Below are positions 1-64,000 of a stretch of 64,000 nucleotides of DNA, piece by piece. Numbering within the stretch: the first letter of the stretch is position 1; every line of letters starts with the position of its first letter. Source of the DNA: Lytechinus pictus (taxonomy: Eukaryota). The stretch covers positions 1,924,001 through 1,988,000 of the forward strand of contig NC_087252.1 in assembly GCF_037042905.1 (NCBI RefSeq). Reading direction: 5' to 3'. Below the pieces are notes generated by a model that saw nothing but the letters and a program-made list of their open reading frames with translations, ran no database searches and was not told the DNA's origin. A program made the translations under genes and the position numbers.

Positions 1-879
1 ATAGCTTTCTTATTTTACATCCACTTGTTCAATTTTTCTCTTTTTATTAAGAGTAACTTTTTGTTAGGGTTGACTTGTGAAATAAACCCTTGCAGCAAGT
101 TAGCTTTTGTGAAAGCACAAAAACCAGAGCATATGAAATGTCAAGATCAATAATGCTCTCTTTTTATTTTTTTAAAGAGATTTATAACTAATTAAACTTT
201 GAAAATCATGCCTCTGTGTGAAGTCACACATGTTTTCTATTGTTTGAATTACAGATTTGACATTAAGGGCTAACTTGACTAAACCATAAAATGTTCGAAC
301 AATTCAACGCGTTTAGAAATGTCAAATTTCATATTTTACATCCGATTTTGATAAAAATTTTTTTAGTGTTATGCTTGTTGGATTTTTTTATTTTTATTTA
401 AATCAACGTTTTATTTGGGTGAATTTTTCCTTAAAACATTTTACCTACAGTAAATTTGGTTTACTAAAGACAAATATACAAATAGGAGATGGATGCTTAA
501 AATGGTTACTCTTATTTGATTACTGGCCTTGGTTTACATGTATGTATGTTGTAAAATACTTTCTTATAGTTTTCTTATTGTACAATAGTGTCATAACATG
601 GCACAACAACAAGTCATACATGTATTTGTGTTTATAAATTTTCAAGAGTGGCATGGACATACTCTTGGCAATAATTTTGCACTCTTTGTACCCACAGCTT
701 TTGTTATTTTGCCAACAAATGACTCACGCCTCTTAAACATTTCAATTATTGCCTTACATGTTCATGTACATGTAATTCATATATTAAAGGGTATGAATTA
801 AGACTCTCCTAATGTACATATCCCCATGGCATGAGATTTATTGTGTGAAGGCTTTATCTTCATTTGATATCCTTATACA

Positions 880-1225
880 TGGTGTAGTGGTTCACTCACT
901 TGACTCCTAAACCAAGGGTTGAGGGTTCAAATACCATCCAGCGCTAATGTCCTGTGGCAGATACTTATCCATGTTTGCCACTCTCCACCCAGGTGTTAAA
1001 TGGGTACCCGGTAGGATGTGAACGTCATTGTGATTACATTGGCACATGTGCATCAATAAATTAACGGTTGCCTGGCCAGATACTTCCCAGGGAGTGGAGA
1101 TGGTGCACTTTATGTGTGGAACATTGATGGATTCTGTTACCATGGTAATGATAAATACAAAGTAAAGCACTTAAGTATGAAGCGCTTTATAAATCTAACT
1201 ATTACTATTAACATTATTATTAGTA
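880..1225 (+). mobile_element. tRNA-derived SINE
   Basis: A-box-like tggtgtagtgg, B-box-like gggttcaaatacc, central ccaggtgttaaatgggtacc motif, tail agcgctttataaat followed by (TAT)-rich end. Confidence 0.75.
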
Positions 1226-1249
1226 TAATTATGTTGTGGTTATTTTCAG

Positions 1250-3586
1250 GCGCTGGAAGAGCAAATGGAACTGAGACGAACAGGAAGTAGTTTAGGGACA
1301 TGCCCCACCTTGCCCATCAACCCCAAGAATTCTGGAAAAGCCAAACCTCGTACCAAGACTCGGGAGAAGCGCTACTACCAGTGTGAACATTGTAATATCA
1401 TCTATGAGCAACCCCGTAAGCTCGAACGGCACCTACAAGATCTTGTCGGCAAACCACCTTACGTGTGCTGTTACTGCGACATGGCATTTCCAACTCTTGG
1501 CTGTAAGAGGTTTCACTCTCGTCTACATGAGGACAAGACCATGCCATGTCCGTACTGCCCGAAGGTATTCCATGAAAGGCGCAGGTATGATGATCATGTC
1601 CGCTCGCATACAGGCGAAGCACCGTTTATGTGTCAGGAGTGTGGAAACGTTTACCGTACACGGAGTGCGCTCCGCATCCACAAACGCACACATGGCAATG
1701 ACAAGCCCTTGCAGTGTCGTTTCTGCCCCAAGCGTTTCATTCGGATTGGAGATGTTCAGGTGCATGAACGCACCCATACGGGAGAGAAGCCCTACAAATG
1801 CGGGATCTGCGAGAGTTCCTTTGCCACCAGCAGCCAAGTCAATCGCCACAGACGGACACATTCAGAAGAGCGCCCCCATCAATGTTCCTATTGCAATAAG
1901 ACTTTCAAGAATCCAGACTATCTGATAACTCATGAAAAAATGCATCTTGGCCATAAGCCACACCACTGCAAGTACTGTCCTAAACAGTTCCGTACCCCAA
2001 GAGAATTGGTTCACCATGAGCGTGTGCATACAGGCGAGAAGCCCTTTGAGTGCAAGGAGTGTGGACATCGCTTTTCCAAAAAGACCAATCTCAAACAGCA
2101 CGAGTTGCAACACACTGGTATCAAGTCCTTCAAGTGTTCCAAGTGTCCAAAGTCCTTCTACAGGAAAGCATCTCTTATGTGGCATGAGAAAATCCACGAG
2201 AATCGGGAACGCTTCCTCTGTAAGGAATGTGGCAAGCTGTTCTTCAAGGAGTCATCGCGCGACAAGCATGTCCGTAAAGCTCACGGTAAAGATGAGGGAG
2301 CCGAAAGTGGCGATGGGGATGGTGATGTCTTGGAGGAGGACGAAGGAGAAGAGGGTGAATTACAAGATACTGAAGGTGGAGAATCATCCTGTGAAAAAAA
2401 CCCTGATACGTATCCCAGGGCTGCATCGCGAGAAAAGCGTACTCCGAGTAAAGTTCAAAATGATGGAACTGATAGCACATGCGAGGAATGTGGTAAGACG
2501 TTTCTGGCCCGCAGATCACTCCTGCGACATTACAGAGCAATTCACAACCGCTACATCTCCAGAAATGGAGAGGGTGACTCTCCAGGGACAAAACCGAAGA
2601 AATCCTTCTCTTGTAGAATATGCTCTGAGACATTCCTGACCGATCATCTACGGCATGTGCATGAAGGTACGCACACCAACGCATCCTTCACCTGTGAAAC
2701 GTGCAACAAAACGTTCTCCACTCGCCAGCTCCTCGTGAAGCACCAGAAGATCCACTCCGATGTCAAGCCTCACGTCTGTGAAACCTGCGGGAGTGCCTTT
2801 ACCATCAAATGGTACTTGAACAGACACATCAACATCGTGCATTCTGATGTCTACAGCCATTCCTGCTCCATCTGCGACAAGAAATTCAAATCCAAGACGG
2901 CGCTCAGCGTCCACATGCAACTCCACAACGTTGAAGGTAAGGTGTACAGATGCGATCAATGTGATGCAGAGTTTCATGTTAAGCGCTACCTTGCCAGACA
3001 CAAGCGAAAGTACCATCGTGGCAAAGACAGTGCCAAGACTGCTCGCCGTGCCAACACTAAACACAAGGATGATGATGATGACGATGATGACCCTATGTAT
3101 GATTTTGATGATAACATGGATGATGATGGCTTTGACATCATGAATGATGATTCCCAAGCGGTGTCCGGGGTGTTCCTGCGTCAGATGCTCTCCAAGGGTA
3201 GCGACCTGGATGATTTCAACAAATCTTCTAAGGCACTCAACAACCATGAACATTCAGATCTAGAAGACACTACAAATACTTTAAATAATCATGAATCCGA
3301 CAGTAATAGTGTTCCTAAGGTTGATATCGACCATGATGGTTCTTCATTTAAAAAGATACCTAGCAAAGATCAAGACATAGATCAAGAACACCAATTAATG
3401 CAATCTTCTGCTGACATTGCAAGTACCTCTAAAGATATCAGTTTTAACCTTACCCCAGAAGATGATAATGCTGAACCTTTTATTGACAGGGAGGATAATC
3501 ATGATGACGATGAAGAAGGTGATAACGATGATGAATACGATGGTGCTTTTTCCCTTGATGGTGATGAAATGTCAAATTATGTTTAA
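1250..3586 (+). CDS. Terminal coding exon of a multi-C2H2 (Kruppel-type) zinc-finger protein; ~17 fingers in two clusters, acidic linker and acidic C-terminal tail
   Basis: 773-aa ORF with repeated CxxC-x12-HxxxH and TGEKPY/F linkers. 11 fingers, acidic spacer, then 6 fingers; the first finger lacks its second His. Acceptor ttttcAG|GCG at 1248-1249 is in frame with the ATG at 1265, so upstream exons are likely outside the window. Confidence 0.93.
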   Translation, partial: ALEEQMELRRTGSSLGTCPTLPINPKNSGKAKPRTKTREKRYYQCEHCNIIYEQPRKLERHLQDLVGKPPYVCCYCDMAFPTLGCKRFHSRLHEDKTMPCPYCPKVFHERRRYDDHVRSHTGEAPFMCQECGNVYRTRSALRIHKRTHGNDKPLQCRFCPKRFIRIGDVQVHERTHTGEKPYKCGICESSFATSSQVNRHRRTHSEERPHQCSYCNKTFKNPDYLITHEKMHLGHKPHHCKYCPKQFRTPRELVHHERVHTGEKPFECKECGHRFSKKTNLKQHELQHTGIKSFKCSKCPKSFYRKASLMWHEKIHENRERFLCKECGKLFFKESSRDKHVRKAHGKDEGAESGDGDGDVLEEDEGEEGELQDTEGGESSCEKNPDTYPRAASREKRTPSKVQNDGTDSTCEECGKTFLARRSLLRHYRAIHNRYISRNGEGDSPGTKPKKSFSCRICSETFLTDHLRHVHEGTHTNASFTCETCNKTFSTRQLLVKHQKIHSDVKPHVCETCGSAFTIKWYLNRHINIVHSDVYSHSCSICDKKFKSKTALSVHMQLHNVEGKVYRCDQCDAEFHVKRYLARHKRKYHRGKDSAKTARRANTKHKDDDDDDDDPMYDFDDNMDDDGFDIMNDDSQAVSGVFLRQMLSKGSDLDDFNKSSKALNNHEHSDLEDTTNTLNNHESDSNSVPKVDIDHDGSSFKKIPSKDQDIDQEHQLMQSSADIASTSKDISFNLTPEDDNAEPFIDREDNHDDDEEGDNDDEYDGAFSLDGDEMSNYV

Positions 3587-4552
3587 CGACTAGAATATTC
3601 TTATGCAGCAGTCGAACGACATGTAACAAAACCGACCCCAGTGAGATCAAAGCTGTAACGTTATTTAGAATGGCATATTTTCGATTGATGTGAAGTGGGT
3701 CTCGTTGGGTCAGTATAGTTTTAGCGTACATTTATCTGTACTTTAGATAGAGAGATGAAATCAACCAAAGCCTTACTCATTATTTTGTTATTCTCATACC
3801 CCATTTATTATGTTAACCAACATATACAGGCTTAGAATATCCATGTTACATCCATTTTCCAAACCCACCTCCAGACGTTTCCCAGAAACCTCTTTGAGAC
3901 TCTTCAAATAAAATCAATCTAAACCTGGGAAGTATTTCATGAAAAAAATAAATTAGTGACAACTGTTATAAGCTACTGTAATCCTTGCATCTGATTGGCT
4001 TAGAACAAATTATTCAGTGAAAATCTCTGACAATATACTTCATGAATTACTCCTCCGTACAAGTTAATGTAGTTTTCACCTCGAACTGTAGTTTGTCAAA
4101 AATACTTTGTATTAGTTTCTTATAATGGTATACATGTAGTAGACCAAGAAAAACAAATGATAATAACCACAAGATAAATTCATCTCTTGGCTTGACATTG
4201 TTAAAGGCTGATCTAAAGTGCCAATTAGCGCCTGTCTTCTTGTATTTGTATTAAGAAATGCATAAGTTAACTCATCACCAATTCATAGCAGTTTTTTGGA
4301 CCAGGGCCCTGGGACATACAGAGCTAGCCACTGAGGGGCTGAGCATCGATTATTGTACAGTTGGGCAATTCTTGGTCATGTGTGTGAACGAAATCATGAC
4401 AAATCTTGGCTTTAATTAGTTATAAATCAATTTTGTTTTACAGATTTATAACTAATTATGATATTGAAAGTTTAATTCACTGGAATTTCAAAATGAAATT
4501 AAACTTGTGTATGATCAATCATGAAATTAATAATCGATCATGAGGGCTTTAA

Positions 4553-4960
4553 CCCTAAAAGGCCTGGGGGGCCATAATGGCCCCCGTAGACGCTTCGCGT
4601 CATATTTCTGAAACGCAAAACGATAGCGCCGCAAAATTTTATGACTTTTTCTTACGCAACTTTTGAGACCAAATTCGTGACATACGGGAATAGAATCGCG
4701 ACGTCACGTGACTTTGTACGAGACAATGTCATGCCGAAAATGGCTCATTTTTATACTTTGTGTACAAAGTCTATGGGAGATGAAATTCATAAAAGGGTGA
4801 TTATTTTTCGTTCTAATTGGTCTGCTTAATTAATTTAGATGTTTAACGGTCTGTAATAATTTCCATTGAAAAAAACAATGAGAAACAAAAGATGAAAAAC
4901 AAAGAAATACATAAGAAATTCTAAAAACAAAGAAATACATAAGGAAATACTGTCATTTAA
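4553..4960. mobile_element. Fragment of piggyBac-like non-autonomous element
   Basis: TTAA|CCCTAAAAGGCCTGGGGGG terminus. Interior resembles the element at 39360. Right end not identified. Confidence 0.45.
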
Positions 4961-7900
4961 AAGAAAGAAATGCTTTGAGATATGCCTGCCTTGCCAGTGG
5001 ATGTACTGAAACATAACATAGAAGTGCAGAAATTTCTGACCCAATCAAATTGATTGATTGTTAAACATGAAATGCAAGAACTTGGTATATACTAAAGGCT
5101 AATCTTGTAGTGATTGTTGTAGCTTAATTATGCATCCTGTGATAGTCAATGATTTTATTTGTTCTAGTCTGCACATACTCGTACAGCACTGAATATTTTT
5201 TTTTTGTCGGGGGGATGGATGGGTAAAAATTGGATTAGTATTGTTCTTTATTTTTGTATCTTTCTGATATTGATATTTTTTTTCTATTACATAACCATAC
5301 ACTTTCACCTTACTATTTTCCCACCAACACAAAATGTTCATTTATTGTTTAACACTTACTATTTGAATTTAGGGTAAAAGCACTAGGTCATATGCCGTGT
5401 CTTGATGTTTAAAAAACAATAACATTGTTTATCATGTAATTTCATCGAAAATGACAAGGACTGCATCAACCAAATTGTTAATAGCAGAAACCAAAATTTG
5501 TAAATTTGAATTCAAGATCGCAATGGGTGTTTGCAAGTTCATTTTTTACCCTTTTGGTGTTGGTGTTGGGTCAATTTTTACATAGAAAACATAAAATGCA
5601 GTTGGTCCTGAAAAATCAATCACTTGGTGTTAAGCTACCAATGTTGTGATTGAATGAAAACTCTGAATATGTTTTGGAGCTAGGGAAGCAATCTAACTTG
5701 TGCTTCCAACACCAACACCAGCTCAAACACCAGACTTGAAATCACCCAATGAAGTTGGCAGGCATGCTCTTTTCAGTACCGCTAACAAATATTATTTCTT
5801 GCAACCAAGACATTTGATGCGGATTGATAAAAAGATACACAAATGAAACGATTAAAGGACGAGTCAACAAATTTGAAGGGAAATATTGGTAAGAAGAAAA
5901 GAGTATAAGAATTAAAATGATGATTCACCGTTGATAATTATGTCCACAAAATTTGTGATTGTAATGAAAATTAATGTTTTAAAATTGTTTAAAGCTTTTC
6001 CTATATGATTGTATTGTGATGTAATTATTTCATTATTCTTGGGGAAAATTTCCCAATTATTTCAATTATAATTTGTTTTAAATTTTGTGTTTTGGAAGTG
6101 ATTTTTTTTGCACCAGATCAAAGCATTCATTGGCAATTAATGTGTAAAGATCAAACATGTTTATATTCCATTGACTGGACAGGGCTGTGTTTGTACGAGT
6201 CACAAATTTTACATTGTAAACCTTGTCCCGTTGCTGACCCTTCTACATGTACTTCTAATTTCCTTGTCGTTATTTCTTTAAAAGGAACAATGTTAATGCT
6301 TAAGAAAACGATGTCAGCCAGACCATGATCTAATAGATTGAAAGTTTCTTCTTAATTATCTCAATTATGAAGAGGCTTAAAAGTTACTATCATAATAACT
6401 TTTCAATCTTAGTTGGTATCTTTGATGGAATCCTGAATTTTTATTGGTTGTCGGGCATTGTTACCATTAGATGGCAAATCTATCAAATAGAATTGATGAA
6501 ACAGACCCTAGATAATTATATTTTACCTTCCTTCTCTGCTATGATTCCGGTCCCATTGGCCCATATTCTGAAGTCGGGTGTGATTTAAACTCTGGTCCAA
6601 AGTTGTGGAAAGCTAATTATGACATAAATCTTAGGGAATAGAGGTTCAATGAATCGGGTCATTTGATTCTAAGATCATCCTTCACTATCTGGGATAGATG
6701 AAAAAAACGGTTCATTTCACTTATAAATAATTAGGAAAGAGCACAGCAATCATAAGAAGCAAATGATGTAAACAAGATTTTGACATGTTTGGCTTTCCAT
6801 AAGTTAAACAAGGGTCTGAATTAGACCTGACTTCTGATGGACCTTTCTGTCACCCTGTGGTCTTGTAATCTTCTAGGTCTAGTAGGTAACATCCATGGAA
6901 TACTTAATTTTGATTGGCTGTCGGACAGTGTTACCATGGCAGCTACCATTAGATGTCAAATTTGGTTTGATAAAACAGATCCTATATGATTACCTTGTCT
7001 GCTATGAATCCGGTCCCTTTCTGTCAGCCTGTGGTCTTATTAAGTTCTAGGTCCACTTGACTAAAATATATGCCAAGTGAAGTTTCAACTCATTTTTCTT
7101 TTGTCATGCGATACATTTCAATTCAGACCACCTATTCTTGCCCATGATCCTGTGTTTCATTGCCTACATGTGAATCAACTTTCATGAAGCTATTTTGAAA
7201 TTTGTGTATGATTTTACAATGGACTTGAATATTAAAGGGCCAAATTAGATGATGAGACGTGGCAATTTTTTCTTGATTCTTTGCAGCATATTTTGGCCTA
7301 TACAAAAAAAAAATCATGAACTTTCAATTGTCTTTATAACCATTCATTTGATATAAATATTGATTTAATCTTTCCTGCAATGTTCCTAAGCAGTCTCATG
7401 TTCAAATCCTCAACTAAGGACAAAAAAAATATTCTAGTTGGATTTAGGAATATTTAATATACATACATTTGTGCTCAACACTTTTAATAGTGAACCCCAC
7501 CACCATCTGTACTCCTTCATGCTGAGTGTTGAATGTAGACAACAACACTACCATGTTCAGCAAGCCTGGAGAAACACATTTTATTTAATGTAATAATTAT
7601 TTTATAGCCTGACTTTCCAATTGAATATCACAAACATGGCAGAATGTGAACACTTAGTATATATTTATTTTTTGGTGGTTTTCACTAACCTTTGATCACC
7701 ACTGTATATATCTTATTTCAACTTGTATGGTCTGAAATGATGAAAAGTCACACATGACTTGCAATATCTGATTTGTTCATAAAGTCATTTTCAGTTTGCG
7801 AATAGCTTACTGAAACATAAATGCATTGTGACACAAAACATATGTATTAATGTTAGGGTTGACATTTGTACATTGTGGTCATTGCAATCAATTGTAAAGA

Positions 7901-8439
7901 TGCATTCTAAGATTTGTGTTATGTACCCCTGGACCTTGTTTCATAAAGTTCAGTTATCAGTCTTAGGGTTGATTTTTACAATTAATAGCATTGATCATTA
8001 TGTTCTATCAATTTTACTTATCAACATGAAATCAAGTACAAATCTATGTGTTAAGGGGCCAAGGTCTAGTGAGTTATTGAGAATCATCCTACATGTGTAT
8101 CTTAACAACTCTGTGCATTCATATTTTGTCATCAATATGTTACAATTTATATCATGAAAAACAATTGATATAATGATTAGTAAGTACATGTGTGCACCTT
8201 TTAATATACTGTACATAATGCAATTAAAGATGGGATATTATGTTATATAACATGTATGTAATTATAACTGATGGTAATTCTTAGTATGTAATATTATGAA
8301 GCAAATCATTGTTGTTTAATAGTCATTGATGCGTATTGTGCAAACTGGTATGTGTTGTAAGTATATTTGTGGAATGAAAATATAGCCATATTGATAGATA
8401 CTGGAGACAGGTTTTTTGTATGTTTTTGTTGTTGTTTAA

Positions 8440-9030
8440 AGGGGAATCTAACTAAAATAAAACTTGTTTTTAGAGGAAAAAGGAAAATCAGACAAGTTGA
8501 TAGGTGACAGTTTTTTTACAGTGTCGGACAAACTATAAGAAAGTTATGAATTTTTAAAAGTTGTAAATATATCGAATCAATATACCAATGGAGACTTCAA
8601 AATGGCTACATATGTGTTGTCATAGATATGTAAGGAAGGACGACTATTCCATATACTCAATAACATGAAATGTCTAAAATGTCATTTTTCAAAAGTTTAA
8701 CTTCAAATTGTGTACTTGTTTTCATGAGGATATAAACATATACTACCTTGGTCATATTTAGATTACTGCCCCAGGGGAATGGGTACTTAGGAGAAAACCA
8801 CAAATCCCTTATGATAAAGCACATGCCTATTGGAAAGTTGTCCTTGCCCCTTGTCATAATTTACTTACCCAGTTGCCAATTTGAAATCTACTTAGTCTTA
8901 GGGATCTCAATTTTAAAGCAGCCATAACTTTTGTATTGATTGTCTGATTTCTTTTAAACTTTCACCATTCGATTTTATTTATTCTTCTCCTTTCCAACAC
9001 AACATTTTATGGCCAAGGCTGGATTCCCCT
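8440..9030. mobile_element. Kolobok-like MITE
   Basis: ttaa|AGGGGAATC ... GATTCCCCT inverted ends with subterminal inverted similarity. Right TSD degraded. Confidence 0.5.
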
Positions 9031-9095
9031 GACTGTTCATTTTCAAGACAGTTATGATATACTATTGTAACAAAAGTACATACAAAAAGAGACCA

Positions 9096-9441
9096 GGGCT
9101 GGTATTAAAATGAAAGTATTGATTAAGTATTTTATTTGATATTATACTCGGCTGAGCAAAATGTTTAACTCTTATTCAGATCACGCTTTATGAAGCCAAA
9201 TTTAAGCAAAATACTTACAAATAGCCATTATGACGTCATAAAGTTAAAAGCAAATAATGTGCAATGTACAGCATGTATGATTGTAAACTGCATGCAAGCC
9301 AGACTTAAGACAGGCAGACTTCTGACTTTGATTAAAGAAAAAAAATAATAATTTGATATCAAAGATGAATAAGTATCTTACTTAAAAAATACTGAGTAAA
9401 ATGCTTATATTATAGCTCAAGTATCGAATTAAATACTGGCC
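9096..9441. mobile_element. MITE (gggctggtatt...aatactggcc), paralogous to 54888-55578
   Basis: Short inverted termini. The interior aligns by eye with 54888-55578. Confidence 0.55.
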
Positions 9442-10067
9442 GAAGTCTGTCATTTCATACCAAAAACCCCAAAACCAAAAAATATTTACATGGTTTATTA
9501 AACAAAACAATTAGAAATTGTAGTATAACAGGATAATTATATAATACCTGGAATATTATAAAGGCTGGTTGTTAGCCATTATCAACATCATGCTGAAAAA
9601 TAATTTTTTAAATAATGAGAGAATTTTATCAATATATGCTATATATTCCAATTGTAAAGGTTCATTTTTGTCTCGCCTAAAAAGCAGAGTGAGACTATAG
9701 GCCCCTGCTTTTCTGACGGCGGCGGCGTCAACACAAAATCTTACCGAAGATTAAGTTTTTGAAATGACAGCATAACTTAGAAAGTACATGGACCTAGTTC
9801 ATGAAACTTGGCTCATTCCATTTTACCATTTTCCCTCTTTTTTTTTGCCCTTTTGTCATCTTTCAACATTTCCCTTTCTTACTAATCATGCTAATGTATT
9901 AGTATTCAGGAATTATTTGTTCTCTCTCACATGCTCTTCTTTCCTTCAATATCCCGCTTTCCTTCCGCTTTCCCCTTTTAAAAAATGCCTTTTCTGATTT
10001 TTTTCCCACTTTTTCCTTCCCTTCCACCCTCCTTTCTCTGTTTCCTCATTTTTTTCTTTATTTCTTT

Positions 10068-10254
<187 letters not shown>

Positions 10255-10668
10255 CTCCCTTTTCCCGATGAAATCCGACAAGGGGGGGGGGGTGCCTGGC
10301 ACCTGTTACGCCACAGAGTAACATGATAACCTTGGCAAAACGGTCTGACGGTGCTGTCCAGTTATGCTCTTAGATGTCCTCCCTTTTTACAGATATTCAA
10401 TATGAAACCTGCACGTTTTAAGATGAATTTAAAACATCGTATATAATATTCAGGGTTCTGTAATGTAAATAGAAACAATCAATAGTAAAGTGGGCTTAAC
10501 AAAATGTTTGAAAAAATATCTGAAAGATACTTTACTACTTTACAACATAATTTGTACACTTTGATTCAACCCGTTATTGCAAACAATATTTCCTCCTACT
10601 TGTGTGAATACATGTATCTCCCTAAAATTCAACAGTAAAACACATGAGTTGTAGTAGATAAAGTTTAA

Positions 10669-11268
10669 AGGACAGGTCCACCCCAAAAAGTTGATTTGAA
10701 TAAAAAGAGATAAATCCAAGAAGCACTGAAAATTTCATTAAAATCGGATGTAAAATAAGAAAGTTATGACATTCTAAAATATTTTGCTTAATTCCACAAA
10801 AAGTTATAATTTATGTACATCCAGATCGGTATGCAATAGGGAGACTGATGACGTCATCCAGTCACTATTTCTTTTCTTTTTATCAAATGAAATTTTTAAT
10901 AATTATTCTAAATTTCTCGTTACTGTCAAGTAAAACAATTTAATACCTCCCTGAATATGTGACATTAGCATTTTTAATATATGTTTCAGTGAAGTTGGTC
11001 CCTATTGTCATATCTATGATAAATGAAATTTTGTATAATTCAAACAATACAAAAAATAACAATGAGTATAAAGGACATAATCGACTGTCCGATTTTTTGC
11101 ATGCCACCAAAACGTGCATATCACTGTTTTGTGAAAAATAAGCGAAACTTTAAAATGTTACAACTTTTTTTATTTTACATTCGATTTTGATGAAATCTAC
11201 AGCTGTATACGAAATTGATTTTTCTCAAATCTTTATTCAAATCAACATTTTGCTGGGGTACTTGACCT
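10669..11268. mobile_element. Kolobok-like MITE with TTAA TSD
   Basis: TTAA|AGGACAGGTCCACCCC ... GGGGTACTTGACCT|TTAA. The same family is seen at ~1-430, ~29785-30310 and 33666-38038. Confidence 0.7.
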
Positions 11269-12698
11269 TTAATAAGTTACATTAGCTTCCTTATGTAAAC
11301 GTCACCAGAGTTGAACCAAAAGGCCTCTTGTGAATTTCATTCTACTAATATGAAGTCTGACTGATAATATATATGAACATTGGTTGAAACAATATATGCA
11401 ATAATTCAAGGTTTACATTTTATATACTAATTGATTACTCTGTGTTGATTTAATGATAACTCATTCTATATCTTTACAGGTTTCAAGGTTCCCATACTAC
11501 TATGTGACTAGATAACGTGAACTTGAAACTTACCTTTATGTTTTTTCTGTTATTAATCGGAAAGGGACTATCAACTCACAACCACATATACATGTACATG
11601 TTTTCTGTAATAATTGTGAATTCAGCTTGGAAGGGAAATAACAACGCTACTATTGACATTTTATCTAGATAACAGAGTGAGTACAGGTTAATTCCTCATC
11701 TCTTTAACAAGGAATATATGTTTTTTTTATTATATAACCTGAACGAAAAATTTCATCACTGTGAAAGAAGGAATATTTTTTTATTGTTCAAAGAAAGGAT
11801 GTATGAAAATGGCCAAAGAACTAAAACAAAATCATATCATCATGTTCTAACCCCCCCAAAAGAATCTGGTTTCAGCAATTATTGGATCACACATTTATTT
11901 TGGGCTTAACCACCATTAATCAGGTGGGGTTTTCAGTTTCAGTGATCACGTATGTTAGTAGCTTTGATCATTAGAGTCACAATTTGCATTATCAATAGTG
12001 ATTTGATTTTAGATGTTGATTACAAGATAAATAATTTGTCAGTTAACACTTTATGATTTAATGCAAGTGATTCTTATTAGAAGGTGAGAAGTATACTTTA
12101 TGTTTTATATTTTTTCCAAAAGCTGGTGAGCTTCCTTTAGAGATGTGATAGTAGGCCTATTTCAGATCTCGAAAATATAAGCTTCACTTTCACCAACAAA
12201 AACCATTTGCTCAGGATTATATCTCTGAATGTCTCTTTACTTCACAGTATTTTGAAGAAAAAGAAATCAAGGATTATCTGCAACGTTCTTCTCGGACTTA
12301 GGAATATTCTGACATTGATATCTCTTGAGCTGAATAGAAGCATAAAAAAACAGGTTGATACTGCCATGGACCTATTACAAAGCAGTAAGCCAAGTCAACC
12401 CTCTTGACATCTGTGACACCATGGTGACACCAAGACACGTACTAAGGAAAGAGAGACTTTCATCTCATATGCTTCTAAAAAAAAAACTGCATCCACAACC
12501 TGACAAAATTATTTGAAACAGTTCACAGCAACTGATGTTTTGTTCCTCATTTACTGTTACATACGGTTCACTACGATTTAAATTATTTTGTGTGTAAACC
12601 ATTGTATTTCAATTTGTTACATGGTATTTTAATCATACGTTTTGGTTATCTTTATTATTTACTATCATTAAGTCTGAATTGCTACATTTACAAACACC

Positions 12699-13743
12699 AT
12701 GGTAACACTCATTATTTTCATCACTTTATTTTATGCCAATGTGTATGAGTCAAGAGGAATATCCTTAATGCAAGGTCAAGAGGCCAATTTGGTTTTCCCA
12801 TATCCATGTGATGGTACACAAGTTACATTACAACAATCTAACAGATGGCCATTTTATAGTTCAACAAAAGGGTCATCACTGTCTTTGCCTGCAAATCAGG
12901 CCCAGAGATTTGAGGTTAAGAATCTGATTATCAATGGTAGCTGCTCCCTGGATCTTACAATAAGAGATCTCATAAGAGATGATCAAGGCACATACATTTT
13001 GTTTGTATATAAGGATGGTAACATAATAGGTGATGATACACATAGGATATATCTTCAGGTAGATTATCCTCCTGGTAAGGCATCATGTGTTGTAGGTGAT
13101 GATAAAGGTGGAGATTGGGTGGCAGTAGACTGTACAGCTAATGCTGGAAGTCTACCAGGGAAGATTGAATGCTATCAAGATGGTCTATGGATGCCTCCCC
13201 TGACAAAAACCGACTGAAACTGGCTCTCTTTTGAAACAGACTCTTCTCGTTAGAAAATCACAGCCAGTATTTTGTTGTTCTTCTATTCGGCAGGAAGATA
13301 AATCAAGATGTGCATGTGATAATTGTGCATTGTTTCTACAGAAAATTAATAGTACAGACCAACAGACAATGACATGGTAGCAATCATGATGTCTACTGCT
13401 CTCGTCTTGTCATCCATATCCACTACTAATGCAACGAAAAAGATCAGAAATGAATCAAAAATCAGTTATCATATATTCTTTGATAATACCTGTAGCCATT
13501 TTATCACTTATGATGAACATCTACTTTGCCTTCAATAAACTAAACCAAGGTAATGGTGCGTCAAAAATTCCGTCTACATCGAAAAACTTGAATAGTTACA
13601 AAACTGAAACATGTGAAGTGGAGAAACCGAGTACAATTCATTATTATCAGCCCCTCCAACAATCTGCAGAGATATCTGGCATGTTTTATATAAACAGAAA
13701 TGAAAGCTGTACCAGTAAAGACACGACGCGTGTGATTCTCTAA
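12699..13743 (+). pseudogene. Intronless type-I membrane Ig-superfamily receptor (signal peptide, V-like Ig, Cys-rich second domain, TM, Tyr-containing tail), frameshifted
   Basis: Signal peptide MVTLIIFITLFYANVYESRG and Ig F-strand motif LTIRDLIRDDQGTY. Removing one A from the A-run at ~13205 extends the frame (PTETGSLLKQTLLVRKSQPVFCCSS...CACDNC) to a TAG at 13378. TM SVIIYSLIIPVAILSLMMNIYFAF and a YYQPL motif lie in the downstream ORF 13429-13743. Confidence 0.7.
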
Positions 13744-16238
13744 CAAGTCACAGTTTTCATGTTTTTGTTGTATTGTATATTTTAAACTTAAAGATTGATA
13801 TAATTTCAATTATCATGATTATTACTACGCCTTACACTCCTTGTAGATAGTTGAAAAACATAATATTTTTTTCTTTAAGTAATCGTTAGTTTTGACTTTT
13901 CAGTATTTTTTTTATATTTATGTATGTATTTCATATATCCAAAGGTGTGACAACAGCTCAAGCATCTGCTTAACTTGTCATACCACTGCATTTCTGCAAC
14001 CTTGGTATAATCAGTCATGTAAATGATCATAATTATACATCTTTTTATGTAAAATTTAATGTAATTAATGTTGTGATGGTCAAACTATGTACAATGTCAT
14101 GACATACAGAAACGAATAAATAAATAAATAATTTTGGGTCTGACATGGTTTCACAAAATGTTACGTAGCTTTAGAACTTTGTATCCCTGCAATCAAATTT
14201 GGTCTTAAACATTGCGCGAGACTAAAAAAAAACAAACAATGAAATGTCACGGGATTTTTTTTTTTGCGTTACAGATTTATCGTAAAAATGTCGCGGGGGG
14301 GGGGGGGGGTGGCTGTTTCCCCCCCCGGTTGGATAGGGTTAAGAAGTTAAATAAGGTCCATTGTTGTCAAAATCTGTTGATTTTTAGTCTTTTCTGGGCA
14401 AACTAGTCTGCCGACAAACAGTGAATATGCATGGAACTTCTATTGTCTTTATTTGTAGCTTATCCATTTGTCAATTTCACTTTTATGTCCAGTCTGGGTC
14501 CTTTTTTTCATGGAAAAAAGCTATAGGGCCTACATTTATATTAAAGATTTGTTAATCTTTCTAACAAAAGGAAATCCACATAAAATGTTTTCTATCTGCA
14601 CAGAGAAGTGTAATATCCGTCATGATTTGATAATAATTCTCAAAAGAACAAACTACCAGAAGAATACTATGTCAATATAATTGTAGTGTCTGATTTCATT
14701 GTTTTATATTTGCATGATTGTATCTAGACAAAGTCCCAGAGGAGAAAAGCAGGATTAGATCAAATCACCAGCAGTGGTAAGAATGCAATATATTTTGAAT
14801 AGTCCGAGCATCATAATGTATTTTTTCTTCAGGTTAAATAAGAACAGAGTCGAAGGTAAAGATGCTAAATAATCAAAATAGATCACCAAATTGAATTGAA
14901 TACATATACTTACAAATCTTTGGACAATTCTTTGAGGGATCCACATTCTACAAGCCCTGCTGTTTGGTGGATCCCTCCATTTCCTCAACTTTTATTTCAG
15001 TATAAACGATATAAAAAAAGCCATGCAAATTGTTTTATCATTCTCGATAAAACAATTTGCGAGGCTACTTTTAAATATTCTCCTTCTCTATTTAGTTTTA
15101 TATTCATTTTATAAATCATTATTGATTATTGATGATCACATTGTTTAGTGTTTATTGATGTGGCTTACAATGTACATTCATTTTTATTGATTTGTATGGT
15201 TATCATTTTATATCAATGCTATTTAATTGAGTTGATAAATTAAATAAATCAAACGTGAAACTTTTCAAAGTCATTTTTGGTGTCATAAATGACTTATTAT
15301 AACCATAATATCTTGTTGCAGATAAAACCTGTGCAACAAGACTTTTAAAAAGTCCTCAAAAGCGTGGTAATGGTAGGTTCATTGAAAATTCATTCGCAGT
15401 CCATAAGGGCTTAATTGTAGCCTTAAAAAACAATTAAATACAAGAGTATATAAAAATAAATTGCACAATCAAGCAATACTCAAGAAATTAGAATGTTGTA
15501 ATATTTCTTTTAAAAAAATGCAAACAAACTTGCCTTGTAAAATAGATACATACAGGGTTTTAGCGTATAAAAAGAGAATATTAATTTTAAGTACACACGT
15601 CACAATTTTCAGGTAAAACTACAAAGCGTGAGAATGCTAAAAGCGGAAGTATCTACATCAATTGGAAGAGAGAGAGACTCGAAAATAGAGAGAAAGGGAG
15701 AGAGGGGGATGGGAAGGATGTGCGAAGAAGGAAAAGGAATACATCACAGAGATGATGGTTCATTCATCAATAAGCACATTGAATTTAAAGTGACATGAAC
15801 TTTGGAATCATTATCTGTTATATCTGTACAATTATGCATAAAAATCACAAAAAAAAATGTCCAATTGTTGAGTTATAAAATAACTGATTTTCAGAGATCA
15901 CATATTTTGAAATGAGCTTGGATTGTACATAAACCAATTGATACTAATTAAGTGTATACAAGAGAATATTCATTTGATAATTACGGAATACATAACAAAA
16001 TAATATCTTACGATTGCATACCGGCAACTTAGTTATTCAACATTCTGCCTATGATAACTAATACGCATGACCAAGGCCTAGACCGGAGTTAAACGTGGAA
16101 TTGGCAAATAAGCGCTTAGATACATTTTTTGTGATAAGCGCTATATAAATGATGTTAATTATTATTATTATTATAGGGAATGAGCCACATAGTACAAAAA
16201 TAAAGTTTTATTTAATCACGCTATCACATCGTTTCCTT

Positions 16239-16392
16239 GGGTCTGTTGCATAAAACTTTTTACCAGAGAAAACTCTGGTAGAAACTGAAAACCAAGATTA
16301 GTCTGATTACTGCCATTGACTTTAACACAGGGCAAAACCCCCGGTAAAAACAACATGAGTTTTCTCTGGTAAAAAGTTTTATGCAACGGGCC
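16239..16392. mobile_element. Short palindromic MITE
   Basis: gggtctgttgcataaaactttttacc ... ggtaaaaagttttatgcaacgggcc. Related element at ~55926-56086. Confidence 0.6.
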
Positions 16393-17034
16393 TATTGAGT
16401 CTCATAATTTCCAGTGAAAAAATAAATATATTGTAACAAATTCATTCCATCGTGTTCTCAGATTTGAAATCGTGGCAGAATTACCGAAAGTAATTAATTA
16501 TATCATAAACTATGCCTTTAATCAAGCCGTCACCACATTTCGATAGTGACAGAATAACCAGAAAGTTAATTTCATGAAACAGTGCATATAATAATGTCAA
16601 TTATGACATCACATTCCCATTAACATGATTAGTGACAGAACTACCAGAAGGTGAATTCATGGAACATTTCATTTAGTCATGCCGCCATGATATTCATGTA
16701 TCGTTATGTCTTCTTGTTTGGCAGTTCATTGATAAAATTCAAGTTCTTTGTGTTACTGTCTGAGGTCAATTTCAAAATGGACCTATAAAGAGATGGACGA
16801 TTGATTCGAGTCTTTTCTTGATAGTTAGTAGTTATGCATGCATATCGGGTATTTACAACATTTCACAAAAGTCTTGTGCTCATTCCCCCCCACCCCCCAA
16901 AAAAATGCACTATAGTATACGACGTACAGAGAATAAAAAAAGCAAAGAAAATGTATTGTCAATTGTACGTCCTTCGTGACAACTAAGAATTCTCTGTCGA
17001 AAACTTTTCTGTCAAAGATTGGTGATTCACAAAG

Positions 17035-20000
17035 TAGACGGGTCAATATACGACCAAAAATAGCCTTACCCGGAACAAATTGCAACAAATGATTTTTCAA
17101 CGGTATTTTGTACTATTTGACCCCAGGAATAACATACTAAAAATCTACCAAAATCCGCATCCGGGAAAGTGGTTATTTTCATAATGGCGTCCAAGATGGC
17201 CGCCATTCACTGAAAATGGATACAACTGACACATTATCCACCCTAGAATACTATTTCGGTTCATATTCCATGGTCTGGGGGTACACAAATTGATTTAGGC
17301 TAGAATGCATTATAAGCCCTCCAGTGTACCAGGCAAATCGAAGATGGCGCCCGAAATGGCTGCCGTAGACTCCACAATCCACAATTCATCTAAATTTGTT
17401 TTTTATTCAATGGTTTTAAGGGTGAAATAGTACATTTCATAACCGCCTGGGACATAATGATTTTGGTGTCTAGACCATGATTTCAATAGTCAAATAAGAC
17501 ATTGGGATAAGTTACAAGGACAGTCAGTGGTCCAGTATGTTAAAAAATCCAAGATGGCTTCCAAAAATGGAGTCGAAAATTGCTGTTGCTACTTAAAAAA
17601 ACCCGACATAGTTTGCTCAATGTCCAGAAATATGATTTTTGTGTCTATACAATGGTTAAATGGGTCAAATAATACATTGGGACAAGTTACAAGGAAAGTC
17701 ATTGGTCTGGTATGTGCAAAAATCCTCGATGGATTCTAAAAATTGATTCTGAAATGGCTGCTAATACTTAAAGCGGACAAAGCTCATTTCATTCTGGCCA
17801 GGGATATGTGATTTTGATGTGTAAACCACTGGTTTCAAGGGTCAAATAATATATTAGGATAAGTTACAAGGATAGTTAATGGTCTGGTATGTCCAAAAAT
17901 CGAAGATGGCGTCCAAAATTTGGATTTAAAAATATGCTGCTGATACTTAAAGCGGACAAACTCCTTTCATATCGGCCTGGAGATTTGATTTTGGTGTCTA
18001 AACCACTAGTTTCAAGGATCATTAGGGCAAGTTACAAAGACAGTCAGTGGCCTGGTCGGTCAAAAAATTTAAGTTGGCTTCCAAAAATTGATTCTAAATT
18101 GACTGCTGCTACTTAAAGCGGACATAGCTTATTTCATATTGGCATGGGAGATGCGATTTTGGTGTCTAAACCACTGGTTTAAGGGCCAAAATAATACATT
18201 AGGACAGGTTTTAAGGCCAGTCAGTGGTCTGGTATGACCAAAAATCCAATATGGCTTCCAAAACTTGATTCTAAAATGGCTGTTGATACTTAAAAGTGGC
18301 ATAGCTCATTTTAAATCCGCTGTGAGATATGATTTCGGTGTCTAAACTATGGTTTCAAGGGTCAAATTATATATTAGGACAAGACAATGGCAGTCAGTGG
18401 TCTAGTATGTCCAAAATTACAAGATGGCTTCCAAAAATGGAGTAAAAATATGTATGATGTTACTTATAAAAGGACATAGTTTGTTTAATATCTGTCTTGG
18501 GAATATGAGTTTGGTGTTAAAAGCATGGTTTAAAAGGGTCAAGTAATACACTAGGGTAAGTTACAAGACCAGTCAGTTGTCTGTATGTTAAAAAATCCAA
18601 GATTACTTCAAAAGAATGGGGTGTAAATTGAATGTTGCTACTTAAAAGTATGCATAGTTTATTATAAATACACCTTGGAGGTATGATTTTGCTGTCTATA
18701 CTAGAGTTTACAGGGTCAAGCAATACATTCGGTTAAGTTGAAAGGACAGTCAGGTGTATGTCCAAATATCAAAGATGGCTTTAAAAATGGGGGTCTTGAA
18801 TGACTGCTGTTACTTAAAAGTGGATGTAGAACATTATGAATACACCTTGGGGATATTATTTTGGTGTCTACACAAGGGTTTCAAGGGCCAAACAATACTT
18901 TGGGACTGGTTACCATGATATGCAGCTATCCATTTTGCCTTAAAATCCAAGTTGGCTTAAAAAATGGGTTCTAAGGTGACTACTGTTACATAAAATAGCT
19001 ACCTGTTAGAAATAATCTTGGTGCCTACACTTAAATGCATGGGGACAAGTTATCATATTGTTTCATGAGTTGGTAACAGCACCCATTTTGATGAAATTTT
19101 AGAATCCATCATGGATTATTTGACAAAATGGAGTACTTACCATCCTTGTTACTTGTTTGAATGTATTATTTGACCCTTCATACCACAATTTGGACACCAA
19201 CATTATTTCTTGCAGATGAATATTGTAGAACTCTGACCTCTATTGAATGATATAAGTCGTTTCAGATTCCTTTTTTAAAAACCCTCTTGTCAATGTTTTA
19301 GGCGAACTGGACAACTGCATATCAATGTAACCAGTTCAAACGTATTATTTTAACCTTGAAACCATAGTGTGGACACCGAAATCATATCTCCTAGGTGGAT
19401 TTTAAATGAACTATGACCATTTTTAAAGTAACAGCAGTCATTTTAGACTCCGATTTTTTGAAGTTTTCTTAGATTTTCGACATACTGGACCACTGACTGT
19501 CCTTGTAACTAATTTTCTGCCTTTTGAAACCATGATATAGGCAACAAAATCATATGCCCTTGACGAATAAAACATGAACTATGTCCATTTTTAAATACCA
19601 TCGCAGCTAAATGATACTATTTTTTAAGCCACCGTGGACTTTTGGACTTACTAGACCACCAATCGTCCTTGTAACTTATCCCAATTTATTATTTGACCCA
19701 TTTAACCATGGTATAGGCACAAAAAATCATATTCCCGGATATTGAACAAACTATATTGGGGTTTTTTTAAGTGACAACAGCATATTTTACTCCATTTTTG
19801 GAAGCCATCGTGGATTTTTGAACAGGTGGATGTGATAGGAGCTATGTCCATTTTAAGGATTAACAGCCATTTTAAACTCAATTTTCGGAAGCCATTTTGA
19901 ATTTTTGGAAACACCAGACCACTGGCTGTCCTTGTAACTTGTCCCGACGTGCTACTTCATCATTAAAACAATCGGATGGACACCAAATTAAAGCCACTTA

Positions 20001-20357
20001 AGTAAGTAATAGATGAATTGTGGATTTTTTAGACTACGGCAGCAATTTTGGGCGCCATCTTTTTCCTGGTACCCTGGAGTGCTAATATTCACTCTAATTT
20101 GTATAAATAAATTCTTTTACCCATTGGACCATGGAATATGAATCCAAATAGGATTCTAGGGTGGATAATGAGTGAGATATATCCATTTTTAGTGAATGGC
20201 GGCCATCTTGGACGCCATCTTGAAAATAACCACTTTCCCGGATGCGGATTTTGGTAGATTTTTAGTATGTTATTCCTGAGGTCAAATAGTACAAAATACC
20301 GTTGAAAAATCATTTGTTGCAATTTGTTCCGGGTCAAACCATATATTGACCCGTCTA
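17035..20357. mobile_element. 3.3 kb non-autonomous foldback DNA transposon, Academ-like
   Basis: TAGACGGGTCAATATA ... TATATTGACCCGTCTA termini with >300 bp TIRs and AAG on both flanks (3-bp TSD). Interior is ~175-180 bp tandem units, inverted in the two halves. Confidence 0.8.
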
Positions 20358-20569
20358 AAGGCAGTTTTGTCTTTGACTCTGGACAAACATCATGCAGTTT
20401 ATCGTTAGCTTCGAAATTTTAGGCCAAAACTGTTGTTCCAGGTTACTAATTTTCGAGAAAGGCCTCAAAGCTGTTCTCTGTCATTTTACGGGCATTTCAA
20501 TTAATTTGCTGTATTCTTAAAGATTCCCCCTTTTCGTAAACCGGTATCGGAAACCAGAGTAGGTTGAAA

Positions 20570-20670
20570 TTATATTGGCTGACAGACAGAGTGCGCAACA
20601 TATTTCTGTCTGGCTAACAAGGAGGTGTCTGCCATCTTACTACTTGGTCCACTGAATTGGAGAGTACCTC
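20570..20670 (-). CDS. Putative last exon of the receptor gene
   Basis: tttttttaag|GA gives phase-1 GGTLQFSGPSSKMADTSLLARQKYVAHSVCQPI*. No independent homology support. Confidence 0.35.
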
Positions 20671-23600
20671 CTTAAAAAAAAAATCAAAATTAAATAACTA
20701 CAAAGAAAAAAATTGTCTAAACGACAGTCAATCATTTTCCCTTTGAAATATGTACATCATACAGAGCAAGAATCATATGTTGTGTTATTATATAACATTT
20801 TCATTAGGTTAAATTTTCTCTGTAAATGAACGCCTGATACAAACAACAACAACATCAACGTCCATACGTAACGGAGCAAAAGCTCCCTATTGTAGTTTAT
20901 TATGCATACACACCGGTGTGTAATTAGTATAAAGATAAAACCTGAAATGCGAATAGAAGACATTATGCCTTAAGCCCCTTTCACAATTGACGTACGACCA
21001 TTTGCGACCTTTTGGGTCGTGCAACAGGCTGCAACAGGCATCAGTTGCTAGTCATCTCATACGATCACACAAAAGCTTTAACAAATGCAGCAGCCGTCGT
21101 ACAACAAAAACAACCAGTAAACCCCGTTGCACGAGTAAGTCGCACATGCTCTCATTGTGCTCGTGCGATCACATGCGAGTGTTGCACGAGGGATTGCGAG
21201 TGGAACGGTCGCGCAAACATGCGAATGCAACGTTAGTGCAATGTTGTAAGCCGTTGTGATCGGTCTTGCAACAGTCTTATGGCCTATATATTATCGCACC
21301 CAGTCGCAAGACTGGTCTCTGTACATGAAGGTCGCTAGCACATGTGCAAGTGTTGTACGACCTCCAGTCGACTAAATGCGACTACTAAAGCCCCTTTCAC
21401 AATTGACGTACGACCATTTGCGACCTTTTGGTCGTGCGACAGGCTGCAACAGGCATCAATCGCTAGTCATCTCATAAGATCGCACAGAGGCTTTCACAGT
21501 TGCAACAGCCGTCGTACAACAAAAACAACCAGTAAACCCCGTTGCACGAGTAAGTCGCATATGCTCTTATTGTGCTCGTGCGATCACATGCGAGTGTTGC
21601 ACGAGGGATTGCGAGTGGAACGGTCGCATACATGCGAATGAAACGGTAGTGCAATGTTGTAAGCCGTTGCGATCGGTCTTGCAACAGTCTTATGGCCCAT
21701 ATTATTATCGCAACCAGTCGCAAGACAGGTCTCTGTACATGTACGTCGCTTGCACATGTGCAAGTGTTGCACGACCTCCAGTCAAGTTAATGCGACTACT
21801 TAGTTGTGCCACCTCTCGCACCAAGTCGTACAACGTTGAACAACACTCGCACGATGATCGCCCGACCGATGGTACGACCCCGGGTACGGCCTGATGCGAG
21901 TGAATCGATCGTATTTGATCGCGTTCGGATTTTGAACATGTTCAAAGTTCAGATGTGACCAGTCACGACCACCTCGAGTTCGTGCGACCGTCTACAACGA
22001 CTGCGAGTGCTCGCAAGACACCAAGAGATCGATCGTGCAACAACAAGAAAAAACTGTTGCAGGCAGTCGTAAACTGGTCGGACGTCAATTGTGAAAGGGG
22101 CTGAACGGTCGTATACATGCGAATGCAACGGTAGTGGAATGTAGTAAGCCGTAATTTCGATCGGTCTTGCAACAGTCTCATATTATCGCACCCAGTCGCA
22201 AGACTGGTCTCTGTAGGTCTCCAGCACATGTGCAAGTGTTGTACGACCTCAAGTCGACTAAATGCGACTATACTTAGTTGTGCCACCTCTCGCACCAAGT
22301 CGTACAACGTTGAACAACACTCACACGATGATCGCCCGACCGATGGTACGACCTGTTGCGAGTGAATCAATCGTATTTGATCGCGTTTGGATTTTGAACA
22401 TGTTCAAAGTTCAGATGCGACCAGTCACGATCACCTCCGACCACCTCGAGTTTGTGCGATCGTCTACAACGACTGCGAGTGCTCGCAAGACACCAAGGGA
22501 TCGATCGTGCAACAACAAGAAAAAACTGTTGCAGGTGGTCGTAAACAGGTCGTACGTCAATTGTGAAAGGGGCTTTAGTTGTGCCGACTCTCGCATCAAG
22601 GCATACAACGTTGAACAATCACACGATGATCTCCAGACCGATGGTACGATCTGATGCGAGTGAGTCTATCGTATTTGATCGCGTTTGGATTTTGAACATC
22701 TTCAAAGATCAGATGCGACCAGTCACGACCACCTCGAGTTTGCATGGTTTGTGCGATCGTCTACAACGACTGCGAGTGCTCGCAAGATACCAAGAGATCG
22801 ATCGTGCAACAACAGGCGGTCGTAAACAGGTCGTACGTCAATTGTGAAAGGGGCTTTACACAACATCATAATATGCAGGTTACCAAATTTACCAGATGAC
22901 TCTTTCCACATACAATCTAATACAAGGATACCATGCATATACGAAACCATTTTATAGCACTCATGTTTGGTTACACCTATCCGAGCATTATAAAATCTTC
23001 AGATATTGGGACTTTACAACATTATCTACAGTGCGTATCAAAAAAAGTTTACACTTTGAAAAAGCCCTGGGAATTAAAAATATACAACATGTGGGTATTT
23101 TTTTTTACATATAATCTTGGGTTTGGGTCTTATCTATCCAATGAACGTAAAAGTTTTGACAGAATGTTACACTTGTGTGAGCACTGTCCATTTTTGTAAA
23201 GCTCGCAGAAATCTGTTTGCGCAGAAATGCTCGTTTTCACGCTGTGTCAAGGGGAAAGGACGAAATCAAACTTACCCTGCGAAACATTTTTCATACATTT
23301 CCCTTGCACTTTTAGTCAATTGAAATAAAACGGATACATTCAAGCATTTTGTAACGATTTTGCCACCCAAATTCAAATTTCAACACTGAGTAAGCACAAC
23401 CTTTACACTTTTTGTGCCAGCTGGATCTGAGCACATAACTGAATCTGAAAAAAATGTTTAGGCCTATATCGGACATCTCCAGCATTTTAATTAACATTTA
23501 TATAGCGCTTAATACAACAGTTTCTAAGCGCATTGGAAAGAAGAAAAAAAAAGTGAGAACAGGATATGGAACTAAGAGGACTGCTTAATGAGGTAAGATT

Positions 23601-26600
23601 TGAGGAGTGTTTTGAAAGATTCGACAGTGGATGCATTACGGATGGAGATGGGGAGATTGTTCCAGAGTTTAGGGGCAAGAGCAGAAAAAGCACGATCGCC
23701 ATAACGGGTAAAAGTGCGGGTCCTAGAGATAGTCGAAGGTGAGCAGTAGAAGAAGATCGGAGACGTTGAGTTGCAGAGGATAAGGGACAGAGAGAGATAA
23801 GATTTTGAAGGTAGGATGGGGCGAGACCATGGATGATTTTATAGACAAGGAGAAGGAGCTTGAAAATAATTCTATTATGAACCTGAAGCCAATGGAGGGA
23901 GTAGAGAATAGGGGTGATATGTTCAAATTTCTTTGTGAGGGTTACCAATCTAGCTGCGGTATTTTGAATTCTTTGAAGGGGGGCTATACTAGATTGAGGT
24001 AAACCAGCAAGTAAAGCATTACAATAATCTAAATGGGATGATACAAAGGCATGTACTATACGTTCAGTAGATGATTTATCAAGATACTTTCTTAACTTCC
24101 CTATCTTACAAATACCCCATGATGCACAACGACAAACATTTCTGATATGCTGGTTAAGGGTCGAGTTGTTATCAACAATAACTCCAAGGTCCCTTACAGT
24201 ATCTGAACCACTGATATTTCCAGCGAGAAAATCTAAACAAGGTAAATGACCTGAGCTCCTAAACCTAGAGAAAACATGCAACATCTCAGTTTTTAGTTCA
24301 TTGAGCTGAACCTTGTTGTCGGATGACCAACGCTTGATATCAGCAATGCAGGCAGACAGTCTTTGAACAGCAACTCCTCGATCAGCTGGCTTCATGGTGA
24401 GATATATCTGAGTATCATCAGCATAGGTAGTAAACTGGATACCCATATGAGAGTTGATAATCCTTCCTAAAGGACCAGTATACAGGATATACAAGAGAGG
24501 TCCGATAACGGAGCCTTGCGGGACACCATAGGGCAGAGAAAAGGGTTTAGAAAATGAACCATTCACGACAACCTTATGGCTTCGTCCGGCAAGTTAGGAT
24601 TCCAACCAAAGAAGAACAGTTCCGCTGAAGCCGTAATCATGTTCCAAACGTTGAAGAAGAACACCATGGTCCAGCGTGTCAAACGCAGCTGAGTAATCCA
24701 AAAGGATGAGAACAGCCTCTTGTCCTTTATCCACAGCAAGCAGAAGATAATTATGAACCTTTATCAGGGCCGTTTCAGTAGAATGAAAATGGCGATAAGC
24801 TGACTGATTTGGTGGAAACAGCCCCTTTTCTAAGAAATGGCAAATTAGCAATAGGTCTGTAGTTCTTGAAATCATTAGTTTCCAGGCTGGGTCTTTTCAA
24901 AAGTGGCAAAACACAGGCTGTTTTATAAGACTCAGGAACAACACCAGATGATAAGGAAAGGTTCATGATGAGAGTTATAACAGGCAGGAGTTCGTCGAGG
25001 CATGCCTTCACTAGCCAAGTTGGGAGGGGATCCAAGCTACAAGATTTCGAAGGAAGTGACTTGATGACACGCTTAACCTGCATTTCAGAAACAAGGTCAA
25101 ATTCTGAGAGGTTGGAGTCATGTGAAATCCCAGTCTGAGAAGGCAGTAATAGATCATCAGAAAAAGGGACGTTGAATGAAGAATTGATAGACGCGACCAT
25201 ATTCTCGAAGAACTCCCCAAATCTGTTGGCAAGGTCCTCATCAGAGTCATGATAAGGAAATGTGGTGGACTGCAGAGGTGAAGAAAATTTCTTCACGATC
25301 TGGAACAGCTGCTTTGAATCTGATCCTGCGATCTCACCTTTGAAGTAGCTTGACTTAGCCTCAAAGAGTTTACTGTAGTAAGAGTCACATTCCTGCTTGT
25401 ACAGCTGTTTATGAATACAAAGTCCAGATTTCAGCATCAGTCGCTCAGCACGACGTCTGCACCTCTTCGCTTCCTTGATTTCTTCACTATGCCATGGAGC
25501 TTTGGGCTTGATTGTGCTGATCTTACTTTCAACAGGAGCATGCTTATTGAGGAGATCCAACAATTTCATATTATACATGTTTACAGATGCTGTAGGACAA
25601 GACGATAACAAAGACATGACTAATGAATTCAAAATGTCTTGTCTGAAGGAGCAGATATCAACACTCTGTAACTTCCTGTACGTGATCCGCTTCCTCGGAT
25701 TCCCAGAACTTTCAGTCTTAATTCTTGCAATGACAGCAGAATGATCAGAAGGCAGGTTGGACAGAAGATGGATACCAGAGACTATGTCATCAACTCTCCT
25801 TGAAATGATTAAGTCTATGTATGTCCAGCACGGTGAGTTGGCTCCTGAACATGCTGCTGAAATCCAAGTGAGTCCAGAGAACCGAGGAAGGTCCTTACGT
25901 AGCTTGCACTAGTGTTATCAACATGAATGTTGAAGTCCCCAACTATTAGGGGACAATTATCATCGATAGCTGCAGACTCCAAGAGAGTGAAGAATTCAGA
26001 TGTGAACATTCCGCAAGTCAGTTTGTTCGAAGAAGAAGGTGGCGGTCGATAAACTGCATACAGATGCAGAACTGACGACGGTGAGAAACGGATGCTAAGG
26101 TCCAGGAGCTCGAAAGATGAAAACTTGTGTATTTCCTTAACGGATGTGGTGGCAGATGATCGATGGATGACACATATGCCTCCTCCTCTAGCGGTCTTTC
26201 GAGGACAATGTAGGATTTCATAATTGGGAAGCGTTGACTTTAAGTCAGCTATAACAATGTCATCCCTGCAATCTCCTGTGAGCCATGACTCTGTAACAAC
26301 TAGTACGTACGTCAAAGTTGTTATCATTTAAAGTGGATTTACATTTCATTTTTAATTGATACTTGTTTCTCCACTTTTTTCCCGAGCTTGACAATGATTA
26401 ACAGAATGAAAATCAAGCATAAGCCATTTCATGTAAATCACAGCTCAGTGTAAAGCAAATGTCGTCACGATGGCCTCGGTTTGTGGGGGTGTGGGATGGG
26501 GCGCAATGTACTCTTCGGAAGTGTTTTGGGCAAGGAAACAAATAAAAAAAGGTAAAAGATATCTTCAAATCAATTTTACTAGCTAAATTCCAATTGTTCT

Positions 26601-28693
26601 TCATGATTAAGGTCTACTTTTTTCGCATAACTATTTCAAAGTTCTGCGCAAATAATTTTTCACTAACTTTTCAAAAACTAAGTGGTGCTCACTCAAGCAG
26701 AAATATTTTTCGACAGTTATTTCGTCATTTGCTTAAATGGATCTATACCAATGTAAAAATGTGGAAAAATCTTTAGGATATTACAAATGTATAATTTTAC
26801 AGGATTTTTTCTAAGTGTAAACTTGTTTTTGATACGCACTGTATTATCTACACATTGACTAATTGTACAAATTAAACCATAAATACCATCGCTCTTTGAC
26901 CTATCCGTCTTATGAGGTTGCATTAATTCTTCGGATTTTGAAGAGTCTTGAATGCCATCAGGAGGTGAAGGTCGCGAAGGTTCTGTGTTATTCCTTGTTT
27001 CAAGACCTGCAAGCAAATTTAAGTAAGAAAAAACTGTTAACTCATAATTATCTATCTCGTAAATTAATTATGACCATATAACTTTATTTAAGTTTCCATT
27101 AAAATCGTGTGGCAGTTTCCGGATTGTGTTTGGTGCATGTCATCATACTACCATGCTACAGTTGCATTCTGAACGAGACTCTCTCCAAACTGACTGACGG
27201 TGTGTCATTGCTGAGGACATATCACGTTTAATAGAGGGGTTGTGGCTCAGTGGATAAGTGTCCGGACTGTGAACTACAATGTTCGGGGTTCGAATCCCAT
27301 GCACAGTCACTCGCAACCTTTGGCAAGGCGTTCCCCAGCTAGGTGTAGTAAATTGTTAACTGGTAGGAAGGAATTCGTTGAATGCTCGAGCACCTAATCA
27401 GGTTAGCCATGTTAGCACGTGCAATATAGTAGGGGAAGGCGGGGGTAAGTTGAGCATAGGGGCAAGTTGAGCCACCACCCCCAGGCCAATAATGTGAGTC
27501 AGACCTTGTGGTGGTGTCATGTATCGATGACCCATTACATAACCCTTTACCCCACCACATTGTTTTCGACTTGGAAACAAAAAGTACTTTTTAGAGGGAA
27601 AAATACAAATTTCAGCCAAAAAAGTAAAAAAGGGTGCAAAATAGATCAGTGCTTTTTACCCACATACGTCTTTAAATATGATAAAGAAATAAGAACAATA
27701 TTGTTAGTCCAGGTATTGATCTTCATTCTTGGCATTGTCTTTTACGTGATGGATGCATAAGAAATGTGTGGATGTGAAAATATCGCATTATTTAAAGTTC
27801 GGACTGGGGTACTTTGAGCCAGCCAACATGGGGCAAGTTGAGCCATGGTAATTCGTATGGTAATAATATGGTATAATAAAAAAAGAAACAAACCTTGAAA
27901 AGCTAATGATATGCAGGCAGAAAGGTGCAAATTCACATGACAGTTCTTTTACTTTTAGAGGATGTTAGTATTTATAGAGAATAGGCAAGTGAAAAGACTT
28001 GAAATAAAAAATTGACATGCTGGTTCTTCCCGCATACATTTTGTACATAGTTTTTGTGGCTCAACTTACCTTACAAGGTGGTACAACCCACCCCACAGAT
28101 GGGGCAAGTTGAGCCATTTGACATCGGTTTTTTCAAAGGTCACAATGAATTTCCGAGTGTGGGGGTAGAAAGTTATTTATAGCTGACAAATATTTCGCAA
28201 GAATCAAATTTATAGGCAAGGTACTTATTTCTACAATATTATTAGTCATATCAATTCTAACATGCAAAATGCAAAAAGTGTCACAACTTACCCCGCCTTC
28301 CCCTATGTAGCGCTTTATAGAAACATTGTATCAAGCGCTGTATAAATGCTGCATATAATCATTATTGTTGTCATTATCATCATTATTATTTTTTTTTCTA
28401 CCCGGAGGTAGATTTTACTTATGCAACACTATCTTAAGTCTTGTAAAGCAAATATAGAAAATACAGAGGTATAAAGTAATGGTAACACATCTAGATTCAA
28501 ATTCAGAACAGTGGTAAAAACAATCTAATTGAAGCATACAGTTGCGCTCAAAAGGCAGGGCCCTGGGAACGATTTGTTCAGTGGGGGCGCTAAGATCTCT
28601 CCTCAAAGGTGGGGGGGGGGGCGGACACAATTGAGTTTTCCATTGTTCTTTTATATACACACACACACACATACACTCACCCTCACACACCCT

Positions 28694-28731
<38 letters not shown>

Positions 28732-31700
28732 AATATATGACAGTCACTTCTTAGCTTTATTCTTATAAAAGAACATAGATATATAATTAGATAATTCGAG
28801 CGCGAAGCGCGAGCTATTTTTTTTTCTCGAAATTTCATGTATTTTGTCCTGAAAATTGAACATTTTGAGCAATTTTTGTGGTCCTGAACAAGACGCGTAT
28901 ACGTGTAACAAATGATAAATGCGAGCGCGAGCAGATATTTTTTATATACGCTCTGGCCTGATCGAAAGGGACGTGTTATAAGGACTGTTTACAGTTACCC
29001 ATGAAGACGATACATATATCAAGAATCAAATAATGCGAGCGCGAGCAAAAAAAATGACATTCCGACCTAAATATTGGACATTCTAAGTACTTTTTAAAAT
29101 CATAAACAGGATAAGTATACAACTATACAATTGATGCGAGCGCGAAGCGCGAGCGAAAACAAAATTGAGATTTCAGACAAAAAAACAAGACATTCTAAGC
29201 ACTTTTCTAATCATGAAGAGAATAGGTATATAACTATACAATTGATGCAAGCGCGAAGCGCGAGCGGAAATAAAATGAGATATCAGACCTAAAAACGGGA
29301 CATCTTAAGCACTTTTCTAATCACGAACAGGATATGTACATGTAAGTATAAAACTATACAATTGATGCGAGTGCAAAGCGCGAGCGGAAACAAAATTGAG
29401 ATTTCAGACAAAAAAACAAGACATTCTAAGCACTTTTCAAATCATGAAGAGAATAGGTATATAACTATACAATTGATGCAAGCGCGAAGCGCGAGCGGAA
29501 ATAAAAATGAGATATCAGACCTAAAAACGGGACATCTTAAGCACTTTTCTAATCATGAACAGGATACGTACATGTAAGTATAAAACTATACAATTGATGC
29601 GAGCGCAAAGCGCGAGCGGAAACAAAATTTGAGATTTCAAACCTAAAAACATAACATTCTATTCATATTTTGTAAATCAAGAAAATGATGGGTAATTGGA
29701 TATCTTCCTATATTAATAATACGAGAGCGAAGCGCGAGCAGAAATTGTTTGATATTCTGATCTGAAACTATAATCTAAGTACGTTTAAAGGAGTAATTCA
29801 TACTGAGTTTAATATTGTTTGAACAGATAAAGAAAAAGCAGACAAACAAAAAAATAAAGATTTGATCAAAATCAGACAAGGAATATCAAAGTTATTGCAT
29901 TTTAAAGATTAGCATTATTCCGGTGTAACAGTGTTAGGCATGTCTTCATTAATATTCAATGAGCAAGCTGATGATGTCATATCCCCATTTGTTCTTTTGT
30001 ATTTTATTATATAAAATTAGGTTTATTCAATATAATCCCTCAAAGAAAAAAAAAAGGTGAATTGACAACTGATTTAGTCCATAAGATATTCTTTGCTGCA
30101 ACTCACTTCATTATAAGGGAGGCATATCATTCACACTGGTATGAAAAAAATGAAATAATTTTTTATTCCATGTAATAACATAAGAAAACGAAAAAGAATA
30201 GTGGGGATGTGACATCATCAACCCACCTATTAAATATTCCTGACGACATGCATATCACCCTTTTCAAAAAGTATTCCTAAATTTTAATTAAATAACTTAA
30301 CTATTTGTTATTTAAACACTATTTCAAGTACTGTGTCGGAAAATACCGAAGTGGGGGAGGGGGGGGGGGGGAGGTTTCTACAAAACGTCGTTAATTTTCA
30401 TTACAATTCTGTCATTTATCATACCTACCAGATTTCCAGGAGGTGCTGTCTATGAAAAAACTCGCAGCACCCTCGAATTTTGGGGGTGATTCACCGCCAG
30501 CACCCCAGGGCCATGGAGCAGGGTGAAAAAGACTCTGAAATTTTATTTCTATTGTCTGACTTGTAATTGTTAATACGAAACACGGGCGGTCGGGCACACT
30601 TGATTCGACATAAAACCTGGAAGTTTCAAATCCAACCACACCCATGTCCCTCCCTGCTATCGAGTAGTGTGTATGGTTATCACGTATCGCGCGCGACCAC
30701 GTCTGTATCGGAGCTTGATCGAGTTTATGTTATTGGAATGTTAAAGGCAGTAGTAAATGATTTGTAATTGTCGGATGTGATAATTATGTACATTATAACA
30801 AAACTTAAAATACAGGGGGAACCTATTTTGTGGGGGTGCTGCCCATGGAAAACAATACACGCAGCACCCCCACGAAAATTTATGGGGGTGCTTTAGCACC
30901 CAAGCACCCCCGCTTCCCAGGTCCATGTCAAAAGGTAGTGAACCCCACTACAAAATTCACTCCATGCGGAGAGTTGAATGTTGATAACAACGCTACATTG
31001 TTTGGCGAGCCGAAAGAAACAAACTAGATTGAATTTAATACTTTATCACCCGACTTCACAATAAAAAATGTCTAAAACTTGGCAGAACTTGAACACTTGA
31101 AATATGATCATTTTTCTGGTAGGGTTACTCTAACATTTGAGCACCACTGTCATGATTGTATTTAGCTCACCTTGTCAAGACGGTACCTATCATGACTTCA
31201 AGTGAGAAATCAACGAAACCTTCTTTCAGAATTCGATCACTGAGGAGAATGCGTTTCTGCAGATTAAATGGTTGACTTCTAAGTGTGTAAACCCACTGGT
31301 CAAGGACTTGCTTCAGGTAAGATATTCCTTCGAAGAGTTCGACACGAACTTCTAGGATCCGAGATATCCTAGATGCAACATCCTTCCTAGTTGCCTCTTG
31401 CATATCCTCGAGAATGACCTTGTTTTCAGAGTCGAGATGTTCTGGGTGATGAACATTAAGAAGAATTTATCCAATTTATAATCTAGTGATAACATCACTT
31501 AGCCATATCGATGAGCAAAATAATTCCCATGTGCGTCATCTTTCCAAGTTGCTCTGATAAGCGAGGGAGCGCAAAGGGTAAACTAATTAAACACAGTGAA
31601 CTGTCAACTGCACTACAAAATCCGCAAGAAATAAATCGTGTTCAAAATCATTGGCCCGATCTGGCAAATTATACTTACTGCTACTAAAGTGACGTCGTGA

Positions 31701-34536
31701 AATGACACCACTAATTTTTATATCATCATCAAAACATTTATCGCAAAAAAGCGTGTTCCAAAATTAATAACACATTATAATCTGCCATTAAAAGTATTGT
31801 AAATCCTATATTAGGCGCTACACATGCTTACTTAAAAAAAACCCAACACACAGTCAATCTGTAAGCAAAACATTTTATTTAATTTTAAATTTCATCTTGA
31901 ATTATTTATTAGCTTATTGTTTCTTAACTGTAAATAAAATATTTTTTTCACGATCATGAATGCATAATCCATATACCATTTTCTAGTAGTTTGGTCAGTT
32001 CAGCTGAAAAGGTCCCGAATCCTTTATCATGGAGGCGTTTGCACAATTGTTGACGTTGCTCCTTATTCTGGATTTGGCTTTTCACGGATTCTATAAAGAC
32101 CTTGAAGACATGCACGTAAGTCAGTTTGTCGTCCGAATAGATGTTCCTAACCCCTAAAATGTTGGCCATGATTAGGGCTTGTCGAGACATGATAGTATCT
32201 ACAAGATATTTCATGACGTTTCCAGCCTGCTTTCCACTGCGATGAAAGTTACCTGAAGATGATATATAAATATAGATTCCATATTACAATTCCCCTCTCC
32301 TTTTTTTTTGTCTAATTCGATTCAAAATATTTCGACTGAATTTAAAGAAATGCATTGTGATTATCATAAATACTAGCGTTGTTTGGTAGTCCGGATTGGC
32401 TGATAAATGTCCTGCTTTTTCAAATCTGGATAATTTTCTCCTGTAATGCTGGTATGTTTTGGTCTAACAAAAGGACATATCACCTGTAATAATTCCAAGC
32501 GCCTTTTCTTTCCCTAGAACTGGATAGACTGCCTCAGCCAGTGCTGTCCTCCAATTGTATATTGGGCATTTCACCAAAGACCTCCAATACCTCAGCATGT
32601 CCATGAGGTCTGTTACTTCTCTGTTTATTCCAAGATTCTGAAGAATTTCGTTGCGGTTCGCCTCTTTGGAACCTTCTCCAAAGCTGACGTCACACAGATC
32701 AGCGTATGATAATTCATATGCTATATAGAATGGAAAAACACGGAAAATAAAATTAATATCACACAGCCACACACGTTTTATACACTATGAAAATACTATA
32801 AAAATATTGGGTAAAATTTTAACCAGCACGACGGTAATTATGTGTCCAACCAATTTGGGGCGGTATTTTACCCAATGCGGGTAGCGTACTGTCTGTTACA
32901 TTTTGTGACTTTTGATTCAGTGACCAAGATGCTGTACATGTCATTTTATTTCTTTGTAATAAAGATAATAATTTCCTGTTGGGTATGTGATTACTAATGG
33001 ATATTGCACCATACCTGTGTACAAAATTGTTTATTTCTATGGGGGGAATTTTTGTGTGCAGCCTTTGAAAGAAGTGGGTACTTTCTTTTGCTGGCCAGTT
33101 TAGTTTAGGTCCATGAAATAGACAAGGATAAGGTTTCTAATTATGTTCTAAACTGTAGCTGCAAATTATAATTATGTACTATTCATCGTTTCATCAAAGA
33201 AAATGTGCACGGTTACAAAATAAAAATGACAAAATTGATTACCGTACTTCAGCAGATGACTAATTTCTGGGAAGCCTGGTTTTAGAATATTACACAGTTT
33301 TCTGCCCGTCTTTTTGTTTATCAAGACTCCTACTGTTCCTCTGGACATGATAGGAGTCAAATAAAGTCGTTTGTATGATCTTAGTTTGTCTTCGGATATG
33401 CCGAGGGCCCTGGCCAGTGGATACACATCTGTCATCAAGAGACGAAAGGCTATATCGACGAGCTCCATGAGATATAAATCTCCCTTGTTTTCCAATGGAA
33501 CGAGGGCTGCAGGGCATAAACGAAAAAAAAAAACTAACAAAACAAATAAAACCCCAATGAAATTATGGACACGTTCAATAAAATATTATGAACAATAATA
33601 TATAAAAAACAAAACATTGACCCATTTAACAATTATAAAATTCATATTTATTTGTACCACCTTAAGGGACTAGTTCACCTAAAAAAAGTTGATTTGAATA
33701 CAAATATAAAAATCTAACACGTATAATATTGAAAATGTCAAGAAATTTATTTTGAAATAAGAATTGTTTCACGTAATTTCAGTTATATACACACCCTGAT
33801 AGGTATGCAAATGAGGGAACTGATCACATCACTCACTCACTATTTCTTTTCATAGGCGGATCCAGCTTTTGGCGAAAGGGGGGGGGGCGCACTGCCGAGC
33901 GGCGCACATATTTTTGCACTTCACCGGCGCCAAAAGAAAATGTTGAAAAAGGGGTAAAATCTGACCCTATCAAATGCTCTTTTCAAAATGTAGGATTTCC
34001 AGTCATACCATTTTGCATGACCACACGCAGATAATATTTCCGGGGGGGGGGGGGGGGCAAGACTCGACAATTTGGTGCACATCTCACATTTGCATATTTT
34101 TCATAGTTTTCATGAAATGTTAAGGAAAAAAAATAGTTTTTCACAACAGCAGATCGCGAATGTGCCCCCCTTCCCCCTTGCTGCGTACGACCATTCCCTG
34201 AAGTCCACTTAAACATATTTCATTATAACAGAAAATATACATCAATTTAAACATATAATCTAAAACATATATAGAGAGAGATTGAAAAACTTATTAAAGA
34301 AAGAAACAAGCAAAAAGTAACACAAATTATGCATGTTATGTGCGATTTCAAAATCTCGTGTATTAACCCTTTTATTGCGATGAGGCCAATACTTTTGTAT
34401 ATTAATAGAGATACAAGTTTTTTTATACTAATGTATATATATATATACACAGGGGCGTCGATCCTTTTTTTAAGATTTGGGAGGCAAAATCATGAATCAA
34501 CTTTCCAAAGGCGCTCGATATCACACAAAACAAACT

Positions 34537-34573
<37 letters not shown>

Positions 34574-37500
34574 TTATATGACTCATGAGATAGAAACACA
34601 TATCTCACCAACAAATTAATGCGAGCGCGAAGCGCGAGCTGAAATTTTTTAATATACTGACCTGAAAACAGGAAAAAGGTGCCTGTTTAGGACTGTTCGT
34701 AGTAAACCATGAGGAGGATACATATCTCACTACACAGATAATGCGAGTGCCGAGGGCGAGCTGAAATTTCTTTATATTCTGACCAGAAAGCTTGATATTC
34801 TATGTATTTTTGGTACCAATGATTAAGATGGGTATCTACAAAAAACAATAGATGCGAGCGCGAAGCGCGTGCATAAAATTTTGATATTTCGATCTGAAAA
34901 AAAATGACAGTTTAATGGACGTTTGTAATAAAGAACAAGATTATATCCAGCAAAAGATTATTGCAAATCGAAGCGGGAGTTCTTTTGACGTTTAGAACTG
35001 AAAACGGGACATTCTATTCACCTATTTAATCATAAAAAGTATGGAGTTTTGCTACAGAAATGATGCGAGCGCGAAGCGCGAGCTGAAAAATTTTATATTC
35101 CAATCTGAGAAGCGGATAATTTAAGCACGATTTTAAATAAAGAACGAGTTGTGTAGCTCAATCTCAATATACGACTGGTTGCGTAATTATACACTCCCGG
35201 TACTAGCAACGGGTTTTAGCAAAATTTTGGGCTAAAATATCGAATCATCTTCATAAAACACTATAGTAGCTGTCTTAAACTAAAGGCCATAGAGGTCGCA
35301 CAATGTGGAATGTGTAAAGAAGAAAAGTGACTGACCTTCTTTTTATTAAAGCATTGGAAAATAAGATCAAAATTAAAGGATTTGCTCTACGCTTTTGTAT
35401 GATTCTGGGATTTTTTAAATAAATTAAAGATTTCATGACATCTGTCATTCTGTGGGCAACTGCCCCGCCCCAGTCCACTCTGTAAGGGCATGCGATAAGC
35501 TTTGTTATGACCATTCAACAATAAAATGTATAACCAGGTGCCGCTGATCATTCTTGACCGGCGCCGATCTAGATTTGGTTGGCAATAGGCCCTTCTTCAT
35601 TATTTTACCGGCGCCTATTTATTGGAACCAGGGGACGCTGATTATTCTTGACCGGCACCGATTTAGAACAAGTAGTGCTGATTATTTTTGCCGACGTCAC
35701 GTAAGATTCAGGCAGCGGCAATTCATAATTGACTGGCGCCGATTTAGAACCAGGAGGCGCCGATTATTCTTGACTGGCGCCGATTTTTAACCAGGTGGTG
35801 CTGATTATTCTTGTCCGGCGCCGATTTAGATTTAGGTGGCGCAGATTATCCTTGCTCGGCGCCGGTTAAGACTCTGGCAGTGCCGATTTTTCTCGACTGG
35901 CGCCGATTTATAACCAAATGGCGCTGATTTTTCTTGTCTGACGCCGATTTAGATTAAGGTGGCGCTGATTATTCTTGATTGGCGCAAGTTATATGCAGGC
36001 AGCGCACTGCTGATTATTTTTAACAGGCGAAGTTGTTGGGAAAAGGGTAGTTAAAAAAAAGATAAGGAAGATGATATGATTGTGCTTCGCTGGGGGATAG
36101 TCTTTCCTTACTGTTGCTAATATTATATCAGTGTATATTTTTTTTAAGCGGCGCCTTTTCTTTTCTTTCCTTTATTTTTATTTTTTCAAGCAGCGCCTTT
36201 TCTTTCTGAAGGCGCCGCTCAAATATTAGGGGGGGGGGGGCGCCCCCTGCGCACCCCCCTGGATCCGCCACTGCTTTTGTATTCTTTTAAATGAATTATG
36301 AAACATTCTCCTCATCGTCAAGTGAAATAAAATTTATCCCTCCCTGAGCTTGTGGAAATGCCAATGTTTTAACATTTAATGGTTCAGTCAAATTGGTCCT
36401 TATCGCTATGTAATGGTACACATATATATGGACTGCTATGATAGGCACGGTTGTTTCTAGAGGCTCAAGGGGACCGCAGTTCAATTAAATTAAAACAACA
36501 TTAATGGTGAGGCACATAATCGACTCTCTAATTTGCATTTCACTGAGTTGTTCATAAAAATCTTTTGTGAAATATAAGTAAAACTTTTTTATTGACTTTC
36601 TTATTTTGTATCTTATTTGATAAATTTTTAGCGTTGTTCTTGTTTGATTTTCATCTATTGAATCAAATCAACATTCCGGGTGGCAATCGCGTAGCCAGGA
36701 TTTAATTTTGGAGGGGGCAGTATGTGCACGCGTAACCTGCCAACACTTACAGAGCGCGCTCCCTAGGGGGAGGGGGCAGGGAGGGGGAGTTTCCCCCTCC
36801 CTTTGCGGAGCGCGAAGTTTTAGATATCTCATCAAATTTTAATCAAAATAAGACGCCTCTTGCGTCCCTAATACCCTTATTAGCACGAATTCAATTGACT
36901 TGCTGTGATTAAAAGCAAAACCTGTTTTCAAAAGAAAATATGAGCGCCTACAAAATGGGAAAAGATTTAGGAATTCAAAATAGTTCCTCTTACCGCAGGA
37001 AGCGCGAAAGCCAATACGTTTTATTAAAAATTGAGAACAAAAGTAATATAAAATACCTACCTTAGTCACATCAGATTTGATTGTAAAAACTCTAGCCACA
37101 TTAAATTTCTTTTACTTGCAAAACATACTGTAGAAAGCTGATACATGCAGGGATCTCTTCCCGCGAATGGCAAGTTCCTTTCTCTGAAACTTTTACCTGC
37201 TCTAATTTTGTTATTTCTTTGATAATACGAAGAAAAATAAAGCGCAAAATGTGAAAGGGATGATGAAAGCTAGAAGAGGGAATTTTCCTTTCCCATGCAC
37301 GCGAAGCACGGATACTCCTTTGCCTTATTTTGGAAGAAAAAAATGTGTAATTTTGCTCAATATTAAGCACTTCCTTTTGTATGATTAAGAAACTTCAGTG
37401 ATATTCAAAATTTTAAATCGATGGTGCAAAACCAAAACAGGATCGGAGATGGATGTGCAGCGATATAGAATAAAGTTTCATCGTACCTACTTTTGCATAT

Positions 37501-40021
37501 CTCATAGCACGGCACGAATATAATGCTTTCCCCTTTAAGCAGAAGCTTAGCCAACAAATTGCTTGCTGAAAAACGGAAAAATAGCATTTGGGGACTCGGG
37601 GGGGGGGGGGGGTGACGGTATAAAAGTTTACCCGCTCTGAACAGAAGAGCCGAAATTTTGTGTCAGTGCAATTAACAAAATGCTATTCATACTATCCATG
37701 TCAACTTTATAATTTCTGGCAAGAATGCGATTCCCATGGCCGGGGAAGGGAAAAAACGGAGTAGGATAAAGGTGTGGGAAACAAAGGGGAAAGGCAATTC
37801 TGATATTTTGTATGAAGAGAGAAATAAACATCTAATTTAGGTTTTTATTCTTTTGACATGTTTGACAAAAAGAAAGAAAAAACCAATTAAGCTATGCCCT
37901 TCTTCTCTTTTCTCCCTTCGCTTTTTCTTTTTCTCCCTTTTCCCCTTATTTTTTTCTTTTTGGGGGCGTTCGGGGGGGGGGGTGGGGCGACCGCCCCCAC
38001 CACCCCCTGGCTACGCACCTGCCGGGTGGACCTGAACGTTAATCTTTGCGTGAGACTTTGTGGAAAGACCTCGATCGTTTTTCTTATTCCCAGCCAGTAT
38101 GATGTTACATTTACCTTGTCTTTGCCTTACCTTCCTTTCCAATTAGTTTTAACTTTACTCGAAGCCTTTCTCTGCAGTTTGCCTGTCGATCTTCAGCTCG
38201 TTCCTTCTCCATCCAAGTTTTGATTGCAGAGAAACAGTCTTGTCCTTTAAGATCACCGAATAATGTTATCATTTCTTTTTGATCAAGATACTTTGTGATA
38301 CTTTGTATTTCACCATCACTAATACTGTCAGCAGGAAGGGCATCTGTAAAGAATTAGTATGGAATGCAATACTAAGAAAGACCAAATGAAAAAAAAAATT
38401 ATTCATAAGCTTTACATAATACATGTATAACAAAGGCGAATGTAAGGAGTTGGACAAAACTAATAGATTGTATTGTGAGTTGTAGATTGTGCTTTCGATA
38501 TAATTGCGAATGATAGATTTTGAAATAATATTACAAGGATGAAAATGTCAAATGCTCATGTAAATCATCTGAATCATCTTTTCGACAACTGCAGATAAAC
38601 AAATGAATTTCGTACAAAAGGGTATACATACCTTCAGCACGTTCTGTATCACATGCCTGTTTAATTTCTTCCTCGCGCTCCGGTATTAAGTAACTGCTAT
38701 ATCCGACCAAATAACCTACAGAATAAAGAAGCACAAAAATTGTATCAGTACATTATTGCATAAGTACATTTGTTTTTACTGTATTTGATATAATTTAAGT
38801 AGTATGAGTGTAGCTGATCAGCTGACGTGTGTCAATTATCAAACCAAGTTCTTGAAACCTGAATCTTCAATGTAACATACCTTTTAGATCAGAGCGTCCG
38901 ATACTAATTGCTGCGTGATCTAGTTCACATCTTCTGATAATATGATGGCTATTTTCCAAACTTTCCTTTTCTTTGGTTAAATCATCTTCACTCCTCTCTT
39001 GTTCAGTTTCCTCATGCCTCAGCCAATCGCCGATCATCGACTGAGTATCAAATACGTGTTCATTGTTTTCATCGCTGATGGTGGCGATCTTCTCATTGGT
39101 CAGTTCAAGAGCACTTGCCAAAATGTGACAATGTCTGCGAGTCAGCTTCGAGGTAAAGTATTGTAACTCCTCATTTGATATGGGTTGATCAGGTACTAGA
39201 GATACAAATACATGCGATTAAAATACAAATTAAAAGCCCGGTCTGTTAAATTACAGAATTAACGGTGTCGAAATAAAGTCAGAACAGAAGTAAACATGAA
39301 CGATCAGGAACTGTCGTACATCTTACATAAATGAATTAAAATGAATTGAAATGACTTAACCCTATCAAGGCAGGGAGGGGGGGGGGGTAGTATCGCGCAA
39401 TATTTTCGCCGCACAATGTTCTTTGACCGCGCCGCTCGCTGCCTTTTTCGTTTTAGGTCTTGTGCATCTTTTTTAAAACTAACTAAACGACGCCCAGGTA
39501 CGCGGCTCCGTAATTATGCACAATTCTGTTAGTGCATGTTAGACCAAAAATTGCTCAAAAATGTGATTTCGTGTACAAAGTCAAAGCAAATTCAGTTTTC
39601 AACCAAAAATCATTAATGTATGACTATATTTAGTTTTGCTGGTCTAAATGGATTTAATTATGCTGTTTATGATCTCTAATAAGTCCTCGACAAAGCTCAA
39701 TGAAAATAAAGAAAAACAAAAGTTACAAAAACAAACAAATACATTAAAAAATTGCAAAAGATCCATATAATACATACGAAATTGATCTACGTCGCAATTT
39801 TTTTCTTCATGAATTCGCTAAGAACGACACAGAGTAGTTTATACCAACAGTTAAAACATTTGGAACTTTATTTACGGAAGAAAAAGTATGACTTTGCATA
39901 AATTAACATAATCACTAATAGCAATTTGCATGAAATAAATTACTATTCATTTTTGTACATTACATGTATGTCACACACAACCTGCATGCCAATTTTCGGC
40001 GTGACCGCGCGATCGACGACC

Positions 40022-40055
<34 letters not shown>

Positions 40056-43000
40056 GGGGGGGGGGGCTTCAAGCCCCCATCCGGGCTACATAATATCCCA
40101 ATATACCCCGGCCTAGATCATGGAGATAGGGTTAAGGAAGATCATTTTCCGGGGAAAAGGTCAAACTCACCACAAAAGAAAGTTCTGTCGACTGGCGTGC
40201 ATTCTGCTCTCTCGAGAGCTAAACTCAGTATTGAAACTGGGTTTTCATCAAAACGTGTACTGGCCCACTTCTTCAATTCTTCCAATGATTTTGGTATCAG
40301 CTCCGATATCTTTCCAGTGTCCTCAAGGTCCTTTGGATGGGGATAATGAATGATCTCCGAGAGAAAGGTATTGATTTTCACTGGTTCTCCAATGTGCCAA
40401 AAAATATGCTCGAGCATTCTTTCGGAAACCATGATCGTCGAATTTGTCCGTACATCTATAAAAGGCAGAAACTCTATACAGTGCGTATCAAAAAAAAGTT
40501 TACACTTTGAAAAAGCCCTGGGAATTAAAAAAATATACAACATGTGGGTAATTTTTTCACATATATTCTTGGGTTTGGGTCTCATCTATCCAATTAAAGT
40601 AGAAGTTATGACAGAATGTTACACTTGAGTAAGCACTGTCCATTTTTGTAAAGCTCCCAGAAATCTGTTTGCGCAGAAATGCTCGTTTTCACGGGGAAGG
40701 GGAAAGGACGAAATCAAACTTACCCTGCGAAACATTTCTCATACATTTCCCTTGCACTTTTAGTCAATTGACATAAAACAAATCATACATTCAAGCATTT
40801 TGTAACAATTTTGCCACCCAAATTAAACTTTCAACACTTAGTAACTAAGCACAACCCTTACCCTTTTTGTGCCAGCTGGATCTGAGGACATAACTGAATC
40901 TGAACAAAAGTTAATTGCCGACATATCCAGCATTTTTCACTATGTTTTTATCATTTAAAGTGGGTTTACATTTCATTTTTAATGTAATACTTGTTTCTCC
41001 ACACTTTTCCCAAGCTTGAAAATGATTAACAAAATAAAAATCAAGCCTAAGCCATTTCATGTAAATCACAGTTCAGTGTAAGGCAAATATCGTCACGATG
41101 GCCTCGGTGTGTGGGGTAGTGAATGGGGCGCAATGCACTCTCTGAAGTGTTTTGGGCAAGGAAACAAGTTTAAAAAGGTAAAAGATATCTTCAAATAAAT
41201 TTTACTAGCTAAAATCCACGTGTTCTTCATGATTAGGGTCTACTTTTATTCGCATAACTATCTCAAAGTTCTGCGCAAATGATTTTTCACTAACTTTTCA
41301 AAAGTAAGTGGTGCTCACTCAAGCGGAAATATTTTTCGACATTTATATCGTCATTTGCTTAAATGGACCTGTACCAATGTTAAAATTTCGAAAAATCTTC
41401 AGGATATTACAAATGTATAATTTTACAGGATTTTTTCTAAGTGTAAACTTTTTTTCGATACGCACTGTATATCAGAAAAAAGGTAGATAGATGCTAAAAA
41501 TATATACTTTTACGTAAAGGCCGCCCGCCAACTTCCCCGGAATGTCGCAGTTTCTCTCCTGTTCCTGCTCTGTAACTCCATTTCACTTCTACCTCTATCC
41601 ACTTTTTGTAGTCCGTGTACACGATGTACCGTCAACCCCACCGCAATCCTTCATACAACTATGCAAACTTTAAAATATCAACCAAATCGATTTTTTTAGG
41701 AGGGGGGAGTTATTACTTCTTAATGCAGTACTTACCATAAATTTCTTTCCATGCGTCAGGGTATTTAGCTCTGTCTAAAGCTGTACTCAATTTCTGCGCT
41801 TGGTCGTATTCATCGTCGTGTGCCTTGCCTGCTTTCCACTGACACAAATGCTTGTAAGCCTCCGGGACTGTGAACACATCTTTCAATTTCCCGATACCTA
41901 GCTGTTCAAAGGTATCGTTCAATTTTCCCATATCAGACATGGTTACTTTAGACACCATCATCCAGAGCTCGTAAAAAGACAATTTCCCTGAGAGAATGAA
42001 TTTTGTATCAAAGAACAAAAGACTGATGCAAGTCTATAATAATCATGATCAATTCCATTATTATTAGATGCCGTTGCTAGGACTAGTCGGGTGTCTGGAA
42101 AACGAAGACCGAAGACCGGGGACTTATATCACACTCGTGTGAAAGCGTTTGTAGTTCACGCCCGAAGTGTGTACAAAGCAGTGCAAAGTGTGTACAAAAC
42201 ACGAACGCGGGTTAGAATGGACTTCGGACCTTGCCCCCTACACATGTTCTCCCATTGACCATGTTGACAATGCGCGGGTCCCCGGTCTTCGATCTTCGTT
42301 TTCCAAACCCGTTGTTGGGTGTCTGGAAAACGAAGACCGAAGACCGGGGATCGCATTCGTTTAGCTAAGATACCACTTATAAATGTCTTTATGAAGGCCT
42401 CTATTATTCAGCTCAAATTCAAGAATATTCTGATCTTGAATACATTAATATCAATAATTGGCTGATAATTAAGTCATATGAATTGCTTTGGGTGAATAAA
42501 TAGCAAAACTAGTATAGTTAATTTAGACCAGTTGAGGCGGGATAGGTCTACCAGTTTACACCACTATAAGACCACCAAGACCGGTAATAAACTCCAGTAA
42601 TCAAGACCAGATTCAAAATTCCAGTTAATTTAAGAACAACTCGAGACCAGTATACAGACCAATTAAATTTTAACTGGTCCAGCTAGTACAATGAACTGGA
42701 ACAGTTAGATCAGTATGACGTTGTTTCATTTTCCAGAGTTACATTAATCTGGTCCAGTGAACTTTGGCTGACATTAATTTGCAATTCTGCTACCATTGAC
42801 ATATAAGGCAGGTCCCCGGTCTTCGATCTTCGTTTTCCAAACCTGTTGTTGGGTGTCTGGAAAACGAAGACCGGGGATCGCGTCTATTCGTCTAGCTAAG
42901 ATAGGCCTATAATATTCAGCTCCAGTTTAAGAATATTCTGATCTTGGATACGTCATCAGCTATGATTGGCTGCAGATAAGTTATGGTTATTTGTGTGAAT

Positions 43001-46000
43001 ATCGTGATCAGCTAGGGCATGATTAATAAGGATAGATAACAATTATAACGTACATATTTCACCCACGGAATTCAGCCATTGCAATTCTGAAAAACCGAAG
43101 ACCGGGGATCGCATTCGTCTAGCTAAGATTCCACTTATGCCATCATTAAAGCCTTTATTATTCAGCTCAAGTTCAAGAATATTGTGATCTTGAATATATA
43201 CATTAACATCATTCATTGGCTGATAATTAAGTCATATTGATTGCTTGTGTCAATAAATATAGTTAGACCAGTTGAGGCGGGATATGTCTACCAGTTTACA
43301 CCACTATTCCACCGAGACAAGTAACAAACTCCATGGGGTCCCAAACCTATCATGTATTCTCATTTTGTTAAACTATGTAATATGTCTCTTGTTTTGATTG
43401 GTATAAATAAATTTGAACTTGAACTCCAGTAATCAATCAAGACCAGTTTCAAATTTCCAGTTAAAGGTTAACTCTAGACCAGTAATTTAAGACCAGTTTA
43501 TTTCTTAACTGGTCCAGTACAATGAACTGGACCAGTTAGACCAGTATGCCGTTGTTCCATTTTCCCTAGTTACATTCTGGTCCAGTGAACTGGTTTTTCC
43601 TACTTGGCTGACATCAATTTGCAAACTACCATTGACATATAAGGCAGGTCCCCGGTCTTCGATCTTCCAAAGATTTTCCAAACCTGTTGTTGTGTGTCTG
43701 GAAAACGAAGACCGAAGACCGGGGATCGCGTCTATTCGTCTAGCTAAGATGGGCCTATAATATTCAGCACCAGTTCAAGAATATTCTGATCTTGGATACG
43801 TCATCAGCTATGATTGGCTGCGGATAAGTTATGGTTGTTTGTGTGAATATCGTTATCAGCTAGGGCATAATTAATAAGGAAAGATAACAATTATAACGTA
43901 CATATTTTACCCACATAATTCAGCCATTGCAGTTCTGAAAACTTTAATAAAACTGAAAACTTGCATACAATACATCCTATATACTGCGCAATCACGTACG
44001 TACAACAGACTCAACTCAACTGGCGTTTGGAACTATTTTACCAACATTGACATTACGCATGTCCCCGGTCTTCGGTCTTCGTTTTCCAGACACCCAGGAC
44101 TAGTCACCCTATTTGATTCATGAATACAATTGAAGAAATGAGGCCATGTTCTCGAAGTGATCCTTTCACTTCTTTCATCTCTTCATTAAATTCATTTTGA
44201 CAACCATTAAAACACTTCATCAGTACATTTTTCCCCACATTTATGTCCTTTATTTTTGTTTTGTAATCATAGCTTCATATGCATGATATACATTATTTAC
44301 ATGATTATGCTAGTTCCAGTTTATAAATCTGATAGGATGTGTAAATTGTGTGTGACCTTTAATCTTCTTTATCATTTGCTCTTGAATTATTGTTTTTAAG
44401 GAAAGTCTTGTAAAAAGGGAGTCAATATCATGCACGCTATATCTCTCCATAGCGTCATTTAACATAATGCCACCATTTCAATAGGGCTATTGAGTTTGTA
44501 GATTAATCGATTTTAATCGATTAGAAGATCGCTAAAGGTATGCATCAAATATTCCAAGGAAAATGCGAAACTTACAACCATTAAAATGTGGTTGGTCCAA
44601 TTTTTAATAGCAAAGAATGCACTTATCAAAAGGGTAAGGGACGTATGTAATCATCCCCTTATCAATCCTTAAGCTTGACTGTGATAATACCTTTAATTTC
44701 CTTAGTTTCCATAAGAGGGTAACGTTCCTCTATGTCATCGTTACCAGACCCTGTTACGGGGAAGATACAGAGACATTTGAAATAAAAATAAATGTAAATA
44801 CATGTATCAAATGCAGTTCTAAATTACAGTAAATCATTGTTTTATTCCAATAATGCCAATTTCCCGAAAGCATATAAGCCATGTACCTAGCACCTTCCGA
44901 AACGGCACACAAGGAAAAGCTTTTATAAGTACACGTTTGTACCTTCCACTATTCCAGATAGATGGTCACAGAATTACATCTACAACATGACAACGGTCTT
45001 GCAAGAGCGACAAGGGGCATATAAAGGTGCTTGCAGTATTGGTAGCAACGTTTGAAAATGCAAAACATATTTTTTCTAACGTTTTGTAGAGCCTGCATCC
45101 ATTCTGTTCATTCTTGAATCTTGAATAAATAATCCCTTCTGCAGCTCATACTGGAAGCTAAACTGGGGTGGGTGCATGTGCAGTCAATGGCCGACGGTGA
45201 CGTTAGAGGTCATTTACAATAAAAAAGTGGAGGTGTGTGCAAGTAAAAACATGGCCATTCAGTTCACAATAACCGGAGTCCAGCAGTTGGCTGCACTGTT
45301 AGAAAATTTATCCTTAAAATGAAAAAAGTTCATGCAGCAGAGTCTCGAGAACACCTGTAATCTTACCAGATCATGTACAATTACAGGAAATTGGTATTTG
45401 GTGTATGGAACCTTACAAATTTCCTTTAATAAAACACCCTTTTCCCCCTTTTAAACAGACCTGTTCTGTTAAATTGCAGAAAAAAATCCTGTTTTATGAA
45501 TTTACAGAATGATTCTGTTATTGCTTTCTGCTAAATCTTCTTTTTTTCTATAAAATCAGGTTTTTTTTAAACAGTGTGCAAACTTCTGATAACTGGGAAG
45601 GCAGCCGCCAGGAAGATATAGTGAGGGAAGGTGTGTTGATAGCTACACTTCTCCGGTGATAATTTTATTAGAAATATTCTAATCATGTGTTTTTACATGA
45701 AAATCACACACAATTTATTCAAAATTGTATATATTCAAGATTTATTTACACCCCCACACCTACTTACATTAATTTCAGAGTTACTTACCTCGACGATGCC
45801 TTCGGAACCAGATCATGAATATGGAGGCACCAATTACTGTCACGAGTCCTAAACTTGCTAAAGGTATTACTGTTAGAGGAATAAGACATTCAATTATTAA
45901 CATCACATTATTCATTCAGTCACAATAACATTGTTTTGAATTGCTATTAGGGGTTCTTAATTTTATTCAGTGTATATTCACATCGATCATAGACACCAGT

Positions 46001-49000
46001 ACATATAGGACTATATTTTATAAAGAGGAAGAGCAATCGACGTCGGAATAGGCGGATGATAAATAATACGCTTAACAGCACAATTCCATCCCAAAGTTTG
46101 CATAAACCATTATAGCAATACATAATGTTTCAGTTTCATAAATTCACGGCAAATGAACGATATAATCGTTTCTGTTAACTGATTATCGATTCCACAATCA
46201 CACGGAAATACAAAGCTTTATTTATTGAAAACATATTAAAATAATTGTCATCTTGTTCATAGGTTATACAATTGCAGATGAAACTAAAAGGAAAATTCTC
46301 GATATCTCTGTGTCCATTATTTTGTTGCAGAAGAAACAAATGAAGGTGAGAACAAACAGAATCATAATGATAATTTTAATGATATCATGCTATCAACCAT
46401 CAGCATCCTTACCAATAACCATAAGGAGGTTTGTTCCCTTTGGTGGCATTGTTGTCATGGACGTTGATTCTTCGGGAGCCGAAGTTTGTTCTTCCGGAAG
46501 CCTGACAAATGCCGTCACCGCACTTTCCTTGTGGTGTCCAGGTAGATCTGATGCAACACACACGTATGGCCTTTCACTTGGAGCTGCAATAATTGAAACC
46601 GACTTGTTTCTGGTTTCATCGTTATTGATCCATTCTTTCGTCTCGGATGAAGCAATTTTCTCAGTCCCGTGCAAGAAGAACAGGTTCAGTTTTGGGTAAA
46701 AGCCAGAAGCATAGCAGATGAGGTTTACAGTGGTATGTGTGGTAATGGTACAACCGAAGTCTTGAACAAACGAAGAGTCATTGCACCCCTTAATGGCCGG
46801 GTAAGGTTCTCTAGGTGGCTCTTTGAAAAAGAATTGACCAATTACATGACCATTATAATGCATGATATAATATAATTGCAGGTATAACCTCTTCCCGAAA
46901 GAAAATCACAAATTATTTGTTTTCTTTATAATTTGTTCGGTCAGAACGGTTACTTAAAGGACAGATAATGTTTACTAATATGAGAAACAGGTACCACTAC
47001 AAGACCAAAACCAACATACTTATGATAAATAGACGGGAAATTACTTCTGCCCCTACAACATAAAAACATCACTCAACTTTGCGAGATAAAGTATTAATTT
47101 CTATCTTACCTACTACACTCAAGTCAGTAAAATTGTGGATTAGAAACCCGCGGTAGTTTGAAACTCGACATATGTAGCAGCCCTCATCTTTTATATGGGC
47201 TTCTTTGATGATCAGTGAATAGTTATTCGCTATCTCACATGAGTTATCTTCAGCACAAAGACCCGGCCATATCTTATCACCCATCCATGTCACCAATGGC
47301 GTTGCTTGCGCTGGGTCGTGTCCTTTCTTCCAGTAAACTGCTAAAGGTTCTCCGTAGAATTCGCAGTTCAAGACGGCAGTGCTTCCTCTGGGTATGGTTT
47401 TTAAGACATCTGTGTAGACGAACCCATCCTTGATATCTCCCATGATTCCTACAATTGCCGCAAACAAACAATGTACTATTTCATGAAACACCTTTTAGGT
47501 AATTTTACAAAATTTGGTCAAGGCCAGCCAAGTATTAAGATTCCAGGATCATAAATTTCTATTAGGCCTATATTCCTGAAAACCTTTTCTAAAAATGCTT
47601 CGCAAAGTACATGTACTGCCAAGGATTCTGCTGCAAACCAAAGCCATGAAACCTGTCAACCATGCAACCTCATGCTAAATGTTTGCGCTGGAAATTTTTA
47701 CTTTTGAATTGTTGATTAACTGTTTGAACTACAATTATCACTAGCGTATCAAGTATCAACAATGGCAAGAAAATTTAACGGCTCATACACAAGCATAGTA
47801 AAGTCACATTGTCCACAGACAATTGGGCGCATGAAATGTTTTGTAAGATCTGATGCTGGATACGCGCCTGGTTATTGCTATAATAACTGCGATAACTGTC
47901 ATTTTCTTATGATTCACCTATTTTGTAACTAAAAATGGTGGTTCAACAAGTTCCTTGTTGTGTAAGGTCCTGTGAGAAAAAAAATTATAGAAGTAAAAGT
48001 GACATGAAGAAGCGAGAAAGTGGAGGTTGAAAGGTAGAGATGTGTGTAGTCCTCTAAAAATACGGTATACCAGAAGGAGTGGATAGCTTGAGTAGTAGGT
48101 AGGATGAAATGATTGAGTAGAAGGCCCGTTGAGTTGGAGAGGTCAGAGCAGCTTGAGCAGGTGCGAGAATGCTGACTTGAGTCGGCGAGTGGAGTTATAG
48201 AGCAGGAGCTGGAAAGAAGACTCCAGCTTCTACGTATCGTAAACCACTTCAGAAGACGGACAGTCGACCTCCATTTCTTCATTTCACTTTTCTATCCACT
48301 TTTATTTTAGTCCCTTTCAGGACCTTGTACATGGCGTATCGTAAACCACTTCTAGGAATGTTCGTGATACCACTTCATTCATCCAAGTTCCTTGTTAGGA
48401 AATAAACTTTATACACACGCACACCCTCACCCACCTCCCGTCCCCCACACTTAATCACACACACAACCCCAAACACACACACCCTCACACCCAAAAGGTA
48501 TCCCATCGTGTGGATGAGGGAGTGTGTGTGTGGGGGTGATGGTGTGTGTGTGTATGTGTATCTACTTGTGCAATTTAGTTGTGGTCCCAAAAGCGTTTGA
48601 CGCTCGGACAGAAGAGGTATAAAAATTAATGTTTATATTTCATTGAATCTTGCTGTGAAAAAGTCGATGAAACTGAAAAGTTGGAAAATGTACTTTTCTT
48701 ACCTTCACCTTCGAAAGACTTCAATTATGCGATCCGTGGCAATGGTGATGCAAGCGTGCTGTCAAATAAGAGCTGATGTATGACTAAAAATTTTGCAAGA
48801 ATAAACTATCTAATTTTTCACAGCACTGGCAATTAAACCTCGGTAACCTCTTACAACAACACACATCCCATTGACCTTATTTTTCTTTTCTAAGTTCCAA
48901 ATTTGGGGGAAAAACAAAAATAACATAAAAATGGCTGTTTGTACTTCCGTAAAGACGTAGTCACCATAAATTTAATCACATCTATGATTAAAAAAAAAAG

Positions 49001-52000
49001 GAGATATTCTATTATTAGCCAGACTGTGTTCTATGAGGCGCCGAATGTACCAATATTATATAGAACAATTATTTGTTATATAATCATTATTTATTAAATA
49101 ATAACTATTATTTATATATAATTTACATTTTATTTGTAAATAACTACTATTATATAAAATATCATTTCTAATTATTTATATATAATTCCAAGTAATACTT
49201 CATTATTTGTAAATAATAATAGTTCGACATTCCATTATTTATAAATAATGATTATTTGTTTTTCATTATTTATAAATAATGATTATTTGTTTTTCATTAT
49301 TTATAAATAATGATTATTTGTTTTTCATTATTTACAAATAATGATTATTTGTTTTTCATTATTTATAAATAATGATTATTTGTTTTTCATTATTTATAAA
49401 TAATGATTATTTGTTTTTCATTATTTACAAATAATGATTATTTGTTTTTCATTATTTATAAATAATGATTATTTGTTTTTCATTATTTATAAATAATGAT
49501 AATTGGTTTTTCATTATTTATAAATAATGATTATTTGTTTTTCATTATTTACAAATAATGATTATTTGTTTTTCATTATTTATAAATAATGATTATTTGT
49601 TTTTCATTATTTATAAATTATTTGTTGAGTTTTCCATTATTTATAAATAATGATTATTTGTTAAATAATGAAAACGTCTACTTCATTATTTATAAATAAT
49701 TTTTTCGAGTGCACCATTATTCTCATTATTTATAAATAATCATTATTTAATGTTCGAGTTTTCCATTATTTATAAATAAAGATTATTTGTTAAATAATGA
49801 AATATCTACTTCATTATTTATAAATAATAATTTTGTTTCAATATCCCATTAATCATTATTTATAAACAATTTTTACAGTTTGCCATTATATACAAATAAT
49901 CATTATTTATATACAAATAACCATTATTTATTAAATAATGCCATTATTTATTAAATAATGCCATTATTTATTAAATAATGCCATTATTTATTAAATAATG
50001 CCATTATTTATTAAATAATGCCATTATTTATTAAATAATGGAAAACTCGCTATAACATGCAAATGTGGGACCGCCCATGATATGAATATTCATGATGCGA
50101 TTTCCTTTTTCGTGATTTTTCTTCACAAATTTTTGTCCATTTCCTCTTCATAATGACATTTCTTGAGGCAATTTTCTAGGGATATGGTCTGATTGTAATA
50201 TTCTTCATTTTCTATATAACTTCGTCTTCGTAGAAATATCAAAAAGTGTAATTTTATACGATTTTTCCTACAGTTCACAATCCCCATAGGCGCGCGTGTA
50301 CGGTAGGGACAACCGGTGAATCGACGGAGTGCTCTTCATCGAAATACTACGTTGGTTGGTCCCCGGAAGTGGCGGGCGGAATTTAGCCCGAATCCTCGAT
50401 GGAAGTCGATCAAGTGCATATGAGCTGAGAGAGTGAAATATCAGTGTACTTGTACAGGCCCTTCTACTTTTTATAAATATTTCTTGTTGCTTTTTTTGTT
50501 AAGTTAATTTTTCCTGGTGTAGAGATAAGTTTCAGTTCTAATAATGCACTTCAAATACATTTTGGAGTGTCTGTTTGAGGCGTTTGGGGCGATTTCACCC
50601 TGGCCCCAAAATGCTCGCAACGACAATACGGGGGCATGATGACCCCTAAATTTTTTAAAAAAACTTATTTTTCTATTGAAAATTATCTCAAATTCACCAA
50701 AAGTGTGCACGAAAGCCTTCGTATTTCACTTTTAAAACTCCAAAAAGTGCCCAAATGACAAGCTTGGTCGCTTCGCTGTGTCGCATTCAACTTGAGAACG
50801 TTTACGCGTCTGCTTCGATATATCCCCCCCCCCCTCCTCCGAAAGAAATTCTGTATACGGCCATGCTCTAAAGAGCCTGGCACATTGATTTATGTATACT
50901 TCATTTTCATTATTTTTATCTCATTATCATCATGGCCTTACGCAGAATTTTTTCCGGGGGGGCGGTGGGGGGAGCAGGACGCGCGTAAACTTTCTCATAA
51001 AAATCTTGAAAAAGCGAAGCGACCAAGCTTGTCATTTGAGCTTGGTCGCGTCGCTGTCTCGCTTTCAAGATTTTTTTGAGAAACTTTACGTGCGTCCTAG
51101 CTGCTCCCCCCCCCCGGTAAAAATTCTGTGTAAGGCCATGATGATAATGTGATAAAAATAATGAAAATGAAAAGTACATATAAATCAATGTGCCATATGC
51201 TCTTTTGAGCATGGCCGTTCACAGAATTTCTTTCGGGGGGTGGGGGCAGACGCGCGTAAACGTTCTCAAGTTGAAAGCGAGACAGCGAAGCGACCAAGCT
51301 TGTCATTTGGGCTTGGTCCCGTGGCTGTCTCGCTTTCAAGATTTTTTTGAGAAAGTTTACGCGCGTCATGCTCCGGCCCCGGCCCCCCTGAAAAAATTCT
51401 GCGTAAGGCCATGTTGATAATGAGATAAAAATAATGAAAATGAAAGTATACATAAATCAATGTGCCAGGCTCTTTAGAGCATGGCCGTATACAGAATTTC
51501 TTTCGGAGGAGGGGGGGGGGGGATATATCGAAGCAGACGCGTAAACGTTCTCAAGTTGAATGCGACACAGCGAAGCGACCAAGCTTGTCATTTGGGCACT
51601 TTTTGGAGTTTTAAAAGTGAAATACGAAGGCTTTCGTGCACACTTTTGGTGAATTTTGAGATAATTTTCAATAGAAAAATAAGTTTTTAAAAATTTAGGG
51701 GTCATCATGCCCCCGTATTGTCGTTGCGAGCATTTTGGGGCCAGGGTGAAATCGCCCCAAACGCCTCAAACAGACACTCCAAAATGTATTTGAAGTGCAT
51801 TATTAGAACTGAAACTTATCTCTACACCAGGAAAAATTAACTTAACAAAAAAAGCAACAAGAAATATTTATAAAAAGTAGAAGGGCCTGTACAAGTACAC
51901 TGATATTTCACTCTCTCGGCTCATATGCACTTGATCGACTTCCATCGAGGATTCGGGCTAAATTCCGCCCGCCACTTCCGGGGACCAACCAACGTAGTAT

Positions 52001-53438
52001 TTCGATGAAGAGCACTCCGTCGATTCACCGGTTGTCCCTACCGTACACGCGCGCCTATGGGGATAGTGAACTGTAGGAAAAATCGTATAAAATTACACTT
52101 TTTGATATTTCTACGAAGACGAAGTTATATAGAAAATGAAGAATATTACAATCAGACCATATCCCTAGAAAATTGCTTCAAGAAATGTCATTATGAAGAG
52201 GAAATGGACAAAAATTTGTGAAGAAAAATCACGAAAAAGGAAATCGCATCATGAATATTCATATCATGGGCGGTCCCACATTTGCATGTTATAGCGAGTT
52301 TTCCATTATTTAATAAATAATGGCATTATTTAATAAATAATGGCATTATTTAATAAATAATGGCATTATTTAATAAATAATGGTTATTTGTATATAAATA
52401 ATGATTATTTGTATATAATGGCAAACTGTAAAAATTGTTTATAAATAATGATTAATGGGATATTGAAACAAAATTATTATTTATAAATAATGAAGTAGAT
52501 ATTTCATTATTTAACAAATAATCTTTATTTATAAATAATGGAAAACTCGAACATTAAATAATGATTATTTATAAATAATGAGAATAATGGTGCACTCGAA
52601 AAAATTATTTATAAATAATGAAGTAGACGTTTTCATTATTTAACAAATAATCATTATTTATAAATAATGGAAAACTCAACAAATTATTTATAAATAATGA
52701 AAAACAAATAATCATTATTTATAAATAATGGAAAACTCAACAAATTATTTATAAATAATGAAAAACAAATAATCATTATTTATAAAGAATGAAAAACAAA
52801 TAATCATTATTTATAAATAATGAAAAACAAATAATCATTATTTATAAATAATGAAAAACAAATAATCATTATTTGTAAATAATGAAAAACAAATAATCAT
52901 TATTTATAAATAATGAAAAACAAATAATCATTATTTATAAATAATGAAAAACAAATAATCATTATTTGTAAATAATGAAAAACAAATAATCATTATTTAT
53001 AAATAATGAAAAACAAATAATCATTATTTATAAATAATGAAAAACAAATAATCATTATTTATAAATAATGGAATGTCGAACTATTATTATTTACAAATAA
53101 TGAAGTATTACTTGGAATTATACATAAATAATTAGAAATGATATTTTATATAATAGTAGTTATTTACAAATAAAATGTAAATTATATATAAATAATAGTT
53201 ATTATTTAATAAATAATGATTATATAACAAATAATTGTTCTATATAATATTGGTACATTCGGCGCCTCATAGTGTTCTATCAACCCTTTTCCCGACAGAA
53301 TTGTCCCGAAGAAAAAGACCCTAGACATTATACAAGAACAATTAATAGTTTGAGTAATTTTGATTAACTCTTACCATGAATGCAGTACAATAGCATAATG
53401 ATTGTCACACCAGGCCAAACAAGAATTCGACCCTCCAT
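20570..53438 (-). CDS. Multi-exon gene: SP - Ig(V) - Ig(C-like) - TM - ~8 tandem death-domain-like modules (~1100 aa)
   Basis: GT-AG exons joined in phase 1, each open in frame: 53438-53375, 47448-47110, 46820-46413, 45869-45789, 44750-44691, 41987-41736, 40455-40171, 39195-38881, 38715-38632, 38343-38131, 33506-33243, 32720-32484, 32252-31977, 31441-31187 (or 31171), 27006-26887 and, tentatively, 20670-20570. Confidence 0.8.
20973..22855. mobile_element. Self-nested Harbinger-like MITE cluster
   Basis: TTA|AGCCCCTTTCACAATTGACGTACGACC ... GGTCGTACGTCAATTGTGAAAGGGGCT|TTA. Second left TIR at 21389, extra right TIRs ending 22102 and 22574. Confidence 0.8.
23029..26841. mobile_element. Tc1/mariner-like MITE (TA TSD) split by a LINE
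   Basis: TA|CAGTGCGTATCAAAAA ... TTTTTGATACGCACTG|TA. Intact copy at 40479-41467. Confidence 0.85.
23487..26320 (-). mobile_element. Decayed L2/CR1-group LINE ORF2 (APE endonuclease + reverse transcriptase), 5'-truncated
   Basis: VTESWL, VYRPP and IVGDFNIH (endonuclease); NYRPIANL, LDYSAAFDT, GVPQGSVIGP and YADDTQIY (RT). Split by stops and frameshifts over four ORFs. Confidence 0.93.
26887..27006 (-). CDS. Low-complexity C-terminal exon
   Basis: ttgcttgcag|GT CTT GAA; the same acceptor is conserved in the paralog at 58748. GLETRNNTEPSRPSPPDG... Confidence 0.6.
27235..28388 (+). mobile_element. tRNA-derived SINE interrupted by a MITE
   Basis: tggctcagtgg A-box and ggttcgaatccc B-box. Tail agcgctgtataaat + (CAT/TAT)n resumes after 28305. 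Confidence 0.75.
27432..28303. mobile_element. Tc1/pogo-like MITE with TA TSD
   Basis: TA|GGGGAAGGCGGGGGTAAGTTG ... CAACTTACCCCGCCTTCCCC|TA, with internal ggggcaagttgagcc repeats. Confidence 0.85.
28556..30927. mobile_element. hAT-like non-autonomous element with internal tandem repeats
   Basis: 8-bp TSD TCAAAAGG on both sides, CAGGGCCCTGGGAA...TTCCCAGGTCCATG ends. (CA)n/(TA)n plus ~120-bp units containing gcgcgaagcgcgagc at 29120-29720. Confidence 0.75.
31187..31441 (-). CDS. Exon: death-domain-like module 8
   Basis: ISRILEV...LKQVLDQWV...RILLSDRILKEGFVDFSLEVMI. Paralog at 60872-60603. Donor either G|gtaccg (31187, phase 1) or AG|gtgagc (31171, phase 2). Confidence 0.75.
31977..32252 (-). 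CDS. Exon: death-domain-like module 7
   Basis: QALIMANILGV...RQQLCKRLHDKGF. 276 bp; paralog at 62023-61757. Confidence 0.75.
32484..32720 (-). CDS. Exon: death-domain-like module 6
   Basis: ILQNLGI...MDMLRYWR...RTALAEAV. 237 bp; paralog exon of identical length at 63130-62894. Confidence 0.8.
33243..33506 (-). CDS. Exon: death-domain-like module 5
   Basis: ELVDIAFRL...VYPLARALGISEDKL...KLCNILKPGFPEISHLLKY. 264 bp. Confidence 0.75.
33851..36273. mobile_element. Nested CA...TG element (possibly composite)
   Basis: cataggcggatccag ... ctggatccgccactg ends with CTTTT on both flanks. Contains a gcgcgaagcgcg-family piece (34450-35160) and a tandem array. Confidence 0.5.
35535..36020 (+). repeat. 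Minisatellite, ~40-45 bp units (ggcgccgatttagaaccaggtggcgctgattattcttgact-like)
   Basis: About 11 diverged tandem copies visible. Confidence 0.8.
36684..38021. mobile_element. hAT-like non-autonomous element
   Basis: 8-bp TSD CCGGGTGG (36676-83, 38022-29). Ends caatcgcgtagccagg ... cctggctacgcacctg. Confidence 0.8.
38131..38343 (-). CDS. Exon: short death-domain-like module 4
   Basis: ISDGEIQSITKYL...AIKTWMEK...RERLRVKLKLIGKE. Boundaries tttacag| and |gtaagg, 213 bp. Not in the ORF track. Confidence 0.7.
38632..38715 (-). CDS. Short linker exon
   Basis: ctgtag|GT...GAA G|gtatgt, 84 bp, open frame. Confidence 0.55.
38881..39195 (-). CDS. Exon: death-domain-like module 3 (most canonical)
   Basis: ISNEELQYFTSKLTRRHCHILASALELTNEKIATI...MIGDWLR...AAISIGRSDL. 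315 bp. Confidence 0.8.
39360..40131. mobile_element. piggyBac-like MITE
   Basis: TTAA|CCCTATC ... GATAGGG|TTAA. A similar right end is at ~14320-14342. Confidence 0.8.
40171..40455 (-). CDS. Exon: death-domain-like module 2
   Basis: VSERMLEHI...LEELKKWA...ILSLALERAE. 285 bp, boundaries ttttatag| and |gtgagt. Confidence 0.72.
40479..41467. mobile_element. Tc1/mariner-like MITE, intact copy
   Basis: TA|CAGTGCGTATCAAAAAAAAGTTTACACTT ... AAGTGTAAACTTTTTTCGATACGCACTG|TA. Confidence 0.88.
41736..41987 (-). CDS. Exon: death-domain-like module 1
   Basis: ...QLGI...AYKHLCQWK...KLSTALDRAKYPD. 252 bp, phase 1-1. Confidence 0.75.
42089..44095. mobile_element. Mutator(MULE)-like modular non-autonomous element
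   Basis: Perfect 10-bp TSD AGGACTAGTC. 35-bp TIR GGGTGTCTGGAAAACGAAGACCGAAGACCGGGGAC, repeated internally in both orientations. Confidence 0.8.
44691..44750 (-). CDS. Short juxtamembrane exon
   Basis: cag|GG...AAA G|gtatt, GSGNDDIEERYPLMETKEIK, 60 bp, phase 1-1. Confidence 0.65.
45294..45576. mobile_element. EnSpm/CACTA-like MITE
   Basis: TG|CACTGTT ... AACAGTG|TG (2-bp TSD). Confidence 0.6.
45789..45869 (-). CDS. Exon: transmembrane helix and basic stop-transfer
   Basis: (LLMVI)VIPLASLGLVTVIGASIFMIWF-RRHRR. Boundaries ctaacag| and |gtaagt, 81 bp. Not in the ORF track. Confidence 0.88.
46413..46820 (-). CDS. Exon: second Ig (C1/C2-like) domain plus S/T-rich stalk
   Basis: VNLICYASGFYPKLNL...YVCVA. 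Boundaries tttcaaag|AG and G|gtaag, 408 bp. Confidence 0.88.
47110..47448 (-). CDS. Exon: Ig V-type domain
   Basis: GSTAVLNC...VYWKK...YSLIIKEAHIKDEGCYICRV. Boundaries ttgtag|GA and G|gtaag, 339 bp. Confidence 0.9.
49032..53271. mobile_element. 4.24 kb near-perfect palindromic element with IS3EU-like ends
   Basis: 6-bp TSD GTGTTC (49026-31, 53272-77) and TATGAGGCGCCGAATG...CATTCGGCGCCTCATA termini. Arms are reverse complements over ~1.9 kb. No long ORF. Confidence 0.88.
49230..50040 (+). repeat. AT-rich minisatellites in the left arm (~30-bp ttttcattatttataaataatgattatttgt-like unit; 20-bp ccattatttattaaataatg); mirrored at ~52300-53070
   Basis: Directly visible tandem arrays with internal palindrome CATTATTTATAAATAATG. 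Confidence 0.9.
53375..53438 (-). CDS. Exon 1 of Ig-TM-death receptor: signal peptide
   Basis: caacATGG context, MEGRILVWPGVTIIMLLYCIH G|gtaag. The phase-1 join to the Ig exon gives ...CIHGIMG-DIK, a plausible cleavage site. Confidence 0.75.
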
Positions 53439-55084
53439 GTTGCTATTGCGAATAAAGTGTAAATTTTTTTTATACACGAGTTGACTCACAACGTTATAGC
53501 TAGATTATTAAACCTTATTTTATGACTCCTTTCAAAGTTCAGTGTCGGTATTCCCAGTTTGTAAAAATCTGTGTGGCCACCTCTTGCTCAAAGGTGTGAT
53601 TTTTTATTGATTACCTTTTTTATTGCTTGTCAAAGAAGTTAAATTATCATCATGACTAAAACGATTAAAATGATCCCTATGAAATGTCTGAGTGGTGTTC
53701 TTCAAATAAACACATGAATAGATCTAGAGGTAAACTGCCATTTGGTATCTATTTTCTGTTCGGTATCAACGCACATGGTCTGATAAAAATTTGTCTACAA
53801 CAAAATCGTCCACTACCATCTAATGCCCACTTAGCTGAATTTAAAAATCTGTCTCATTTTTATTTAGGCTATACCAATTAAATCTGATACTCCTTTAGTC
53901 TAGAACAACTTAGTCTGTGTGATAAGATGAGCTGCGTTTGGACATACCATAGACAAATTGATTGAGAGCAGATTAATGATTGAGACTGTTTATTTTCGAT
54001 TGCTCTAATGCCAATTTGTCCAATTACCAACTCGTCTACTCTCATTTTATCTACCATCTGTTCGAACACTATCCACATGGTCTAATTGCCATTTCGTTCA
54101 TATACCATTTAATCTAATTGGTCTTAGTGTTAATTGGGCGAAATGAATGAAAATAAAATGGATATTAGACCTACTGACTATGAGACGAAATGTTATGATT
54201 ATTTGTATTATTGTCATTTTATTATTGTTATTAGTAGCAGTATCAATTCTAGAAGTAAAGGGGTAGTATTCTCATAATGTAGGTATCGGTCTAGGTGAGA
54301 CACGAGGAAGAGAGAGAGAGAGAGAGGAGAGGGAGAGGGGATTAGGGAGTGCGTGGGAGATGGGGAGGGAGAGAGGGGGTATACGGTGTGCCAAATGCAC
54401 GTTTGTGCGTACTATACTTTGTCAGCACATTATACGAAAATTATTATATACTTATATGTCTTATCACACCCATAAGAGGTAATAAACACTTGAACTTGCT
54501 ACCCACGCAGTAGCGCGTAATAAGCGTAAATGATTAACAAAATTATTAGACATAACGTACCTAAACAAATACACGTTGTTGAAAATACGAACATCGTAAA
54601 CCAAACGATATCATTTTGATATAAAGCAAATAATTTTTATGACTCTGTGGGAGCCAGTGTATACATACATCATGTCATGTGCACATAATAGTTTTAAATA
54701 TACCCATTGATTCCATCATAATCTTTTTCTTTTTCTTTTTATTCTTTTCCTCATCTCTCATCTTCTTCTTTATTCTTTTCCTATAGTTAGATCATCTCTA
54801 ATATCATCAATCTTATTATTCTCATTACTGTTATTATTATTGCCATCATTATTATCATTAATATTATTATTAATATAAAGAGACCAAGGCGGGTATTCAA
54901 TTTAATGTATTTATTTTGTAAGATTTTCACTTAGCACTCGACTTGGCTAAGCAAAATGCTTAACTCATAGTCAGATCACACTTTATGAAGCAAAATTTAA
55001 GCAAAATACTTACTAATAACCATTATTACGATTATGACGCCATAAGTCATATTATGCGGATGTACTGTATCTATGTATGTATTG

Positions 55085-55358
55085 TGGAGCGTTGTGACCC
55101 AGTGGATTAGTCTCCAGACTTTGAAACAGAGGGTCGTTGGTTCGAATCCCAGCCATGGCGTAATTTCCTTCGGCAAGAAATTTATCCACATTGTGCTGCA
55201 TTCGACCCAGGTGAGGTAAATGGGTACCGGCAGCAAGTAATTTCTCAAAAAGCCGTGCGCACCAGAATCGGTAGACTAGCTTAGCCGGGGTAATATAGGA
55301 GCGCCTTGAGCACCTAGCAAGGTGGATACGTGCGCTATACAAATCCTATATTATTATC
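55085..55358 (+). mobile_element. tRNA-derived SINE inserted in a MITE
   Basis: tgacccagtgg A-box, ggttcgaatccc B-box, ccaggtgaggtaaatgggtacc core, gcgctatacaaat(tat)n tail. Absent from the paralogous MITE at 9096. Confidence 0.8.
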
Positions 55359-58300
55359 TAAGTCTGCGCAGTATATATGTACGACTGCGTGAACGTACGG
55401 TTATAAACTGCACGCAAGCTAGACTTAAGCCAGGTAGCCGACCGACTTAGATTTAAGCAAATACTTAGCAAAAATGTAATTTAATACCAAAGACGGAAAA
55501 ATACATTACTTATAAAAGTACCAAGTAAAATACTTAATATTCTGGCTTACATGTAAGTATCAAATTGAATACCGGCCCGGGTCTATCGTTTCATACTAAA
55601 TGGATGCCACTTTAAAAATGTACATGGTTTATGAAACAAAAAATATAGAAATTGTAGTAGTGTTGTAGTAGTATCGCAGAGTAATTTATAAGTACCTGGA
55701 ATATTCAAAATGCTGAAGGTTAGCCGTTATTAACATCACACTGAAACAATTTCAATTAATATTTTTTAAATAATGAGAGAATTTGATCAATATATGCTGA
55801 ATATAACAGTTGTCTAGTTCCTTCCATATTTATCACCTTATTTCGACCACAATATTAAAAAAGAAATAAATTAACTGTTAAGTGCACAAAATATACAAAA
55901 CATAACATATATTATAAGTAAGTCCAGGACGCCATTGCATAAAAGTTACTTTGATGGTAACTTTGCCATCCAAAGGTAACTACCATGGTAATATGACCCA
56001 TCAGCCAACCAAAATCAAGGATTCCATGCAAGATACCATTGCATGGCAAAGTTACCATAATGGTTACTTTTATGCAACGGGGCCCTGGTCATGAATTACT
56101 ACTGTCAATCTAGGGCAGTAGTATAAATGTAAACAGTGCGTATAAAAAAAACGGGACAGATTCGAAAAGTCTATAAATTTTTTGTTTCAAATTATAATGT
56201 CTATATTTTGGTGTTAATAGGTGCTCTAAGGTCTTATCTTTCAAATGCTATTGAAAAAAAATTGTTTCGTTCATGCTTGAGCGAACACGCAATGTTTTTG
56301 TCTGGGGTTAAAAAAGAGGCTTGCGCCAAAATGGCATAAAATTATAAATATGATGATCGTACTTCTTGCTAATTAGCAGACTTCCTCTTCACTATCTTTG
56401 CCATAATTTTCAAATCATGCGGTCAAAATTCATTTTCAGATCTATTTATTTGCTTGAATTGTTCTGTTGTTGTTTCTTTTTAATATGCTCTCTGTAAGCT
56501 TTGAATATTCCTTCTTCAAGCTAAAACAATTTTGTTTCACCCGAAGTATGGGAGAGCGTGGATTTTTTTTTCAAATCCTTTCATTGTGTTCTACAAAGGT
56601 TATGGGCCTTTGAACAGTGCCACACAGAAGGGCGGGGGCTTGGGATGCTCCCCCCCTCAATTAAAAAAATCATGACCAAGAAAAAAAGTGGACAGGAAAT
56701 ACAAGGAAAGATAGAAAGTAAAATATGATATTATTTTCTGAATATTATGTCAAAATCTATCACAAAATTTGATATTGTAATAAAAAAGTGGGAATATTTG
56801 CGTCCTCACTTCGCTCGCTCACAACTTTTTAATACATTTTACCCGATCTGCCATATCTAGCTCCGTCAGCCCCCACTCCTTTCAAAACCGTTCTGCGGGC
56901 CCTGCAACATATAACACACATACATTCAAAATGTCCAATGAATTTACGTTTAACTCTTCATACATGCCAACAAAAGGGGAAGGGGAAGGACGAAAACGAA
57001 TCCCCCTCACTTCCGTCACCCATGTGGAAAAAGAAAAAAAAGTATCAGAACGTAAAAGAAGAGAGAAAACATCACCACTACTTAATAACTGCACACCCAA
57101 GCTAAGGATTCACCAACAATATTTACATGGACACCCATATCCAAAAACAATCTAAAATTATTTTTGTCCATTCATCAAAGTCAGAAACATGCATTTCACA
57201 CTTGCTACAAGACAAACTTCACAATAAATACTGAAGAGCGAGACAAATTTTGTTTACTTTGATTAGTTCAAATTTTCTTCCAACTGTAATGATATTCATA
57301 AACATTATAATACGACTATCTTTTAATATTGTTAAGAAAGATATTGCCATATTGCATTCTTTTAATTTTGGGGGGTCTAAGCTTCCAACATTAAATGATT
57401 TACTTCACGAAAATTGAAAAAAAAAAAAAGCGAAACAACACTATTGTTTCGATTTCATATACATGTAGGTCAAGATCAAAACTTGGAATAAAAAAAATTA
57501 AGATTGTCAAACTCGTTTCTAGTTATGTGTATGATAAACATATATATAAGCAAAATTGCATCGAAAAAGAAGTATTTGACAATGTATAATTGTAATACTG
57601 AGGGGATGCGCATATACATGTTCTCATCTGTTAACAACATTGTTTATATTGTTAGGCTACCCTAGCAATTTTATGATTTTGAAAAAGAGCATAAAAATAG
57701 ATTCGTAAATATTGTTTCCAGAGACTAGCATTTTAAAGCTCATAGGAACATCTAAATTATATTACAAAGTCCTGTTAAATCAGTTTATCTGTCATTTTTG
57801 AGTTATGAAAATAGAAACCACCACATTTACAAGGCGTTTGAATATAAGGTGAAGTAAGTCACATTATTCATAGATTCAATTAAGAAATCTAGATCTAGAC
57901 CTATACAAAAATCATCAAAGTTTGCACTGCTTCACTTTTGCAGAGAATGAAATGCAAGAGCACAAAGTGAAATATTTTTGGCAAGGACAAAGATCGCTGT
58001 CACAAAGATCATCATCTTCAAAATCATCCTCTGTATCTTTTTCACCTTCGATCGCTTGATTGCTAGTGATACGAACGATGTTTGACCTGGCTCTGGGCAG
58101 GATGTAACGTTAGTTTGATCCATTCGGATCTTGCCGGTCGGGCTGGGCTCCCGGGGCGCGAAATTATTTTTCCCACCGCAGTTTTCATCCTCTGTATCTT
58201 TTTCACCTTCGATCGCTTGATTGCTAGTGATACGAACTCAATTTTAGATAATATATACATGTAGTTCTAAGCCCTTAAGGTATATATGTAACTAATGTAA

Positions 58301-58626
58301 GGGTTGTAATACTGATGATTTTGAAGATGATGATCTTTGTGACAGCGATCTTTGTGACAACAAAATATGAATATTCATGACTTGCGTCTTCGGAATACGA
58401 GTACGCATACGCGTGGACTTCATCATTACAAAATTAATTCACTCATGTGTGGTCGACCGTACGCTAGCGTTCACGTTGCCACGAATGAATCAGCACCCTC
58501 AAATTACCGGTACCCTTACATTAGTTACATATATACCTTAAGGGCTTAGATCTATATATTATCTAAAATTGAGTAATTTCATGTAGAATTCCATGAATGA
58601 TCAATTTGACCTGGGGTCTCTCAGCT

Positions 58627-61600
58627 TCATTGCTTGTAATAAACAAATGTTTTCATTTGTGACGGATTTTGACTGGCATTATGAGAGGAAGATTGTGAAG
58701 GTTTTGTGATGGTTTGTGTAACATTGAAAGGCTTCCTTGCTTCGAGACCTGCAAGCAAATTTAAATAAAAACAAAAATAAATGTTACACTTTCGTTCACG
58801 CATGTGAACCCGACAATTTTAATTCAGTGATCATATAAAATCATTTTTAACTTTCTATTGTGGCTTAGTGGATAAGTCTCCAGACTTTGAACCACAATGA
58901 CCAGGGGTGGTATTCTGAGATCCATTTTATCTCAGATAAAATAAAATATTTTATCTCCGTTAAAATCAGTGAGATAAAATACCCTTAAAATCTCTCCGAA
59001 TTGGTATTCTGAGAACAATTTTATCTTCATTTTATCTCTGTAAGACACACCTACTTTTTAATCAATATCCAATTAGAAACGAGCTTTTATAGCTCTCTCG
59101 TGTCACTCAACCAATTGAAATCCATTTCGCCAGGAGGTGTGGCAAAGGGGTGAGATTCCGTCAATTTATTGACTTCAAATAAGCTTGCACTATACGCTTG
59201 CGTGTCTTAACAGAGATTTCTTTTTAACAAAAAGGACAATACTCTCATCTTTTTTCGAAGTCTATATCGCATCTTTTCAAGCATCATTTCAAAGACAATA
59301 TTAGTCAAGACATGTCTTATGAAATACTTTCCGATTGTACAGGAATAACGTTAAGGGGTTATTCTCAATAAATATATAATTTTTCTTAATTTTAATGTCA
59401 ACATTTGGTGCTAATTCACCTAGAAATATTGGTGAAATCACCTCGTGGAGATAAAATAGCCCCTACCCTCTTTTAAGTTTATTTTATTTTTTTCTTCAAA
59501 GTAAATTGGGCGCAAGCAGCACATCATCCGCGTTGCAATACCCAGATACGCGATAGGTATGTCTACGCAGGCACTGTTCTGTTGCGTATCATCTATAGTT
59601 ACGCAAGATGAAATTTATACGCAAGATAAAATTGTAAATTTTATCTGAGAAATAAAATGTCATCTCAGAATACCAATTTTATTTTAAGAGATGAAATAAA
59701 ATATTTTAAAGATAAAATGACCTCAGAATACCGCCCCAGAGTTTTAATTCCACAGTGGTACTCGCGTCCTTTGCAATTAGGCATTCATCTACATTTGCCA
59801 CTCTCCAACCAGGAGGGTGTTTCATAAAGCTGTTCGTAAGATACTTTGTGCACGACTGGTGATCCTTTCTTGGGCTATTTGATATCCCTGTATAATTGAT
59901 TTGTGACTTATGAACATGTTCCAGTTGTGCGTACCTTTAAGAACAACTTTATGAAACACCCATCAGGTGTATTACAACTAGGTCATGCCGGTAGGAAGGA
60001 ATTCCTTGATATTTCTAGTTATTATTATCAATATCATGATGCTGTCTATCTGGGGTAGGTTTCAATAATGTGGCAGTATCATGAGTCTGCGGAAGCAAAG
60101 AGAGAAAATGCAGATGTATCGAGATTCCATCATTTCCATGGTTTCTGAACAGTGAAAAAAAAACTATTTACATTAAGACCGTCTCACACTATGCTATCCG
60201 CTGCGACGCGATTTTTCAAGAAATCGTATTTTGCATTAAATATGAAAGTTCCAACAAGTACATTTTTTTAATCAAAAGATTGGCACATTGTGAGGAAAAC
60301 TAAAATCATATTTTTACATTGCGGCAAGCCCTTATGGTCGGAGTAAAGTCCAAATCGGCTTCAAGTCGCAGCCGATGATGACGTAATTACGACTTGAAAT
60401 TAAATTTGTTTTTATTCGTTCACTCCGGGAGGCTATAACTGGACTTACTTTCCATTTCAGTAGTCTTACCACTATTCCTAACGCTGATACGTAATATTTT
60501 ATTAGTTGGAATATCCATATCAAATGTTATCACGATTAATTTGAAATTCGGATTGCAACGAATCGCATAGTGTGAGACTGGCTTTAAGCACAAGAAGCTC
60601 ACCCTTCATGACGGTACCTAACATGACTTCAAGTGAGAAATCAACGAAACCTTCTTTCAAAAGTCGATCACTGAGATGAATGCGGTTCTGCGACTGTAAC
60701 GGCTTACGGCCAAGTGTGCCAACCCACTCTTCCAAGACTTGCTTGAGATATGATGTTCCTTCAGAGAGTTTGACAGCAACTTCTAGGATTCCAGATAACT
60801 TAGTGGCAACATCTATCTTTATTGCTATTTCAATTTCCTTAGGAATACCCTTGTTTTCAGAGTATGCATGTTCTGGATGATGAAAATGAAAAAAAATTGA
60901 GATAATTTACATAAAGACGATAATCTAATGATAAACATCATGTTGTCATTTAGATGAGCAAACGAAATCTCACTCGTGCTACCTTTCTAAGCTGTTCTGG
61001 TAAAGCAATAGTCCACCTCCTGGACTGTTGTTATTTTGTACGATACGACTACCAAACACATAACACACTACATCCCAGAACACGCATACACACACCCCCT
61101 GAAGTGGGTTAGGTGAATCACTGGGTTAGGCCCATGGTTAGGCGAATCACTGGGGGTAAGTGAATCAGTGGAGGGCGTGTGTGTGTTGGTTATGTGTGCG
61201 CGCGGATAGGGTTTGCCCCTTTGGTTTGCCCAATCAATAAAAATCGTCCAGGACGTGGACTAGTAAAGCAACAGAGTGCAACAGGGTAAGCATCAGAGTG
61301 CCCTATAGTAAACACAGCGAACTAGCAAGCACTACAAATTCCTCAAAAATACATGTTTATCGTGCATAAAATGATGTCATGAAAATAATGAACACATAAA
61401 TATCATAATAAGAACCAAAACCGCAACTACCATTCCTACTCCATGTTCTTCATGACTCCGAGAGGAAGACCTTCGTGTACTACAGAAAATTACTGTCAAA
61501 TGATCAATAATACATTCAACTACTGCACCCCTACGAATATTGCAATGATTAACTAAAATTAATAACAAAATATTGTAATCCCCCAAAAAAGTTTTGTAAA

Positions 61601-63130
61601 TTTTAGTAAGATCTACACACTTGAAGACCCCCACCCCCAATTTAAACATGTATACAAACAAACATTGCATATTATCGGAAATTATTTATTAACTTATTTC
61701 CTGACTGTTGTGTGTATGTTAATTATTTTGTGACGTTGAATGCATAATCTGTGTACCATCGAACTGGGTCAATTTAGCCGAAAAGTTCCGGAATCCTTCA
61801 TCATCGAGGCGTTTGCGCAAGAGTAGACGCTGTTCCTCATTTGGTGGTTGGCTTTTCAGTGATTCATTTAAGACGTTGAGGACATCCTCGACAGTCGGTT
61901 TGTCCGAAGAGATGTTCTCAACGTCAACAATGTTGGCGAAGTTTAGTGCTTGTAGATGTATGAAAGTGTCTTGAAGATATTTGCTGACATTTCCACCCTG
62001 CTTTCCACTGCGACGAATGTCACCTGAAGATGAAATATAAGACTGGATTTAAAAGAAAACATATATATTTCGAAAAATATTAGCGTTGTGCATAGTTCGG
62101 GTAGGTCTTTAACCTTTCCTAATTTTTCAAATGTGGCCCATTCCAAAGATTAATATCAATAATGCAGGTGTGTTTTGGTTAAAGAATAATAACGATAATA
62201 GCTTTTTTTATACAGCGCTTTCCCCATAATGGCTCAAAGCGTTTTACAGTACATTATTACCCCCTTAATTGGATTCATTTCAATCCCGCACGAAAGGGGC
62301 ACAATTCCACTCCCTGGGGGAGCATTCCTTGCATTCATCAGAGTCTCATTAATGGCGCTGGCTAATTCAAACATACAATAACCTTTGTATCCTACCGGGT
62401 ACCCATTTAGCACCTTGGTCGAGAGCGACAGAGTGTGGATTCACACCTTGCTAAATGACGCTAGACCGCGGTGGGATTCGAACACACGACCCTCTGTTTA
62501 TTTATCTATTATTTATTTATTTCGTTTTATTTACCCAGGGTATCAGTTGACTAAGCACTGTTTTTCTTGGGGGCCCTGCATACAAGTAACAAATACAATA
62601 AATACAAACAATGAGAAGTATTAAACAAGGAAGAAAATATGTTCAAAGAGACAAGCAACCTGCAGGACATACACACAGACATACTGAAATACATGTGTGT
62701 ATGGAGAACAAAAGTCAACATATTGTGCATATACAAATCCATTATATTCCCTATGATCATATGTTTATTGATTACTTTTGTTTTTACTTGATTGCTCGTC
62801 CCTGGAACCAGTCAGATAGGGTTAGTTATTTTTAATTAAAAGGTGAGAGTCAGAACCAATACACCACGGCTTTTCCAGAAAGGGAAATATCACCTGTAAG
62901 AATGCCAAGCGCCACTTCTTTCTCTAGAACAGGATAAACCGCCTCAGCCAGGGCTTTTCTCCAATTGTATGTTGGACATTTCACTAAGGATCTCCAATAC
63001 TTCAGCATGTCCATGGTGTTTGTTACTGTGCTGATTATTCCCAAATTCTCACGAATTTTGATGCGGTTCGCCTCCTTGGACCCTTCTCCAAAGCTGACGT
63101 CATACAAATCAGCCTGGGACAATTCATATC
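58627..63130 (-). CDS. 3' part of a tandem paralog of the Ig-TM-death receptor (modules 6-8 and terminal exon); 5' exons beyond the window
   Basis: Exons 63130-62894, 62023-61757, 60872-60603 and 58748-58627 (GLEARKPF...YYKQ*) are colinear and clearly homologous to 32720, 32252, 31441 and 27006. Confidence 0.82.
58860..60030 (+). mobile_element. SINE interrupted by two MITEs
   Basis: Head tggcttagtggataag..., body resumes at 59737, core ends ggtaggaaggaattcc. Inserts at 58905-59736 and ~59815-59960. Confidence 0.65.
58905..59736. mobile_element. Harbinger-like MITE (CAG TSD)
   Basis: CAG|GGGTGGTATTCTGAG ... CTCAGAATACCGCCC|CAG, many ttttatct/agataaaa subterminal repeats. Confidence 0.75.
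60176..60583. mobile_element. Harbinger-like MITE (TTA TSD)
   Basis: TTA|AGACCGTCTCACACTATGC ... GCATAGTGTGAGACTGGCT|TTA. Confidence 0.72.
61009..61262. mobile_element. Short TAG...CTA element with 9-bp TSD (AcademH-like)
   Basis: GTAAAGCAA|TAGTCCAC ... GTGGACTA|GTAAAGCAA. Empty site in the paralogous intron near 31555. Confidence 0.75.
62190..62495 (-). mobile_element. tRNA-derived SINE (minus strand)
   Basis: Reverse complement has gttcgaatcccacc B-box, aaatgggtacccggtaggat core and agcgctgtataaa tail. Confidence 0.7.
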
Positions 63131-64000
63131 CTATAAAGAATGAACAGAAATGACATAATTATCATACTGCCACACACATTTTATCTTCATTTAATCTGAT
63201 GAACATTCTCTGTGAACCTGGGCTCCAGAATTAACTACAGCATATACAGGAAGAGTCCACAATCATGACAATCGATCGAAAAATCAAGTTAACTTACGGC
63301 AGCTCTATGAAACGGCCCGCGATATCTATCTTCTTAATATTCATGATTCTTAAATTTTTGTTCAAAAAGAACACATTAAAAAACGATTGGTGATAAAAAA
63401 ACGTTATTTGTTACTGGCTTGATAAGAAAGGGGGAATAACACGAGTTTCAGAAAAATGGGTGAAACCCCAAACAAAACACAATACCTCCTCCTCCGAAAA
63501 AAAATCAGATATGAAAAAGTTCAAGTTCATAATATGGTTTGGACCAAAATGAAGCTGATGCTTGAGAAGATTACCCCTTTACATGAAATAGATAACGCAA
63601 TGCATATAAAACAATGAAAATAAAGAATTAGAAACAAGTAATATATAAGGGAAAACATAAACACACATTAAAAAAATCACATACGCACACGTAGAAATAT
63701 AGAAAATAGAAAATAAAAGAAAATCACAGATATCTGATCTGGGAAATGACATTTTTTGATAGTTACCTGCATTATTAATGTTTTTGTCTACCATTCTCTT
63801 GCATAAACGAATTATGGATTTTCGTGTTTTTTAGGGAGTGTGTTATGACTTAACTTTTAAACAAATGCAAAATTCAAATGAGCAAAGGACTCGAAATGAA
63901 GAAAAAAAAAAGAATTGTTTGCATCTAATTCGGAAGTTGTTAATGTATTTTTTCTCTAGAAGCATATTTAAAAAGAAGGAAATAAGTTTTTAAATGATTA

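What the first reader, a model, noticed from the sequence alone, without database searches (positions are those of the whole stretch)
20570..53438. Hidden receptor gene: two Ig domains + TM + about eight tandem death-domain-like modules
Seen: up to 16 GT-AG exons that splice in one frame, all phase 1, to ~1100 aa with signal peptide, Ig-V, Ig-C-like, TM (…IWF-RRHRR) and eight 70-105 aa helical modules. The modules share death-fold hallmarks: L(A)xxLG/LE helix, a conserved W in six modules (LCQWK, LKKWA, IGDWL, IKTWM, LRYWR, LDQWV) and a terminal LxxAL helix. Known: death receptors (TNFR1/Fas, p75NTR) and the Ig-containing UNC5 carry a single death domain, and death domains signal through helical oligomers (Myddosome, PIDDosome, DISC). 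Inference: this may be an undescribed innate-immune/apoptotic receptor class whose tail is a covalently pre-linked death-domain scaffold. I know of no characterised receptor with this architecture.
Basis: partly seen in the sequence, partly recalled or inferred. Interest (0 to 1): 0.92.

Follow-up and report, generated by a model that had tools for sequence, protein, structure and literature searches.

The report
Sea-urchin receptor with eight death folds
This is a real sea-urchin gene for a cell-surface immunoglobulin-type receptor whose inner tail is a chain of eight death-domain-like modules predicted to pack into one body; it belongs to an uncharacterised sea-urchin gene family and may signal immunity or cell death in an undescribed way, but nothing here tests its function.

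Summary
The gene is real, on the minus strand. Fourteen phase-1 exons encode signal peptide, IgV, IgC, TM, a linker and eight helical modules A-H, one per exon, plus one small exon. The window appears to be Lytechinus pictus: it also holds the last four exons of a tandem paralog (RefSeq LOC135154835, 1105 aa, same architecture). S. purpuratus LOC105437304 has the same A-H order. This genome has 33 strong IgV matches; 27 of 30 relatives looked up are echinoids, 3 have no organism. The gene is under purifying selection (dN/dS 0.45). AlphaFold2 folds all eight modules confidently, and the B-H tail gives pTM 0.82, suggesting one packed body. In a fold search, 44 of the top 50 hits are death folds, matching modules B, D and F. 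C passes the Pfam Death cut-off in five relatives; A, E, G and H link by profile comparison only. Six modules lack helix 3, so canonical Myddosome geometry is not shown. IgV is more conserved than the tail. Function and expression of this copy are untested. Ten literature searches and three scan look-ups found no description of the family.

The parts
53375..53438 (-). Exon 1: ATG and signal peptide
   Evidence: 71% identical to P0002 N-terminus
47110..47448 (-). Exon 2: Ig V-type domain
46413..46820 (-). Exon 3: Ig C-type domain plus Ser/Thr/Pro stalk
   Evidence: weak Pfam ig E 0.008, C1-set 0.052; beta-sandwich in AF2
45789..45869 (-). Exon 4: transmembrane helix and basic stop-transfer
   Evidence: helix 277-304 of P0002
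44691..44750 (-). Exon 5: short juxtamembrane linker
   Evidence: 95% identical to P0002; TM-to-linker joint of the paralog in run X2
41736..41987 (-). Module A (5 helices; death-fold by profile link to B and D)
   Evidence: hhalign A~B 85%, A~D 81%; AF2
40171..40455 (-). Module B (death fold, no helix 3)
38881..39195 (-). Module C (most canonical death domain; 19-residue insertion in this copy and its closest relatives)
   Evidence: Pfam Death E 0.016 here, under cut-off; above cut-off in P0030, P0049, P0119, P0120, P0124; insertion seen
38632..38715 (-). Small exon: one helix and linker after module C
   Evidence: 74% identical to P0002; absent from P0008
38131..38343 (-). Module D (reduced death fold, 4 helices)
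33243..33506 (-). Module E (retains a short helix 3, lacks the W)
   Evidence: hhalign E~F 76%; AF2
32484..32720 (-). Module F (death fold, no helix 3)
31977..32252 (-). Module G (duplicate of H type)
   Evidence: hhalign G~H 98.5%
31171..31441 (-). Module H; two candidate donors (31187 in phase, 31171 homologous to the paralog's but out of phase)
   Evidence: hhalign F~H 92%
26887..27006 (-). Probable terminal exon (low-complexity), homologous to the paralog's last exon; runs into a repeat
   Evidence: repeat family D20 at 26669-26844
20570..20670 (-).
58630..63130 (-). Last four exons (F, G, H, tail) of the upstream tandem paralog, identical to RefSeq LOC135154835 (P0002)

Best explanation
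A type I membrane receptor of an echinoid-expanded family. SHOWN: SP-IgV-IgC-stalk-TM followed by eight exon-encoded modules in a fixed order A-H, kept between Lytechinus and Strongylocentrotus, with C-H in Diadema. PREDICTED: each module is a divergent death fold, and the chain folds back on itself into one rigid multi-module body rather than beads on a string. INFERRED mechanism: ligand binding or cell contact at the fairly conserved IgV clusters the receptors; the tail is a ready-made platform in which the helix-3-less modules (A, B, D, F, G, H) act mainly as packing units and the more complete modules (C, E) offer docking surfaces for death-fold adaptors (FADD/RAIDD/MyD88-like or DD-caspases), leading to cell death or NF-kB-type signalling. 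Phase-1 exon duplication and loss change the tail between paralogs.
For: Same architecture in RefSeq models of L. pictus (P0002) and S. purpuratus (P0123), all eight modules matched in order. dN/dS 0.45 over 988 codons against the paralog, Fisher p 6e-12; ectodomain 0.35, A-C 0.54, D-H 0.45. AF2: P0002 pLDDT 79.4, pTM 0.67; P0008 B-H pLDDT 85.8, pTM 0.82. 44 of the top 50 of 48,161 chains are death-fold entries by title. Pfam Death above cut-off in 5 of the 42 distinct relatives scanned singly; ESM Atlas top three hits for A-C are Death clusters, score 0.83-0.84, a lead only. Profile links join all eight modules. C and E recur in the V-V-C subfamily, which lacks B. Echinoderms have FADD, DD-NLR and DD-caspase acting in coelomocyte death (PMC13673367, passages) and an Ig-TM-NACHT membrane receptor (PMC8699970, passages).
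Confidence: 0.55

Rival explanations
1. Inhibitory or decoy receptor: the degenerate death folds sequester adaptors or cap DD filaments (like cFLIP/vFLIP, PEA-15, POP proteins) when the Ig domain sees self, damping coelomocyte death or activation.
For: Modules are degenerate and most lack helix 3; IgV is more conserved than A or B across 12 paralogs (55% against 34% and 31%, 66 pairs), as a shared self ligand would give; vFLIP, PEA-15 and cPOP1 are among the fold matches.
Against: Fold matches do not give the sign of signalling; activating DDs (PIDD, FADD, RIPK1) score as high or higher. No ITIM-like motif is shared: 4 of 7 tails scanned had one, at different places.
Confidence: 0.2
2. Auto-inhibited dependence or guard receptor: the tail is a closed stack, as ZU5-UPA-DD is in UNC5B (recalled), and fast-evolving modules act as bait; cleavage, ligand loss or a pathogen effector opens it and exposes module C or E.
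For: Single packed body predicted (pTM 0.82); tail diverges faster than the ectodomain; module number varies between paralogs.
Against: No exon has dN/dS above 1 in the one pair tested; no cleavage site or opening was tested.
Confidence: 0.13
3. Adhesion or recognition molecule (nectin/butyrophilin-like V-C ectodomain) whose death-fold tail is a structural rod that binds cytoskeletal or trafficking partners, with no role in death or immunity.
For: Ectodomain folds like nectin, butyrophilin, Lutheran and CEACAM V-C pairs; death folds also occur in non-apoptotic scaffolds such as ankyrin G and p84 (rows).
Against: Tandem clusters, copy-number expansion and mosaic paralogs (dS 0.14-0.18 in the 5' half, 0.42 in the 3' half) are more typical of immune families (general knowledge).
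Confidence: 0.1
4. This particular copy is a young pseudogene of a functional family.
For: One-base shift at the last module's donor; terminal exon followed by a repeat and a broken LINE-like element; no identical protein returned.
Against: Fourteen exons, 3.1 kb, are free of stops and frameshifts with intact AG/GT ends; dN/dS 0.45. This rival concerns this copy only and is compatible with the other readings of the family.
Confidence: 0.12

Closest known systems
UNC5 netrin receptors (Ig-Ig-TSP-TSP-TM-ZU5-UPA-DD; architecture recalled)
   Different: No TSP1, ZU5 or UPA found by Pfam; eight death folds instead of one; an expanded clustered family.
Death receptors of the TNFR superfamily (Fas, TNFR1, p75NTR) and their DISC / complex I assemblies
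   Different: Ig ectodomain, no TNFR cysteine-rich repeats by Pfam; many covalently linked, mostly helix-3-less modules.
Myddosome / PIDDosome helical DD assemblies
   Different: Here one polypeptide with linkers of a few residues and eight different modules; helical geometry was not tested.
Tandem death-fold proteins (caspase-8 and vFLIP tandem DED, RIG-I 2CARD)
   Same: Covalently linked death folds with short linkers.
   Different: Cytosolic, two modules only; they align over 70-78 residues (one module), not two.
AjNLRC4 / holothuroid Ig-TM-NACHT receptors (PMC8699970 and PMC13673367, passages read)
   Same: Echinoderm membrane receptor joining extracellular Ig domains to a normally cytosolic immune module.
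   Different: NACHT instead of death folds; homology of the Ig domains was not tested.
Automatic database models of this family (LOC135154835/37/38/41/42, LOC105437304, LOC105438791, Diadema models)
   Same: Same family; a few carry an automatic Pfam Death or UniRef 'Death domain-containing protein' label.
   Different: All are named 'uncharacterized'; at most the C module is recognised; several models are truncated or fuse neighbours.

Membership tests
Death-fold superfamily (DD/DED/CARD/PYD) | Structural match to solved death folds | tested here: met
Death-fold superfamily (DD/DED/CARD/PYD) | Structural match for modules A, C, E, G, H | tested here: inconclusive
   Not shown as best ranges; A not in that model; linked by profiles
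Death-fold superfamily (DD/DED/CARD/PYD) | Six-helix bundle including helix 3 | tested here: not met
   DSSP on AF2 models: a helix at the helix-3 position only in C and E; A, B, D, F, G, H have 4-5 main helices (helix numbering inferred from motif positions)
Pfam Death (PF00531) | Score above the gathering cut-off of 22.6 | tested here: inconclusive
   This copy's module C 15.8 bits, P0002 20.6; relatives P0030 26.7, P0049 25.8, P0119 25.5, P0120 26.9, P0124 23.8
Death receptors (TNFRSF) | TNFR cysteine-rich ectodomain | tested here: not met
   Ectodomain is IgV + IgC
Death receptors (TNFRSF) | Recruits FADD/TRADD and triggers caspase activation | not testable with these tools
   No experiment possible
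UNC5 receptors | Two Ig domains, TM and a cytoplasmic DD | tested here: met
UNC5 receptors | TSP1 repeats and ZU5-UPA | tested here: not met
   No such Pfam hit in P0002 at E<=1; the AF2 tail is all helical
Myddosome/PIDDosome-like helical DD assembly | Type I/II/III interfaces in helical array | not testable with these tools
Immunoglobulin superfamily, V-C type I receptor | V-type domain, C-type domain, single TM, signal peptide | tested here: met
Diversified pattern-recognition receptor family (variable ectodomain, conserved tail) | Ectodomain more variable than the signalling tail, or under positive selection | tested here: not met
   IgV 55%, IgC 42%, A 34%, B 31% mean identity over 66 pairs; IgV dN/dS 0.30 in one paralog pair

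The most novel reading that the evidence does not exclude
An undescribed receptor class in which a whole death-domain signalosome has been fused into the receptor: eight different death folds, each one phase-1 exon, stack in one chain into a pre-assembled nucleation platform (a single-chain Myddosome/PIDDosome analogue). It fires on simple dimerisation or on opening of the stack, and sea urchins tune or diversify it by duplicating exon pairs (AB x1-3) while keeping the Ig sensor nearly constant, so that variability sits inside the cell.
Probability: 0.3. Interest if true: 0.88.

Novelty: new variant of a known kind. Interest (0 to 1): 0.72.

Why it matters
Known death-domain receptors carry one DD and must assemble a multi-chain platform (recalled). 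A receptor family with five to eight covalently linked, ordered death folds would be a natural single-chain model of such platforms and makes questions about nucleation thresholds and interface order directly testable. It also adds a family of about 30 Ig receptor genes to the sea-urchin immune or cell-death repertoire, missed because Pfam sees at most one of the eight modules, in a species used as an immune model (PMC11688612, abstract start in listing).

Tried and rejected
Sequence-profile searches of six module alignments against PDB chains (A, B, C, E, F, G/H; D had no alignment): no death-domain chain at E<=10. Foldseek on the full model was filled by Ig hits, as was VIA; Foldseek on the tail model gave nothing at E<=0.001 in PDB or in viral structures (best row a Marseillevirus 'Death domain-containing protein', E 0.016, TM 0.11, not taken as evidence). 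Complex prediction of modules A and B as separate chains: no answer, alignments not used, partner fold uncertain. ESM Atlas on E-H: best 0.82, unnamed archaeal clusters, a Death cluster at rank 4; lead only. Sequencing runs: no RNA holder listed; contigs of two runs laid at 85% likeness mix paralogs and repeats, with tables cut, so only the paralog's TM-to-linker joint and exon-bounded pieces with 16-29 differences are usable. Alignment A1 (84 rows) piled fragments together and was not used for folding or profiles; it was used only for member-by-member Pfam scanning (16 of 84 with Death at E<=0.1; 13 of 95 at E<=0.05 in A9). A micro-exon reading of the 14 letters in the joint was rejected: they are the end of the paralog's TM exon. 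Two ORFs at 44107-44477 are not extra modules. One alternative-donor length used a wrong coordinate and was redone. Models P0001, P0030, P0119, P0120 (tail before Ig) and P0006, P0126 (Ig plus very large GTPase) were read as probable fusions of neighbouring genes, not tested. Literature: ten searches gave no paper on this family in their listings; PMC11688612 had no occurrence of 'death', 'immunoglobulin' or the LOC prefixes in its main text; PMC3707132 (Rast 2006) is not held; Hibino 2006 and Robertson 2006 were seen only as citations, and their gene tables or supplements could list these models. No supplements were read.

Full report
Observation. Reading the region and testing splice sites gives 16 AG/GT exons that keep phase 1 and splice to 1117 aa ending at 20570. 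Nine open phase-1 exons of at least 205 nt lie in 31000-47500 on the minus strand; 200 Markov resamples give a mean of 0.22 and at most 2, and the plus strand gives 1. Exons 1-14 are supported by homology; the last two are not supported as internal and final coding exons. Exon 15 aligns with the paralog's terminal exon, exon 16 has no homolog among held proteins, and the donor that the paralog uses after module H is one base out of phase here, which would end the protein at 1051 aa. The eight modules, which I call A-H, are unaffected.

Identity and family. The IgV exon retrieved 7 proteins among 30 candidates, including L. pictus LOC135154835 (P0002, 1105 aa). No protein identical to this copy was returned (best per-exon identities 59-95%). 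In the genome, IgV gives 37 matches of 89 scored, 33 at E below 1e-21: nine at C8 1.97-2.28 Mb, six at 13.7-14.0 Mb, four at 18.4-19.0 Mb, nine at 23.6-27.9 Mb, one at 38.9 Mb, two on C10 and two on C11. Module searches gave A 20, B 25, C 14, E 20, F 6 and H 5 matches (lower bounds). Whether the 23.6-27.9 Mb Ig genes have tails was not examined. Modules sit in their own phase-1 exons at other loci too (A 23 of 25, B 22 of 26 with both splice sites near the domain ends). A tail profile found 103 proteins among 1.84 billion representatives. I looked up 30 of the 103: 27 map to L. pictus, L. variegatus, S. purpuratus, Diadema antillarum or D. setosum (one through a cluster member) and 3 carry no organism. 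S. purpuratus LOC105437304 has IgV-IgC-TM-A-B-C-D-E-F-G-H; D. setosum P0037 has C-H. Other members repeat the A-B pair two or three times, stop after C, or have two IgV domains and start at a C-like module. These are automatic gene models and some are truncated or fused.

Selection and expression. Against the paralog, dN/dS is 0.45 over 988 codons (p 6e-12), below 1 in all 12 exons compared, highest in G (0.83) and B (0.76). dS is 0.14-0.18 in the 5' half and 0.42 in D-H, which suggests conversion or a chimeric origin. Across 12 family proteins IgV is more conserved (55%) than IgC (42%), A (34%) or B (31%), the reverse of a variable-sensor, constant-tail family; death domains diverge fast in general (recalled), so this is suggestive only. 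No RNA holder was listed. In the two runs laid, one contig joins the TM exon to the linker exon with letters that belong to the paralog's TM exon, and some contigs match single exons end to end with 16-29 differences. This shows splicing of the TM exon to a cytoplasmic exon in the paralog or a close relative, not expression of this copy.

Mechanism. Shown: architecture, conservation, purifying selection, family expansion. Predicted: death folds and a packed tail. Inferred: the receptor clusters through IgV, and the tail is a pre-linked platform in which the more complete modules C and E dock death-fold adaptors while the reduced modules hold the geometry (0.55). Rivals are an inhibitory decoy (0.2), an auto-inhibited guard or dependence receptor (0.13) and a non-immune adhesion molecule (0.1). 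Separately, this copy may be decaying (0.12).

Comparison and novelty. It works most like a death receptor fused to its own DD platform, but it is not a TNFR-family or UNC5-family member (cysteine-rich repeats, TSP1 and ZU5-UPA not found). AjNLRC4 is an echinoderm precedent for Ig-TM joined to a cytosolic immune module (PMC8699970, passages; PMC13673367, passages). PMC2858798 (passages) describes expansion and domain shuffling of NLR and TIR families in sea urchin; the passages shown did not mention this architecture. Ten searches listed no paper on it. The 2006 sea-urchin immune and apoptosis catalogues could not be read and may list some of these models. Three look-ups of earlier scan notes showed other death-domain families in this genome but not this one. 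Verdict: real, a new variant of the death-domain receptor kind with an architecture I could not find described; function untested. Interest 0.72.

Noticed in passing
window:49031-53272: 4.2-kb foldback-like element in intron 1: near-perfect long inverted arms (97-100%) built of AT-rich 31- and 20-base repeats around a GC-richer core, flanked by the same four bases on both sides.
   Followed up: partly
   Followed up: partly
window:12700-13743 (+): Intronless ORF pair: signal peptide, weak V-set (E 0.004), a Cys-rich segment and a TM-like stretch, interrupted by a frameshift near 13210 and a stop near 13387; possibly a broken single-exon Ig-TM gene unrelated to this family.
   Followed up: partly
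window:1229-3583 (+): 785-aa open frame with many C2H2 zinc fingers.
   Followed up: no
window:17433-18995 and 19600-20334: About 175-base tandem repeat array with inverted copies downstream, transposon-end-like.
   Followed up: no
P0006, P0126: Database models join this family's Ig exons to an interferon-induced very large GTPase; probably neighbouring genes fused by prediction, hinting at linkage with immune GTPases.
   Followed up: no
G000:C325:9228-21547 versus C8:2009487-2021806: A small contig repeats one family gene with identical match scores; likely an unpurged haplotig or very recent duplicate.
   Followed up: no
BFVD A0A481YZ84: Top, non-significant viral fold match to the tail is a 658-aa Marseillevirus 'Death domain-containing protein' (E 0.016); it may be another multi-death-domain chain.
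   Followed up: no
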